DNA of 64,000 nucleotides from Nitrospinales bacterium (GCA_965262115.1 OZ253496.1:1920001-1984000), one strand, 5' to 3'. Shown: positions 1-64,000, numbered from the stretch's first letter. Notes: generated by a model from the letters alone, not told the origin. Translations and numbers: made by a program.

Positions 1-2
1 AA

Positions 3-686
3 GCCATAGAAATTATTGTAGCCCTACAGACTCGCGTCACCCGGAACATGCGGCCTGATTGTCCTGCCTATGCGCTGAAGTTTGATGTTGAAAAACTGAT
101 GTGGGAAATGGACTTCATGATAAAACATTATATTCAGGGATTCCTGAAGCGTGGATTAAATCAGGACGAAGAGTCGAAAGTCCGGACAGCCTTGCTTGGA
201 CTCTGCGAAACCCTGGCCGAAGAAGAAAAGGTTTTTGTTCACCGGGATTTTCATTCAAGAAATTTGATGATCCTGAAAGACGACCTTCTGCTCCTTGATT
301 TCCAGGATGCCCGGATGGGACCACGCCAATATGATCTGGTATCCCTTTTGAAAGATTCGTATGTTGTTCTGAAAGAAAACACCCGCAATGAATTGCTGAG
401 CTATTACCTTCAGCGTATGGAGCAGGAAGAAGGCCGAAAAATTCCCCATTCTCCTTTCCTGAAAATTTTTGATTGGATGTCAATCCAGAGAAACCTGAAA
501 GCCGTCGGCACCTTCGCGTTTCAATATATGGAACATAAGAATGAACGATACCTGGATTACATTGATCCTACTTTGCAATACATCCGGGGCACCATCCGTT
601 CCCGGCCAGATTTGGAACCACTCGGCCAGGTTTTAAAGCAGGCGATTCCAAAACTCAACATAGATACCGGAATTAATCCGCCATGA
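3..686 (+). CDS. Aminoglycoside-phosphotransferase-family kinase (AmgK-like), 5'-truncated by window edge
   Basis: HRDFHSRN catalytic loop, DFQDA..GP..YDLVSLL and QRNLKAVG motifs; frame open from position 3. Confidence 0.8.
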   Translation, partial: AIEIIVALQTRVTRNMRPDCPAYALKFDVEKLMWEMDFMIKHYIQGFLKRGLNQDEESKVRTALLGLCETLAEEEKVFVHRDFHSRNLMILKDDLLLLDFQDARMGPRQYDLVSLLKDSYVVLKENTRNELLSYYLQRMEQEEGRKIPHSPFLKIFDWMSIQRNLKAVGTFAFQYMEHKNERYLDYIDPTLQYIRGTIRSRPDLEPLGQVLKQAIPKLNIDTGINPP

Positions 687-1783
687 TGATCCTCAAAAAA
701 TATGTATTGTTCATGTTCCTAAAAGTCTATCTGCTAACCGTAGGTGGTTTGATCGGGATTTATTTGATCATTGATTTTTTCGAGCGGGTGGATGAGTTCA
801 TGGTGAAAGACGCTCCGCTTATTGATCTTGTCTCTTATTATGTTTACAAAATACCTTTCATTGCCGGCTATATGGCACCCCAAAGCGTACTTTTGGCGAC
901 AGTCATCACACTCGCCTCGCTGTCAAGGCAAAATGAGTTCACCGCCATGAAAGCCTGCGGCATCAGTGTCACCGGCATCACATTCCCCATCATCGGTGCA
1001 TCGGTTGTTATTGCTTTCCTGGTATTAGCCTCTAGCGAATATCTTGCCCCCATCACTAACCAAAAAATGAATTATATTTTTTATAGCAAGGTTCGGGGAA
1101 ATGTAACCTATGGGAAAATAGCAAAAAAGAATCTATGGTTCAAAGCTAAGGACCATGCTATTTGGAGTGTTGACTCCTTTGACCCGAAGAAATTCATCCT
1201 GCAGGGGGTCATCATTTTAATGCCGGATGAAGGCTTTGGAATCAAACAGAGAATCGATGCCCAGAGCGCTATCTGGTCGGTGGACAAATGGTATTTCATT
1301 GATGGATACGTTCGTCACTTTAACAAGGAAGATCTGGTGTCCACAGAATTCTTCGAGAGCCGGTCGTTTCCGGTTTCTGAAATCCCGAAAGATTTTACCA
1401 AGGTAATAAGAAGACCGGAAGAACTGAGCCTTCGGGAAATGTACGCGACCATTCAGTTGTATGCTCAGGAAGGCAAGGACACTTCGCAAAAATGGATCGA
1501 TCTGCATCGCAACCTGTCTTATCCTTTCATCAGCGTTGTTTTAGCCTTTCTGGCGATTCCCTTATCATTGAGATCGAGCAGGCATGGAGGCCTGCTGTTT
1601 TGTGTGGGGGTGAACCTGGCAATGGGGTTTGCTTTCTCTTTCCTCTACGCCCTCAGCATTTCTCTTGGCCGAGGGGGAACCTTTGATCCAATTCTGTCCG
1701 CATGGGGACCCAACCTGCTGTTCACAGCTCTTGGATTTTATTTATTGCTCACCATGGACAGTGAAAAGGCTTTCCCGATTTAA
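683..1783 (+). CDS. lptG: LPS export ABC transporter permease, LptF/LptG family
   Basis: 3+3 TM layout around a periplasmic domain, LSRQNEFTAMKACGIS motif, AWGPN C-terminal motif. Confidence 0.8.
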   Translation: MMILKKYVLFMFLKVYLLTVGGLIGIYLIIDFFERVDEFMVKDAPLIDLVSYYVYKIPFIAGYMAPQSVLLATVITLASLSRQNEFTAMKACGISVTGITFPIIGASVVIAFLVLASSEYLAPITNQKMNYIFYSKVRGNVTYGKIAKKNLWFKAKDHAIWSVDSFDPKKFILQGVIILMPDEGFGIKQRIDAQSAIWSVDKWYFIDGYVRHFNKEDLVSTEFFESRSFPVSEIPKDFTKVIRRPEELSLREMYATIQLYAQEGKDTSQKWIDLHRNLSYPFISVVLAFLAIPLSLRSSRHGGLLFCVGVNLAMGFAFSFLYALSISLGRGGTFDPILSAWGPNLLFTALGFYLLLTMDSEKAFPI

Positions 1784-1884
1784 TGTTGAATCCCACAAAT
1801 GGGTTTTATTCCCCGTGGCTTTCTACGTCTTTTAAAATTACTCTTTATCAGGATACCTCATCCACTTGCAGCGGGATTGCTCAT

Positions 1885-2817
1885 TTGAAAAAAATCGCTT
1901 CCATTGATATTGGTTCCAACACCGTTCGACTTCTGATTCTGGAATTTGACGAGAACCGGGATTTCCGCATCCTTGCATCCCGAATGGTGATCACCCGTCT
2001 TGGTGAAGGGATGGACATCCACGGGAAACTGATGGAGCCTCGAATATCTGCAACCCTCTCGGCTTTATCTACATTCCGTCAGGACTGCCTGGATCATGGC
2101 AACCCTCCCTTACACGCTGTGGCCACCAGTGCCGTGCGGGAGGCCTCCAACGGTCAAGAGTTTGTCCGACTTGCCCAAGAAGAAACCAACATCGAAATTG
2201 AAATCATCCCCTGGGAAGAAGAAGCCCGCCTAACCCTGGAAGGCGTTTTCTGGAAAATACCACATGAAAACCGCAAGATTCTCACTATCGATATCGGTGG
2301 CGGCAGTTCCGAGTTCATACTCTCTGAAGGAAAAAATATCGTCGGCTTTTGCAGTAGCTCTTTAGCAGTGGTGAGGCTGACAGAAAAATTTATCCACCAG
2401 CATCCGGTTGATAATGCAGAGTACGAAAACCTGACCACCCACTTAAGAAACGAATTGCAAGCGATCAAGAAAAAACTCTCGGTCTTCATGCCGCAGGTAT
2501 TGATCGGTACGGCGGGGACCGTCACCACATTAGCCGCTTTAAAAGAAAATATTTACCCTTATGATCCCGAAAAAATTCATGGCGCATTATTACCCCGGTC
2601 GGACATCGAATCCCTGATCCAGGACCTGAAAAAAAAGTCTCTCAACGAACGGTTGGCGTTAAAGCCTCTTGAACAGGGCCGGGAAGATTTGATCATAGCG
2701 GGCACGGCAATCGTTTTGGAAACCATGCGGATATTTCAATGCGATCCCTTGATAGTCAGCGAATACAGCCTGCGGGAAGGAATCATCCTGAAATCCTTAG
2801 AAGCCGGGGCTCCCTGA
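1885..2817 (+). CDS. Ppx/GppA family phosphatase
   Basis: IDIGSNTVRL, ATSAVREA, DIGGGSSE and LREG motifs; TTG at 1885 likely start (ORF open from 1783). Confidence 0.88.
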   Translation: MKKIASIDIGSNTVRLLILEFDENRDFRILASRMVITRLGEGMDIHGKLMEPRISATLSALSTFRQDCLDHGNPPLHAVATSAVREASNGQEFVRLAQEETNIEIEIIPWEEEARLTLEGVFWKIPHENRKILTIDIGGGSSEFILSEGKNIVGFCSSSLAVVRLTEKFIHQHPVDNAEYENLTTHLRNELQAIKKKLSVFMPQVLIGTAGTVTTLAALKENIYPYDPEKIHGALLPRSDIESLIQDLKKKSLNERLALKPLEQGREDLIIAGTAIVLETMRIFQCDPLIVSEYSLREGIILKSLEAGAP

Positions 2818-2876
2818 CACTGACCTCATATTTCCCATAAAACGCTGACTAAAAAGAGCTTGAGGGTTGATTGAAT

Positions 2877-2905
2877 TTGACTTCAAGGTCCATTTCAGAT
2901 ATGGT
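2877..2905 (+). promoter_or_regulatory. sigma70-like promoter of ilvB
   Basis: TTGACT-17 bp-TATGGT just upstream of ATG 2917. Confidence 0.45.
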
Positions 2906-2916
2906 TTTCCATCACC

Positions 2917-4716
2917 ATGACTACTAAAAAGAATTCCGCAAAGAAACTGGTTTCCATCAAGAGATCTCCGAAATCTTCAGGGCACCCCATGAAAGGTCGG
3001 GATATTCTGGTTAAAGCTCTCGAGAATGAGGGAGTCAAAGTTATTTTTGGCTATCCTGGCGGAGCTTCCATGGAAATCCATCAAGGACTGACCCTGACTA
3101 AGAAAATACGCATGGTTCTGCCCCGCCACGAACAAGGCGGTTCCTTCGCGGCAGGGGGCTATGCCCGTGCCACCGGAGAAGTCGGGGTTTGCCTTGCAAC
3201 ATCGGGTCCCGGAGCCACCAACCTGATCACCGGCATCATCGATGCCAAGATGGATTCCATTCCCCTTGTCGCCATCACCGGCCAGGTACCCAGTATGGTT
3301 CTAGGCAGTGACGCGTTTCAGGAAACCGACATCATGGGGGCCACGTTCCCGCTGGTTAAGCACAGCTATATGATCCAGAATGTCGCGGAAATTCCACGGA
3401 TCGTTAATGAGGCATTCCATATTGCCCGGACCGGCAGACCCGGCCCGGTTCTGATCGATATTCCTAAAGATATTCAACAGCAGGAAGGCATCGCTGATTT
3501 TGACGTTTCGTTTGATGTTCCCAGCTATCGGCCCAACGTAAAGCCCTCGATCCTGCAATGTAAAAAAGCGGCGCACGCTATTCAAACTGCAAAACGTCCA
3601 CTGATTTACGCGGGGGGCGGCATCATCAGCAGTGGGGCTTCGGAAGACCTGCGGACCTTTATTAAAAAAACCGGCATCCCCGTCACCACTACGGTAATGG
3701 GTTTGGGGGCAATCCCCTCCAACGATCCACTTTCTTTACGCATGCTGGGAATGCACGGAGCGGTTTATGCCAATATCGCTATCAACCACGCCGATCTGGT
3801 TATCGCCATGGGTGTGCGTTTTGATGACCGGGTCACCGGCAAACTTGCAGAATTCTGTAAAAACGCACAGTTCATTCATATTGATATCGACCCAACGGAA
3901 ATAAATAAAAATATTCTGATCGACATCCCCATTCAGGGAGACGTTAAGCAGGCGTTGAAAATTCTCCACGGCTATGTCGAACCCAAGAAAGATATCAAGC
4001 CATGGATCAAACAAATACAAGACTGGAAAAAGGAATTCCCCCTGGGGTTTAAACTTAAGAAGGGCGAAATTGTTCCGGAATCTGTCGTCGCCGAAATCAA
4101 CAAGCTCGCGGCCAAGGACGCAATATTTTCCGTCGGGGTCGGGCAACACCAGATGTGGGCGGCTCAGTTTCTCGATTTCGACAAACCCAATAACTGGTTG
4201 TGTTCATCCGGCTTGGGGGCAATGGGATATGGACTGCCCGCCGCCATGGGAGCTCAGGTTGCGTTTCCCGACCGGCAGGTGATCAACATTGAAGGGGATG
4301 GAAGTTTTCTGATGAATATTCAGGAACTGCAAACCCTGAAAATAGAAAATATCCCGGTAAAAAATATTGTTCTCAACAACGCTCATCTAGGAATGGTGGC
4401 CCAATGGGAAGACCGTTTTTACAAATCCCTTCGCGGCCATACTTTCATCGGCGATGCCAACTTTGCCGAAGTAGCGCACGCTTTTGGAATCAAGTCTGAA
4501 AGTATTACCGATCAGAAAGATGTTGTTCCGGCTTTAAAGCGCATGCTCAAACACAAAGGCCCCTATGTCCTGGATGTGAAGTATCCTTATAACGACAAAG
4601 CCCATGGACATGTCATGCCGATGATTCCAGCGAATCACACTTATCTGGATACCTGTCTGGATGCATCCACCTCGCTTCGGGATTACTGGAAAAAGAAAGG
4701 TCTGCTGGAAGAATGA
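2917..4716 (+). CDS. ilvB: Acetolactate synthase large subunit
   Basis: FGYPGG, RHEQG, TSGPGATN, RFDDRVTG, GQHQMW and GDGSFLMN TPP motif. Confidence 0.95.
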   Translation: MTTKKNSAKKLVSIKRSPKSSGHPMKGRDILVKALENEGVKVIFGYPGGASMEIHQGLTLTKKIRMVLPRHEQGGSFAAGGYARATGEVGVCLATSGPGATNLITGIIDAKMDSIPLVAITGQVPSMVLGSDAFQETDIMGATFPLVKHSYMIQNVAEIPRIVNEAFHIARTGRPGPVLIDIPKDIQQQEGIADFDVSFDVPSYRPNVKPSILQCKKAAHAIQTAKRPLIYAGGGIISSGASEDLRTFIKKTGIPVTTTVMGLGAIPSNDPLSLRMLGMHGAVYANIAINHADLVIAMGVRFDDRVTGKLAEFCKNAQFIHIDIDPTEINKNILIDIPIQGDVKQALKILHGYVEPKKDIKPWIKQIQDWKKEFPLGFKLKKGEIVPESVVAEINKLAAKDAIFSVGVGQHQMWAAQFLDFDKPNNWLCSSGLGAMGYGLPAAMGAQVAFPDRQVINIEGDGSFLMNIQELQTLKIENIPVKNIVLNNAHLGMVAQWEDRFYKSLRGHTFIGDANFAEVAHAFGIKSESITDQKDVVPALKRMLKHKGPYVLDVKYPYNDKAHGHVMPMIPANHTYLDTCLDASTSLRDYWKKKGLLEE

Positions 4717-4836
4717 AATTGCGTAGCCCGGCCTAGCTGAAAAAATTTCCTGAACAGAAAATTATTTTTGAGGTGGATGCGGCTTTCGAAGCCTGTCAAC
4801 TCATGGGAAAACCCTGACTCTTTTAATCGGAACACT

Positions 4837-5712
4837 TTCATGCCACTCACTGAAGCAACAAAACATAAACTCGATACGTTGATCCGGTTTATGATCTGGG
4901 TGGACCTCACCATCCTGCTGTTGTATTTTTTGAGCAGCCAGTTTGGCGTTTCATTCCCTTTTCCCCTTCCAGGGAAAAAGCTGAATAATCCACTGGCCCT
5001 GCTTTTACTGCTATTTTCCATACGCCTGACATTGAATGTTCCGTTTCGTAAACGCCACCTTACTGGGACTCCTCATCGATTTTATTTTTCGCTTTTTTAA
5101 TCATTATACAATTAGCCCTTCAAATTATGTGGTTAACCTCGGCTCCCGACGACTTTCGCTGGAGTTTGGATGCCGAACAGGGCTACGGCACCCATTTTTC
5201 TGCCGTCCAGCTCTATATTCTGGGTCTCCTCGTGGTGATGACGGCTTGGGCCGATTACGGCAAGGAAGCCGGTTGGAAAGAAAAACTGCCCTGGTATCTG
5301 GTCGCCAGTGTTTATTTTTATATCGGCCTGGATGATTGTATCGGCATCCACGACAATATTTCATGGATCCGGAGCGTGCTCCCTGAGTCAATAGTCTTTC
5401 ACTTCGTTTACGAATGGTTATGGCTCTATGCCCCTGTTGCTATGGCTGTGGTGGTTTTTCTCAGCGGCTTTCTTTTTACAGAAATTCCGTTATTCCCCAT
5501 GGATCCTTACCACAATGTTTGTAGCTTTAACTCTCTGGGTATCGGTTCTTCTGTTTGAAGGACTGGCCAAAAATATTGTATACCCGATGGGGCCAGACTG
5601 GAAACAGTTGTTAATCGGTGCTGAGGAAGGATTTGAAATGTTAGGGGCAACCCTCTTTATGCTGGGGTTCAGCCAGCATCTTAAAAATATCGCGGAGAAC
5701 CTCCGCAGGTGA
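4837..5712 (+). pseudogene. Fragmented multi-pass membrane protein
   Basis: Three consecutive hydrophobic + ORFs (4768-5100, 5127-5558, 5428-5712) that read as one protein across frameshifts; start approximate. Confidence 0.55.
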
Positions 5713-5740
5713 ATTGCAATAGCTTTTTACCCCTCCAGGG

Positions 5741-6643
5741 CTAGTGGTTCAAACTGTATTCCAGATAAGCGCGTTCGATATTCGCGTCCAGCCAGTTCAG
5801 GTTTTTCCAGCCTTTATATTTTTCCATCAAAACCGGCCGGACCGCATCCTGAGTTTCCTTGAGGGACTTGCCATTTTCCAACTGTTTGAGAACCATTCCT
5901 TTAAGATTAAACAGGTAGTGTTTCATCGCCAGGAACACCGGCTTGCCGCCCGGCTCACCGTGGCCCGGAATATAAATTTCCGCATCCAGGTTGCCCAACT
6001 TGTTCATGGCAGAAAGCCAATCCTCTATATAAGCGTCTCCCATGTACGGAATTTTTCCGTTAAAAACCAAATCGCCGGTAATCAGGGTCTTCAGTTCCTC
6101 AATATAAATGAACAAGTCCCCATCCGTGTGCCCCCGCACGTGAATCAGCTGTAAATTATACCCGCCGACAAAGATTTCCATTCTTTCCTTAAAAATCATA
6201 TTTGGCGGAGTGATGACCGTCTCATCCATTCCGGGAATATTCATGGTCTTAAAAAAATCCAGATGCTCCTTGCCGGAAGAACCCATCAGGCTCCTGCGAA
6301 CATTTTCATGGGCAATGATGGCCCGGCTGTCTTTAAATATCTGGTTACCAAAAGTGTGGTCCCCGTGATAATGCGTGTTGATCGTATAAAGGATGGGAAG
6401 ATCGGTTCGCTTGCGAATTTCTGCCAGCACTTTTTCTGCTTTCTTCGGGGTCACCCGGGTATCCACCACAACGACTCCGTCACGGGTGATGAGAAAGGTG
6501 GTGTTCGAATCTATCCCATCTCCATTCACAACTGTGAAAAGGTTCTTCCACACCTCAACGGTTTTAGAACCTTCCGCGCTGCAAACCCCGCCCAGAACGC
6601 TGACAAACAACGCTAAGCCGACCAGCCATCTTAATCCCACCAT
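5741..6643 (-). CDS. Secreted MBL-fold metallo-hydrolase
   Basis: THYHGDH, GHT.GD, GDL and PGHG motifs; signal peptide from ATG 6643. Confidence 0.88.
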   Translation of the reverse strand: MVGLRWLVGLALFVSVLGGVCSAEGSKTVEVWKNLFTVVNGDGIDSNTTFLITRDGVVVVDTRVTPKKAEKVLAEIRKRTDLPILYTINTHYHGDHTFGNQIFKDSRAIIAHENVRRSLMGSSGKEHLDFFKTMNIPGMDETVITPPNMIFKERMEIFVGGYNLQLIHVRGHTDGDLFIYIEELKTLITGDLVFNGKIPYMGDAYIEDWLSAMNKLGNLDAEIYIPGHGEPGGKPVFLAMKHYLFNLKGMVLKQLENGKSLKETQDAVRPVLMEKYKGWKNLNWLDANIERAYLEYSLNH

Positions 6644-6775
6644 ATCAATCTCCCAGTTAACACCTAATTGTTTTGGAAACGAGGCGCATGGTAGCATTTC
6701 CCCTCTTTCCCGGCAACCACTAGCCGCCACTGGGCGTGGAGGCAATGAGCAAAAGCTCGTTGCGAAAGCAGGAAT

Positions 6776-6888
6776 TTCCCCTCCCTTCATAGGGAGGGGT
6801 TAGGGGAGGGTTGGATTATGGATCGTCAAAAATAATCCACACCCCTCCGCGGCTACGCCTTGCCTCCCATCATGAGAAGGGAGGATCA
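6776..6888. repeat. CCCCTCCC/GGGAGGGG palindromic intergenic repeat; inverted copy at 19467-19580, partial copies near 12309 and 49577-49999
   Basis: ccacacccctccgcggctacgccttgcctcc here is the reverse complement of ggaggcaaggcgtagccgcggaggggtgtgg at ~19488. Confidence 0.8.
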
Positions 6889-6957
6889 ATGAGAGTCCCG
6901 GTTTTTATGCCTTTCTCGCTCCTTTAACCCTTTGAACAATTATGTTAATTTAGGGAT

Positions 6958-7413
6958 ATGGAGGCCTTGAGCAAAAAGAAATATGATTTTCTTTTGTATC
7001 TGTTGGAAGAAGGCGACGCCATGGTTTGCCTCGACGCCCGGCTCCCGGAAGTGGATGTTCCAGCGGACCAAAAAGATAATTCATCGCTGAACCTGATATT
7101 CAACCTTAATTTCAGGCGCCCGCTTGAAATAACAGAAGAAGGGATTTTTGCCACGCTGGCCTTCAATGGAAGACCCCATAAATGCGCCCTGCCCTTTGAC
7201 GCAGTATGGGCCATATACGACCCAAAAATGAAGAACGGCCAGGTGTGGGAGGAAAGCATCCCGGAAGATATGAATTTGGCGGATCAGGTGATGGGTGACC
7301 TGCCGGCAAAACCCAAGTCAAAACTGAAATCCGTGAAATCCAGCAGCAAACCTTCCAAGGACATCAAAACCGAAGGCAAGCGCGACCGCAGCCACCTTCG
7401 AGTCATCAAATAA
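6958..7413 (+). CDS. SspB-like ClpXP specificity factor
   Basis: ATLAFNG...ALPFDAVWAIY core and C-terminal RSHLRVIK ClpX-binding-type tail. Confidence 0.75.
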   Translation: MEALSKKKYDFLLYLLEEGDAMVCLDARLPEVDVPADQKDNSSLNLIFNLNFRRPLEITEEGIFATLAFNGRPHKCALPFDAVWAIYDPKMKNGQVWEESIPEDMNLADQVMGDLPAKPKSKLKSVKSSSKPSKDIKTEGKRDRSHLRVIK

Positions 7414-7503
7414 TTGTTCGGGACCGTTACCATATCCTTTACAAAGGTTTGAGGATAGATTACACTTTGCCTCTGCTTAATTTGGCCGAGATCGAAAAAT
7501 CAT

Positions 7504-7580
7504 GGTGGGCGTAGCTCAGTTGGTAGAGCTCTGGATTGTGGCTCCAGTGGTCGCGGGTTCAAGTCCCGTCGCTCACCCCA
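7504..7580 (+). tRNA. tRNA-His (GTG)
   Basis: Cloverleaf with G-1, TAGCTCAG D-arm, anticodon loop TTGTGGC, GGTTCAAGTCC T-arm, encoded CCA. Confidence 0.95.
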
Positions 7581-7651
7581 TTTTTACTAAGAGGGGGGAT
7601 GTTGAATATGCTCCACACAGCTAATGCGGAATATATTCAACATAGACGAAA

Positions 7652-8099
7652 ATGTCAAGAACAATTCTTGAAAAAATTTCATTAGGAAAACGAATCAAGT
7701 TTTCCAGGGAACATGCCAACCTAACCCAAGCGGATTTGGCAAGCCAAACCATCGAACAAGGACTTAGGCCTCATAGAAACCGGGTTCACACCATCACCTG
7801 TGACAACGGGCTGGAGTTTGCCGAACACCAGAAAATGGCGCAAACCCTGTCGGCTAATATCTACTTTGCCCATCCTTATGCTTCTTGGGAACGGGGCCTG
7901 AACGAAAACACCAATGGACTCATTCAACAATATTTACCAAAATCACAGCCCCTGAATAACATCACCGAAAAGAAACTGAGCACCATCATGGATCAACTCA
8001 ATCATCGACCCAGAAAAACACTGGGTTGTAAAACACCTTATGAGCTATTCTTTAAAAAATAAACTTTACTAACTGTTGCACTTACTAGTTGAATCCACC
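7652..8099 (+). mobile_element. Truncated XRE-type HTH start fused to IS30-family transposase C-terminal fragment with right end
   Basis: LGKRIKFSREHANLTQADLA (HTH) followed by TITCDNGLEF, AHPYASWERGLNENTNGL, LNHRPRKTLG; IS30-type end gttgcacttactagttgaatccacc at 8075-8099. Confidence 0.82.
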
Positions 8100-8992
8100 C
8101 TGCAAAATAAAGTGAACAAGGCAATCAAAAGCATCCATTTGCTATGCTTTGCATTTTGTTCATTGCCCTCGGTAATGTCTTTAGCCATTCCCACTCCAAG
8201 ATCATTTAAGTTTTTTATTAAAGAGGAAGCATTATCATTTACATCATTGAGTTTGTTTAAATGAGCTTCAATTTTTTCCAGGAGTTCATTGCTTTCATGA
8301 ACAGGATTTATTAGAGGCGTAATATTTGGCAAATGAGGCCGTGGCGAGACTTTCATTTCATGCACAATAGAATGAATGGGAGATTCTAAAGATTTTCCTA
8401 GCCTTGCAGATAGATCAAGGTTTTCTTTATAAAGCCGATTGGTTGTTTTTGATAATAAATCTTGAAATGCCGATGGTTTAAATGCTTTGGAAAAACCTTC
8501 CGTTAGACCTTTAAATTTTTCTCGAAATGTCTTGGCAGTTTCCGAAAAGTGTTGTCTTTGTTTTATGAGGAGATTTTTTAAATGCTGTAAGTGATCCTCT
8601 TCAATGGATTTTTCGACATAGAATTCTTTTTCATCGAGTTGGAATTGAATGTCAATAAAAATTTTTGCAATTTCTAAAAGCCCTTCATCGCTTAATTGGT
8701 TGAGATCTGATTCATTTAGGGAGGTTTCAATTTGTTCGTCCAATCCATCTTTTTCAAATTTTTTGGTAATTATAGAAAATAATTTGATTGCCAATTCCTT
8801 TGAATCTATATCATTGAGATTGAGAACTTTGTCTTCTAGTTCGCATAATGCATTTGTTGATAAAATCCCAATGAGCAGCCTCCCTAACTTCTCAGACTTA
8901 AATCCGAAATTTAAAGAAATGGCATGCTTTAAAGCAGCATCCAAAATCTTTGACCCCTCTCCTTTATTCTCATCCGCCGGTTTGCTCATCAA
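8069..8992 (-). CDS. Hypothetical low-GC helical protein, C-terminus cut by the IS30 end
   Basis: 307-aa AT-rich ORF; C-terminal hydrophobic segment runs into the IS30 terminal repeat. Confidence 0.6.
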   Translation of the reverse strand: MMSKPADENKGEGSKILDAALKHAISLNFGFKSEKLGRLLIGILSTNALCELEDKVLNLNDIDSKELAIKLFSIITKKFEKDGLDEQIETSLNESDLNQLSDEGLLEIAKIFIDIQFQLDEKEFYVEKSIEEDHLQHLKNLLIKQRQHFSETAKTFREKFKGLTEGFSKAFKPSAFQDLLSKTTNRLYKENLDLSARLGKSLESPIHSIVHEMKVSPRPHLPNITPLINPVHESNELLEKIEAHLNKLNDVNDNASSLIKNLNDLGVGMAKDITEGNEQNAKHSKWMLLIALFTLFCRVDSTSKCNS

Positions 8993-9153
8993 AACACTCT
9001 TTCAGAATTCGTTGAAAATATTTGCACTCCAATTAAAGGTACATAGCAGGGGATAAAAAGTCAATGTGATGGGAAACGCCTGGGAGGAATTTTAGGCTAA
9101 AAACAGGGGCGCTATAACTTCAACAAATTCAAAAATCGTAGAACCACTGGATC

Positions 9154-9301
9154 TACCCATGCTGGGCACGAAGTTAATGTTGGGGATATCACGTATACCT
9201 CCCGGGCACGAAGTCTAAGGTGGAATATAATGCGCTCACGAAAGCTTTGGTTGGGATTATTACCCTTTCAGGGCATGAAGGTTAAGGTTGGGAATATAAC
9301 G
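9154..9301 (+). repeat. Cluster of 3-4 copies of the ~40-bp TACCC..GGGCAYGAAG..ATCAC unit
   Basis: Units at 9154-9193, 9196-9232, partial 9233-9260, 9261-9301. Confidence 0.8.
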
Positions 9302-9305
9302 CCAA

Positions 9306-9323
9306 CTCCAGTGGTCGCGGGTT
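9306..9323 (+). repeat. 18-bp direct repeat of tRNA-His (att-like)
   Basis: ctccagtggtcgcgggtt is identical to 7542-7559. Confidence 0.7.
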
Positions 9324-9343
9324 GCAGGCCCCACCCTTTAGTT

Positions 9344-9883
9344 TCATTTTAATTTTTCCAAAAGGGCTAGCAAAAGGATTTTGGAATCATTTTTGCCCTT
9401 TTCATCGTTTTCTCTGTCGGCGATAGATTCGGCTTTTCTTATATGTTCAATTGCCTTGGAGCCGTTTTTTACCGCGTCGTACTCTCGTGCCAGGTTGTAA
9501 TGCACTTGAAAATCATCTGGGTTAAGGTCAAGGGCCTTACGGTGTTGTTCAATGGCTTTTTCTCATTCTCCCTGTTCTTCATAAATAAGACCAAGATTAA
9601 AATAGACTTTGGCATAATCCGGGTCGAGCTTTAAAATCTCCTGGCAAATGGCGATGGAATCGTCGTACCGCTTAAGCTTCCTGTAGGTAATGGACAGCCC
9701 ATGCATTGCCTTTTTATTTTTTGGGTTGAGGTGTATCGATGTTTCATAAGCCTCAGCATCCTCTTTCAGAAATTTCCCCTTGCGGCAGGCCAATCCTAAT
9801 TGGAAGTAAACTTCCGCGTCCTGGGGATGTTGCTCGACCGCTTTCCGGCAAGCTTGGATTTTTTTTTCATGCTGGTCCTTCAT
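9344..9883 (-). pseudogene. TPR protein, frameshifted near 9563
   Basis: TPR motifs (AKVYFNLGLIY) continue in another frame as EKAIEQHRKALDLNPDDFQVHYNLA. Confidence 0.7.
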
Positions 9884-10084
9884 GGGTCCGTATATCTCCG
9901 GTGACTTGCCACACTTTGACTACAGTGTTAAAGCAGTTAGGGTATCCATTTAAGATGACTTTCCCAATAGATTTCCTCATTCCATGGCATTCCATTCAAG
10001 CAGGCCCAATTTTCAGCATATCAATTCACTTTAATTTTAGCTAAAATTTACAATATCCCATCCGTCAAATCTTAACCACTACAA

Positions 10085-10420
10085 ATGAGTAATGAAACCC
10101 TACAGTCTATTTCTTCTTCAAAAAGAAGGTTTTTTTTATTCCATCCCTACAGTGGCGCTTTAATTATTGCTATGGATTGGGTATTTTTTGGTGTGGAAGC
10201 TGGTACTTTGGGTTTGAGTATACCGGTTATGTCTCTACTAGCATTTGCAACAACACTACTAGGGGTTTTCACTATTCAAATCAAACTAGCTAAAGATAAT
10301 TAGGCAATAGCCCTTGTGAAAGGTGTTTTGGGAGGGTTTGTTGCAGGCATCCCACCCATTGCGGGAACATTTATAGGAGCATTAATACTGGCATTATCTG
10401 GCTTATCAACGAAAAAATAA
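10085..10420 (+). pseudogene. Small membrane protein with internal TAG (10301-10303)
   Basis: Hydrophobic frame continues past the stop (AIALVKGVLGGFVAGIP...) to TAA at 10418-10420. Confidence 0.55.
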
Positions 10421-10431
10421 GGGGGCGAACA

Positions 10432-10932
10432 TTGAAGCCAGGCAGTTTTCATTTTTTAGCAGGGGTGTTTCTTATCTTGGGCCTTATGCTATTCGGCCGG
10501 CCGGTGGAAATTTATGCCATAGAGGGGGCCTCGGGCTACGACTCGGTAGGCAACTACATCGACGAGGCCGCTATCGATGAAACACGCAACCAGAAACTGG
10601 CCGCACAACGCCTCCAGCAAAAGCATGACGAATACGTCGAAAAGATCAAAAATGATCCCGACAATTACCTCTACCATTTCTACCTTGGGAAGCTATACCT
10701 GGAGCTCGACCGCCCCCACGAAGCCATCGCCGCCTTCAAGGAAACCCTGCTCATCACACCCGGGGATGGAAAGGTGCATTACCAGATGGGAAAAGCCTAC
10801 AGCCAAGCCAAAAACAGCGAAAAGGCGGTCGAACATATCGAAACAGCTAGCCGCATCTTCAAGGAAAACCTCGACCTGCACTGGCAAACCAAGGCCCGAA
10901 ACCTCTTGAGACAGATCCAGGAGCAGAATTAA
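10432..10932 (+). CDS. Secreted TPR protein
   Basis: Signal peptide and two TPR-like repeats. Confidence 0.75.
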   Translation: MKPGSFHFLAGVFLILGLMLFGRPVEIYAIEGASGYDSVGNYIDEAAIDETRNQKLAAQRLQQKHDEYVEKIKNDPDNYLYHFYLGKLYLELDRPHEAIAAFKETLLITPGDGKVHYQMGKAYSQAKNSEKAVEHIETASRIFKENLDLHWQTKARNLLRQIQEQN

Positions 10933-11084
10933 ATTTTCAGTAAAAGATGGGGATGAAGTGACACTGGGCAACAGGAGAATATTGTCAAACAGGAGGAGAA
11001 CTTAGGCTAAAAACGTGGGCAAAATAACTGTTTGTATTTCAATCATGGGACCCCCCACTGGATCTACCCCTTGTATGTTGTTCA

Positions 11085-11295
11085 TAAGGGAAATTTGTAA
11101 TAGTTGTTCCTGCGAGTTCTGTGAAAAACCGGTTTTTGGTTTTCCACAAGCTCCCAGGATTTGATTCAGGGCACAATAGATCGTTTACCCCTGGGGCTTT
11201 TAAGCCCGTCCCGCAGCGCAGATCGTTGTGTCCTATTTTGATTAACCCGAACAGTTGCCTGGGACTTTGAGTCCGCATCGACAAGGTTGGGAGAC
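11085..11295 (+). ncRNA. Predicted bridge RNA of IS110 copy 1 (ends approximate)
   Basis: Stem gggcacaatagatc/gatcgttgtgtcc encloses tttacccct (11184-92) and gtcccgcag (11208-16), matching the target; second loop has acagttgc (11251-58) and acaag (11281-85), matching the donor. Confidence 0.8.
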
Positions 11296-11301
11296 CAAAT
11301 T

Positions 11302-12232
<931 letters not shown>

Positions 12233-12456
12233 CATTTAACACAGTTGCTGCGGGGCATGAAGGCTAATGTTGGGGACACCACAAACACCGATGGACAGAG
12301 ACAAAAGATTCCCTCCCTTCATATGGAGGGACTTAGGGAGGGTTGGATTGACCGCCCGGAGTTTTGTCATCGCGAATCGCGAAGCGGCGTGGCGACCCAG
12401 GTTCTTTCATTGGGAATTGAATTAATATTGCAAGGCTGGATTGCCGCGCTCCTTTT

Positions 12457-12533
12457 ACCCCTTTGGGGCATGAAGGTTAAGGTTGAGGATATTACATATA
12501 CCTTCGGGGCAAGAAGTTAATGTTGGGAACATT
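12457..12533 (+). repeat. Two tandem copies of the ~40-bp unit
   Basis: tacccctttggggcatgaaggttaaggttgaggatattaca followed by taccttcggggcaagaagttaatgttgggaac. Confidence 0.75.
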
Positions 12534-12566
12534 TAAAAAGTTTTCAGATACTCGTCGAATATGACA

Positions 12567-12758
12567 TTAAAGCGCCGAACGTGGAGTTATGATTGGCCCA
12601 CCTCCTAACCCCTTCCACATTAAAACGAACAGAGTAATCACCAAAACTATAAAAACAGCCAAAATAATCTTGGCTGATTTACTCATGGCTGGTTCTGGTT
12701 TAACTTCATTTTGAGGCGACTCAACTTTTTTATATTGTTGCATATCGTTGCAGTCCAT
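12567..12758 (-). CDS. Small single-TM hypothetical protein
   Basis: 63-aa ORF with one strong hydrophobic helix; purine-rich RBS-like sequence upstream. Confidence 0.4.
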   Translation of the reverse strand: MDCNDMQQYKKVESPQNEVKPEPAMSKSAKIILAVFIVLVITLFVLMWKGLGGGPIITPRSAL

Positions 12759-13069
12759 TTCTGAGAAGGAGAGAGGGCTGGGGAAACAAAATTGCTTATG
12801 AGGACAAAGTTATAATTTACCTTTTTACTCTGCACCCAACTCCTACGGTACAATGTAGCACTATTCATGGGAGTGTGTCTGCAGTGAATGGGAGTGACAC
12901 AAAAAGTTAATAAAATAAATAGGTCCTAGTCAGGGTCATTTTAATTTTAATATTAAATTTGCAGCAAGAGAATACAGGTGGTAAAGAAAACTGAGACGAT
13001 TAGAAAACACATCTCGTCCAAACGATTGTTTACCGTAAGGTAGGGTGGAAAATAGAGGAGATTCGTTTA

Positions 13070-13291
13070 ATGACTGAACTGGAAGAACTCAATGACCCAA
13101 AGAAGCTTAATGATTTAATGGAAAAAATAAATACAAAATTGGCAATAATAGGTGTCCAGCTTAGAGAAAGGGTACCCATGTCACTGACTCTCTTAAGTGA
13201 TGAGTTGAACTACGAAATATCAACGGGTGATACAGTCTATCCACTAATTTTAGAGTGGTTTAAGAACAGATTTCCAGGCGAAAATATATAA
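13070..13291 (+). CDS. Hypothetical protein
   Basis: 73 aa, strong GAGGAG RBS. Confidence 0.5.
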   Translation: MTELEELNDPKKLNDLMEKINTKLAIIGVQLRERVPMSLTLLSDELNYEISTGDTVYPLILEWFKNRFPGENI

Positions 13292-13580
13292 GTAAAAGAC
13301 GAGTAAATTTAAATGTCCGCTTGGAAAATTTATACCGAAGCGCAAATGGCAACCTCAATAAATGGAGTTGGAGAGGTAGGCTAAAAGATGAACGATTGGA
13401 AACCGAAAACTAACTAAACAGGCAAAGATCAAATGGTGGTTCTGGCTCCTGTTAGCTGTTTTTTGTTTTGGTATATGGGTCAACCATCAAAGCATCCATC
13501 AAATGCGATAAAGATTGATCTTCCCCTGAATTGGTGGACACATCGAAAAGTGTGGATAATACACTTTTGGAGGTGTTTTT

Positions 13581-13855
13581 ATGGGAACCAAACGCAGGAG
13601 TTTCAGTAAAGAATTCAAGTTAGAAGCGGTTCGATTGGTTATTGAAGTAGGCGATAGCATTGCCCGGGTGTCCCGGGATCTGGGAATCCGTTCTGCCCTT
13701 CTGGGTCGCTGGAAACAGGAGTATGAGGAGGATCAGGGGAATGCGTTTCCCGGCAAAGGACAGCTTAAGCCGGGAGATGAGTTGCAGCAGTTGCGGCGAG
13801 AAAACGCTCGCCTTCGTATGGAGCGGGACATATTAAAAAAGGCGGCAGTTATCTT
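13581..13855 (+). pseudogene. IS3 orfA (HTH), interrupted; last codons at 15086-15104
   Basis: RRSFSKEFKLEAV...LRMERDILKKAAVI; removing the insert restores IFSKGSQ-stop overlapping the orfB ATG. Confidence 0.88.
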
Positions 13856-13906
13856 TGTGATGTCCTCTTCATTTGTCTTCATGCCCCGAAGCAACTGTGT
13901 TAAATG

Positions 13907-15065
<1,159 letters not shown>

Positions 15066-15100
15066 TGAACAACATACAAGGGGTACTCGAAGGGTTCCCA

Positions 15101-15964
15101 ATGAGATATCGGTTTATACGGGATCATCGAGAAGCATTTCCGGTAAGCCCGATGTGCCGGGTTCTGGAAGTGGGACGAAGTGGGTTCTATGCCTGGCTGA
15201 GCCGCCCCGAGAGCCTGAGGAGCCGTGAGAAGCAGCGATGGGTTGATGAGATCAAAACCGTTTATAAGAAGAGTCGCCAGACTTATGGCAGTCCCAGAAT
15301 TCATGAGGACTTGAAAGACAAGGGATATGCCATTGGCAGGCATCGTATTGCCCGTCTTATGCGCGAGCATGGAATCGTTGCCAAGCACAAAAGAAAGTTT
15401 AGGGTGACAACCGATTCCAAACATAATCACCCGGTGGCAAAAAACAAACTGCAACGGCGGTTTAATGTTGCTGAGCCCGGTCAATGCTGGGTTTCGGATA
15501 TCACCTATATCCCGACTCAAGAGGGCTGGTTATACCTTGCGGTGACGCTGGATTTATTCCACCGTAAAGTTATTGGTTGGGCCATGGATCGTTGGATAAC
15601 CCGTTGGTTGGTAATGAGAGCTTTAAATATGGCAATGAAGAACGGCGGCATGAAACCGGGATTGATTCACCATTCTGACCGGGGGGTTCAATATGCCTGC
15701 AACGATTTTCAAGCCTTGCTCAATGTTCATGGGATAGAGTGCAGTATGAGCCGGAAGGGCGATTGCTGGGATAACGCCGTGGCGGAGAGTTTTTTCCATA
15801 CTCTCAAAGTGGAACTCATTCATAACCGGAACTACAAAACCCGTCAGCAAGCAAAGAAGGATATTTTTGAATATATCGAAGTGTTTTATAATCGGCAACG
15901 CCGTCACTAATATCTCGGCTATCTCAGCCCTGCCGAATTCGAGAAACAGGCCTATGCCTCTTAA
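15101..15964 (+). pseudogene. IS3 orfB DDE transposase with premature TAA at 15908-10
   Basis: [33 protein letters not shown]; frame continues YLGYLSPAEFE. Confidence 0.88.
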
Positions 15965-16103
15965 CTAACTGTCCACTAAAACAGGGGAAGATCAGTATGT
16001 GATATCCCCATCATTTATATTTCTGCATTGGACGATGTTTCCTATTCGGAATAATGATAAACTTGGCAATAAACTCAAAACTCTCGATATGGAGATTGTA
16101 AAG

Positions 16104-16634
16104 ATGAACAAGACTCTGTTTACATTTGTGGTCATGCTCTGCTTTCTGTTCGTGGCGACATTTTCATCGGCTGGACCAGAAGGACACAAACCCTATGTTG
16201 GATCGAAAGCCTTCGAGCGAATGAAACAACTGGCAGGAAACTGGGCAGCCTCTATGAAAATGGGGGAGGAAGTCATGAAGATGAAGTCCAGCTATAAACT
16301 GACTTCCGCCGGAAGCGTATTGATAGAAACCACGCATGAAGGCGCACCGCATGAGATGGTGTCGGTCTACCACGACAACAAAGATAAAAAACTGGTCATG
16401 ACCCATTATTGCGCCGAGCATAACCAGCCTAAACTGGTTCTTGCAAAAATGGACGGCAACAAACTGACGATGGACCTTTCTTCTGACAGTGACATCGATG
16501 TTGCCAGGGAGATGCATATTCACGCTGTTTCCATCGAGTTTGAAGGGGATGACAAGATGACCCAGCAGTGGACAAGTTATTCGGATGGCAAAGAGGGGAT
16601 GGTCGTGACAATGGCATTCAACAGGGTGAAATGA
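16104..16634 (+). CDS. Secreted hypothetical protein
   Basis: GGAG RBS, signal peptide, beta-rich body with MTHYC..NQP. Confidence 0.7.
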   Translation: MNKTLFTFVVMLCFLFVATFSSAGPEGHKPYVGSKAFERMKQLAGNWAASMKMGEEVMKMKSSYKLTSAGSVLIETTHEGAPHEMVSVYHDNKDKKLVMTHYCAEHNQPKLVLAKMDGNKLTMDLSSDSDIDVAREMHIHAVSIEFEGDDKMTQQWTSYSDGKEGMVVTMAFNRVK

Positions 16635-16665
16635 TGCTCTGAAATAATATGCAGGGGTAATAAAA

Positions 16666-16812
16666 ATGAAACAGACCCGAAAGAAAACCCCGACTAAGCC
16701 AGGTCAACCGCGCAAAATAGTCAAAAAGGTCCGGAAAGATTTGGCGAAGAAAAAACAGGCCGAGGACCAACAGAAACTGGCCCAACTGTGGGACGAAGAT
16801 CTTTGTGAGTAG
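16666..16812 (+). CDS. Small Lys/Arg-rich protein (48 aa; not in ORF track)
   Basis: MKQTRKKTPTKPGQPRKIVKKVRKDLAKKKQAEDQQKLAQLWDEDLCE with AGGGG RBS. Confidence 0.4.
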   Translation: MKQTRKKTPTKPGQPRKIVKKVRKDLAKKKQAEDQQKLAQLWDEDLCE

Positions 16813-16888
16813 AGGGTGTGCGGCAATGCCGCATGAAGTTAAAGGAAGAGGGCCGCGGATGAGGGGTCGCCCCATGGGCTTCGCCTCT

Positions 16889-17572
16889 TTAAAGTTTTTC
16901 CAGCCACTCTCTGGCGAGCCCCACCGCAGTGATGATCTGCCCAGGGGTCATTTTCTTTTCTATAATGTCCGCATTTTTGCTTCCAACTTCATTCCCGTTC
17001 ACCCCGGCAATGTTAAACCACTTGTGAGCTTCTACATAATCCTGCTCAACGCCCTGGCCCTTTTCATACATCAGGCCAAGGTTGGACTGGGCACCGGAAA
17101 TCCTCTGCTCAGCTGAAAGCCTATACCATTTGACCGCTTCTTTATCATTCAGAGGGACTCCCTCACCCCTCATATGCATCAACCCAAGATTGTATTGGGC
17201 CTGACCATACCCCTGGTCGGCCGATAGCTTGAACCATTTGATCGCTTCTATATAATCCCGCACAACTCCCTGGCCCCTTGCATGCAAGACTCCAAGATTG
17301 TGCTGGGCCTGAGGCAACCCCTGTTCGGCCGCGAGCTTATACCATCTGACCGCTTCGCTAAAATCCTGTTCGGCTCCCTGGCCTTTGCCATACATCAGCC
17401 CCAGGTTGGTTTGCGCTTCGGCGAATCCCTGTTCTGCCGCCAGTCGATACCACCTGATGGCCTCTTTAAAGTCCTGGGCAACGTCCTGGCCTCTACTGTA
17501 GAAAAAGCCAAGGTTATATTGGGCTTCGGCACTTCCTTCTTCCGCTAAAGGTTTCCATTCATTAAAAGTCAT
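16889..17572 (-). CDS. Sel1-repeat protein
   Basis: Five AQxNLG.MY..G.GV.QD..EA..WY..AAEQG repeats. Confidence 0.9.
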   Translation of the reverse strand: MTFNEWKPLAEEGSAEAQYNLGFFYSRGQDVAQDFKEAIRWYRLAAEQGFAEAQTNLGLMYGKGQGAEQDFSEAVRWYKLAAEQGLPQAQHNLGVLHARGQGVVRDYIEAIKWFKLSADQGYGQAQYNLGLMHMRGEGVPLNDKEAVKWYRLSAEQRISGAQSNLGLMYEKGQGVEQDYVEAHKWFNIAGVNGNEVGSKNADIIEKKMTPGQIITAVGLAREWLEKL

Positions 17573-19214
17573 TCAAATATTCCTTTGTCTCTGTAAGTTC
17601 AGGAAAACCCGGGTCGGCATTTTTTAACTGGCTGAGCAATTGTTCATAGGTTTCTTTTGCTGCGGATTTGTCGCCACTCGCTTTGGCGGCGCGAGCCGCC
17701 CCCACCAGAGAGCGGAGTCGGTTGCGGTGCCGCAACAGGGAGATGGCAAATTGCTCCTGGGCCTGAACCGGTTTGTCGGCTTGCAGATAAACTTCACCCA
17801 GCAATTCGTAGGTGGGTTTGAGAATGCGCGGCGGTCCCGACGGTGCCGGAAGTTTCTCTTCAATCAACGTTGCTTGTTTGGCGAGTTCGATGGCGGCGTC
17901 ATAATTTTTCTGGTGCAGCTTCATCGCCACCCGGATTTCCAGTTCCCACACTTCAAGGCTTTCGGGGCGTTTGAAATAGTTTTCGCGAAACCCTTTTTCG
18001 CGGATGCTTTTTAATTCGGTAAGATATTTATGGGCTTCTTCCTGTTTCCCCTGCATGGCGGCGGCGAATCCGCGGACGAAACTATATGCGGCCTTGGAAT
18101 AACTTTTAGGGTTCCATCCCTCTGGCGGAGCGAGTTGTTCTGCCCATTGCTCGGTCTCAATAATGGCGGCGGCGAACATGCGGGGATAATATTTTCCGGC
18201 TCTTAAATTGGATTTGAACTCGATTCCCTCCCGCATATCTTTTTGCTGGATGGCAAAAACCGTAGCGGACTCCTGCAAGAGTCCCTGTTGCAGGGTGGTG
18301 TAGTGCAGCCATTGCAGGCTGTGGTAACCGCGTTCGCTTTTCGGCAGGTTTTTTCTTTCCACCCAATCGACAGAAGTGGTCCACCCGTTTTGATTGGAGG
18401 TTTGCGCTTCCTGCCACATGCCAAGCTGCACAAAGATATGCGCCGGCATGTGCTGGGCGTGAGCCGATGCCGGAGCAATTTTGGCGAACCGTTTGGCGGA
18501 AGGCAAGGCCAGCCGCGCCAGATCGGGAGTGTCGAGGGCGTGGATCGCGTAATGCGCGGCGCAGGGGTGATCGGGGCTCCTCTGAAAAACCTCCAGCGCA
18601 ATAGCGCCCGACTCGATTTGCAACGGCAATTTGTTTTCCGCGTTTCGTGCCAGGCCTAAAAGAGACAGGCTGTAAAAACAGGCGGCCTCCAGGTCATTGG
18701 GATAGGTGCTATAAATTTTTTCCATGGCTTTGGAATAAGCTTTATCGCGCATGGGTTTTTTGCCGTCCCCATAAAGCAGCCGGACAGCATGAATATAGTC
18801 TTGTTCCCGCTGTGTTAACGTTGCATTTTTCGGGATTTTAGCCAGCGCGGCCTGTGCAGATTCGGCATCCTGTTCTTCCCAGAGTGGATGGTTGTGGGCC
18901 ATGGCTTGTCCCCAGTAACCCATTGCGAAACGCGGATCAGCCTTGGTAGACCGCTCAAACGCCGCCAGCGCTTCGGCGTACCAGAAAGAGTGCAGGGCGG
19001 CCACACCGCGCAGGAAATGCTGTTGCGCCTGCCCGCTACCAGAAGTGGGGAAGGAAACGGTGCCCAGTTTCGCGGCCGGGCTCATCGCCTGGGCAAAGCT
19101 TGTGGTCAGCGTAAAAATTATGATCAATGTGATAAGCCGTACGCGCGCCAAAAACATGTTATCCATCTTTGGGTCTTTCGGTAGCCAGGGTGGTGTTTTT
19201 AACGAGTGTAGCAC
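17562..19214 (-). CDS. Secreted TPR-like protein (start possibly 19157)
   Basis: Signal peptide; FLRGVAALHSFWY, HYAIHA, HAQHMPAHIF motifs; helical repeats. Confidence 0.75.
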   Translation of the reverse strand: MLHSLKTPPWLPKDPKMDNMFLARVRLITLIIIFTLTTSFAQAMSPAAKLGTVSFPTSGSGQAQQHFLRGVAALHSFWYAEALAAFERSTKADPRFAMGYWGQAMAHNHPLWEEQDAESAQAALAKIPKNATLTQREQDYIHAVRLLYGDGKKPMRDKAYSKAMEKIYSTYPNDLEAACFYSLSLLGLARNAENKLPLQIESGAIALEVFQRSPDHPCAAHYAIHALDTPDLARLALPSAKRFAKIAPASAHAQHMPAHIFVQLGMWQEAQTSNQNGWTTSVDWVERKNLPKSERGYHSLQWLHYTTLQQGLLQESATVFAIQQKDMREGIEFKSNLRAGKYYPRMFAAAIIETEQWAEQLAPPEGWNPKSYSKAAYSFVRGFAAAMQGKQEEAHKYLTELKSIREKGFRENYFKRPESLEVWELEIRVAMKLHQKNYDAAIELAKQATLIEEKLPAPSGPPRILKPTYELLGEVYLQADKPVQAQEQFAISLLRHRNRLRSLVGAARAAKASGDKSAAKETYEQLLSQLKNADPGFPELTETKEYLNDF

Positions 19215-19613
19215 AGATTAGCTGGCGAACCGCTAGAGGCTGGGACGGGAGGATTTTCGTCATCGCGAGTGACCGCAAGGAGCGCGGCGATCTAGCAGGA
19301 CTCTCTTGTCATTCTGAATACTTCGACCATGCTCAGCACAGGCTCCGTGAAGAATCTCGTTTTGTTCGATGGGATGGAGGGGTTTGCTTTAAACGTAATG
19401 GAGGGAGGCTGTCATGCTGAGGCCCTCGAAGGATATTGTTATTTAATTTTCTCTCCCATAACAAACTGATCCTCCCCTCTCATGAGAGGAGGCAAGGCGT
19501 AGCCGCGGAGGGGTGTGGATTTTTTCTGATGGAATTCATAAGCCAACCCTCCCTTGGCCCCTCCCTATGAAGGGAGGGGAAGATCATACTTTATCTTCTT
19601 CCCCGCAGGGGTA

Positions 19614-19718
19614 TCAATACCCAAGCACGGTGTGGAACACAGCACCGATGCCCACGCACCAGTAAATGCTGGCACCGATAAGATTCCATATTGAGGCTGT
19701 GATTTCTTGGAAGGTCAT
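19614..19718 (-). CDS. 34-aa hydrophobic peptide B
   Basis: MTFQEITASIWNLSGASIYWCVGIGAVFHTVLGY; homologue at ~21136-21240 differs by synonymous changes at its 3' end. Confidence 0.55.
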   Translation of the reverse strand: MTFQEITASIWNLIGASIYWCVGIGAVFHTVLGY

Positions 19719-19819
19719 TGCACCACCGCCTTAACCACAAAGAAAAAGAACGCGAGCGTGGTGATGACGGTGTTCGCCACCGCCGACCAGATCATGATTT
19801 TGTGAGTGAGTTTTTCCAT
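19715..19819 (-). CDS. 34-aa single-TM peptide A
   Basis: MEKLTHKIMIWSAVANTVITTLAFFFFVVKAVVQ; ATGA overlap with peptide B; RBS-like sequence upstream. Confidence 0.55.
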   Translation of the reverse strand: MEKLTHKIMIWSAVANTVITTLAFFFFVVKAVVQ

Positions 19820-19974
19820 AGCCTTTATATCGTCCTCATTTTTTAAGGTCTGTGATCGGCCAAAAGGGGACTCTTATTTGGTGGAGTAGGAGTTTGTTAT
19901 ATCGCGTCCAATCTCTTTCAATGCGATCCACGGTGGATTTTTGAAAATCTTCAAGGGGCAACAAAAATTGCCGA

Positions 19975-20292
19975 TCAGGGTAAACTTAAAATTATCTCGT
20001 CGTTTTCTATCTTTACCGGATAAGTTTCGACAAAGGCTCCATCATCACATAAGTCCAGGGAAACACATTCGCCGTTGGTGACATCAAATTGCCAATAGTG
20101 GGCTGGGCAGGTCACTAGTTTTCCTTCCAATTTACCAGTGGCCAAAGAAGCTCCCACGTGCGGACATTCATCCTCAAAAGCAAAAAGTTTACCTTCAATC
20201 ATGAACATCGCTACCTTCTTGTCGTTGATAGTAAACGCTTTGCCATGGCCGTCGAAAACATGATGCCATTTCCCTAAATTATGTTCGGTCAT
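19975..20292 (-). CDS. Rieske [2Fe-2S] ferredoxin
   Basis: CPH and CPAH Rieske ligand motifs. Confidence 0.88.
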   Translation of the reverse strand: MTEHNLGKWHHVFDGHGKAFTINDKKVAMFMIEGKLFAFEDECPHVGASLATGKLEGKLVTCPAHYWQFDVTNGECVSLDLCDDGAFVETYPVKIENDEIILSLP

Positions 20293-20305
20293 AAATTTCC
20301 CTTTT

Positions 20306-20480
20306 CTAAAAATGGCGGCGTTGCTGATTGTAAAATATTTCAATGTAATCAAAAATATTCGTTTTTGCTTCTTGACGGAAATCATAAACCTTTCCAAGAA
20401 TCAACTCCACCTTTAAAGTATGGAAGAAACTTTCCACCACGGCATTGTCCGAGCAATCACCCTTCGGCGAAAAAGCCCAC
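20306..20480 (-). mobile_element. IS3-family transposase C-terminal remnant
   Basis: [22 protein letters not shown]...YIEIFYNQQRRH, similar to orfB at 15101-15964. Confidence 0.8.
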
Positions 20481-20583
20481 AACCACGAAGACCAGGAAGA
20501 ACGGCCCCTTAAATAACCCACCCCAAAAACCGGTTTACACAGGCAGGATTAATGTCGGCTTTCGGCCAATAGCGGACGTTCCT

Positions 20584-21099
20584 TCAAACTTTGCATCTGT
20601 CAATTCGCAATCCGAAATATAAGTGACCTACCTCGAGACCCTCAAACTCTGCTACTCGTGGCAAATGTCCCCATTTCTTGAAACCAAACTTTTCCAAAAG
20701 CCTGATGCTGCCCTGATTGTTATCGATAAGGATACCAAATAATGTTTTTATCTGAAGTGAAGGACAAAGATCGATAGCATATTGCAGAAGACGCGAAGCA
20801 ATGCCTTGACGATGATATTCAAATTGAATGAAGAAGCTCACTTCAGCTGTATGACGAAGGGCCATACGACCAGGACGATATGGGCTGATAGTTAAATAGC
20901 CAACAATCGATTCACTTTCTTCAGCAATCAAGATGGGGTATTTTTCAGGCAAGTGGTCTGCAAACCATTTCTTTCGATCATCTGTTGTGACGGGCGTGAT
21001 GTCTGCTGTTTTTTGACCCATGGCTATTGACTGATTGTATATTTCGACAATCGCTTCCAAGTCCCTAGGTTTTGCAATTCTTATGTTCATTATTTCCAT
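20584..21099 (-). CDS. GNAT N-acetyltransferase (phosphinothricin acetyltransferase-like)
   Basis: DLEAIVEIYNQ, HRQGIASRLL, NQGSIRLLEKFGF motifs. Confidence 0.88.
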   Translation of the reverse strand: MEIMNIRIAKPRDLEAIVEIYNQSIAMGQKTADITPVTTDDRKKWFADHLPEKYPILIAEESESIVGYLTISPYRPGRMALRHTAEVSFFIQFEYHRQGIASRLLQYAIDLCPSLQIKTLFGILIDNNQGSIRLLEKFGFKKWGHLPRVAEFEGLEVGHLYFGLRIDRCKV

Positions 21100-21135
21100 A
21101 TAACAACGAACCTTTACTCATCGAACGCTAGGGGT

Positions 21136-21377
21136 CAGTATCCCAGAACCGTGTGGAACACAGCACCGATGCCCACGCACCAGTAAATGCCGACACCAAT
21201 CAGGTTCAATATGGACGCCTTGATTTCTTGGAAGGTCGTTGCACCACCGCCTTAACCACAAAGAAAAAAACGCGAGCGTGGTGATGGTGGTGTTGGCCAC
21301 CGCCGACCAGATCATGATTGTGTGAGTTACCTTTTCCATCATTTTTTAAGGTCTGCTATCGGCCAATAGCGGATATT
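21136..21377 (-). pseudogene. Diverged second copy of 19614-19872 (peptide A/B pair, disrupted)
   Basis: Direct repeat of ~240 bp; 1-bp deletion in peptide A, ATGA overlap changed to ACGA. Confidence 0.7.
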
Positions 21378-21428
21378 CACACAGCTTTGACTCACAGGCG
21401 GCGTTTGCGCGTCCGGTACCACAAATAA

Positions 21429-23012
21429 TTAGCCAGTCGGTAAGATATTTTCAAGCGCTTTACGAATCTTCACGCCTAGAATGTGCAATGGTTCTTTATC
21501 CGCAGCGTTCAGAGCATTAACAATCAGATCAACATACGAATGTTTATTAAGACCAAGTTTGTGGACTAGAATATTGAAATAGACTTTTCCTGGTAGTAGC
21601 TTTATTAGAGAGTCATATGGCGCTACAAGCGCACTTTCTATTGTTGCCTTTTCCTCGTTGAAAATGGAATCTGGAGCAATACTCCAATTATCCGATGATA
21701 GCGCTGAGCAATGATTTTCTCGAACTTCAGCCTCTGACCCATCTACAATTAGGCTGTTAAGCGATCTATTTACCTGATCCATACATCGCGCCCTAAACCG
21801 TTCAGATATTTGTTTTAACAGTAAACCATCACGAAATCGAGTTGCGGCCTCTAAACTGAACTCCAAATATAGAGTGTCCGCCTCTGACGGGGTAATGCCA
21901 AGGTGGTTTGCGACAGCGACAAACAGGCCCTTAATACAAAATAAGCTTTCTATCTCATGCACTGGAAGCGGCGTCACTTCATCTGGCAGAGAATCTAAGA
22001 ACTGGTTAGGCCAATAGTCGAGATCTATCAGGCCAATCGCTGTTACCCCCGATATTATCTCGCTTTCGCAGAATGCTGAGGAGCACTTTATGACATCCCT
22101 ACATGAACCTACAGGGATAACGGCATCCTTACGACCATTGAACCAAGCCCGAAAAAACTTTTGATCGTAGCTGGACTCAGTGCCTTCGCAAAAGATCAAT
22201 CGATCTGCAAAAATTGAGAAAGATGCCGCAGAAAGAATATCCTCTTCAACATCTAAAGGAATACCAGACCCAGTATTTATTAACTCCGGTTGCTGCCCGG
22301 GTCGCATGATTAAATAATCGTCTGTGTCTCGTGATCGAGCGAATGTTAAGTCATGAGTTATGTAAACAAACCTACAATCAGCACGAAGCTGCTCAAGTTC
22401 GTCCCAAAATTGAATTGCTAATCGACTATGAAAATGTACTTCTGGTTCATCTACCACAATAATTCCTGAATTTGCATCAAGAACACGTCCTGCTAAGTAC
22501 AGTGCCACACGCTCGCCATCGCTCATAGACTTTGCCGAGTAAGCTGTTTCTCCAGTAACATACTCAGAGGTAACTTTAGGCGTGTAACCTTTGAAATTAA
22601 TATGACGACCCGGAAAAAGTAACTGCCAGAATTTCTGAAGGCGCATTAGGTTTGTTGTTTCGGGTTCGGTTGTTCCCGATTTATACTTTTCACGAAAATC
22701 GATAGCAGCTGCAGAGTCTTCAGCCATTAGTTTGGCAAAAAGGTTATTAATTTCTGATGATATGTTCCAGGGCTGTTTGCGTCGTTGTTTCTTGTGCTGT
22801 GCTAATTCTTGTTCGGCCTGGACAAGTGATTGCATAGGAATATTTTCATCCAACGCAATGTTGCGAAGGGCAGCTATCGTCTCAGCGCTATTCCACGAAG
22901 CCAATTCAAGACCAAAGCGGGTTTTACCTGAACCGTTCGAACCTAGAATGATGACCGGTTTAGATCCATCGAGGACAGTTCCCTCGCTATTGTATTTAAG
23001 TGGTTTGTTCAT
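21429..23012 (-). CDS. ABC-type ATPase fused to TOPRIM/DUF4435-like domain (PARIS/OLD-like candidate defence protein)
   Basis: GSNGSGKT, MSDGER, VDEPEVH, ITHD; C-terminal IFCEG, IDLDY, HEIES. Confidence 0.75.
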   Translation of the reverse strand: MNKPLKYNSEGTVLDGSKPVIILGSNGSGKTRFGLELASWNSAETIAALRNIALDENIPMQSLVQAEQELAQHKKQRRKQPWNISSEINNLFAKLMAEDSAAAIDFREKYKSGTTEPETTNLMRLQKFWQLLFPGRHINFKGYTPKVTSEYVTGETAYSAKSMSDGERVALYLAGRVLDANSGIIVVDEPEVHFHSRLAIQFWDELEQLRADCRFVYITHDLTFARSRDTDDYLIMRPGQQPELINTGSGIPLDVEEDILSAASFSIFADRLIFCEGTESSYDQKFFRAWFNGRKDAVIPVGSCRDVIKCSSAFCESEIISGVTAIGLIDLDYWPNQFLDSLPDEVTPLPVHEIESLFCIKGLFVAVANHLGITPSEADTLYLEFSLEAATRFRDGLLLKQISERFRARCMDQVNRSLNSLIVDGSEAEVRENHCSALSSDNWSIAPDSIFNEEKATIESALVAPYDSLIKLLPGKVYFNILVHKLGLNKHSYVDLIVNALNAADKEPLHILGVKIRKALENILPTG

Positions 23013-23302
23013 ATTGAATGTTCAATCCTAGAATGGCTAAGAGTTGTTTGTGTAAAATAAAAGCATATTATAATAAACAATATTTGCCTGAGTTACGTCC
23101 GCTTAGGGTCGTTTGCGGTCTTAAGATCAGCGTGAATCCAGGGGGCAAGCTCATTCCTGCCCCGTCATTGGTTCTTATTCCACATTCGAATTTTACAGGT
23201 TTGGCGGGGGTAGTACAAGGTTGCCCGGTTATCGTTATTATTTATATCATTTTCGGGTTTCCGATCAGGTTGGTTTACAACTCCCGCCTGTTGCTCTCCG
23301 TT

Positions 23303-24628
23303 TCATTTAGTTCCCCTCTTTAACTCCGTTGTATCGGCGCGATGTTCGAGAATGAGAAACAACGTTAGTGCCACCGCCCCGACCGCCGAAACAACCAGTA
23401 AGATAGTTAAAAACTGACTCCAGCCATCGGCTCGGTCTGCCACCGCGCCGCCGATGAAATCAAAAGCCATGGCGAATGTATAACCCACAGCATCTATAAT
23501 TCCAACCAAAACGCCACAGCGAACGCCACCAAACTCAACGGAGAAAACGCTCATCGGGATGTAATAGCACGGTGATATCGCCACACCAAAAAACATGATG
23601 GCTGCCAAAGTGGTCCAGAGTGCCAGGGTATGGGTCAAACCCAATGAGGGAATCAGCAGCAGTGCCGCCAGACAAAATACAGAAAACACCATCATGCCGC
23701 CGAGAACAAAAATGCGGGTTCTCTTGCTGATGACGTCGAAAACAAATCCGCCTAACAGCGCAGAAATCAAACAACCAATGGGAAAAGCAGAAGATGTCAT
23801 CACTGCAATTCCTGCGGTCAATCCAAATGTTTCTTTCAGATAAATGGGAATAAAACCCTGGATCTCAAAAAGAACCGTGAGGCAGGTGATGCTTAAACAG
23901 ATCAGCCAAACCCGAGGGCTTTTAGAAAAATAGAGCAAGGCCTGGGACAAAGTCAGACCATCCACAGGATGAGGCTTTTTCTCGACCTCTTTTTCTTCAG
24001 CCGTGGCCGCCAGCCCTGCATCTTTTGGAGATTGTTTCAGAATGAAAATGATGAGCAAAAGAACGACACCGGCTATCGCAACTGCCGTTGCGATCACACC
24101 TTGCCAGGATATCACCAGAAAAAGGCTTCCTAGCCCCAGTGTTGTGACTACTGAACTGAACCTGGAGCTGGACGAAATGATACCCCATATTCGACCCCGC
24201 CAATTCTGCGGATACCAAATACGAATGAGGTTGGCCATTGCAGGCCAGCCTGCAGATTTTCCAAACAACGCCACAAAGTAAGCGATTGAAAAAAAGAGCA
24301 CGCCTGACATTGTGCTGAAAACAGTCGTGGCCAGCATGCAAAGGGACAAGGAAAAAATGAAAACTCGTCGCCCACCGAATCTGTCGGCCAAAACTCCATT
24401 AATGAGTTTGCCAGCCACCGTACCGGCTGTACCCCAGCCAAGAATTGCACCCCAGGCGGTTTTAGTCAGGCCCAGCATAGGATCGTCGAGCATTGCCGGG
24501 CCGGAAATCACAACGGTCTTGCGGCACATATAAAGTGCCGCGTAGCCCACGTACATGCAACCTAAGACGATCATTTCCCATCTAAATCTGGGATCCTGGC
24601 GAAATCGATCTATCAAGTTGGCACTCAT
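23303..24628 (-). CDS. MFS transporter (GlpT/UhpC-like)
   Basis: About 12 TM; GYAALYMCRK, GVLADRFGGR, WYP..RGRIWG motifs. Confidence 0.85.
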   Translation of the reverse strand: MSANLIDRFRQDPRFRWEMIVLGCMYVGYAALYMCRKTVVISGPAMLDDPMLGLTKTAWGAILGWGTAGTVAGKLINGVLADRFGGRRVFIFSLSLCMLATTVFSTMSGVLFFSIAYFVALFGKSAGWPAMANLIRIWYPQNWRGRIWGIISSSSRFSSVVTTLGLGSLFLVISWQGVIATAVAIAGVVLLLIIFILKQSPKDAGLAATAEEKEVEKKPHPVDGLTLSQALLYFSKSPRVWLICLSITCLTVLFEIQGFIPIYLKETFGLTAGIAVMTSSAFPIGCLISALLGGFVFDVISKRTRIFVLGGMMVFSVFCLAALLLIPSLGLTHTLALWTTLAAIMFFGVAISPCYYIPMSVFSVEFGGVRCGVLVGIIDAVGYTFAMAFDFIGGAVADRADGWSQFLTILLVVSAVGAVALTLFLILEHRADTTELKRGTK

Positions 24629-24634
24629 CCTGGA

Positions 24635-25132
24635 TCATTCATTTTTTTTTAAGATGTTTACCGTTTTGGAAAAAACCATGGAGTTGGGAATCAAAATAAT
24701 TTTTTCATTATTTTCGAGGGTGGTGTAGCGAAAATCGATATGGGCCACTTTCCCCTCCTCTCCTGACACAACAATAAAATCTCCGATATCAAAGGGGTGA
24801 TAGACTAAAATCAAAACCCCCGACAATAAATTTGAAATCGTATCTTTGAGAGCAAAGCCCAACGCAAAGCCCGAAAGCCCCAAGCCGGCTACCAGCGCAG
24901 AAACATTTATTCCCAAAGTTCCCAAAGCGGTAACAGTACCAAATGCCAGAATACTTACCTTTGCGACTCCGGAAACAAGAGAACTTATAGGTTCTTGCAG
25001 GCCCCATCGGTCTCCAAATTTTCTTAACATGGTCTGGGTTGTTTTTGAGATGACCCAAAAACAAAAAAAGACCGCTATTGCCATGCCCAGCTTTGGCAAC
25101 CACAGTAGCAATTGATCTTCAATAGTCTGCAT
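24635..25132 (-). CDS. Small mechanosensitive channel MscS family protein
   Basis: GFALKDTISNLLSG, PFDIGD, IPNS motifs. Confidence 0.88.
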   Translation of the reverse strand: MQTIEDQLLLWLPKLGMAIAVFFCFWVISKTTQTMLRKFGDRWGLQEPISSLVSGVAKVSILAFGTVTALGTLGINVSALVAGLGLSGFALGFALKDTISNLLSGVLILVYHPFDIGDFIVVSGEEGKVAHIDFRYTTLENNEKIILIPNSMVFSKTVNILKKNE

Positions 25133-25223
25133 CCTGCCACCTCCGTCGAAACTTGATTTACAATAATTTTAAAAATTTCAACTCATTTGGGCTTTTCAAT
25201 TCCCACGATACAATACAATCCAC

Positions 25224-25260
25224 TAAAAAAGGGGTCAACCCTTTCGAGTTAACCCCTTTA
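25224..25260. terminator. Bidirectional terminator-like hairpin
   Basis: aaaaaaggggtcaac-N-gttaaccccttt. Confidence 0.55.
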
Positions 25261-25267
25261 TATATGA

Positions 25268-25310
25268 TGGACTTGATGGGGATCGAACCAAGGACCTACT
25301 GATTAAGAGT
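25268..25310 (-). other. 3' half of a tRNA-Lys(CTT)-like gene (att remnant)
   Basis: Minus strand actcttaatcagtaggtccttggttcgatccccatcaagtcca: anticodon loop, T-arm and CCA; no 5' half. Confidence 0.65.
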
Positions 25311-25356
25311 GGCCACTTTACTCTTCTTATCACGATTACCGTATAATTTTAGTGCT

Positions 25357-25692
25357 ATGGTCGAACTTCTTCTTATCATTCATTTTGTCATTATTCTGTT
25401 TATCATTTTCGGGTTGCCGGTCGGTCTGTATTTTAACTCCCGTCTGTTCCGCATCATCCACGCTAGTTCCCTGGCGGGGGTCGCCCTGCTGATGGTTCTG
25501 AAAGTCCCCTGTCCCTTGACCATCTGGGAAGAGATGTTGAGACAAAGCCCGGTCTATGAAGGGTCTTTCATAACAAGCTGGCTCAACCGGATCATCTATC
25601 TGGAAGATTTTGATCCCACCTTCGTGCCTTACCTGAGTGTGGGTTTCTTTTTTCTGGTTTCCCTTAAAACCTTACGGACATTTAAAAAATAA
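25357..25692 (+). CDS. DUF2784-like membrane protein
   Basis: IIHF...H...CPLTIWE..LR...GSFI motif pattern. Confidence 0.7.
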   Translation: MVELLLIIHFVIILFIIFGLPVGLYFNSRLFRIIHASSLAGVALLMVLKVPCPLTIWEEMLRQSPVYEGSFITSWLNRIIYLEDFDPTFVPYLSVGFFFLVSLKTLRTFKK

Positions 25693-25709
25693 AAATATGG
25701 AATCCTAAA

Positions 25710-25931
25710 TTGAAGAAAACCATAGGCTATATATTATTGGTTCTGTCCTTCGTTCCGTGGGCACTCATTGCTCTCCTCCCATTTCTGGACTTGTCAACAG
25801 GACAGATAGCCGGTGCGACTACAATTTTAATCATTGCAGCGGAGGTGGCATTCTTTGCAGCTATTGCTTTATTGGGTAAAGAAGTTTGGCAACGTATCAA
25901 AGCAATATTTAAACCAGGGCCGAAGGGGTAG
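25710..25931 (+). CDS. Small 2-TM membrane protein (transporter-suffix-domain-like)
   Basis: Two hydrophobic helices, AEVAF...LLGKE. Confidence 0.6.
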   Translation: MKKTIGYILLVLSFVPWALIALLPFLDLSTGQIAGATTILIIAAEVAFFAAIALLGKEVWQRIKAIFKPGPKG

Positions 25932-25948
25932 AAGAGATCCTGGAGGGT

Positions 25949-26509
25949 TTAGTACGCCGATTGGCGTTTTTCGAATTTATGCGAATGTAAAAGTTTCCGC
26001 GCTTCCTGGGCCAGGGTTTTGAGTCCGGAAAATTCATCTGCATTCTCGTTGCTCTTTAACGCCAGCACCTTTTTCTGTTTTGCCAGATACAGCAGCCCCT
26101 CGTAACGGATGACCCCGGTCTTCAGGTTTCGCCGGAAGATGAAGATTACATCCTCATCATATTGTTGAGCCAGTTCCTGCAGTCGATCCCGCGTGACCGG
26201 TCCGGTAAAAGCTTCCCCGGCTTTGGCGGGCGCAATGCGGGCCGGGTCTACCTTCAACAGGGTTTTACGGATCTGTTTGAGGTCGGGTGGGATTACGTCC
26301 TTTTCACTAGTTTGGCTGGCGCGGTTTTCGATCACCCGCAGGGATTGAGGAAACACCAGCATCTTGATGGCGCTGTCCGATTTGCCTTTGTCAATCAGGT
26401 CGGCATCCGCTGGGACTGCCGTTAAAGTGCAGAGCGACGCAAAAAGACAGGAAGCAAACAGGCACGCGTTTTCAGTTCGGCTTTTACTATTTTGTATAAA
26501 GTTAAACAT
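25949..26509 (-). CDS. Secreted hypothetical protein
   Basis: 186-aa ORF with signal-peptide-like N-terminus. Confidence 0.55.
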   Translation of the reverse strand: MFNFIQNSKSRTENACLFASCLFASLCTLTAVPADADLIDKGKSDSAIKMLVFPQSLRVIENRASQTSEKDVIPPDLKQIRKTLLKVDPARIAPAKAGEAFTGPVTRDRLQELAQQYDEDVIFIFRRNLKTGVIRYEGLLYLAKQKKVLALKSNENADEFSGLKTLAQEARKLLHSHKFEKRQSAY

Positions 26510-26627
26510 AGAGTCTGAATCTGTTCCTGCAAGTAAAATGGAGGCTCTGTCTTTTCCTTGAATTTTACTTGTTATAATCGGTCGGGTATACTGGTTCTTT
26601 TAAAAAAACACTCTGGGGTTTTGATTT

Positions 26628-27344
26628 ATGAAATTCCTCAAAATTTTCCTGATTGTCCAGATGGTGATGGTTGCGCCTTGGCTGTTAAACCCGGCACAGG
26701 CTGACAACTCAAAAATATGCTATGACCTGCTTCGTCCCCTTGAAAAGCAGGTTCAAAAGATTAAAGACCGTGGCGGGATATGGGAATTGTTTGAGAATGG
26801 AGCGGCTTTACGAAAACATTCCATTGCGGGGCTTCATGCCGACGCTAAAATAACCTCCGTCATAGACACCATAGACTACCTGTGCGAAAACCAGGAAGGT
26901 CTGCCCGTACGCGAGGTGACTCATCAACTCGTCCCCATGATGAGAAAAATGGGGCGGGAGGGTTTTATAAAACATTATTTAGCTTTTTTCCATTCCATTG
27001 AGGTGATTGAAGAATGGGCAAAGTATGCTGAATATTTTGAGGCGAATCACCAACGCAAATTGGATTTCAACCAGACGAAGACCACCCTCGACAAGGCGCA
27101 GAAATTTGTTGAGCGCTATTCGGCACTGGCCCAACATATCGACTCGGTCAATGATGAAGAATCACGCATAAAATCTTCAGGCTTGCTGGTACCTCCTCCA
27201 AATGTCGAAGGAATTGTTGAGGAATGTAAAACGCTTACTGAGGATATCAAGCAGTTCGTCGCTATAGACCCCCTTTTAATTCAAGCTAATCTTGAAAAAT
27301 CAGAGATCCCTTACGCACCCTACCTGACTGGAAGTGGAGAATAA
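26628..27344 (+). CDS. Secreted hypothetical protein
   Basis: 238 aa, signal peptide ending AQA. Confidence 0.65.
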   Translation: MKFLKIFLIVQMVMVAPWLLNPAQADNSKICYDLLRPLEKQVQKIKDRGGIWELFENGAALRKHSIAGLHADAKITSVIDTIDYLCENQEGLPVREVTHQLVPMMRKMGREGFIKHYLAFFHSIEVIEEWAKYAEYFEANHQRKLDFNQTKTTLDKAQKFVERYSALAQHIDSVNDEESRIKSSGLLVPPPNVEGIVEECKTLTEDIKQFVAIDPLLIQANLEKSEIPYAPYLTGSGE

Positions 27345-27362
27345 GAAGCACCCTCTTTGAGG

Positions 27363-27609
27363 GAGAGCTTTACATAACCCCGGATTACCCCTGCGGGGCA
27401 TGAAGTTTAATGAAGAGGATATCACATACCCCTGCGGGGCACGAAGGTTAAGGAAAAATATCACGTCTTCGTCACTTTGTTCCTCAGAATGACAAAATAG
27501 CCCAGTATTGTCATGCTGAGCTAGTGATATTTGACCTTTGAATTCTTGCCCCGTAGGGGTGTCTCGAAGCATCTTGCTTCTTCGTTTGTTCGACTTACGC
27601 AAAGGTCTC
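27363..27609. mobile_element. MITE-like element with GAGAsCTTTrC termini, containing two tandem 40-bp units (27386-27465)
   Basis: Ends gagagctttacataac / gacttacgcaaaggtctc; homologous to 49608-49937. Confidence 0.65.
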
Positions 27610-27637
27610 TCTGCGAAAGGCCTAATAGATAAAGCTC

Positions 27638-27976
27638 TTAAGCGGGTGGGGTGTCGGTCGATTCTTGCGGCTCATTCCCTCCCTCGTCAGAGGGATCGCT
27701 GGTGTCGTTGCTGGTGCCGGACCAATCCTCTTCGGCGAAGCGGTCGGTCATGGTGTGCAGGTCTTTTTTGTTGCGTTGAATTTTTTTCAGCAGGATTTTG
27801 GTTTCTTCATCGGGGAACAGGTCGTTCAGGTCGCTCTCTTCTTCGGGGAACACTGCGTTCAGGTCCACTGTTTCCGGGAACGGCAATGTGCTTTGCGGCG
27901 GAACAGGCATTTGCTCTTCTTCGTTGACGATTGCTTCCGGTTCTTGGGGGGGGGGGGGGGGGTGTTCTTCGTTCAT
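27638..27976 (-). CDS. Acidic low-complexity hypothetical protein
   Basis: 112 aa, GGAG RBS, poly-Pro from a G homopolymer. Confidence 0.45.
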   Translation of the reverse strand: MNEEHPPPPPQEPEAIVNEEEQMPVPPQSTLPFPETVDLNAVFPEEESDLNDLFPDEETKILLKKIQRNKKDLHTMTDRFAEEDWSGTSNDTSDPSDEGGNEPQESTDTPPA

Positions 27977-28150
27977 GCTCAGGTCTCCGTTCTGTTCTGC
28001 ATACTACTTAAAAATTTTTACTAAATCAAATCTCATGGAGGTCAATCACCCCCACCCTCTTTAAAAAGAGGGAGCAAAACCCTTTCAAGCCGAGACAACT
28101 GTTTGCCTGCAGAAAAAACATATTGCTAGTTGAGTCCAGCGTCACGCTGG

Positions 28151-28627
28151 TTAATAGCGGGCGAGCCATATTCCGAGGAACAGGGCGATGGCGATCATCC
28201 ATAGGGTCATTTTGCTCAGGCCGATCATCTTTTTGAGGTTCGGCGACACCAGATCTTTGTTAGCCGGCTTCAGGTCGAGGTCCGAGATCTGGATTCTCAG
28301 TGAGAAGGTGACATACATGCTGGTGAAAAATGCTCCTGCCACGAACAGCATCTTGATTCCGAACAGGTTGTAGTAACCGGGTTTGAGTCCGACCTGCGCC
28401 GAATAGTTTTCCAGCAGATAGTAGACCCCTGATCCTATGAGCATGAGCAAGCTGGCGAATACGGTTGGCGCCAGCAGGTCGAGGATTTTATAAGACGGCG
28501 AATTTTCATCGCGGTCGCCCGGATTTTTTTCGACCACGGGCAGGTAGACCTTCAGGCAATAGATGCTACTGCCCAACGCGACCCCTGTTGCCAGCAGGTG
28601 AATGAAAATGATGATGACGTTGGTCAT
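28151..28627 (-). CDS. 4-TM membrane protein (CopD-like fold)
   Basis: IHLLA..VALG, IKM motifs, four hydrophobic helices; overlaps pepA stop. Confidence 0.6.
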   Translation of the reverse strand: MTNVIIIFIHLLATGVALGSSIYCLKVYLPVVEKNPGDRDENSPSYKILDLLAPTVFASLLMLIGSGVYYLLENYSAQVGLKPGYYNLFGIKMLFVAGAFFTSMYVTFSLRIQISDLDLKPANKDLVSPNLKKMIGLSKMTLWMIAIALFLGIWLARY

Positions 28628-30144
28628 TTAGTTCGGCGGTGTTCCAGATAATGGATGAGCAGGCGCACGCCATAGCCGGACGCGCCTTTTGGGGTGTAGG
28701 CGGTTGCTTCTCCCCATGCGGTGCCGGCGATATCGATATGGGTCCAGGGCTGGTCGCCCGCGAATGCTTTGAGAAACGCGGCGCCCATGCTGCTGCCTGC
28801 GCCGACTCCCGGTGACGCGATATTTTTGAGATCGGCGATATCGCTTTTGGTGGCTTTATCAAATTCTTCCCACAGTGGCAGTTCCCACACCCGTTCACCT
28901 GTGGCATCGCCGGATTCTTTCAGACGTTTGATCATGGCAGGGTTGGTGCCAATGACGGCGGCGGCCTGGTGTCCCAATGCCATGATCACCGCACCGGTCA
29001 AAGTGGCGAGGTCGATCACTTCTTTTGGTTTATAGCGTTGCGCGTAGGTCAGCGCGTCTGCGAGGACCAGTCGGCCTTCGGCATCGGTATTGAGCACTTC
29101 GATAGTTTTGCCGGACATGCTTTTTAAAATATCGCCGGGTTTGATGGCTGATCCACCGGGCATATTTTCTGCCGCGGCCACGATGCCGATGACGTTGACC
29201 GGCAGTTTCAGGCTGGCGATGGCTTGCAGGGTCGAAAGCGTTGTGGCGGCGCCGGACATATCCATCTTCATCTCGTCCATGCCCGCTCCCGGTTTGAGCG
29301 AAATGCCGCCGGTGTCGAAGGTGACGCCTTTACCCACTATGACGGTCGGGGCTTTCTTTTTAGCGGTGCCGAAATACTCCAGCACGATCAGTGCGGGCGG
29401 TTCATGACTGCCGCGCGAAACGCCGAGCAGGGCACCCATGCAGAGTTTTTCCATTTCCTTTTTGCCCAGCACCTTGCAGGTGATTTTAGATTTGCGGGCG
29501 ATTTTTTTTGCGTGGTCCGCAAGATAAGTCGGGGTCGCCGTGTTACCGGGATGCGAGATTAAATTTCTTGCCGCATGCACGGCGCTGACGATTTTTTCGG
29601 CCCGGTCAATGGCTTTCTCCAATATGGCGGTTTTCGTTTTTGATTCCGCAACCAGGGTCAGCTTTTGCAGTCGGCTGGGCGGATCGTCTTTTTCATCCTG
29701 GCTTTTGTATTCGTCGAAATGGTAGAGGGCGAGTCCTGCCCCTTCTGCCACGGCCCCGGCAAATTCGCCATAGCGCGGACCTTTGGCGATTTTCTCGAAA
29801 CAGCCTAAATAATCCGAAACCGATTTGAAGTTTGATTTTTCCGCCAGCTTGGCTGCGGTCCCCGATGCTTTGCAGATTTTTTCGGCGGTGAGGTCTTTGG
29901 TTTTTCCGATACCGACCAGCAGCAGGTTGTCGGCTTTCAGGTTGCCGTTACAACTCAGCAAAAGGGTCTGGTTGGATTTTCCCTCGAAGCGTTTGTTTTC
30001 AAATGCCGTGGTGATGGCGCCGTTGAGGGCGGTGTCAACGTCCTTCAAAGTTCCGCCCGGTTTTTTTTCTTCCGGGCAGGGCAGAATGAGGCATTCGGTT
30101 TTATGGTTAAGGGGGCTATCGGATTTCTGGTTTATTTTTATCAT
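28624..30144 (-). CDS. pepA: Leucyl aminopeptidase (M17)
   Basis: VGKGVTFDTGG, MKMDMSG, NTDAEGRL, ATLTGA, HIDIAG. Confidence 0.95.
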   Translation of the reverse strand: MIKINQKSDSPLNHKTECLILPCPEEKKPGGTLKDVDTALNGAITTAFENKRFEGKSNQTLLLSCNGNLKADNLLLVGIGKTKDLTAEKICKASGTAAKLAEKSNFKSVSDYLGCFEKIAKGPRYGEFAGAVAEGAGLALYHFDEYKSQDEKDDPPSRLQKLTLVAESKTKTAILEKAIDRAEKIVSAVHAARNLISHPGNTATPTYLADHAKKIARKSKITCKVLGKKEMEKLCMGALLGVSRGSHEPPALIVLEYFGTAKKKAPTVIVGKGVTFDTGGISLKPGAGMDEMKMDMSGAATTLSTLQAIASLKLPVNVIGIVAAAENMPGGSAIKPGDILKSMSGKTIEVLNTDAEGRLVLADALTYAQRYKPKEVIDLATLTGAVIMALGHQAAAVIGTNPAMIKRLKESGDATGERVWELPLWEEFDKATKSDIADLKNIASPGVGAGSSMGAAFLKAFAGDQPWTHIDIAGTAWGEATAYTPKGASGYGVRLLIHYLEHRRTK

Positions 30145-30287
30145 GGTCTCCTCTTATAAGGTAGAGGCTGTTAGTGGGGTTTGCGCCAAAGTGGGGCTCG
30201 CCTTAAAGTAGGGCTTGCGCCAATTAGATTAGAGTTTATATTTATGATCTACCGCAATCAACCTCAATTTTATAGATGGGGGGCCGT

Positions 30288-31349
30288 ATGAACATATTGA
30301 AGAGTTGTTTTCTTTCAAGGTTTATGGCCATCGCCCTGGTGATGGGGCTCACCGGCATGGCGCAGGCAGAAACTATCATTGAGTATTTGACACCGACTGC
30401 CGCGAGCAGTCCGGCGGGATTGGATTTCGATTCTAAAGGCAACCTCTGGTTTGTGGAGATCAACGGCAACAAGGTCGGCAAACTAACACCGGGGAAGGTG
30501 AAGGAGGGGACCTCTGACGGAATCATTGAGTATGAGATGCCTCATGCCAACAGTAGGCCACAATATCTTATAGTTTCTCGCGACGATATCGTCTGGTTCA
30601 GCGAAATAGGGGGTAACCGCATTGGGCGGCTGGACCCTGCCACTGGGGTAATAAGGGAATACGTTATTCCCACGCCTAAGAGTGAACCACATCAATTGTT
30701 TGAGTCGGAGGATGGGAAGATCTGGTTCACCGAGTTTGAAGCCAACAAAATTGGCAGGCTCGATCCGATAACGGGAGAGATCAAAGAATTCCCGGTCCAT
30801 GAAGGCCACCCGCATGATCTGGTGGTCGACGATGAATACGTCTGGTACACGCAGGGGGGCAAGTTCTGGGCCAAGGTGTTTGCCAACAAAATTGGGTATT
30901 TGGAGATTGAAACGGGCAAAGTCGGGGGAATTGTGATCCCTCCAGCAAAATCGGTTCCGCACGGGATGTTTCTCGCGTCGGATGGCACCATCTGGTTCAC
31001 CCAGTTTTTCGCCAACAAAATTTCGCGTTTGGACTTTTCAGAAGATTTCCCGCCCAAGGTGATTGACTATCAGGTTCCGGGAAAAAGAACCGGAGCGCAC
31101 GATCTCGTTGTGGATTACGACAAGCGGTGGGTCTGGTTTGTGGCCAACCACAAAGACAGCATTGGCAGGCTCGATGTAAACGAAGCCGAACCGGGAACCT
31201 CCAAAGGCATTAAACTGTTCGCTTTGCCGACCAAGGGTGCGCACCCCAGCAACCTGGTGCTGGACAAGGAAGGCAATGTCTGGTTCACGGAAATGTGAAT
31301 GTATTTCCGGGGAAGGTACCAGAATAAAATAGGCAAGTTGGTGCCTTGA
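30288..31349 (+). CDS. Secreted Vgb (virginiamycin B lyase)-like beta-propeller; in-frame TGA at 31296-98 removes the last 16 aa
   Basis: Repeated G.IWF.E...NKIGRLDP blades; frame continues MYFRGRYQNKIGKLVP. Confidence 0.8.
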
Positions 31350-31587
31350 ATTTTGGGTACCAGAGGGGGTGAGGTCGTTTGCAGGGATTGTCAGGTGAGT
31401 TTTCTCTGGAAATGAGGCTGTTGTTTCCGCTCACAACTGGTTTTACAACTTTATTATTAGAGGGTTAACGCTTGAAACCCGGTTTGGGGCCATGTTTTGA
31501 GGCCCTTAGTGTGGTCGGCTGTCAGGTTGTAAACAGGGGCTTTAAAAAATTCCCCAAAGCCTTGCAAAATCAGGTAGAAAGCAAGGA

Positions 31588-31616
31588 TTGACAATCAGTG
31601 TGGGGGTCACTAGAAT
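31588..31616 (+). promoter_or_regulatory. sigma70-like promoter
   Basis: TTGACA-17 bp-TAGAAT, 120 bp upstream of ATG 31736. Confidence 0.6.
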
Positions 31617-31735
31617 GGATGGAATTTTCCTGGGTTTTATGAGACATTGGATAATCTGGCAGGAGCTATTTTTCCCAGCCGGACAGCAAATTTTCACATA
31701 ATAATAAATTTTCGAATAACGACGGGAGATCGTCC

Positions 31736-33565
31736 ATGGAAGCCGTTGCAGAAAAAGGCCAGGCCGTTGCTCAAAAACAAGGCCAAATAAAAATAACCGT
31801 GTGTTTGAGCCTGAGTGGAATCGCTGAAGGTGGTCAGGACGTTTATGACGAGTTTCAGAAGCAGATCGGCGAAATGGAAGCCGATGCCACACTCGGTGAA
31901 CGAAAATGCGAAATGGCTCAGGTCGGGTGTCGGGGTTATTGCAGCCGCGATGTTCTGGTAGACGTTTATGTTCCCGGTGAAGATCGTGTGACTTATGAAA
32001 AGGTCAAACCGACGATGGTCAAAAACATTTTGAACGACCATATTGTTGGCGGCAAGGTGTTTAAAAAGGCCGCATCTAAAGACGATTATTATGTGAATCT
32101 GGAAAAGCAGACCCGCGTGGCGTTGGAGCACGGTGGTGCTATCGACCCTGAAAATATTGACGACTACATTAAAGTCGGTGGTTATGAAGCTTTGAAAAAA
32201 GTTCTCACCACTATGAAGCCGGAACAGGTGATCGCGGAAGTTAAAAAGTCCGGGTTGCGCGGCAAAGGTGGCGGTGGGTTTGTCACAGCCAACAAATGGG
32301 AGAAGGCGGCCAAGGCCCCGACGGACGAAAAAGGCACCCGCTACATCATGGTCAATGGAGACGAGGGCAACCCGGCTTCCTATATGGACCGCAGTGTCAT
32401 GGAAGGAGCGACGCATCAGGTTCTTGAAGGTTTATTGATCGGGGCTTATGCCATCGGCGCGACGGAAGGGATCATCTACACCCGTTCGGATTATTCCATT
32501 GCGGTGAAGCGCTTGAACATGGCTATCGAACAGGCCAAAGAGCGAGGTTTTCTCGGCGACAAAATTATGGGGTCAGATTTCAGCATCAATGTTCGGGTGC
32601 ATGAAGGGCTTGATGCGTTTATCGGTGGTGAGTCCACTGCGTTGATGGCCTCGGTTGAAGGCAAGCGTCCTTTCCCGAAAGCGCAGCCGCCGCATTCCTG
32701 CGATTCCGGATTGTGGGGCAAGCCGACCGTGTTGAACAATGCTGAAACCTGGGCCACGGTTCCCAAGATCATCAAGAAAGGCGCGGACTGGTATGCGGCG
32801 ATGGGCAATGAAAATGCTCAGGGTTGCAAGGTCTGGGCGATTGCCGGAAACATCAAGTACAACGGCTTGATGGAACTGGATATGAAAACCACCCTCCGGG
32901 AAGCCATTGACGATTATTGCGGCGGCATTCAAAAGAAAAAAGAGCTTAAGGTTATCCATGTCGGCGGTGTAACGGGCGGATTCCTTCCCCCGGGAAAAGC
33001 CGATACCCCAACGGACTACGAAAGCCTGCTTGACGTGGGCGTGTTGATGGGGCAGGCCAGTTTTTCGGCTTATGATGATTCGGCTTGCGTGATTGATCTC
33101 TCGCTTTTTTCTATCGGGTTTAACGAAAGCGAAACCTGCGGCAAGTGCACTCCCTGTCGGATTGGCCTGACGCTGATCAAAAACAAACTGACGGATATCG
33201 CCGAAGGCCGGGGCAAACTTGAAGATCTCGACAAGCTTCAGTCCTTGGCCGAGGAAATCAGCCAGACTTCTTTATGCGGACTGGGTGAAACGGCCCCGAA
33301 GGCAATTTTGACCGGCTTAAAATATTTCCGTAAAGAATATGAACGGCACATTGTCGACCAAATCTGTGACGCGGCGCGGTGTGTGGGCCTTTATCGTTAT
33401 TACGTTAAAGAAGAGGATTGTGTGGCCTGTGGCGCGTGTATCAAACCGTGTCCAACAGGGGCGATTACCGGGGGAACCCGCAAAGTTGCGGCGCACATTG
33501 ATATGGACTTGTGCATCAACTGCAATGCCTGTTACCAGGCCTGCGGATTCCTGGCCATCGAATAA
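31736..33565 (+). CDS. NuoF/HydB(BfuB)-like flavin Fe-S subunit with N-terminal thioredoxin-like and C-terminal 2x[4Fe-4S] domains
   Basis: SGLRGKGGGGF, NGDEGNP..MDR, GGEST, ETCGKCTPCR, SLCGLG, CVACGAC..CP, CINCNAC..C. Confidence 0.9.
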   Translation: MEAVAEKGQAVAQKQGQIKITVCLSLSGIAEGGQDVYDEFQKQIGEMEADATLGERKCEMAQVGCRGYCSRDVLVDVYVPGEDRVTYEKVKPTMVKNILNDHIVGGKVFKKAASKDDYYVNLEKQTRVALEHGGAIDPENIDDYIKVGGYEALKKVLTTMKPEQVIAEVKKSGLRGKGGGGFVTANKWEKAAKAPTDEKGTRYIMVNGDEGNPASYMDRSVMEGATHQVLEGLLIGAYAIGATEGIIYTRSDYSIAVKRLNMAIEQAKERGFLGDKIMGSDFSINVRVHEGLDAFIGGESTALMASVEGKRPFPKAQPPHSCDSGLWGKPTVLNNAETWATVPKIIKKGADWYAAMGNENAQGCKVWAIAGNIKYNGLMELDMKTTLREAIDDYCGGIQKKKELKVIHVGGVTGGFLPPGKADTPTDYESLLDVGVLMGQASFSAYDDSACVIDLSLFSIGFNESETCGKCTPCRIGLTLIKNKLTDIAEGRGKLEDLDKLQSLAEEISQTSLCGLGETAPKAILTGLKYFRKEYERHIVDQICDAARCVGLYRYYVKEEDCVACGACIKPCPTGAITGGTRKVAAHIDMDLCINCNACYQACGFLAIE

Positions 33566-33578
33566 ATTTTAATTTTAT

Positions 33579-33613
33579 AAAAGCCTGCCGGCATTTGCCG
33601 ACAGGCTTTTTTT
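33579..33613 (+). terminator. Rho-independent terminator
   Basis: aaaagcctgccggc-attt-gccgacaggc followed by a T-run. Confidence 0.8.
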
Positions 33614-33689
33614 ATGCGGAGAGCCTCCGCTGGCGACCTGCAATATCCTTATTTGCTGACAAATGTTTTCTCGGCCCAACGAGCCATTG

Positions 33690-33728
33690 TACCCTTTCAG
33701 GGCACGAAAGCTTGGGAAGAATGCCACG
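33690..33728 (+). repeat. 39-bp unit inserted in a host repeat
   Basis: Flanks ctcggcccaacgagccattg | ctatctgcct rejoin to match the reverse complement of 56999-57028. Confidence 0.8.
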
Positions 33729-33764
33729 CTATCTGCCTAAGATTGGGGAAATGGTGTTTTCTTG

Positions 33765-35375
33765 TCATTCTGAACGAAGTGAAGAATCTGGCATTGTTGT
33801 TTTCTGCAACCGAATCCGTTTCAAATATAAAAGTTCCATAGCGTTATTCTTTAATCCTTGCACATAAGGTTTGACCAGCAGGTTCTGGGCCGAAACAAAA
33901 AGCGGAATCATTGGAACTTCTTTTTCGGTGAGCAGGGTTTGGGCTTCATCATAGACTGCTTGCCGGTCTTCCGGTTTTTCCAACGCAGACCCCATGGCGA
34001 TTAGTTCGTCGTAACGGGGGTGAGACCAATTAAGCCGGTTATTGCCGCTGGTTGTAATGAACAGGTTCATGAAGTTGTCGGGGTCGGGGAAATCCGCTCC
34101 CCATCCCAGCCGAAAAATCTGCGGTGGGTCGAGATCCAACCGGCTGAGAAAAACTTTCCACTCCTGGCTTTCAAAATCAATCTGCACATTCAGATGTTCT
34201 TTCCATTGCGCCTGAATGAATTCCGCGATGAAGTGGTTGAGATCGCCGGTGTTGAAGACCGCGGTCACTTTTGGAAACCCTTTGCCGCCGAGATAGCCCG
34301 CTTCAGCCAACAGGGCTCTGGCCTTTTCAGGGTCAAACTTTGATCCTATGTTTTCGTTATAACCGAACATGCCTTTGGGAATCCATGATGAAGCAGGCAG
34401 TTCCCCGCCTTTGAGGAATTTAGGAATGCGGGACCGGTTGATGGCATGGGCAAATGCCCGCCGGATCAACACATCATCGAAGGGCGGTTTTTGCACATTG
34501 AAGCCGTAGTAATAACCCCGTAGCTGAGGTTTGTTCCGGTATTCCTGACTGGATTTATAATGCGGAATCGCAACTGGCGGCAGTTCGAGATAGTCCAACT
34601 CTCCGGTTTCGTAAAGGGTCAGGGCAGTGGTGGGTTCCTGCACCACAAAAATGCGGATGGCGTCGACAGCGGGTTTGCCTTCGTAGTGGCGAGGGTTGGC
34701 TTGCAACACTATTTTGTATTCATGCTGCCATTCTTCAAGTGTGTAAGGGCCATTGGTGACAATATTTTTAGGCTCTGTCCAGGAGTCTCCATGTTTAAGG
34801 ACAATATCTTTTCGCACCGGGAACGTAACCATGAACGTGGTGATGCTGGGAAAATAGACCACGGGTTTTTTTAGGCGGACTTCAAGAACATCCGGCGCCA
34901 GTGTCCGCACCCCGACCTGGCTGGGATCGGTAATTTCCCCCGAATTATATTGCGAGGCATTTTCGATGTCGAAGAGGAAGTAAGCATATTGGGCCGCCGT
35001 CTCCGGTGCCAGCAATCGTTTCCAGGAATACTCAAAGTCCTCTGCGGTGACTGGCTTGCCGTCACTCCAGGTAACATCGTCGCGTAGGAAAAAAGTGATG
35101 GTTCGGCCGTCCTCCGAGTATTCCCATTTTTTGGCAATGGCGGGTTGGGCATTCAATTCCGAATCGTACTGGGTGAGCCCTTCCATGATGTTGGTGAGAA
35201 TCGTGAAAGAAACACTGTCTGTCGCCAGAGTCCAGTCGAGGGTAGGGGGCTCGTTTTTTATAGACATGCGGAAAACAGATTCGTCCGTTGGGGAAGACGG
35301 ACTGCAACCGGTGAGAACCCACGAAAAAATTACAACCTGTAACCAGAAAGAAAAAATGGTGTTTTGCAATTTCAT
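33765..35375 (-). CDS. Peptide ABC transporter substrate-binding lipoprotein (OppA family)
   Basis: Lipobox LTGC, WSDGKPVTAEDFEYSW, NGPY, GWGADFPDP. Confidence 0.92.
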   Translation of the reverse strand: MKLQNTIFSFWLQVVIFSWVLTGCSPSSPTDESVFRMSIKNEPPTLDWTLATDSVSFTILTNIMEGLTQYDSELNAQPAIAKKWEYSEDGRTITFFLRDDVTWSDGKPVTAEDFEYSWKRLLAPETAAQYAYFLFDIENASQYNSGEITDPSQVGVRTLAPDVLEVRLKKPVVYFPSITTFMVTFPVRKDIVLKHGDSWTEPKNIVTNGPYTLEEWQHEYKIVLQANPRHYEGKPAVDAIRIFVVQEPTTALTLYETGELDYLELPPVAIPHYKSSQEYRNKPQLRGYYYGFNVQKPPFDDVLIRRAFAHAINRSRIPKFLKGGELPASSWIPKGMFGYNENIGSKFDPEKARALLAEAGYLGGKGFPKVTAVFNTGDLNHFIAEFIQAQWKEHLNVQIDFESQEWKVFLSRLDLDPPQIFRLGWGADFPDPDNFMNLFITTSGNNRLNWSHPRYDELIAMGSALEKPEDRQAVYDEAQTLLTEKEVPMIPLFVSAQNLLVKPYVQGLKNNAMELLYLKRIRLQKTTMPDSSLRSE

Positions 35376-35406
35376 TTAAAAGCCATTGGTGGTTTTGTGC
35401 CACATT

Positions 35407-36003
35407 TTATATTAATGGCAAATGCAGGGTTTCCACTTTCCAATCAAATCCCTGCCGTTTCCATATAATAGTAAAAGGTTTGTTTTTAATATTGAAGCTT
35501 GCTTTGAAATGAGAAATGTCTGTAAAGAAAAGGTGATTAATTCGTTCCCAAAGGTTGGGGAAATTTTGGCCTTCAAGTTTTAGCGGTTTTTCTTTTGTGG
35601 GCGGGCTCAATTGTTTTGGGTTTAATGGTTTTGGTTCAGAAGCTTTCTCAAATATTTTCCTGATTTGGTCCACATATTTATCTGGGTAGTGGTAAAAATA
35701 GATCATTCCCTCTGGCGTAGCTATTTGTTCGGCGATTTGCCGAGTCAGTGAGTTGGAACTAAAACTTAACTGTATATTTTCCTGTTTCAGATTTTTGTTT
35801 AAAACTTCTTGGACATAACGGTTAAGGTCTTTCTCAATCTCTTTCCTGAAGGGAGGCCAATGAATTTCCTCCATTACTATTTCCTTATCAGCAGATTCCA
35901 GGCCGACATATAACTTTAATAAGGCCAGATAAGGCCAAATAAAATAGGCAAATATCGGAATACAAAGAGAGATAGAAGGTTTTCGCATATTTTCAGGTTT
36001 CAT
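35407..36003 (-). CDS. Hypothetical protein (DUF2939-like)
   Basis: N-terminal TM with WPY, C-terminal RQGFDWKV. Confidence 0.5.
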   Translation of the reverse strand: MKPENMRKPSISLCIPIFAYFIWPYLALLKLYVGLESADKEIVMEEIHWPPFRKEIEKDLNRYVQEVLNKNLKQENIQLSFSSNSLTRQIAEQIATPEGMIYFYHYPDKYVDQIRKIFEKASEPKPLNPKQLSPPTKEKPLKLEGQNFPNLWERINHLFFTDISHFKASFNIKNKPFTIIWKRQGFDWKVETLHLPLI

Positions 36004-36280
36004 CTATTGGATTTCCCTGATATTTGCATTGAAAGCATTCAAATTTTCCTATTATAGCCACCATTACTCGAATTTAGTTAGGGGAAGCTTTTTTTAACGG
36101 GATTTGAGTTTTAATTCTCAGGTATAGCATGGGAAATCTTTGGTCATAAGTCCGATGGAACCAGTAAAATAGAGAATTTCACTGATTTATCATTTAATTA
36201 TTTACTGATTTATCATTTAATTCTTTACTTTTCCCCGCACCTTTATAGAATGGAGCTTTTTACCTGGTTCCGTAACGGTC

Positions 36281-36946
36281 ATGGCAGAAGATATTTCCTA
36301 TATCAGAAAATGGATCAAGCGCGGTTTGAGTAAGGATAAGAAGACCCTGGATTTTTCAAACAGGGGCATTGATAACGAGACCGCCATGGACCTGGCTGAA
36401 AACGTGGCGCTTCCTGATATTGAAATCCTTTATATTCATACCAATAAAATAAAGGATCTGGGTGTGGAGGAATTGGCCCAGTCAGAATTTTTTGAGCCGC
36501 TTAAAGAGCTCTGGATGTATGAAAACCTGATCGGCGATGATGGAGCCAGGGCTTTGGCCGAGTCTGAAGTATTGACCCGGTTGCGGTACCTTAGTTTATA
36601 TACCAATAAAGTTGGGGATGAAGGAGCCGTGGCTTTGGCAAACTCTAAAAGTCTTTCCAAGCTCGAAAAGCTTGACCTTTCGTTTAATCGGATTGGAGAC
36701 GTTGGAGCGGAAGCCCTGGCAAACTCGACCCATCTAAAAAATTTAAAGGAATTGCATCTTGATGCCAACCGAATTGGTCTCAGGGGAATGCAGGCTTTGG
36801 CTGAACTCTCCGGATTGCAAAACCTCCAGACTTTAAACCTGTCTTATAACCTGATCAATCCCCAGGGACTGGAACTTTTGAATGAGTCCAAACGTTTACG
36901 GGAAATGAATGCAGTGAAAACGGACTATCCCCATATTGGTGGTTGA
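36281..36946 (+). CDS. Leucine-rich repeat protein (RI/GALA-like)
   Basis: 28-aa L..L.L..N.IGD.GA.ALA.S repeats. Confidence 0.9.
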   Translation: MAEDISYIRKWIKRGLSKDKKTLDFSNRGIDNETAMDLAENVALPDIEILYIHTNKIKDLGVEELAQSEFFEPLKELWMYENLIGDDGARALAESEVLTRLRYLSLYTNKVGDEGAVALANSKSLSKLEKLDLSFNRIGDVGAEALANSTHLKNLKELHLDANRIGLRGMQALAELSGLQNLQTLNLSYNLINPQGLELLNESKRLREMNAVKTDYPHIGG

Positions 36947-38428
36947 TTGATGCGGCCTGAAATAGAAGACCTGAATTTTATCCAGACTCTTAATGATAGA
37001 TTGATCCGCAAGGACCCGGTTCTGGATCTCTCCTATGACCGAATGGGAGATGCGGGGATCGTTTTTTTGTCCCGGAATAAAGATTTATCTCACGTTCAAA
37101 AACTGGATTTGAGCTGGAATGAAATCACCGATGAAGGATTGGCTGTTCTTGCTGGCATGGGTTCGCTGGCCGAGCTCAAGCATCTCGTTCTCAATGCCAA
37201 CCAGATTGGCGATGAGGGAGCCCGAAGTCTCGCGCTTTCAAAAAATCTCCCCAACCTTGAAACAATAGAACTGGTCAATAATAAGATTTCCGATTTTGGT
37301 GCTTTGAGCCTTGTGAAGTCTCAGTCACTGTTGAACCTTGGATTCATTGATTTGGAAATGAATAAGGTGGGGCAGAAAAAATTGACCCGGTTTCCTGACG
37401 GCGCAATGGTTTCCAAACTTCGTGTTCTCAACCTTCGTCGCAATCTTGTTGGGGATGAAAGTCTTGCAGACTGGGCGCAGGCCGGCGCTTTTGAAAAACT
37501 GGTACATCTGAATCTGGGCTGGAATCAAATCACCAATCAGGGTGCCAACATTCTTGCGCATTCTCCCACGTTAACCCGTCTGGAAATTCTGGTTCTCGAT
37601 TCCAATCATATTGGTGATCCCGGAGCTTTGGATATTGCCGGGTCCAAGCACTTGAATAATCTTGTTCAGCTTTATATGCAGGATAATAATTATGGCCGGG
37701 CCGGAGAGACCGCTCTTAGAGTCATGCGATCTCGGATTTTGGTTGAGAAGAAAAGAATCGAAAATATACTCAACCTTAATGAGCAGAGATTGGACAATAA
37801 AGACCTTGCTTCTTTGGCGCAATACGAAAAACTGGGCGGGATCGTTTCTCTTTCACTGAGGAACAACCATTTTGATTACCACGGGGTTCAGGACCTTGCC
37901 AATTCCCAGTTTTTAAAAAACCTGACATCCTTGAACTTGATGAGCAATGCAGTGGGGGACAAAGGTCTTTTCTTGCTGGCGGAATCTCCCAACCTTTCGC
38001 AATTGGAAAGTTTGAATCTGGAAAATACAGGGATCACTTCGTTGGGAATCCTTGCCCTCTCGCAATCTCCACATCTTAGTCGATTGAAAGAGCTTAATGT
38101 GAGTGGCAATAATCTGGGAGAAAAAGGTCTGCGTATTTTAGCGGATTCCGTGAACTTCAAAAACCTGATTAAACTAAGAGTCTCCGGGATTCCTATGGGG
38201 GATTCCGGATTTCAGGCCCTGGTTCAGTCCGATACTTTAAGTCACCTTGAAGAGTTGGAATCCATGGGCAACACCATCACCCGGGAAAGTCTGGATTCTT
38301 TGGCAAATTCTGCCAAATTGCCCCAGTTAAAAAAGCTGGATCTTCGACGCAACAAACTTGAGGAAGCGGATCTTATCTTCCTGGCGGATTTTCCAAAATT
38401 CAATGATCTGGAAGCCCTGAGATTTTAA
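36947..38428 (+). CDS. Leucine-rich repeat protein (RI/GALA-like)
   Basis: About 15 LRR repeats of the same type. Confidence 0.9.
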   Translation: MMRPEIEDLNFIQTLNDRLIRKDPVLDLSYDRMGDAGIVFLSRNKDLSHVQKLDLSWNEITDEGLAVLAGMGSLAELKHLVLNANQIGDEGARSLALSKNLPNLETIELVNNKISDFGALSLVKSQSLLNLGFIDLEMNKVGQKKLTRFPDGAMVSKLRVLNLRRNLVGDESLADWAQAGAFEKLVHLNLGWNQITNQGANILAHSPTLTRLEILVLDSNHIGDPGALDIAGSKHLNNLVQLYMQDNNYGRAGETALRVMRSRILVEKKRIENILNLNEQRLDNKDLASLAQYEKLGGIVSLSLRNNHFDYHGVQDLANSQFLKNLTSLNLMSNAVGDKGLFLLAESPNLSQLESLNLENTGITSLGILALSQSPHLSRLKELNVSGNNLGEKGLRILADSVNFKNLIKLRVSGIPMGDSGFQALVQSDTLSHLEELESMGNTITRESLDSLANSAKLPQLKKLDLRRNKLEEADLIFLADFPKFNDLEALRF

Positions 38429-38510
38429 TATCAATGTCCTTAAGGGGTAGGGGTCTATTGATGATGAAGTGTTGGAGGGTTTTTGCGGGGAACCATACGC
38501 TGGTTTTCTG

Positions 38511-39740
38511 TCACCCCGATTCAATGGCGCTGTTAAAAAAATCAAAGAGATTTTCCAGTTGTGCCAAGAGTTCTTTTTCTTCAAGCCGGTGAATCCGGAA
38601 GGACACTGCTCCGGCATGACCCCCTCCGCCCATATAAAGATCGCCAAACAATTCCTTGATCTTGTCTTCGGCGGTGCGTAAATCCACGCCGGAAAAATCC
38701 ACAGCCCTTCGAATCTTGATAAAAACGCAATCTTCCCCCTCAGCATTTTGGCCTTCAAAAATAACCACTCCGGCGTGTCCGGATTTTTCCGGTACAGAGT
38801 TCAAAAGCAAACCCATGATATCGACAAACCAGTCTGATTCAAACGGCTGACAGGTTCCATGCACTTCTTCATAAGTTGAGGGCAGGAGGTTTAAAACCCC
38901 CGTATTTCCTTTAATCTCAATACTGGAGTTCAATAAATTCAAGCAACTTTCCTGGTATTCTGTCAGCTTGTTTAAATAATCCAGAATTTGTTTGGGATCA
39001 CCAAACTTTGAAGCTTTACAGTCCTCGGCCCTTTTATTATCAGCAGAATCCCGCCAGCGCGTAATAATTTTCAACTGCTCCCCCAGTTTTTCCATCCAGC
39101 GGTCGTAGTCTTCCTTGTAATGGATTACTTTGCCCCCGACGGTGTCACAGAGCATTCCTGTTATCAATCCCAGGATGATATTGCGCTGGCTGAAGGGGTT
39201 GGGTCTTTCCGGGTTTTCATTGTAAAGCGTTTCCAGAATATCGCCAATGATCTCGGTATTGGCATTGGCATTGCGGAATAGCTTGGTGCCATATTCGGTT
39301 AATTCCTCGCTGTCTGCTCCGAAGTGATGATCAATTTCTATGACGTTTGGTTTTTTCGAAAGTATGTCTTCAGAAATGCAGGAGTAAAACGGAACCAGTT
39401 TTGTGTTGGCGGTGTCACAAAAAATAACAGCTTCAATTTCATCTTTAACAGCTGCGATCTCTTTTGGATTTCTGAGAAGGCCAATAGAATTGTATTGGAT
39501 GATTTTTTCAAAAAAATCCAGATTGTCCCCAAGCGGTTCGGGAATAACAATAAAAACTTTTTTGTCCAATTGGTTCAAATAAAGGGAAAGGGATAACATG
39601 GACCCCACCGAATCGGGATCAATATCTCCGCTGAACAAAAAACAGTCGCTGGAATTTATTAAATCAATGGCATGGCTCAGGTTGGTATCCCAAGTCGGTC
39701 CGTTGATGGGCTTTTTCTCTTTCATTAAGACTTTTGGCAA
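38511..39740 (-). CDS. DHH-family phosphoesterase-like protein
   Basis: DPDSVGS, CDT, IDHH and GGGHAGA motifs. Confidence 0.75.
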   Translation of the reverse strand: MPKVLMKEKKPINGPTWDTNLSHAIDLINSSDCFLFSGDIDPDSVGSMLSLSLYLNQLDKKVFIVIPEPLGDNLDFFEKIIQYNSIGLLRNPKEIAAVKDEIEAVIFCDTANTKLVPFYSCISEDILSKKPNVIEIDHHFGADSEELTEYGTKLFRNANANTEIIGDILETLYNENPERPNPFSQRNIILGLITGMLCDTVGGKVIHYKEDYDRWMEKLGEQLKIITRWRDSADNKRAEDCKASKFGDPKQILDYLNKLTEYQESCLNLLNSSIEIKGNTGVLNLLPSTYEEVHGTCQPFESDWFVDIMGLLLNSVPEKSGHAGVVIFEGQNAEGEDCVFIKIRRAVDFSGVDLRTAEDKIKELFGDLYMGGGGHAGAVSFRIHRLEEKELLAQLENLFDFFNSAIESG

Positions 39741-39887
39741 AGATTATTTTTGAAACTTAGGTCAATAGCATAAAAGGTGTCTGAGGGCTTGACAATTAAA
39801 TTACAGTTTCGGTGTAAAGGAAAATGTTTGCCCAAGAGAGGGAGATCTAATAATTCTCAATATTTATGCAAATTTAGAAACAAGGGT

Positions 39888-40304
39888 TTAGCTAAACCCG
39901 GGGTCGTCATCAAATATTTCGTTATAATCCTCTTTGGTTGCATGATCTGGTGCGGGGCGGCACCAGTCGAAATCGGGGTCGTCATCGGTATTGTCGGAAC
40001 CCTTTTTTTTGGCTTGAGTTACCCTATCTACGAAATCCCTCATGCTCAATTCCGTGAAATCCTGGCACCCGCATTCGCACTCCGATTCTCCATTTACAAA
40101 CTCGGTCTCTTTTTTGAGCACCAAAGCCCTTTTGCAAGAGTCGCAGGTATGGCCTTGATGGGTGCCGACCAAATCGTAAGCCATCAAGTTTTCCCGGCAT
40201 TGGTTGCAGATGGCAGGTGCACCAGGAGTGAATGTGGAAATGAGGTTTTCAAGCCCACAACCGCCACACTCCATCAACAGGTCGAAAGGAGTCTCCAGGT
40301 TCAT
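39888..40304 (-). CDS. Cys-rich putative zinc-ribbon protein
   Basis: CGGC, CNQC, CDSC and CECG(C) pairs, acidic tail. Confidence 0.6.
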   Translation of the reverse strand: MNLETPFDLLMECGGCGLENLISTFTPGAPAICNQCRENLMAYDLVGTHQGHTCDSCKRALVLKKETEFVNGESECECGCQDFTELSMRDFVDRVTQAKKKGSDNTDDDPDFDWCRPAPDHATKEDYNEIFDDDPGFS

Positions 40305-40311
40305 GGCGGGG

Positions 40312-40680
40312 TTATGAGCTTGAGCTGTCGGGGAATATTTTTGACATATCGCCCATTTTTTCCATGGCCTCTTCTTTAGACATTTTTGTAATATCAATGC
40401 CCATTTCCGCTAAGGTGCCAGAGAAAGGACATTTGCTTGCTCCGCTCTTGGGTTCTTCGCCTTCGGCAGTAGTTGCGGGTTTTTCAGTTTCAATTTCTCC
40501 TGCTTCCGCCATGATGATCCAATGCATGGACTCGATGGTCTGTGCTTTTTCGGCAGTAATTTTTTCAAGGGATTCTTTGGTTTCAGGATGCTTCACCATA
40601 GCGGTGGCTTCCTTGTATTTTTCCAAGGCTTTTTTCTCAAACTCGACGGCTTCTTTCAACGCCACGGCAGAATTAGACAT
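40312..40680 (-). CDS. Short ferritin/rubrerythrin-like helical protein
   Basis: LKEAVEFEKKALEKY...LEKITAEK pattern; SKCPF motif in tail. Confidence 0.5.
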   Translation of the reverse strand: MSNSAVALKEAVEFEKKALEKYKEATAMVKHPETKESLEKITAEKAQTIESMHWIIMAEAGEIETEKPATTAEGEEPKSGASKCPFSGTLAEMGIDITKMSKEEAMEKMGDMSKIFPDSSSS

Positions 40681-40840
40681 TGTGGGACTCCTGACAAAAT
40701 TAATGGGCTTGTATCATAGTATTTTAATGGAAAATCAAAAATATACCAAATTCTTTCCTCCAAATAGCAATAATCTTATCCGCCGGATGGCGGATCCGCG
40801 TCATATTGCGGGAATAGGGGAAACCTGACATAATGTGCCC

Positions 40841-42265
40841 ATGAAAAAAACCATCGTTATAGGAGGCGGAATCGCCGGGTTAGCGGCGGCTTACCGTATT
40901 CAGAAGGAGATATCAGAAGGAGCCCAACTGGAGTGCACCTTGCTTGAGGGTGGAGACCAATTTGGCGGAAAAATCGCCACAGAAAGGTCTGAGGGATTCG
41001 TCATCGAACGGGGTCCAGACTCGTTTATTTCGCAAAAACCCGCCGCCATTCAACTTTGCCAACAACTGGGCATTGGAGACCATTTGGTCTCAACCAATCC
41101 AGAAACCCCCAACACCTATGTGTATACCGGCGGTAAACTGGTTACCATGCCGGATGGGTTGAGCCTGATGATTCCCACCAAGTTTTTGCCATTTGCCCTG
41201 ACACCTCTGTTCAGCTTGTCTGGAAAAATCCGCATGGCGTTCGATCTTTTGATCCCGAAAAAAGCTGATGAAAGCGATGAAAGTCTGGCTTCATTTATCC
41301 GCAGGAGGATGGGGGAGGAAGCCTTGAGAAAAATGGCCGAACCCATGCTGGCCGGCATTTATGCCGGTGATCCCGAAACTATGAGCATTGGCAGCACCTT
41401 CCCCATGTTTGTCGAGACCGAACGTAAATACAGATCTCTTATTCTGGGGATGCTGGCAAGAAAAAAAGCCATGCTTCTGAATGCTGGCAAACGTCCTAAA
41501 AGTAACTTCAGTTTGTTCATGACTTTGAAAAATGGTTTGGGGCAAATTGTCGAAGCGGTGATTGAAAAATCTCCTGATATCCAGTTTCAGTCCGGGGCAA
41601 GAGTGGAATCCATTGCCGGGGAAGCAGGTGACTGGTCCATACGTTTAGAAGGCGGTGGCGAACACAAAGCCGAAGCGCTCATACTAGCCACCCCCGGCCA
41701 TATCACTGCCCGGTTCCTGCAATCGGTCACCCCCAAAGCCGCTGAGCTTTTGAAGCAGATCAAATATGTTTCCACCGCCACCGTGACCATCGCGTATAAA
41801 AAGGAAGGATTTCCCCACGCCCTGGATGGATTTGGTTTTGTTGTGCCCAAATGTGAAGGCCGCAGTATTCTTGCCTGCACCTGGACTTCATCGAAGTTCC
41901 CCCACCGGACTCCCGAAGGCTATGTCATGCTCCGCTGTTATCTGGGAGGAGCCTTGCAGGAAGATATCGCCGAAAAAGACGAAAAGACCATGGCCACTCT
42001 GGTCAAGCAGGACCTTAGAGAAATAATGGGAATCCAGGAGGAGCCGGTATTCTGCAAAGTTTTTCACAACCGAAAATCCAACGTACAGTATCAGGTGAAC
42101 CATTCCGAGCGTATTGATGCCATCATGCAGGAGTTGGAGGAAGGACTTTTCCTGGCAGGAAGCGCCTACCGCGGCATTGGCATACCCGATTGCATCCAGA
42201 ATGGAACCCAGTCGGCCGAGTCAGCGATCCGGTTTCTGGTGGGAAAATCCAAAACGAAAACTTAG
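40841..42265 (+). CDS. hemG: Protoporphyrinogen/coproporphyrinogen oxidase (HemY type)
   Basis: IGGGIAGLAAAY, ERGPDSF, GIYAGD, GIGIPDCI. Confidence 0.9.
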   Translation: MKKTIVIGGGIAGLAAAYRIQKEISEGAQLECTLLEGGDQFGGKIATERSEGFVIERGPDSFISQKPAAIQLCQQLGIGDHLVSTNPETPNTYVYTGGKLVTMPDGLSLMIPTKFLPFALTPLFSLSGKIRMAFDLLIPKKADESDESLASFIRRRMGEEALRKMAEPMLAGIYAGDPETMSIGSTFPMFVETERKYRSLILGMLARKKAMLLNAGKRPKSNFSLFMTLKNGLGQIVEAVIEKSPDIQFQSGARVESIAGEAGDWSIRLEGGGEHKAEALILATPGHITARFLQSVTPKAAELLKQIKYVSTATVTIAYKKEGFPHALDGFGFVVPKCEGRSILACTWTSSKFPHRTPEGYVMLRCYLGGALQEDIAEKDEKTMATLVKQDLREIMGIQEEPVFCKVFHNRKSNVQYQVNHSERIDAIMQELEEGLFLAGSAYRGIGIPDCIQNGTQSAESAIRFLVGKSKTKT

Positions 42266-42303
42266 CATCTAACGTCCATAACTATTAAAAAAAGGAGTTC
42301 CTC

Positions 42304-43488
42304 ATGAAGTGGGTTTCCGCCCTTTCCCGGCAAACCGATATCGACAGCGCTGTGCAAGAAGCGGCCGAATCTGCCATCCAGCAACTTGGCAAAAACAATG
42401 CCGATTTGACCGTGGTGTTTGTTTCTCCCCAGTTTAAGGAATTTTATGACAAGGTTCCCGAATTAGTCAGTCGCTATTTAAAACCCGGTCTGCTCTTTGG
42501 TTGTTCAGGAGGAGGAATCATCGGCAATGGCGAAGAGGCAGAGCAACAGGCGGCGGTCAGTATCACTTGTGCAGAACTGCCTGGCGTAAAAATTCAGCCT
42601 ATCCAGTTCGAGACTACCGATCTACCGGATCAGGACACTTCGCCTTCTGTCTGGCGCGAATGGTTGAAGGTGAATGTGGAGGACAATCCCCATTTTGTTT
42701 TTCTGGCAGACCCCTTTTCATTCCGCGGCGAAGAGTTTTTGGCAGGGGTGGATTTTGCCTACCCCAATAGTAAAAAGATCGGCGGCCTCGCCAGCGGCGC
42801 CCAGACCCAAGGGGGAAATGCCCTGTATCTCGAGGACAAAATTTATAATAGTGGGCTGATCGGCATCGCGCTGAGCGGTGATATTGAGGTCGATACCATT
42901 GTTGCCCAGGGGTGCCGCCCCATTGGCGAACCCCTGCAAATCACCCAGTGTGAGCACAATCTACTGAAGGAACTGGGGGGGAAGCCGCCGTTGGAAGTGC
43001 TGCAGGAACTGCAAGAATCTTTATCAGACGCTGACAAAAAACTGATTCAGAACTCTCTGTTTCTGGGAATAGAAATGGACCCTATGAAAGACAATCCCAA
43101 ACAGGGAGATTTCCTCATTCGCAATTTGATGGGGGTTGACCGGGAGAGCGGAGCCGTGGCTATCGGCGCTCTGTTAAGAAACGGACAATTGGTGCAGTTT
43201 CACCTACGCGATAAAAAGATGTCGGCAGAAGACCTGGATGTGATGTTGACCCGCTATCTGAATCAGGGGAACGCCGAAAACGCCAAAGGAGCCCTGTTGT
43301 TTTCCTGTCTGGGGCGCGGTCAATATCTGTACGGCAAAGCCAATCACGATACCGATATGTTTCGTGGCAAACTGGGGGACATTCCTCTAGGAGGATTTTT
43401 CTGCAACGGCGAGATTGGGCCGGTGGGAAAGACTACGTTTGTACATGGCTATACCAGTTCATTTGGAATTTTCCGAAAGTCCCGGTAA
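42304..43488 (+). CDS. FIST-domain protein
   Basis: GCSGGG, LADPF, GGLAS, QGCRPIG, FSCLGRG, GFFCNGEIGP. Confidence 0.92.
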   Translation: MKWVSALSRQTDIDSAVQEAAESAIQQLGKNNADLTVVFVSPQFKEFYDKVPELVSRYLKPGLLFGCSGGGIIGNGEEAEQQAAVSITCAELPGVKIQPIQFETTDLPDQDTSPSVWREWLKVNVEDNPHFVFLADPFSFRGEEFLAGVDFAYPNSKKIGGLASGAQTQGGNALYLEDKIYNSGLIGIALSGDIEVDTIVAQGCRPIGEPLQITQCEHNLLKELGGKPPLEVLQELQESLSDADKKLIQNSLFLGIEMDPMKDNPKQGDFLIRNLMGVDRESGAVAIGALLRNGQLVQFHLRDKKMSAEDLDVMLTRYLNQGNAENAKGALLFSCLGRGQYLYGKANHDTDMFRGKLGDIPLGGFFCNGEIGPVGKTTFVHGYTSSFGIFRKSR

Positions 43489-43523
43489 GTATCTATAATT
43501 TCCCCGCCATATAAGGCGCATTC

Positions 43524-44276
43524 ATGAACGTTACAATACTGGGTTCCGGCACCGCAGTGCCATCTTTGGAACGCAATTCGTCCGGTGTGCTCATTCAGGA
43601 ACAGGGCATCAATACCCTGGTTGATTTCGGCTATGGAACCCTGAAACAACTTTTGCACTTGGGAATCACCTACCACGATATTGACCGGATTTTTTTCACC
43701 CACAACCACCCGGATCATATGTGTGATTTGATCCCTTTCTTATTCGGAGCCCGTTACCGTCCCTCATCAAGAAAAAAAGATTTGGAAATCGTTGCCGGGC
43801 CTGGGTTTCAGGGATTTTTTGACAAACTCATGTCGACGTTCAAGCATTGGCTTGTCCCCACTGAATATCAACTCCGCATCACGGAAATTGATGAGGGATC
43901 GAAAAAGTTTGGCTGTCATCAGGTCATCTTCAAAAAAGTCCAACATATCGAGATGAGCCGGGGCTATCGGTTTGAGAACCCGGCGGGAAAGTCGGTGGCG
44001 TTATCGGGAGATACCGATTATTGCCAGGGCATGATCGAACTGGGTAGGCAGGCGGATCTTATGATTTTGGAATGTGCCTTTCCCGATGAAGATAAAGTGG
44101 CGGGACATCTGGTTCCCTCGCTGGCAGGAAAGCTGGCGAAAGAAGCCGACTGTAAAACGCTTTGCCTCACCCATTTTTATCCACCCTGCGATTTGGATGC
44201 CATGCGCGAAACCGTATCCGGCCTCTATGCCGGTGAACTAGTTCTGGCCCAGGACCTCATGCAGTTTGAACTGTAA
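43524..44276 (+). CDS. MBL-fold hydrolase, RNase Z-like
   Basis: LGSGT, THNHPDH, SGDT, LTHFY. Confidence 0.85.
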   Translation: MNVTILGSGTAVPSLERNSSGVLIQEQGINTLVDFGYGTLKQLLHLGITYHDIDRIFFTHNHPDHMCDLIPFLFGARYRPSSRKKDLEIVAGPGFQGFFDKLMSTFKHWLVPTEYQLRITEIDEGSKKFGCHQVIFKKVQHIEMSRGYRFENPAGKSVALSGDTDYCQGMIELGRQADLMILECAFPDEDKVAGHLVPSLAGKLAKEADCKTLCLTHFYPPCDLDAMRETVSGLYAGELVLAQDLMQFEL

Positions 44277-44607
44277 CGGGGCACTCGGCTCCTAACTTTT
44301 TCCCTCTCTTCGGTCTTCGATAAAGTCCACCACGAACATGAACAGCCGGATGACCCCGATAGTGGCGAATATACCGACCAAAAGTTGAAACAGGGGCGGT
44401 AGGGCAATGATAAAGTTTTTAATACTATCAATGAGTGTGTCCAAAGAAATACCTTGAGTGTGTCCAAAGAAATACCTTGCAGATTAAAAATGGATTTCAG
44501 ATTTTACCCCAAGTTGCAGAAACCACAATAGCTTTTATTAGCAAGTATTAGCCAATTTATCTGAAAACATTGTTGGTGACAGTAAAAAGTTTTGCATATT
44601 GGCCCCA

Positions 44608-44689
44608 TGTTATGACCCCTCATCGGTTATGATGTCCTCTCCCTTAACCTTCATGCCCGGCACGGGTACTTCATGCCCCGAAAGGGGTA
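44608..44689 (-). repeat. Nested pair of 41-bp units
   Basis: Inner unit 44628-44668 inside outer unit; flanks rejoin to ttggccccacgccgagtgg, present intact at 45483-45501. Confidence 0.8.
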
Positions 44690-44910
44690 CGCCGAGTGGG
44701 CGGAGTGCCTCCGCTGGCATAAACAAGGGATTTTCCCTGCGCCCAATGGTTCCTTCGCTTTAGGGGCTATTGCTAGTTACCTCTACGGTTAGTGGTGGAA
44801 CCCTTTGAAAACATTTTGCTCCCCAGAAATTGCTGGTTAGGGGTTCACTCCGTTTTTTTTCTCCGGTATAATCTATGGATAATCGCTTAATTGCAAAAAG
44901 GGATGAGCAT

Positions 44911-45387
44911 ATGCCAGCATTTTCAAATTTTGTTTTAGCAACCTGCCTCGTTTTTTTTCTCAATGTTGCTCCGGTTGCGGGTTTTGTCGACAACCAGAAT
45001 GGCACCATAACGGATTCGAATACCGGCCTGGTTTGGCAAAAAGACGATTCTTTTCATGAGTTGAAAAAGGGACTCAACTGGTATCAGGCGTTGGAGTATA
45101 TCTCCAGAAAAAATTTGGAAAAGTTTGCGGGAAACGATGGTTGGCGGCTACCCACCTTGAAAGAACTGAACGGTTTATGGGTATCTTCAGGAAAGATTAA
45201 AAGCAAGGATGAGGAAACCCTTGGGCTTCCCTCTGCATTTGAAGGCGGAGGCAGTTATTATATTTGGACCGGGGACGAGCGCGGACTGGACCATGCCTGG
45301 TATTTTGGCCTGGGCCATAAAGAAAACTATTTTAACCTGAAAGATATGGCAGACCTGGAACAAGGCGTCAAAATGGTCCACCACTAG
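44911..45387 (+). CDS. DUF1566 (Lcl C-terminal) domain protein
   Basis: DNQNGTITDSNTGLVWQK, GWRLPT..EL. Confidence 0.85.
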   Translation: MPAFSNFVLATCLVFFLNVAPVAGFVDNQNGTITDSNTGLVWQKDDSFHELKKGLNWYQALEYISRKNLEKFAGNDGWRLPTLKELNGLWVSSGKIKSKDEETLGLPSAFEGGGSYYIWTGDERGLDHAWYFGLGHKENYFNLKDMADLEQGVKMVHH

Positions 45388-45550
45388 GCGTCGGGTCTTG
45401 TGCCCGGTGGAAATAGAACAATAGCTCATTGGCAATAAAGAGTTATCTTGGCTTGGCAGCACTCATGTAATATGTGGGCTAGTTGGCCCCACGCCGAGTG
45501 GCCAGCGTCACGCTGGCCACCGACGGTACGCCGGTTAGGAGATAAGATAT

Positions 45551-47293
45551 ATGAAACAAAAAGCACGGTTTGTCCAATCAGGGTTGGTGTTACTGGTGTT
45601 GGCGGGTTTGTGCTACGCCGCTTCGTTGGCGATTGCGCAGGAACATAAAATGGATCACGGTGACGGTGCCATGGATCATGGTGCGATGGATCACGGTGCA
45701 ATGGATCACTCTGCGCCCGGAGATGAATACCGGGTTGATGAGCCCATGGACCACGGCGATCACGGTGCCATGCAACATGAAGAAGGGGACAGTTTATTCC
45801 GCACCCGGGGATCTCATGATCAGCCAGACCTGTCCAAGCCTGAAGATATGGACTCCAAAAGCCTTCTGGCCCGCGGCCGCAACATTTATATGCATATGTG
45901 TGTATTCTGCCATGGACAAGACGGCAACGGGGGCGGCATAGCGGTTGAATTTTTATATCCCTGGCCGAGAGATTTTAGAGAAGGAATTTTTAAATTCCGC
46001 TCCACCCCGACGGGCACTCTTCCCCGCGATGAAGATTTATACCGCACCATCATAAGCGGTGTTCCCGGCACATCCATGCCGGCCTGGGGAGACGCGTTGA
46101 GCCCCCAAGACACCTGGGCTTTGATCAATCACATTAAAAACTTTTCCCCGCGATTCAAAAACGAACCGCAGGGTGAAAAAATAGTGGTTGCCAAACCCCT
46201 TGAATCTTCGCCGGAGCTGGTGGCCCGGGGCAAAAAACTTTTTAAGGAATTGAAATGCTTCCGCTGTCACGGTGAGTCTTTAAAGGGGGATGGCGAGCTG
46301 GCCGAATCGCTCATAGATGCCTGGAAGCACGCAGTGTTTGTGCATGACATCACCAACCCCCATTATTTCAAGAGTGGGCACAAGCCGGAAGACCTGTTCA
46401 GAACCATCACGGTCGGATTGGATGGAACCCCTATGGGTTCCTACCTTCACGTTCCCGAAAAAGACCGTTGGGCGCTGGTGCATTATATTGGTTCAAATTT
46501 GGTGAAGGAATTTAAAGAAGCGGAGTTTGAAACGGATCTTTATTCACTTCCTGTGGGAGTGGAACTGAGCACCGATCCTTATAGTCCGGTGTGGGAAGGG
46601 GTTGCCACAACAAACCTGGTATTGCGTCCGCTAGCGGCGAGGCGTGATGCGGTGGAATTTATTAATGTGTCTTCAGTGAATAACGGCGAACAGCTGGCGG
46701 TGCGTTTGCAGTGGAACGACCCGACTCATGACGCGTTTTCTGAATTGCGTTCAGATATCTTCCGCGATGGAGTGGCGGTGCAATTTGCATTGGGGGCGGT
46801 GACGCTTCACACTCATGGGCATAATGAACCGTTTTTTGGCATGGGCAACCGCAACAAACCGGTAAATATCTGGCATTGGAAAGCCGGCCTGGAAGAAGCG
46901 CTCGAAGCCGAAGATGATCTGGAATATGCTGGCGGCGGAGTGGATATGGACGCGTTAATTTTTGGCGATATTATTGCTGAAACTTTCTCTCGTGTTAATA
47001 CGACAGGAGATAATCCAGTTGAAGAACTGAATGCCGAAGGGTTCGGCACGGTCACGCCGCAACCTCCTGAAAACCAGAATGTGGAAGGCGCTGGCGAATG
47101 GAAGGACGGTGTCTGGACCGTGGTTTTTCTCCGCGACATGCCAAAAACCGGTAAATGGGATGTGGACTTTGCCCAACGCATTGACCCTGCGTTGGTGGCC
47201 TTCGCGGTCTGGGATGGGGTTAAGGAAGACAGGAACGGACGCAAGGTGATCAGCGTCTGGCAACGCTTCAATGTTAAGAAGCCGAAACCTTGA
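45551..47293 (+). CDS. Di-heme cytochrome c fused to ethylbenzene-dehydrogenase-gamma-like heme b domain
   Basis: CVFCH and CFRCH; C-terminal LQWNDPT, DGVAVQF, MG....VNIWHWKA, AFAVWDG...R.GRK; MDHG repeats. Confidence 0.88.
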   Translation: MKQKARFVQSGLVLLVLAGLCYAASLAIAQEHKMDHGDGAMDHGAMDHGAMDHSAPGDEYRVDEPMDHGDHGAMQHEEGDSLFRTRGSHDQPDLSKPEDMDSKSLLARGRNIYMHMCVFCHGQDGNGGGIAVEFLYPWPRDFREGIFKFRSTPTGTLPRDEDLYRTIISGVPGTSMPAWGDALSPQDTWALINHIKNFSPRFKNEPQGEKIVVAKPLESSPELVARGKKLFKELKCFRCHGESLKGDGELAESLIDAWKHAVFVHDITNPHYFKSGHKPEDLFRTITVGLDGTPMGSYLHVPEKDRWALVHYIGSNLVKEFKEAEFETDLYSLPVGVELSTDPYSPVWEGVATTNLVLRPLAARRDAVEFINVSSVNNGEQLAVRLQWNDPTHDAFSELRSDIFRDGVAVQFALGAVTLHTHGHNEPFFGMGNRNKPVNIWHWKAGLEEALEAEDDLEYAGGGVDMDALIFGDIIAETFSRVNTTGDNPVEELNAEGFGTVTPQPPENQNVEGAGEWKDGVWTVVFLRDMPKTGKWDVDFAQRIDPALVAFAVWDGVKEDRNGRKVISVWQRFNVKKPKP

Positions 47294-48630
47294 TAAAAGG
47301 ATTCTGCATTGCCATTTTCGTTGTTTTTGTAGCCTCTCCGTTAAAGGCAGAGGAGCCGGTAGCCCCTAAGGGAGAAACATCGAACCTGAACCAGAAGCTT
47401 CTGTCCGATGTTAGCAAGTTCCCCCCGCAGGGAGTGGTGGGCCTGGGTGAACTGGATCGGTTGATTCAGCTTCACCTGCCGAAAAAATTTCAAGAAGGTG
47501 TTGGTCCTTCCAAAAAAGCGAGGCTCCTGCCCCAAAGTGAAGAAACCGTTTTTACCATCCCCGGATTCGAAGCTTATGGTTGCGGGGAGTGCCATAAGTC
47601 GGACGAGCTGCTGGACAAGTCGATTGACCGGATGCGGCAATCGCTGGATCGCCTGAACTCTATTTTTCCCGATCTCCCCCCGCCATCGTTCAAACAGTTT
47701 ATAATCCAGTCTGGATCGGATGAATGGTTGCGTCCCGGTCAGTTTGCCCACACCACTTTTGACACGATCCGAATTTTTCCTGCCGCGATTCTGGTAGACA
47801 GCCGTGTGTACGGAAATGCCACGCACCTGCATGAGTCCCTGCATTTGACCCAGCCGTTTTTGGGGATTGCCAATGAACTGGAAGCGTATGGGTTGAATAT
47901 TCGCGCCAATCCCAAATTTCTGATTTTAAATTTTCCTTATTTTTCCGACACGATCACGGCATTTTTTATTCCTGAATTTCCAGATATCCTCAACCGGTTT
48001 TTTGCCCGCGAGGTGAAAGAGGAGGTGACCGTTCCTAAAGAGGTGCAGTGGTTTTTAATGCCTTTTGAAGACGATACGCTGGGCAAGTTAGAAATCGCCA
48101 TAAAAAAACTGGACCCGGTGTTAAAGGAAGTGTCGCGTCTAAACCGGACCTATCCTTTTAAGTCGGCTTATCTGGGTGAGCAGACGCGTGCGTTTTCGTT
48201 ATTGCTCGACATTGCGGCGGTAAAAACTCTGCCGCTCCCTCCATTGGAGTTGGCTCCCTCGGCGCTCAAAGAAGCGTTTGAAATTTTGGAAATTCAGCTC
48301 AGCAAACTCGATAACACCCGGTTGGGCTACCGCATCGACCGCAAACGCGAGGCCCTGTTGACCATGACCTATCATTTGCACTTGAAGGATTCCGCAACCC
48401 GGTTGGGAATTTATTTTCGGTTTTTAAAGCAACGGTTCATCGGAGAGGATGGAGAAGTAAATCTGGTGGTGCCGGATGAGGAAGATTTTAAGCTGTATGT
48501 TGAAGAGAAACGCCGCGAAATCGCCAGGATGGCAGACTCGCCAAAACTCACGCCGGTTGAGAAAGCGGGGGCCTTAAGAATGCTGGAAAATATTCCGCCC
48601 GGCGAGCCGCCGGAGGCAATGGGGCGGTGA
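47290..48630 (+). CDS. Secreted hypothetical protein with CxxCH and HExxH motifs
   Basis: Signal peptide, CGECH, HESLH; overlaps upstream stop codon. Confidence 0.65.
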   Translation: MIKGFCIAIFVVFVASPLKAEEPVAPKGETSNLNQKLLSDVSKFPPQGVVGLGELDRLIQLHLPKKFQEGVGPSKKARLLPQSEETVFTIPGFEAYGCGECHKSDELLDKSIDRMRQSLDRLNSIFPDLPPPSFKQFIIQSGSDEWLRPGQFAHTTFDTIRIFPAAILVDSRVYGNATHLHESLHLTQPFLGIANELEAYGLNIRANPKFLILNFPYFSDTITAFFIPEFPDILNRFFAREVKEEVTVPKEVQWFLMPFEDDTLGKLEIAIKKLDPVLKEVSRLNRTYPFKSAYLGEQTRAFSLLLDIAAVKTLPLPPLELAPSALKEAFEILEIQLSKLDNTRLGYRIDRKREALLTMTYHLHLKDSATRLGIYFRFLKQRFIGEDGEVNLVVPDEEDFKLYVEEKRREIARMADSPKLTPVEKAGALRMLENIPPGEPPEAMGR

Positions 48631-49022
48631 TGCGACCACCGTAAGGCGCGGAGCTTGAATGTTTTAATTTCCCAATCACAAGGAATTTTACCTTGTCTTG
48701 GAATGCTGTTATTTTGAGATTTGATAGGCAACAAGTAATACCATGGCCATAGTACCAAACGCGGCTAACGACACAAGCGTGATCAGGTGTCCCCCGGATA
48801 AAGCTCTAAAAGTTTTCAGAATTTCAACAATGCCTTGCATTAAAGCGATCTCAAAAAAAACTTTTAAGTTTTTGCCTAAATATATTTTCCCACAAGCTTT
48901 TGTGCTTTAATAGATTTACCATTTAATAGTGAAGCGAAAAAAGCTAACAGCACTTAGGCGGACTGAAGGAAAAGAAATTTATATCGCAACCTCATAACCT
49001 TCCTCCTTTAAAACCGGAAAGT

Positions 49023-49424
49023 TTAGCGGTTTTTCCGTAGATCGTTAATTAGTCTTCTGGTAGAACTTCCGGGAACTAGACATTCCCAAAACATCCAACC
49101 ATTTATCGGGTATTTAGTTATTTCCATTGCTGCACTTGAGGGTGAATAAAACCTTTTCCCTTTAAAAACTAAGGCACCATTTTCAACCCTCGCTCTATAA
49201 TCCGTACATCTGAAATTTGCATAAAATTGGGTGCCGTGGGGGAATGAGACATTTTTTACAACCCAAGGTTTTTCATCCTGTTGTTCACTGCTGATTTCTA
49301 CTTTTGGTAGTTCTAATAAATCGCGAATGACATCATTGCAGGTGAACTCTTCTGTTGAGCGCCTACAGGTTAATTCTCTAAAGACATCAAAATCGATTTC
49401 AATCGTTCGCATAGCATCCTCCAA
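49023..49424 (-). CDS. RAMA/DUF4357-like putative DNA-binding protein
   Basis: N-terminal TIEIDFDVF; C-terminal F.SPSSAA......NGW.FW; low GC. Confidence 0.6.
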   Translation of the reverse strand: MEDAMRTIEIDFDVFRELTCRRSTEEFTCNDVIRDLLELPKVEISSEQQDEKPWVVKNVSFPHGTQFYANFRCTDYRARVENGALVFKGKRFYSPSSAAMEITKYPINGWMFWECLVPGSSTRRLINDLRKNR

Positions 49425-49607
49425 ACTATAATGTAATACTCCAATATTATATCTACTATTTCTATTTGTTAATAGAAATAGTAGTTTTTAATTTTCAGGT
49501 GTCTTTTATTTCATGATTTCAGTATGTTAAAGTTATTGTTATCTTTTTGCAGGGCTATTTATTTGGTCCATTGAGCTACCCTCACCTCAATCCTCTCCCT
49601 TCAGGAG

Positions 49608-49937
49608 GAGAGCTTTGCATAACCTGGGATTACCCCTTCTACCCGTTCCGGGCATGAATTTAGCGGAGGGGATATCACAGGCTCACGAAGGTTAAGGAAA
49701 AATCCCACGTCTTCGTCACCTTGTTCCTCAGAATGACAAAACAGCCTTGTATCGTCATTGCGAACGTAGTGAAGCAATCCAGAACCTGGATCGCCACGCT
49801 CCTTTCCAGTCGCTCGCGATGACAGGAGAGGGTAATTGTCATTCTGAACGCAGTGAAGACGTGATGTTTCACTTAAGCTTTCGTGCCCGGAACGGGTAAT
49901 CTCGCTTTTCTGATTTTTCGACTTATGCAAAGGTCTC
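49608..49937. mobile_element. 330-bp MITE-like element with 15-bp TIRs and 9-bp TSD
   Basis: GAGAGCTTTGCATAA / TTATGCAAAGGTCTC (14/15); CTTCAGGAG at 49599-49607 and 49938-49946; contains three 40-bp units. Confidence 0.8.
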
Positions 49938-50173
49938 CTTCAGGAGAGGAGGCAAAAAAATCCCTTCTCCCTTGGAGGGAGAAGGTTAGGATGAGGGGGC
50001 TAATAATGAATCTTTTTCCTTGCTACATTGGGGGGGCAGGTTCGGGCGGTGACGCAGGGGGGGCAGGTTCGGGCGGTGACGCAACCTTTGGCCGAAAAAT
50101 AAATAAATTGAAGTGAGAGTTGTTAAAGCAAGCCGAGAAAATCATTGCTAGCCGGTGAAAGTTACTGCAAGTC

Positions 50174-50243
50174 TACCCGTGCTACCCTTGCGGGGCATGA
50201 AAGATGAGGAAGAGGGACATCACAGCTACGGAAGAATATCACG
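50174..50243 (+). repeat. Nested/partial 40-bp units
   Basis: Complete unit 50183-50224 inside a deleted outer unit. Confidence 0.7.
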
Positions 50244-50262
50244 ACCTGCGGCGGCTCGCCAG

Positions 50263-50805
50263 TTAGAGTCTGCTGGCGGGGGTGATGAGAGCAGGACCTT
50301 TGACATGGTCTTCCAGGGTTTCCGCTTGCACCTTGTCCTGCAATTTCATCAGAGCGTCGATCACCATTTCGGGTCTTGGCGGGCATCCCGGAATATAGAC
50401 ATCGACCGGGATGAGGGTATCAATTCCCATCACGGTGGAGTAGTTGTCGTAGAATCCGCCTGATACCGTGCACACTCCATAAGCGACCACCCACTTGGGT
50501 TCGGTCATTTGGTTATAGACCTTGGTGAGAATAGGAGCCTGTTTGTGGCTGATGGTTCCGACGACCATGAGCAGGTCGGCCTGCCTCGGTGAAAACCGGG
50601 GAAATGCAGCACCAAATCGGTCAAGGTCGTATTTCGGACCTGCCACGGACATGAACTCCATTCCGCAACATGCGGTGATGAAGGGATAGATAAAAAAGGA
50701 ATATTTTCGTGCCCAGTTAATGGCCTGGGTCATTTGCGTTACGATCACGTTATTACCCAGACTCATCTCGGTCTCGGTTCTGTATAGTCCAGCCATGCTA
50801 TCCAC
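50263..50805 (-). CDS. nuoB: NADH-quinone oxidoreductase subunit B (stand-alone)
   Basis: TACCGMEF, SPRQAD, GVCTVSGG, PGCPPRPE. Confidence 0.92.
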   Translation of the reverse strand: MDSMAGLYRTETEMSLGNNVIVTQMTQAINWARKYSFFIYPFITACCGMEFMSVAGPKYDLDRFGAAFPRFSPRQADLLMVVGTISHKQAPILTKVYNQMTEPKWVVAYGVCTVSGGFYDNYSTVMGIDTLIPVDVYIPGCPPRPEMVIDALMKLQDKVQAETLEDHVKGPALITPASRL

Positions 50806-51119
50806 TCCCTAATTGAGATTTATATTGTATTCTAAAATATTTTTAGCAAAAAATCCACCCACATCCGTGGGAGGGAGTAGGCTCCCAGCCTTCGGTGGTC
50901 GCGTCAGCGTGATGTTGGGCCCAATGAGTCCTTCCTGTGAGACCTAAACCGGTGTATAATCGGGTCATCGTCAAAAGCTGGCATAGGCTTACACCTACAC
51001 TGGGAGACCCGGGTTGGGTGGGTTTTCAGTTGCCTCTACGGCTAGTAGTTGCCAATTGTTTGAGAAAGGGAATTATGGATTACAGTGGTAACAAGACCGC
51101 CATGGGCCAGGAAAGGGTC

Positions 51120-51623
51120 ATGGCTGAGACCGAATCAATTGTCCGGATGAATTTGAGCAAAGATGGCAAAACCCTTGATCTTACTGCCACTTATTTGAAG
51201 GAGTATGGCGCTAAGGACATAGCCCGCATGGAGTTTTTGCGGCCTTTAACCAACCTGGCATTTGGGACGAATTTATGTGGTCCCAAGGGCGCGAAATATA
51301 TTGCCCAGTCTGAAGTGCTGGTTAACCTGACTTCGTTAAATATGTTTTACAACCGGCTTGGCAACGAGGGGATCAAATATCTCGCGGTATCCGATAATCT
51401 TTTGAGTTTGCAGAACCTGGTCCTCACTGATAATGAAATCACCGATGAGGGGGCTTTGGTTTTAGCGAAATTCATGCCTCTTTTCACTAATCTGGTGCGC
51501 CTGGATTTGCGTCTCAACCGGCTTAGGGATGAAGGAAAAGACGCCCTTAAAGAAGCGCAAAAAGTGTCTGCTGTCAAACACCTGCTACTGGACAAGGTAG
51601 AAGGTTTTCAGGTGAAGGGTTAG
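51120..51623 (+). CDS. Leucine-rich repeat protein
   Basis: Same LRR type as 36281-38428; ATG 51120 probable start. Confidence 0.8.
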   Translation: MAETESIVRMNLSKDGKTLDLTATYLKEYGAKDIARMEFLRPLTNLAFGTNLCGPKGAKYIAQSEVLVNLTSLNMFYNRLGNEGIKYLAVSDNLLSLQNLVLTDNEITDEGALVLAKFMPLFTNLVRLDLRLNRLRDEGKDALKEAQKVSAVKHLLLDKVEGFQVKG

Positions 51624-51781
51624 CGGCGAGCCGCCGCCACTCGGCGCCAGCGTGACGCTGGACCCAATAATGTCATGCTGAGGCTCTCGAAGCATCTCGG
51701 CTTGACGAGTTTTTGCTCGTAGCCTCTGGCGGCTTGCTCCTATTAAGCCGCGCTGATCTTTTGTTGGTCCATCCACGTTAT

Positions 51782-51878
51782 TACCCCTGCGGGGCACGAA
51801 AACCAAGGACAAATATCACGTGCTCATTGCCTCCCTCGTGTTAAATTTTTCGTTAGCTTTCATGCCCCGGAAGGGGTA
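51782..51878. repeat. Inverted pair of 40-bp units
   Basis: + unit 51782-51820, - unit ~51837-51878. Confidence 0.75.
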
Positions 51879-51886
51879 CTAGAGGG

Positions 51887-52732
51887 TTAACCCAGCGGAT
51901 TTAGTGTCACTTTATCGTTGTCGAACAGTGGTTGGATATCCCCGAAGTCAATTCCTGCAAGATCCACGCATTGCATTATCTCGGAACTCTGATAAATGAT
52001 CTGCCACAACCGGTTGCCCATTTCCTGAATATTTTCTAGCAGTGGGTTGAGTCCTTGGGGATTCTGGAGCAGGGCGAACAGGTCGAGTTCTACAGGTTTC
52101 CACTTATTCTGAGTTTTAAGAATTTCGCGGTACAGTTCCAGTTCATACTCGATGAGCGGGAAGGTGCTTCGAAGAGGGTGGGCCTTGGTCGAGTCAGGAA
52201 AAAGGGACAGGAACTCTTTTTCGATTTTGGCTGCTTTCCAACTGGTGAGCAGATAGCCGGTCAGGTTGCCGTGCAATATTGAAATGGATTGAACCATTTG
52301 CTGGACCCGATCAATATATTCTGCCCGCATTTCGTTGATCAAAACTGCGTTGAGAAAATCTTTGCTGGCGCGTTCTTTGATCAGGAAAAGGTTGGCATAA
52401 AGTTCGCGTAGCACCGAATTCAAATTGGCGATGCTGACGGGGTCGTCAGGGGCCCGGCTTTCTTTTAAAGAAACCGTTTCCACTTCCAGGTCCCTTTTTG
52501 TGGTTTCAATATAATTAATCTGCGGGATATCCAGCAGGCTGTGGAAAACTCCTGGAGCAAGGGCCAGGTCGAGACCGAATTGATCGCGTACGTAGTCGCG
52601 GATTTTCCGGCATCTGACCACATCGCGAAAGGTTTCGACTGTTTGTTCCAGAGGTTCACCGGTTCCCACGAAGGGTTCGACTTCAGCTTCCGGTCCCAGC
52701 AGTTTTTTTAATATTCGTTTAGGATCCCGCAA
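51887..52732 (-). CDS. Hypothetical protein
   Basis: 281-aa ORF, no recognised motif. Confidence 0.6.
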   Translation of the reverse strand: MRDPKRILKKLLGPEAEVEPFVGTGEPLEQTVETFRDVVRCRKIRDYVRDQFGLDLALAPGVFHSLLDIPQINYIETTKRDLEVETVSLKESRAPDDPVSIANLNSVLRELYANLFLIKERASKDFLNAVLINEMRAEYIDRVQQMVQSISILHGNLTGYLLTSWKAAKIEKEFLSLFPDSTKAHPLRSTFPLIEYELELYREILKTQNKWKPVELDLFALLQNPQGLNPLLENIQEMGNRLWQIIYQSSEIMQCVDLAGIDFGDIQPLFDNDKVTLNPLG

Positions 52733-52950
52733 AAAGTTTGTTCCTTCCTTAATGTTCCATTACCTCGATTGAGGTTTCTATTTTATGATGGAATTGCCAG
52801 TGGATACAATCCGGGTTTGGAGGAGGAGTTAGAATGCCCGGCAATGTTGGCGGTTGGAATTTTTAATGGAAACTGCTAACATTCGTCTCGCCAAGTTCCG
52901 GCGGCCCCCCTTTTCTGCCGGAACATTTTTAAGACGCAGGAACACCTAAA

Positions 52951-53037
52951 GCCGGGGTGGCGGAATTGGTAGACGCAAGGGACTTAAAATCCCTCGGGGG
53001 AAACCCCGTGCCGGTTCGATTCCGGCCCTCGGCACCA
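52951..53037 (+). tRNA. tRNA-Leu (TAA)
   Basis: gccggggtggcggaattggtagacgc, anticodon loop CTTAAAA, long variable arm, GGTTCGATTCC, CCA. Confidence 0.95.
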
Positions 53038-53077
53038 CCTTTTAGCAGAGGTTTTCCGTAGCCTTTGTGTTCCCCTG

Positions 53078-53816
53078 TTATATTTTTCTTATCAGGCTAC
53101 TACCTGACTTGTCTGGTATTCGTATGGGTTTTTCAGGCTTGTCGGCAAAAAATTCCTGTGCTGCACGCAAAATGCCAGGCCAGTGCGGGTTGTCGTAGTC
53201 ATGGAGAATAAGAAATCCTCCCGGTTCCAGTTTTTCGTAGAAGTATTCCAGGTCGGCTTTCATTGGCTGATAAAGGTCGACATCGAGGTGGACCAGTGCA
53301 AAACGCGTGTCGGGGTCTAGCTGGCTGGTGGTTTCAGGAAAATAACCCTGGAAATAATGAATGTTGTCTTTGGTTCCGACAAAACTCCTGTACCTGCTCA
53401 ATTAAAGTGCTGGAAAATCCTCCTGTGGTCGCATTCTCGGTTTCGCAGTCTCTCTTGTCAAAGCCTGTGAATGTATCGAACAGATACAAATTTCTTTCAG
53501 GGCAAAGTGAATGGATAACCTTTGCGGAGTTTCCGCGATACACTCCTACCTCCGCCAAGCTCCCGGGAATATTCGAACTTTTCAGCTCTTCCACGGTGGT
53601 GATTAAGAATAACAAGCGGATTAGGTCCTTATCATTATTATCTTTATTTTGATGGATCCAATGCTCTCTAAATTCGGATAGTTTGATATCCGTCTTTGAT
53701 AAAAATTCCGGCAGATGCTGGATCACATAACTGTCGCTGGAATTGACAAGATCTATCAGCAGTCTTTTGATGATCGAGCGTTTCTTTTTTTGCCACCAGG
53801 AGAGTTTGGAAGACAT
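53078..53816 (-). pseudogene. TylF/MycF-family O-methyltransferase, frameshifted
   Basis: AEVGVYRG, LFDTFTGF in one frame; VHLDVDLY, GGFLILHDY in the next. Confidence 0.85.
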
Positions 53817-53992
53817 CTTAAGACCTTTGGGCTACATGTAAACCGACAAACCATTAATACTTTAAAAAGCTCAACATGAAAGACTTTTCTTCCTAACGGG
53901 ATTGCAACTCCTCGCTGGAGAGGCAGCAGGGTGATGCCGTTAAGCCGAGATAACTTTTTTCTAACCAAATAGTTACCTGCAACGGTTCGCTG

Positions 53993-54349
53993 CTAATTTT
54001 TTGTGTAGAGGTATTTGACGGTTTCCAGAGACGGGTATTCGGATTTCAAATTTTCCAGCAATAAAGTGAGGGCGATGGATTGCTCGTCGCTCATGTCATC
54101 GCGTTGGCTTATGACGCACAGGCCTATGCTTGTGTCATCCAGTTCGGGGTGGTGCGATCCTATTCTGGAAACGTGTCGTCCCATCAAAGTTTTGCCTTCC
54201 GCCGTAATAATAAAGTGGTAACCGATTTCAGGCTCACCTTTAGCAAGGTGTGATTGCTTGATGTTGTCATAGGTGGACGCATCTTCTCCGGTAAAATGCA
54301 CCAGCACAAAACGGGTGTCCGGCCTTGCTTGTAAATCCTCATGATTCAT
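53993..54349 (-). CDS. Amidase_2 / T7-lysozyme-like peptidoglycan-recognition protein
   Basis: VLVH, IGYHFII, GR....GSH, SIGLCV. Confidence 0.75.
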   Translation of the reverse strand: MNHEDLQARPDTRFVLVHFTGEDASTYDNIKQSHLAKGEPEIGYHFIITAEGKTLMGRHVSRIGSHHPELDDTSIGLCVISQRDDMSDEQSIALTLLLENLKSEYPSLETVKYLYTKN

Positions 54350-54418
54350 GATCTGTTTCTTCCTGATTGGGACTATATTGTATTATAGAGTGGTTGATGA
54401 ATTATTGAAGGGCTTTGA

Positions 54419-55483
54419 ATGGAAAAGAACATCAAATCTGTTTTAGTGATCGGCCTTGGGCGCGTAGGAAGTCTGGCCGCGATCTTATTGCAGTCGAACG
54501 GAGTTCAGGTCACGGGTTTTGATACCAGCCCGGATGAGGATTTCCCGTTCGAGGTGATTACAGCGTCGGTTGCAGATGAACCTGCGTTGGAGCAGGCGAT
54601 TGCAGGACACGATGCCGTGTTGACCTGTCTGTCGTTTCATTTGAATCTGGCAGTGGCCAAAAAAGTTCACCAGGCAGGCAAGCATTATTTTGACCTGACC
54701 GAAGATATCCCTACCACAACCGCCATCCGGGAAATGGAAAAATCGGCAAAGGGGCTCATGGCTCCGCAATGTGGACTGGCTCCCGGGTTTGTCGGAATTT
54801 GCGGCGCCCATCTTGCTAAGGGATTCGAACGCCTGCGCAGTATGGAACTTCGGGTCGGGGCTTTGCCACAGCATCCGCGCGGACTTCTCGGCTATGCTTT
54901 CAACTGGTCTGCGGAAGGAGTGGTCAACGAATACCTCAATGATTGCGAAGTCATTCAGGATGGGCAAAGGGCCAGCGTGCCTGCGATGGAAGGATTGGAA
55001 ACCATCGTGATTGATGGCGTGCAACTCGAAGCCTTCACCACCTCAGGAGGGTTGGGCACTTTGTGCGAAACCTATGATGGCAAGATGAGCCATTTAAACT
55101 ATAAAACCATTCGTTATCCCGGGCATGGCCAGTTGATGCGGTTTTTCTTTAACGAGCTATATATGAGAGACCGCAGAAAAGAGGCGGGAGAAATTCTGGT
55201 TCACGCCAAGCCGCCGGTCAAGGATGATGTTGTTTACGTCCATGTTGCGGTGGAGGGGTGGAAGGAAGGCAAGCTGGCCCGGGATGAATTTGTGCGCAGT
55301 TATTTCCCCAGAGAGATAAAAGCAAGATACTGGAAAGCCATTTCCTGGACCACCGCCGCGTCGGTCTGCGCGGTCATTGAACTGGTTTCACAGGGAAGTC
55401 TGCCGCGTCAGGGATTTTTAAAGCAGGAGGATATATCGCTTGAACTGCTATTGAACACATCAACCGGACAATTTTTTAAATAG
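54419..55483 (+). CDS. Saccharopine dehydrogenase / lysine dehydrogenase family oxidoreductase
   Basis: GLGRVG, HYFDLTED, CGLAPG, YKTIRYPGH. Confidence 0.88.
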   Translation: MEKNIKSVLVIGLGRVGSLAAILLQSNGVQVTGFDTSPDEDFPFEVITASVADEPALEQAIAGHDAVLTCLSFHLNLAVAKKVHQAGKHYFDLTEDIPTTTAIREMEKSAKGLMAPQCGLAPGFVGICGAHLAKGFERLRSMELRVGALPQHPRGLLGYAFNWSAEGVVNEYLNDCEVIQDGQRASVPAMEGLETIVIDGVQLEAFTTSGGLGTLCETYDGKMSHLNYKTIRYPGHGQLMRFFFNELYMRDRRKEAGEILVHAKPPVKDDVVYVHVAVEGWKEGKLARDEFVRSYFPREIKARYWKAISWTTAASVCAVIELVSQGSLPRQGFLKQEDISLELLLNTSTGQFFK

Positions 55484-55509
55484 TTTTGGTGATCAGCGAT
55501 CAAGAGATC

Positions 55510-56103
55510 CTAAGTGTAGGTGTGGACCTTGATGGCGGGGTCTAGTTGAGCCCGGAGATGGTTTTCGATGACCCGCAGGGTGCCGCCTGTAGCACTCGGG
55601 CATCCCCCGCAAGCCCCTTGATAACGGATCCGGACAATGGGTCCCTCCACTTCGATCACTTCCAGGCCCCCACCATCGTTTGCCAGAGCAGGGCGGACGG
55701 ATGAGTCAAGAACGGCCTCAACAATGATGACTTTTTCTTCATCGGAAAGTTGGGGATATTTTTCCATGTCAAAATCATCAAGAATGGATGCAGAAACTTC
55801 ATCGTCGCCTTCCGCATATTTCCCCAAATCCGCTTCGATAATATTTTTGATCTTGTCCTTAAAAACCACCCAAAGGTCGGCGGAGGTCAGAGTGACCGAA
55901 ACAAAATTCTCGCGCAAATAGACCATGTCAACGATATCAAGGGCGAACATATTGTAGGCAAAGGCATCAGCCTCCAGAAAGCCACCCTCTTGAATGGTTT
56001 TGGAGCCGGATTCGACCACGGTCTGGTCCAGAATAAATTTCACCGAGCGAGGGTTGGGGGTCAGCTCGATCTTCACAACGGAAAAAGTTTGGGTTTCCTG
56101 CAT
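55510..56103 (-). CDS. Nfu/NifU-family Fe-S carrier
   Basis: TPNP N-domain, VRPALANDGG, GACGGCPS. Confidence 0.9.
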   Translation of the reverse strand: MQETQTFSVVKIELTPNPRSVKFILDQTVVESGSKTIQEGGFLEADAFAYNMFALDIVDMVYLRENFVSVTLTSADLWVVFKDKIKNIIEADLGKYAEGDDEVSASILDDFDMEKYPQLSDEEKVIIVEAVLDSSVRPALANDGGGLEVIEVEGPIVRIRYQGACGGCPSATGGTLRVIENHLRAQLDPAIKVHTYT

Positions 56104-56323
56104 GGCTCTTCCTTAAAGGGTTAGTCTTTCTTTCCTAGGGTAGGATGGATTCCGGGGGTAGGATGGATTCTGGGCAAATCGGGTTCAAATTTTTTGCCGT
56201 TCAGGTTTTCCTACCTCGACAAAGGATTATACAGGTTTTATATAAAATATAAATAGATAAGTGTATCTTTTTTATGGGTTGATTGTCCTAAAACCAGGTT
56301 TTTATGCCGAAGAGGGTTGAAAA

Positions 56324-56992
56324 ATGAAGATGACCGATCCGGTCAAGAGTTTTGTGAAGAATGATTCTGGGTGTGCCGCAGTTTTTGAGGAATTGAATAT
56401 CGATTTCTGTTGTGGAGGCGATGTATCTCTTCAAACTGCCTGTGAGGAACAGGGTCTTAAAACTGATGAGGTCCATCAACGTCTGATGGAATTGGAATCC
56501 CCCACCAGCGATACAAACATTTCAAACTTAACACCGGCAGAATTGACCCCCCATATCGAGTCCACGCATCATGTTTATTTGAAGGAGGTGCTACCGCGTT
56601 TGACAGCATTGATGGAAAAAGTTTTTCAGGCGCATTCATCCCGATATCCCGAATTAAAACCATTGCGGTCTGTCGTTGAAAATTTGCGTGCAGACCTCGA
56701 ACCGCATTTGCTCAAGGAAGAACGGGTTTTGTTTCCCCTGATACGCAAACTGGAGCGGGATTCTTTAGGCTTAAAAATGAAGGCCGCAGAGGGTCCGATC
56801 CGGGTCATGCGTCAGGAGCACGATAGGGCAGGAGAGTTGTTAAAAGAAATGAGGGCATTGGCGAACGGTTATGTTGCGCCGAAAGATGACTGCCAGTTCT
56901 TTCAACTTTTGTATACGGAGCTCAGGAAACTGGAAGAAGACACGCACCTGCACATCCACAAAGAAAATAATTTATTGTTTTCGGCCCTCTAG
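56324..56992 (+). CDS. ric: Iron-sulfur cluster repair di-iron protein
   Basis: IDFCCGG, THH, HLLKEERVLFP, EHD, HIHKENN. Confidence 0.92.
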   Translation: MKMTDPVKSFVKNDSGCAAVFEELNIDFCCGGDVSLQTACEEQGLKTDEVHQRLMELESPTSDTNISNLTPAELTPHIESTHHVYLKEVLPRLTALMEKVFQAHSSRYPELKPLRSVVENLRADLEPHLLKEERVLFPLIRKLERDSLGLKMKAAEGPIRVMRQEHDRAGELLKEMRALANGYVAPKDDCQFFQLLYTELRKLEEDTHLHIHKENNLLFSAL

Positions 56993-57046
56993 CGAGGGAG
57001 GCAGATAGCAATAACTCGTTGGGCCGAGTGGCCGATTGAGGGCAAG

Positions 57047-57553
57047 TTAGAGATATTGCCATTTGCACCCGGTGTCTACACCGGGCCCCTGATATGGGGG
57101 GGCAACTTCATGACTATAGAATTTGCTCAAGGCTTCATGCGTGGCAGGGGTTAAAGGAGGCAACGCGCTTGCTGCGCAATTATTGGCCACCTGTTGGGGA
57201 TTTTTAGAGCCCGGAATCACCACACGCACCGCCTCAAAATCGAGAACCCATCGCAAGGCGAACTGCGACAGGTTTTCCGGCGTAAATTTTTTCAGGTCGT
57301 CAACGAGTTCGAGTCCTTTTTCAGAGGGAAGTCCGGCAAAGGTTTCCCCGACATTAAACTCCTGCCCGTCCCGGTTGAAATTGCGATGATCGTTATCGGC
57401 AAACTCGAATCGCTTTTCAATTTGCCGGAGAGCAGTCCTGATGCGAGCGGCAGGCGGACGATGAGAGCCACCTGTTTTTCCTGCGCCTCCTTGCTGCCAG
57501 GCGCCCAGCCCAATTTCTGAAACTTTGGTATTGCCAAATGTCCGGTATTTCAT
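57047..57553 (-). pseudogene. Aldo/keto reductase remnant (internal deletion, frameshift)
   Basis: MKYRTFG..VSEIGLGAWQ start, RLPLASGLLSGK in a second frame, QFALRW...VIPG end. Confidence 0.75.
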
Positions 57554-57586
57554 GCCCGCCTCGTTAAAAAATGATAAATTCAGGAG

Positions 57587-58096
57587 ATGAACCCTTATTC
57601 ACTTAACCGCTTGTTTTGTTCCGTCGGCCATAGCATTTTTATTCCTGCAGCAAAAGGAATTTTCGCTATTCTTGTGTTCAGCGGAATTGGTGGGCCACAG
57701 GCGGCATTGGCAGTAGACTTTAAAACCTATCTTGAGGGAGCCCAGGCGGAAATTTCGCGGCACAAGGAAATCATTCGCGAAGACCCTCTGGATGCGGCCT
57801 CCTATTTTGAACTGGGCAGAGCATACCTCGCTCTGGGGAGGCACGAAGAAGAGGTGCAAGCCTATCAGAAGGCGATCCAACTCAACCCCAAATACATTGC
57901 GGCGCATTATAATCTGAGTCTGGCTTACGATTTATTAAAGGATGGCCCCAATGCTACCAAGCACATGCTCCTTGCTCTGAACCTGTATTCTGAAAAAAGG
58001 AACCATGTCCGAGTAAGAAATGTGCAACGCCAATTAAAACGCCTGCATTTAAAATACCCCGGCAAACAAACGATGACACCGGAAAGCCTGAATTAA
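57587..58096 (+). CDS. TPR protein
   Basis: SYFELGRAY, AIQLNP..AHYNL repeats. Confidence 0.8.
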   Translation: MNPYSLNRLFCSVGHSIFIPAAKGIFAILVFSGIGGPQAALAVDFKTYLEGAQAEISRHKEIIREDPLDAASYFELGRAYLALGRHEEEVQAYQKAIQLNPKYIAAHYNLSLAYDLLKDGPNATKHMLLALNLYSEKRNHVRVRNVQRQLKRLHLKYPGKQTMTPESLN

Positions 58097-58273
58097 CCGG
58101 GTGTTGCAAATGGAAACCGGCATTGTAAAAATGATTTATCCTTTAAGGGTTGATTTTTCGATGATTAATCAACTTAAACAAAAGTAATAGCGTTTTTCTT
58201 GCCGATCACAAAAAGATTTTTCCTCCAGTTTTACCCAATTGCAATCCCATACATTGAAGGCTAGTATTAAGGC

Positions 58274-58513
58274 ATGGAACGAGATTTTGAACCGTTAAAA
58301 ACCCGGCTTCGGGTTATCTGTGATCGGCTGGATGAGGACGAGCAACTCTATTTTCGTCCGCTCATTGAAAAATTCAAGGGACAGACCCAGGAGTTCCAGC
58401 GCATCATGCGCGACCTCGGCAAGTTCGGAGAAAAAATCGGAGACGGGAGCAAGTTCCAGGTCTACCGGGAAATCCAGCATCTTTTTGATGACGCGTTTCG
58501 CAAAAACAAGTGA
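58274..58513 (+). CDS. Hypothetical protein
   Basis: 79-aa ORF heading the acyP/ABC gene run. Confidence 0.55.
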   Translation: MERDFEPLKTRLRVICDRLDEDEQLYFRPLIEKFKGQTQEFQRIMRDLGKFGEKIGDGSKFQVYREIQHLFDDAFRKNK

Positions 58514-58530
58514 TCGGATAGAAAAGGGCC

Positions 58531-58803
58531 ATGTTGATGAGTGTCCATCTTATTGCGCGCGGTCGGGTGCAGGGAGTTTGGTTCAGGGCTGGCACACGCG
58601 AGCAAGCTTTGCAACTGGGCCTATGTGGTTGGACAAAAAATTGCCCGGATGGTACGGTAGAAATCCATGCTGAAGGAGAAAAAGAAACCCTTGAACAGTT
58701 TATCAACTGGTGCAGAAAGGGCACACCCTCGGCCGAGGTCTCTGCTCTGGATATTGAGTGGGTCGACCCTAAGGGCTTAAACTCTTTTGAGAGTATTCAT
58801 TAG
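58531..58803 (+). CDS. acyP: Acylphosphatase
   Basis: GRVQGVWFR, GW.KN..DGTVE. Confidence 0.92.
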   Translation: MLMSVHLIARGRVQGVWFRAGTREQALQLGLCGWTKNCPDGTVEIHAEGEKETLEQFINWCRKGTPSAEVSALDIEWVDPKGLNSFESIH

Positions 58804-59546
58804 TGATATCCATCAACGGGCTGGTTAAAAAATACGACACGCTCCTGGCGGTCGACGGACTCAACCTGGAGATCCCCGCCGGGGAGCTGTTTGGTTTCAT
58901 CGGTCCCAATGGTGCCGGCAAAACCACCACCATCAAACTTTTAGTCGGCCTGCTCAAACCTTCTTCCGGAACCATCCATATCGATGGGATAGATCTGAAG
59001 CAAGACTCCATTCAGGTAAAAAAAATCATCGGCTACATCCCCGACCGACCCTTCCTCTATCACAAACTGACAGGGTGGGAATATCTGGAGTTTGTCGCCG
59101 GTCTGTATTCCATGGATGAGGACATGGCGCGCGACAAGGCAGAAAATTTTTTCAGCTTTTTTGATTTGAAAGACTTTGCTGATGAACTGATCTAAGGCTA
59201 CTCGCATGGCATGAGGCAGAAGCTTGTTATTGCAGGGGCGTTGATCCACGACCCCAAGGTGGTCATTGTCGATGAGCCTCTGGTGGGGCTTGATCCCAAG
59301 GGTGCGCGCCAAGTGAAACAATTGTTTCAGGATTTATGTGAAAACGGCACGACGATTTTCATGTCCACTCATTCTTTGGGAGTGGCCGAGACCATGTGCC
59401 ATAGAGTGGGCATCATCCAGAAAGGAAAAATGATAGCAATAGGAACGGTGGACCAGTTGCGCTCCCAGGCCGAACACCAGCACGGCGACCTGGAAGATGT
59501 TTTTCTAAAGTTGACCCAAGCCACGCCTGATAGTAACGACCAATAG
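58803..59546 (+). pseudogene. ABC transporter ATP-binding protein with internal TAA (59193-95)
   Basis: GPNGAGKTT; stop falls just before GYSHGMRQK; VDEP, STH in the same frame. Confidence 0.85.
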
Positions 59547-59576
59547 CTAATTTTGGCGGCAACAGGTTAGCTGGGT

Positions 59577-60794
59577 TTACTTTTTTCTCTTTTTAAACAC
59601 CACTTCGACCGTCAGGGTTTTATCATCGCGGCGAATTTGGAAGGTGGAGCGGTCATCAAAGTTTTTGCTTTGCAGGAGTTCCAACACATCGTCGATCCCC
59701 GTTAGAGTTTTGTCGTCCATGCTGAGTAACTGATCCCCAGATTTCATGCCAGCAGTTTGGGCGTTGGAGTTTGCGCCCACGAACTTAATGCGCACCTTAC
59801 CACCTTTTTCCTGAGTAAGGCGCACTCCCAGTTTTACCTTATTCTGACTGGGTACCCGGTATTCCACTTTCCAGGCATAGTCTGAGGCGTAAAGCGGGAT
59901 GGAGACTTTCTCCACCTTCATTTCCCGGTCTTTCAATGATTCTGGGATATGGGTGATGCTGGGTAATATGATGGAATACTGATGAGGAATTCTTCGGTAA
60001 GCGCGTTTTGGGATGCCGAATCCATATTGAATATGAAACCCGCCTGCCAGCACCACCAGCTTTTTATCCTTGTTAGCGGGATGGCGTAAAAATTCTGCCA
60101 CGGTCTGAGCCATGGTTTCTTCCCACAGCAATAACATGCTATAAGGTTTTTCCAGCGCTTTTGCTTTGTGCCCACCGAAGGCGGACATTGAGAAAGCCCG
60201 ATGATAAGGGTCGGTTTCGTCTATTTCCGGATACAGCGTGTCGCCGGGTGCCGCGTCGCCTGAGCGAAAATGGTTTTCCACCTCGCGGGTGGGTTTGAGT
60301 CCGATCAAAGGCAGGCCTTTGAATTTGGCGAATTCGAATATCGGTTGGTAGAGGCCAAACCCGCTGCCCCAGTTGGTGTGGAAGAGATTTTTAAATTCCC
60401 GGTTAGAAAGTCGCCGCTGATGAAAGAGGTCGAGTTTTTCTTGGGCCGAGCGACGGAACATTTCCAGTCCGATTGCCAACGGATATTTTTCTGCCAGAAG
60501 TTGAATGATCTGCAACTGAACTTTATGGGCTTCGATATTGTCGTGGGTTTCACCGATGTAAATGACCCGGGAGGCCGAAATGGAGTCCATCATCTGTTCC
60601 CGGCTGACCACCAATCCGGTCGGAAGATGGAGGATTTCGCCCACGTCCAGATCTGCCAGATTCTTGTAAGGAGACCCGGCATGTGGCACCGCAAATTCTT
60701 CGGCATAACCCTCGCGGGATAAAAGCAATAAGCAGAATAAAAACAAGGTTGTCAGGACAATACGGGGGCTTTGGGTGAGCGGATTTAGGCTCAT
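59577..60794 (-). CDS. ChaN-family (cofactor/heme-binding) protein with C-terminal PDZ domain
   Basis: IGETHDN, GLEMF, WEETMA, AGGFH; PDZ AGMKSGD. Confidence 0.8.
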   Translation of the reverse strand: MSLNPLTQSPRIVLTTLFLFCLLLLSREGYAEEFAVPHAGSPYKNLADLDVGEILHLPTGLVVSREQMMDSISASRVIYIGETHDNIEAHKVQLQIIQLLAEKYPLAIGLEMFRRSAQEKLDLFHQRRLSNREFKNLFHTNWGSGFGLYQPIFEFAKFKGLPLIGLKPTREVENHFRSGDAAPGDTLYPEIDETDPYHRAFSMSAFGGHKAKALEKPYSMLLLWEETMAQTVAEFLRHPANKDKKLVVLAGGFHIQYGFGIPKRAYRRIPHQYSIILPSITHIPESLKDREMKVEKVSIPLYASDYAWKVEYRVPSQNKVKLGVRLTQEKGGKVRIKFVGANSNAQTAGMKSGDQLLSMDDKTLTGIDDVLELLQSKNFDDRSTFQIRRDDKTLTVEVVFKKRKK

Positions 60795-60806
60795 TATTTT
60801 AGGGTC

Positions 60807-60835
60807 TTGACTTTATGTGAATTTTTGTCGATAAT
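60807..60835 (+). promoter_or_regulatory. sigma70-like promoter of rpsU
   Basis: TTGACT-17 bp-GATAAT. Confidence 0.45.
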
Positions 60836-60962
60836 CTCAACCTTCGCATTAGGATGGCTTCTCTGCATGGCGCAGAAGCATTGGGGGGTTCGAATCATTA
60901 TTTTGTGCCATCAAAAATGATGTTCAACCTGGTTAAAAACTCAGGGTAGGAGGTAGAGGTTT

Positions 60963-61166
60963 TTGGAAGTAACAGTTTACCAAAATCAGGTTGAAAAAGC
61001 CTTAAAAGTCTTGAAACGTCAAATGACCAAGGAAGGCCTGCTGAAAGAGCTTAAGCGCCGCAGGTTTTATGAGAAGCCTTCCGTAAAGAAAAAGCGCAAG
61101 CAAAAAGAAGCCAAGAAGAAAAGAAAAGCCGCCATGCGTCGCCTACGATCCTACAACCGGCTTTAA
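60963..61166 (+). CDS. rpsU: 30S ribosomal protein S21
   Basis: EKALKVLKR, RRFYEKPS; GGAGG RBS. Confidence 0.95.
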   Translation: MEVTVYQNQVEKALKVLKRQMTKEGLLKELKRRRFYEKPSVKKKRKQKEAKKKRKAAMRRLRSYNRL

Positions 61167-61206
61167 GTTTCATCCGCCTTCAAATCATGAAGGACGTGTT
61201 TCACCC

Positions 61207-61968
61207 TTAGGCATCATCCTGCATTTTTTTCTGACGCAAATTTTCGTAGAAGACTACCGCGCTGGCTGACGCTGCGTTCAAGGATTCCAATTGTCCTTTC
61301 ATGGGGATCGTGAGCGTGACATCGCAGGATTTTTTCAGCAAAGGTCGAATGCCTTTTTCCTCTCCTCCAATGACCAGGGCCACCGGGGTATTGAACTTGT
61401 ATTGGTAACATGGCATCTCTCCATCAGGCATGACACCTGCGACCCAGAATCCGGCTTCTTTGAGTTGTTCAATACAGCGAGCCAAATTGGTGACCCAGGC
61501 GATGGGCAAATGTTCGATGGCTCCCGAGGAACATTTAGCCACTGTTTCGTTCAGGGCCGATGTTCCGTGTTTAGGTAGGATCATCCCCTGAACTCCCAGA
61601 GTTTCCGCTGATCGGATGATCGCTCCCAGGTTTTGCGGGTCCTGAATTCCGTCCAGAATGACGAGCGTCGGCAGGGAAGTTTTTTCAAACGCGGATTCGA
61701 TCAAGCTTTCCAGTTCCAGAGTTGTGATGATGGAAAAGTATCCCGCGATCCCCTGATGCACCTGGTTTTTGAATTTATTATTGAAGGCAGTCTTGGGCAA
61801 GGGCTCGATGGGAATTCGTTTTTCCCTGGCCAGTTCGATCACAGCCTGGATCCTTGCGGGGGTTTTGCCTTGCTCCACAATGAGCCTGTAGCAACGCCGC
61901 TTAGAGGCTAAAAGTGCCTCCCGTACGGGATTGATTCCAACAATTAAAGATTGTTCTGTAGGTTTCAT
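61207..61968 (-). CDS. rlmB: 23S rRNA (G2251-2'-O)-methyltransferase
   Basis: HQGI, LDGIQDPQNLGAIIRSA, GGEEKG, IPM.G..ESLNAS. Confidence 0.92.
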   Translation of the reverse strand: MKPTEQSLIVGINPVREALLASKRRCYRLIVEQGKTPARIQAVIELAREKRIPIEPLPKTAFNNKFKNQVHQGIAGYFSIITTLELESLIESAFEKTSLPTLVILDGIQDPQNLGAIIRSAETLGVQGMILPKHGTSALNETVAKCSSGAIEHLPIAWVTNLARCIEQLKEAGFWVAGVMPDGEMPCYQYKFNTPVALVIGGEEKGIRPLLKKSCDVTLTIPMKGQLESLNAASASAVVFYENLRQKKMQDDA

Positions 61969-62223
61969 TGGCGGTGAAATGAAATAAGGTCTAAGGCGGT
62001 GAAATGAAATAAGGCCTAAAAGAGTGCCGGGCTTTTTGCTGGACGAAAAGCCACAAATGAACTATAATATTATGAAAACAATGGATTTAGCCAGCCAGAA
62101 TCCATCGGTGATTGCTGAGCGGTTATGAACCGGTTTTGCTCCTTTTCCTCGAAAAAAATTTTCTTTCCCGCGAAAAAACCGCGAAGGCTATTTTAACCTT
62201 TTTCTGCAATCCGTAAACCTCAT

Positions 62224-64000
62224 ATGCCGCTTTATCGCAAAAGGATAATTTTTTATTCCCTGTTTACCTTAGTGCTCGGGGTGATCTCTGTCTGTTCTCT
62301 GGCCTATTACCAGTTGCGTAATTTGGAAGAGATCAAGACGGTTGCTATAGAGAAGCTGGAGGAATTGACCCAGCGGGAAGTGAAAATCGGTGATGCGGAG
62401 ATGGATATTTTCCGCGGCCTCAGTGTTCGCCTGAAAGATGTCTCGGTCAAGTCTCGGTTTGCCGAGGAACCGGAACTGACGGCTCGCAGTGTGTGGGTGG
62501 TGGTCCAATTATTGCCGCTACTGGTTAAACAGGTTGAGGTCAAGAAAATCATTATTCAGGGGGCATCCATCCGTGTGGTTCGGAATGCCGAGGGGCGGTT
62601 CAGTTTAGGCGATGTGAAAAAGCGGATCACTCAACCCGCCGAAAGCGGTTTGTTCAAAGTTTTAAAAATCAGTCTCATGAATCAGCTCATGGTGGAAGAT
62701 GGGGCCATACATTTTCAGGACTATTTAAACCGTCCTCCTGAAAGCCCTTTGCCGCTGGACCTGGAGCATATTCATTTTTCCGTGCGAAAAAATCTTCTCG
62801 ACTCCCCTTTTCAATTCAATTTGAAGGGGGAAATCCTTAGCGGGAGTTCGCCCACCGCTTTCCAGGTTTCCGGAGCGTTCGACAATTTTTCTGAAGGCCA
62901 GGGTTTTACCGGCATTTCTATTAATGGCAAGGTCAGGGTCGATGAACTGAATGTTTCAAACTTTAAGCCCTACTTGAAAAAGGTCCTGGCTAAAGCTCCT
63001 GAAGGCAGCTTATTGTCTTTGGACTCCAGCTTTTCAGGGAATCTCGGTGGTTTCCTGAAAACGGAAGGCACGCTGAAATATTCTTCCGACTCAAATAAAA
63101 AGCAGGCAACATTGAGAGATGCCCGTGTGCCTCACCGTGGTGGCTTGGAATACAAGATTTCCTTGGAAAAAGACTCCCTTTATATTGAAGAGTTGAAATC
63201 GGAATCAGAGCCTTTTAAATTCACGGCCAGAGCTTCCCTCACAAATTTTCTTTCCAAAGATCCTTCTGTGTCCATTGATCTGGTTTCCGATCCATTTCAG
63301 GTTAATAAAAGTGTCGATTACTTGCCGTTAAAGTTTTTTCCGGAGGAGTTTCATGCGTTAGTGCAATCCCGGTTTAAAAACGGTTCGATAAAAATAAAGT
63401 CACTAAAATTCGAAGGAAGTCTGGATCAGCTTCGGGAACTGGCGCAAGAAAAAAACCGGGGTTTGATTTCTTCAGAACTTGAAATGAAGCATGTGAACTG
63501 GCAGTCCCCCTTGCCGGCATTACAGAATGTGACGGGAGCTTTCAGTGTGATTAAGGGAAACGCCACTTTACATATTTCTAAAGCCAGTTATGAAAATCAA
63601 CCTATCACCAATGTTCGCGGAACCATCAATAACTTCATGACACGGCCATTAGTGGATCTTAAAGTCGAAAACCAAGTGGAAATGAGTCAGTTTCATAGAA
63701 CCCTCAAGAAGATTTTCAAGGGGCACCCCTTGTTCGATTCCATTGCGATTTACGATGAATTTGAAGGAACCGCGAAAGTCCTTCTGGACGTGAAGGGTCC
63801 GTTGGATGATTTCGACAGGTTGGCGATCTCGGGGAAGATAGGCATGCAGAACATTTCCCTTAACGAGAAAGGGTTTGAGCCACGACTGAAAAACATCAAT
63901 GGGGAAATTATTTACACCCACACTCCAGAGGCGGAAAAGCGCAAAGACGCTTCCTGGATTCCGGTCATCAGGTATGACAACCTTTCCGGAAATTTTTCCA
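62224..64000 (+). CDS. AsmA/YhdP-like protein, 3'-truncated by window edge (not in ORF track)
   Basis: ATG 62224, N-terminal TM, then LEELTQREVKIG...LLPLL...VRNAEGRF AsmA-type start; frame appears to stay open to the edge. Confidence 0.75.
   Translation, partial: MPLYRKRIIFYSLFTLVLGVISVCSLAYYQLRNLEEIKTVAIEKLEELTQREVKIGDAEMDIFRGLSVRLKDVSVKSRFAEEPELTARSVWVVVQLLPLLVKQVEVKKIIIQGASIRVVRNAEGRFSLGDVKKRITQPAESGLFKVLKISLMNQLMVEDGAIHFQDYLNRPPESPLPLDLEHIHFSVRKNLLDSPFQFNLKGEILSGSSPTAFQVSGAFDNFSEGQGFTGISINGKVRVDELNVSNFKPYLKKVLAKAPEGSLLSLDSSFSGNLGGFLKTEGTLKYSSDSNKKQATLRDARVPHRGGLEYKISLEKDSLYIEELKSESEPFKFTARASLTNFLSKDPSVSIDLVSDPFQVNKSVDYLPLKFFPEEFHALVQSRFKNGSIKIKSLKFEGSLDQLRELAQEKNRGLISSELEMKHVNWQSPLPALQNVTGAFSVIKGNATLHISKASYENQPITNVRGTINNFMTRPLVDLKVENQVEMSQFHRTLKKIFKGHPLFDSIAIYDEFEGTAKVLLDVKGPLDDFDRLAISGKIGMQNISLNEKGFEPRLKNINGEIIYTHTPEAEKRKDASWIPVIRYDNLSGNFS

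Follow-up and report, generated by a model that had tools for sequence, protein, structure and literature searches.

We found that a unit of 39-41 nucleotides (nt) is a real, mobile, non-coding element in the genome of a Nitrospinales bacterium. Its movement is best explained, with a probability that we put at roughly 0.4, by a folded single strand whose ends would be held by its own inner arm and which would be excised and joined in trans. We analyzed a window of 64,000 nt (GCA_965262115.1 OZ253496.1:1920001-1984000), the 2.68-Mb genome from which it comes, and other genomes with and without the unit.

Sequence, distribution and exact insertion of the unit

The unit has the consensus TACCC-S-TNC-S-GGGCA-Y-GAA...ATCAC-R; it starts with TACCC and ends with ATCAC plus one base. 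An HMM trained on 59 seed units was used to search the genome and the reversed genome with a cut-off of E<=0.1. There were 352 matches in the genome and 0 in the reversed genome. The units were almost wholly intergenic and were denser between convergent genes. Only 24 of the 352 matches fell in ORFs of at least 150 aa, mostly IS3 orfA, spurious frames or over-long starts. With origin and terminus placed from GC skew, there was no leading or lagging bias relative to the replichores (168 vs 184), and neither strand was favored with respect to the genes beside the units (105 vs 98). Units were enriched near the origin, and so were the host repeats. At Rfam gathering thresholds, the window gave two tRNAs and nothing else.

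The unit is confined almost wholly to Nitrospinota, which hold 75 of the 80 genome loci among those listed. It was present in 20 of 22 other members of the genus, copy number within the genus ranged from 0 to 284, and one 50-kb phage contig carried six different intact units. A description of the Nitrospinota unit was not found in the literature searched (few subscription papers and no supplements).

A first-pass annotation of the window had listed about 20 units. These were present by sequence and HMM, and one more had been missed, at 27523..27561 (minus strand; A16/terminal T type, in a REP-like repeat). On the plus strand, a 40-nt unit (9154..9193; C16/terminal G) is followed in tandem by a degenerate unit that starts with TATAC instead of TACCC (9194..9232), by the 3' part of a split host unit that starts with CGCTC, with the usual GG at +3 and +4 altered (9233..9260, recognized by sequence), and by a 41-nt unit (9261..9301). 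A 41-nt unit at 12456..12496 (plus strand) is likewise followed by a degenerate tandem unit starting with TATAC (12497..12535). Two tandem units lie in a CGTC-type repeat at 27386..27465 (plus strand; T16/A, 41 nt, and C16/G, 39 nt). A 39-nt unit (51782..51820, plus strand) lies near a degenerate one (51837..51878, minus strand), and a partial degenerate unit at 19582..19613 (minus strand) gave a weak HMM match (E 2.3).

We compared filled and empty sites. The 39-nt unit at 33690..33728 (plus strand) has a paralogous empty site on the minus strand at 56999-57028, with 2 mismatches. The pair of units at 44608..44689 (minus strand), in which a 41-nt unit (44628-44668) is nested after GAAG of its host, has an empty site at 45483-45501, and the 39-nt unit at 49860..49898 (minus strand) has an empty paralogue near 33764-33790; in both cases the junction quoted in the annotation was exact. 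In the whole genome, a paralogous empty site was available for 152 of 264 full units, and in 128 of these 152 pairs the missing length was exactly the unit plus one base. Orthologous loci, where the annotation had suggested looking for empty sites, provided two 39-bp indels. These comparisons bear out the earlier reading of exact insertion with nesting, and with neither the TIR nor the TSD that are hallmarks of MITEs, and they support its description as a very small, asymmetric, non-autonomous element.

Units also nest in each other at preferred positions. At 49631..49709 (plus strand), a 40-nt unit (49640-49679) lies after base 9 of its host, which resumes beyond it with GGCTC instead of GGGGC. 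The composite at 50174..50243 (plus strand, by sequence) comprises the initial 9 bases of a host, then a unit of 42 nt (50183-50224), and finally a host tail that begins with GCTAC; it likely reflects a deletion between two nested insertions.

Repeated DNA held 58% of the units (152/264), compared to 11% of 500 random intergenic positions. Where several units occupy one position of a host repeat, this partly reflects hitch-hiking on larger repeats and IS3. Assembly contigs from four sequencing runs covered the unique stretches of the window; among the joints listed, there was no unique site from which an entire unit was missing, in contigs from which rare variants drop out.

The IS3 host and the IS110 parasite

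An IS3 element with IRs, orfA and orfB (13516..15994, plus strand) contains a unit that interrupts the orfA/orfB overlap. The first-pass annotation had proposed that removal of this insert restores orfA, and had named intact IS3 copies carrying the same insert as evidence against mobility. Related IS3 loci were empty at exactly the same base (7/7 inspected, in five other genomes), consistent with insertion. In contrast, an empty IS3 was never found in this genome; the unit was present at 15/15 IS3 junctions. Splicing of the unit from mRNA was also weighed for IS3, but we discounted it, given that ordinary genes are avoided by units.

The inserts annotated at 11065/12282 and 13856/15085 are not long forms of the unit. 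They are single 41-nt units (11065..12283, plus strand; 13856..15085, minus strand, within the IS3), each split at CT (11070-11071 in the former) by an IS110. The IS110 at 11072..12249 (plus strand) is of the bridge-RNA type with a broken frame, and its right target guide matches CTGCGGG of its own site. The copy at 13890..15078 (minus strand) is frameshifted, and its left end is predicted to fold as a two-loop, bridge-type RNA (z -5.8). These 1.2-kb inserts carry DEDD_Tnp_IS110 and Transposase_20 domains, and a full-length ORF of 316 aa is found elsewhere in the genome, in which IS110 is the commonest IS.

IS110 right ends continued into the 3' part of the unit in 26/26 cases. Guide and target vary together around a CT core, and the guides match the unit as target and the element's own ends as donor. 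The guide has two variants, which fit two variants of the loop in the unit: CTGCGGG is matched by 2 copies and CTTCGGG by the other full-length copies. The domains, the CT core, the long left non-coding end, the target- and donor-matching loops and the repetitive target are shared with IS621-type IS110, as described in excerpts of PMC11208160. IS621-type elements target REPs, whereas the target here is a mobile micro-element. Judging from these guides and the predicted bridge RNA, IS110 is a secondary parasite that lands in the unit and is not its mover. The result is a three-tier nest of parasites, in which the unit disrupts IS3 and an RNA-guided IS110 has its guide programmed against the unit.

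Pairing within the unit and changes beside it

We found that the unit can form a hairpin between bases 1-6 and 10-15, with compensatory changes at pair 6-10. In addition, 402 of 459 distinct units (87.6%) had Watson-Crick complementarity between base 16 and the last base; these units share descent, and the counts are not independent events. The shuffled control had a mean of 45.8% and a maximum of 52.7%, and complementarity of base 16 was 16% with flanking base -1 and 23% with +1. The Watson-Crick pairs were T-A (231), C-G (148), A-T (21) and G-C (2); among the others, T-G (40) was more frequent than C-A (7). In this genome alone, mutual information for 16-last was 0.78 bits, second to pair 6-10 at 0.91. 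In the tandem units at 27386..27465, the match holds within each unit and not across the pair. The compensatory changes at 6-10 and 16-last support folding of the unit as a single strand, as the first-pass annotation had suggested.

The complementarity of base 16 with the last base makes it likely that the two ends of the unit meet, as they would in a circular single strand. Together with the invariant G17/C(-2), this pair would lengthen the stem across the end-to-start junction. The junction is crossed by only two base pairs. In circular minus-strand folds of 12/12 common units tried, the junction lay within an 8-bp stem with a GNA triloop, with an energy near zero. Which strand folds is ambiguous: the GNA loop and a G-T at 2/14 favor the minus strand, whereas the preference for T-G over C-A favors the plus strand.

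The first-pass annotation had seen no obvious flanking consensus. With 150 distinct targets, a weak consensus was found, W-N|N-V-Y-N-C. Position -2 was A or T in 81% of targets, +2 was T in only 5%, +3 was C or T in 73%, and +5 was C in 65%.

Filled sites differed from the empty-site consensus at +3 (18/118), +4 (18/104) and +5 (12/104), an excess that stems from a few site classes. Differences at other positions from -6 to +10 were 1-8%, with no excess at +1 and +2. Host units split after base 9 read NGCTC in place of GGGGC in 23 of 33 nested cases, compared to 0 of 132 uninterrupted units. This outcome recurred across several kinds of inserted unit and of resident host, and at loci of other genomes. 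Among natural flanks, too, GCTC is the most frequent sequence at +2..+5 (16/150 targets). We infer that bases +3 to +5 are altered during insertion, most simply because right-flank bases carried by the unit replace those of the target. Such carry-over is not obligatory, as near-identical units precede unrelated right flanks, and similarity of right flanks was not predicted by similarity of units (69 target families).

Candidate movers and the proposed mechanism

We searched for a mover among known families. The first-pass suggestion of a Y1 (IS200/IS605- or RAYT-type) enzyme was unsupported. Y1_Tnp was not found in this genome nor in unit-rich G013, G007, G018, G022 and G010. It occurred in 15/61 genomes without following the unit, and a RAYT gene flanked by the unit was not found in the genomes and adjacent ORFs searched. 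IS110 (18/61 genomes), RVT_1 (13/41 genomes) and Cas1 (16/61 genomes; 6/22 other genus members) did not track the unit either. The sole reverse transcriptase (RT) of this genome is a broken, eukaryote-looking fragment. Gene order and repeats assign three cas1 loci to I-C, II-C and I-F-like systems with no unit array; origin as a CRISPR repeat or spacer, or as a Cas1 product, was rejected on the lack of duplication, the lack of a cas-side unit array and the absence of Cas1 from some carriers. Resolvase matches were found in 0/5 genomes, as were Y2_Tnp matches, for which the controls likewise gave none. Tyrosine recombinases in 5 genomes comprised an XerC/D-like pair and patchy extras. A double-strand tyrosine-recombinase model predicts many units with the first five bases replaced, and was rejected: TACCC was kept in 390 of about 460 units.

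Among 1040 unit-adjacent ORFs there was no recurring nuclease or recombinase family, and the 45 largest clusters contained no candidate. Long autonomous forms were sought and rejected; of 34 left halves for which no right end lay nearby, most were nested, truncated or degenerate, and none enclosed a gene. We also tested whether the unit encodes its own guide in its variable part, and obtained no consistent signal in flexible and fixed-register tests (best z 1.4 in one, scattered z up to 3.6 in another, with only lineage-type associations).

In the explanation that we prefer, the unit would move as a folded single strand, probably of DNA, with its own inner arm keeping both ends side by side. 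It would be excised as a tiny circle by a putative trans-acting enzyme that nicks and rejoins. The circle would then be joined exactly, without target duplication, into weakly preferred, often hairpin-rich intergenic sites, and in some cases a few bases of the former right flank may accompany the unit and take the place of target bases +3 to +5. The pairing described above suggests both the single-strand chemistry and an intermediate that is circular or splinted at its ends. Against this explanation, no mover was found, and there is no replichore bias, unlike for fork-dependent HUH elements.

An RNA intermediate with target-primed reverse transcription, in which a plus-strand RNA with a 5' hairpin and paired ends would use a short 3' tail, left over from its earlier flank, to anneal to a nicked target, so that copying installs the tail bases, seems unlikely. 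It would suit the T-G excess at 16-last (as U-G pairing on the plus strand), the confinement of the changes and of the stronger consensus to the 3' side, and the lack of replichore bias. However, RVT_1 was present in only 7/22 other genus members and was not found in unit-rich G007, G018 and G019, units lack a strand bias relative to flanking genes, and the GNA triloop suits DNA. We are similarly skeptical of nick-directed copying, in which small single-strand nucleases serving the host repeats (Ssn-type GIY-YIG or DUF559) nick hairpins and host repair copies the unit, together with a few flanking bases, from a filled look-alike. The 58% of units in repeats fit this notion, as many of these repeats are of the CGTC type, a kind that is cut by Ssn nucleases according to an excerpt of PMC11893778. 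Subtypes of the unit stay with particular target families, and there are several matches to GIY-YIG (G000, 7; G013, 6; G007, 9) and DUF559 (G000, 9; G013, 4; G019, 3). Copying leaves the first entry into 150 distinct targets or IS3, and selection on the 16-last pair, unexplained. GIY-YIG is uninformative, being present in 59/61 genomes including unit-free ones; the unit adjoins 2 of the 10 small GIY-YIG loci among those listed, and DUF559 was not found in unit-rich G007.

A Y1 HUH transposase, lost or transient, that moved the unit as a fused-end mini-element is improbable. The unit does have a terminal hairpin and lacks TIR and TSD, and the 5' side of its minus-strand target (G-N-R-B-N) resembles its 3' end GGGTA, much as target and right end resemble each other in IS608-type elements (excerpt of PMC6006769). 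But Y1_Tnp is missing from 5/6 of the richest genus genomes and present in unit-free G009, the copy in G019 has inverted ends of its own but lacks the unit, there is neither a lagging-strand bias nor a conserved tetranucleotide target, and the cut would lie inside the stem rather than away from the hairpin. Movement in trans by the IS110 recombinase, which is abundant here, generates no TSD and is physically linked with the unit, is largely refuted: recombination occurs at the internal CT, five bases from the end, the guides treat the unit as target and the element's own ends as donor, and DEDD_Tnp_IS110 was not found in unit-rich G018, G019, G022 and G047. A non-mobile protein-binding site or regulatory hairpin kept by selection would account for the intergenic placement and the enrichment between convergent genes. 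It is scarcely credible, being refuted by the empty orthologous and paralogous sites and opposed by the nesting, the disruption of IS3 and the range in copy number within one genus.

By description, the closest kind of element is the small dispersed repeats (SDR1-8) of Nostocaceae. SDRs, reportedly described by Elhai et al. 2008 (Genome Res 18:1484), are said to be 21-27 nt long, to nest, to insert without duplication, to form a hairpin and to lack a known mover, with HIP1 as a fixed target for SDR5. Like SDRs, the unit is very short, dispersed and present in many copies, and it inserts precisely without duplication and nests; it is longer, has no fixed target, and is found almost wholly in Nitrospinota. 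Precise insertion of SDR5 is described in an excerpt of PMC4390886, and SDRs are mentioned in one of PMC3116915.

REPs and REPINs with RAYT (TnpA-REP) and IS200/IS605 ends, as excerpted in PMC6006769, PMC3116915 and PMC3733652, are also short extragenic hairpins in hundreds of copies, lack a TSD and serve as targets of IS110. In contrast, the unit lacks a GTAG or CGTC tag, as its stem is preceded on the 5' side by the end of the unit on the plus strand and by TTCR on the minus strand; it moves singly, not as an inverted doublet, has no unit-flanked RAYT gene, and would be cut in the stem of the joined form. IS200/IS605 elements have two subterminal hairpins, a conserved 4-5-nt target 5' of the left end and a replication orientation bias, whereas the unit has one hairpin, a best target position that is only 65% conserved, and no such bias. 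Among the host repeats that contain a unit, many belong to the same type as the NTS/SRM (CGTC-type) repeats of Ssn GIY-YIG nucleases (excerpt of PMC11893778), with which single-strand hairpin biology is shared. The unit itself is not an SRM; it inserts at the 3' side or loop of these hairpins and showed no gene association.

Exact insertion of 20-40-base repeats without a known transposase has been a problem since the cyanobacterial SDRs. The unit adds two mechanistic marks. One, the compensating pair of inner and last base, predicts a single-stranded intermediate with joined ends; the other, a reproducible alteration of target bases next to the unit, predicts that a flank is carried along or a template is used. 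A bolder reading, which we regard as possible if rather doubtful, is a mobile nucleic acid of 40 nt that acts as its own splint. The inner arm would pair with both ends (a nicked hairpin circle), the unit would land by pairing of a short carried flank (or of a guide in trans) with the target and overwrite +3 to +5, and its enzyme would lie outside the known transposase, recombinase and RT families. If true, this would be the clearest handle yet on the movement of precise micro-insertions of 20-40 nt, and a natural scarless insert-and-edit chemistry.

Distribution and mobility of the repeat unit

We found that the 39-41-nt unit (TACCC...ATCAC plus one base, base 1 being the T of TACCC) is abundant in the genome that holds the window (G000). 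All copies reported in the first-pass annotation were recovered at their positions, and an additional copy lies at 27523-27561 (minus strand); the window contains ~22 units, whole or partial. At E<=0.1, an HMM built on 59 distinct seed units matched the 2.68-Mb genome 352 times and the reversed genome 0 times. Units avoided ordinary genes, and neither replichore (168 vs 184) nor orientation relative to the flanking genes (105 vs 98) was biased. Unique stretches of the window were covered by short-read contigs from four runs. A ~260-bp segment is duplicated at 19614-19875 and 21135-21378 (88-89% identity, 1.5 kb apart).

An exact 19-base pattern of the unit was present in 20 of the 22 other genus members (copy number per genome, 0-284), 5/14 other genomes of the family and 1/24 genomes from other families. 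Among the matches listed from a scan of GTDB genomes, 75 of 80 unit loci had Nitrospinota as title. A search of the available literature found no description of this Nitrospinota element. Six intact units, all different, were on a 50-kb contig of a temperate-looking phage (L021, L516-L517, L519, L524, L525, L532) that also holds host-type REP repeats. It is possible that this phage is a vehicle for units between strains. A putative TIR-domain-like gene pair lies beside one phage unit (L519:2581-3503).

A paralogous empty site was found for 152 of the 264 full units in G000 (58%, compared to 11% of 500 random intergenic positions in the same test). For 128 of these 152, the missing length was exactly TACCC...ATCAC plus one base. 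These exact pairs indicate that the element is 39-41 nt long, has a variable last base (mostly A or G) and makes no duplication, in agreement with the ~40-bp size and lack of a TSD first proposed. Nesting, also proposed earlier, was preferentially after base 9 (n=33), 20-21 (n=11) or 30 (n=6), and units were also tandem and antisense to one another. In a 400-kb comparison with a relative at ~93% identity, using aligned segments <6 kb, the unit accounted for two clean indels of 39 bp; empty orthologous sites exist, as the claim of mobility had implied. Two bigger indels (182 and 200 bp) were host repeats carrying a unit, indicating that hitch-hiking occurs too. Mobility of the unit is nearly certain.

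The IS3 element at 13516-15994, split by a unit, had been presented as a filled/empty case. Related IS3 loci inspected in 5 other genomes were empty at the very base (7/7), which upholds the comparison between genomes; within G000, all 15 IS3 junctions found hold the unit (15/15). In the window copy and the other G000 copies, the unit is 41 nt and just 3' of an A6G slippery site. The G000 copies are 99.5-100% alike, and several have a common flank and no TSD. Apart from these copies, G000 yielded no intact transposase of the IS3 type.

Target sites and the right flank

The first-pass annotation saw no obvious flanking consensus, but a weak one is present over 150 distinct targets (-n, left of the unit; +n, right): -2 was A/T in 81%, +3 was C/T in 73%, +5 was C in 65%, and +2 was not T in 95%. 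The commonest +2 to +5 sequence was GCTC (16/150). Guide tests gave no support for a guide role of the unit's variable middle. At G000:C1 1807904-1807940 and at L117, one unit subtype precedes a tRNA-like sequence by a few bases, with left flanks that differ between these two genomes.

Filled sites differed from the empty-paralogue consensus at +3, +4 and +5 in 15, 17 and 12%, and elsewhere in 1-8% (123 sites, each with at least three empties). The clearest class was nesting after base 9, where the expected host continuation is GGGGC or CGGGC. Here NGCTC was found in 23/33 cases, and 8 were unchanged. NGCTC occurred at that place in 0/132 uninterrupted G000 units and in none of the 150 uninterrupted units listed from a genus search with 945 further matches. 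It was seen with several inserted units, with tails matching the resident host, and at loci of other genomes. After base 20, GCTAC was found in 6/9 cases, most of which have one inserted unit in common, and in at most one of 176 empties. These comparisons show, at the level of sequence, that target bases beside the unit differ from those expected.

The difference might mean that a few old right-flank bases travel along with the unit, and NGCTCA flanks do exist naturally. However, there was no excess change at +1 and +2, and near-identical units were found before unrelated flanks, both of which argue against the simple form of carry-over. Alternatively, the bases might be imposed by a template in trans, or a few old composites might have been multiplied by conversion.

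Hairpin and pairing of the unit ends

Bases 1-6 pair with bases 10-15 around a three-base loop. Pair 6-10 was C-G in 105, G-C in 40 and T-A in 12 of 175 distinct G000 units, changes that bear out the asymmetric hairpin suggested earlier. Within the unit, only pair 6-10 was more strongly coupled than base 16 and the last base. Over all loci, 459 distinct units were compared, and 402 were Watson-Crick at 16-last (T-A 231, C-G 148, A-T 21, G-C 2; shuffled, 45.8%); units share ancestry, so these are not independent events, and four pair types were seen. As a control, base 16 was complementary to flanking bases in 16% and 23%. Together with G17, which is invariant, and the penultimate C, which nearly is, this pair would make the stem two pairs longer over the end-to-start junction. 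Where units are in tandem, e.g., 27386-27465, the match is inside each unit and not across neighbours.

We infer that the two ends of the unit would be held together in an intermediate, in simplest form a single-stranded circle with its nick in the stem. Mismatches at 16-last were more often T-G (40) than C-A (7), as would suit the plus strand or RNA. On the minus strand, a GNA triloop and a G-T pair at 2/14 are features typical of DNA hairpins that are stable, and these point the other way. Our leading but tentative reading (probability about 0.4) is that the unit would move by a single-strand route with splinted ends, through an as yet unknown enzyme.

Candidate movers and related elements

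The proposed Y1 enzyme was not supported: Y1_Tnp was not found in G000, G013, G007, G018, G022 or G010, and was present in the unit-free genome G009, absences here and below being limited by incomplete genomes. A 325-aa Y1/RAYT-like gene in G019 (L054:880-1919) lies between copies of its own 27-bp inverted repeat. RT was present in 7/22 other genus members and in G000 only as a broken, eukaryote-looking fragment. Foreign DNA was probably attached to the assembly at G000:C1 ~1-100000, where coding density is low, GC is 38-44%, simple tandem repeats are many and a broken RT looks eukaryotic. Cas1 was found in 6/22 other genus members, and it belongs to ordinary-looking CRISPR loci. G000 has three CRISPR-Cas loci (C1 2120041-2128000, 2643316-2647164 and 765604-769605) that look I-C, II-C and I-F. 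Of these, I-C and II-C seem to have fragmented genes, and ~two repeats make up the I-C array, with a CCCC-loop-GGGG hairpin in the repeat that is loosely like that of the unit. Serine recombinase was not found in any of 5 genomes. Small GIY-YIG and DUF559 genes were multiple in several unit-rich genomes and not specific to them. At L235 (G055:C1 634633-635972), tandem small GIY-YIG genes have 562-bp spacing and CGTC-type repeats around each; L068:2400-3800 is a BIME-cluster-like array of ~280-bp CGTC-type repeat mosaics, with one unit per mosaic. Clustering of the 1040 ORFs adjoining units gave no recurrent mover candidate in the 45 largest clusters.

Two units of the window contain 1.2-kb inserts, which encode DEDD_Tnp_IS110, with Transposase_20 too in the longer ORF. 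In G000, 26/26 right ends of this IS110 continue into the unit's 3' part, and 25/26 left ends are preceded by the unit's first bases, with the junction always at CT. The sole off-target left end (G000:C1 2144619-2145980) is within another IS110 copy, in its bridge-RNA region. A stem-loop and two internal loops are predicted for the left end (z -5.8), and guides in the predicted RNA match the unit and the IS110's own ends. Two copies with an altered right guide occupy the matching loop variant of the unit. The guide/target layout is the same as that of IS621 (PMC11208160). The same ends adjoin units in other genomes (L204, L050). As mover of the unit, IS110 was rejected: its cut lies five bases in from the unit's end, and four unit-rich genomes gave no match to it, indicating that it uses the unit.

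The unit failed the tests for a MITE, for REP/RAYT, for an IS200/IS605 derivative and for a CRISPR product. In its behaviour it resembles the small dispersed repeats (SDRs) of Nostocaceae; these repeats are mentioned in PMC3116915, and precise insertion of SDR5 into HIP1 is described in PMC4390886.
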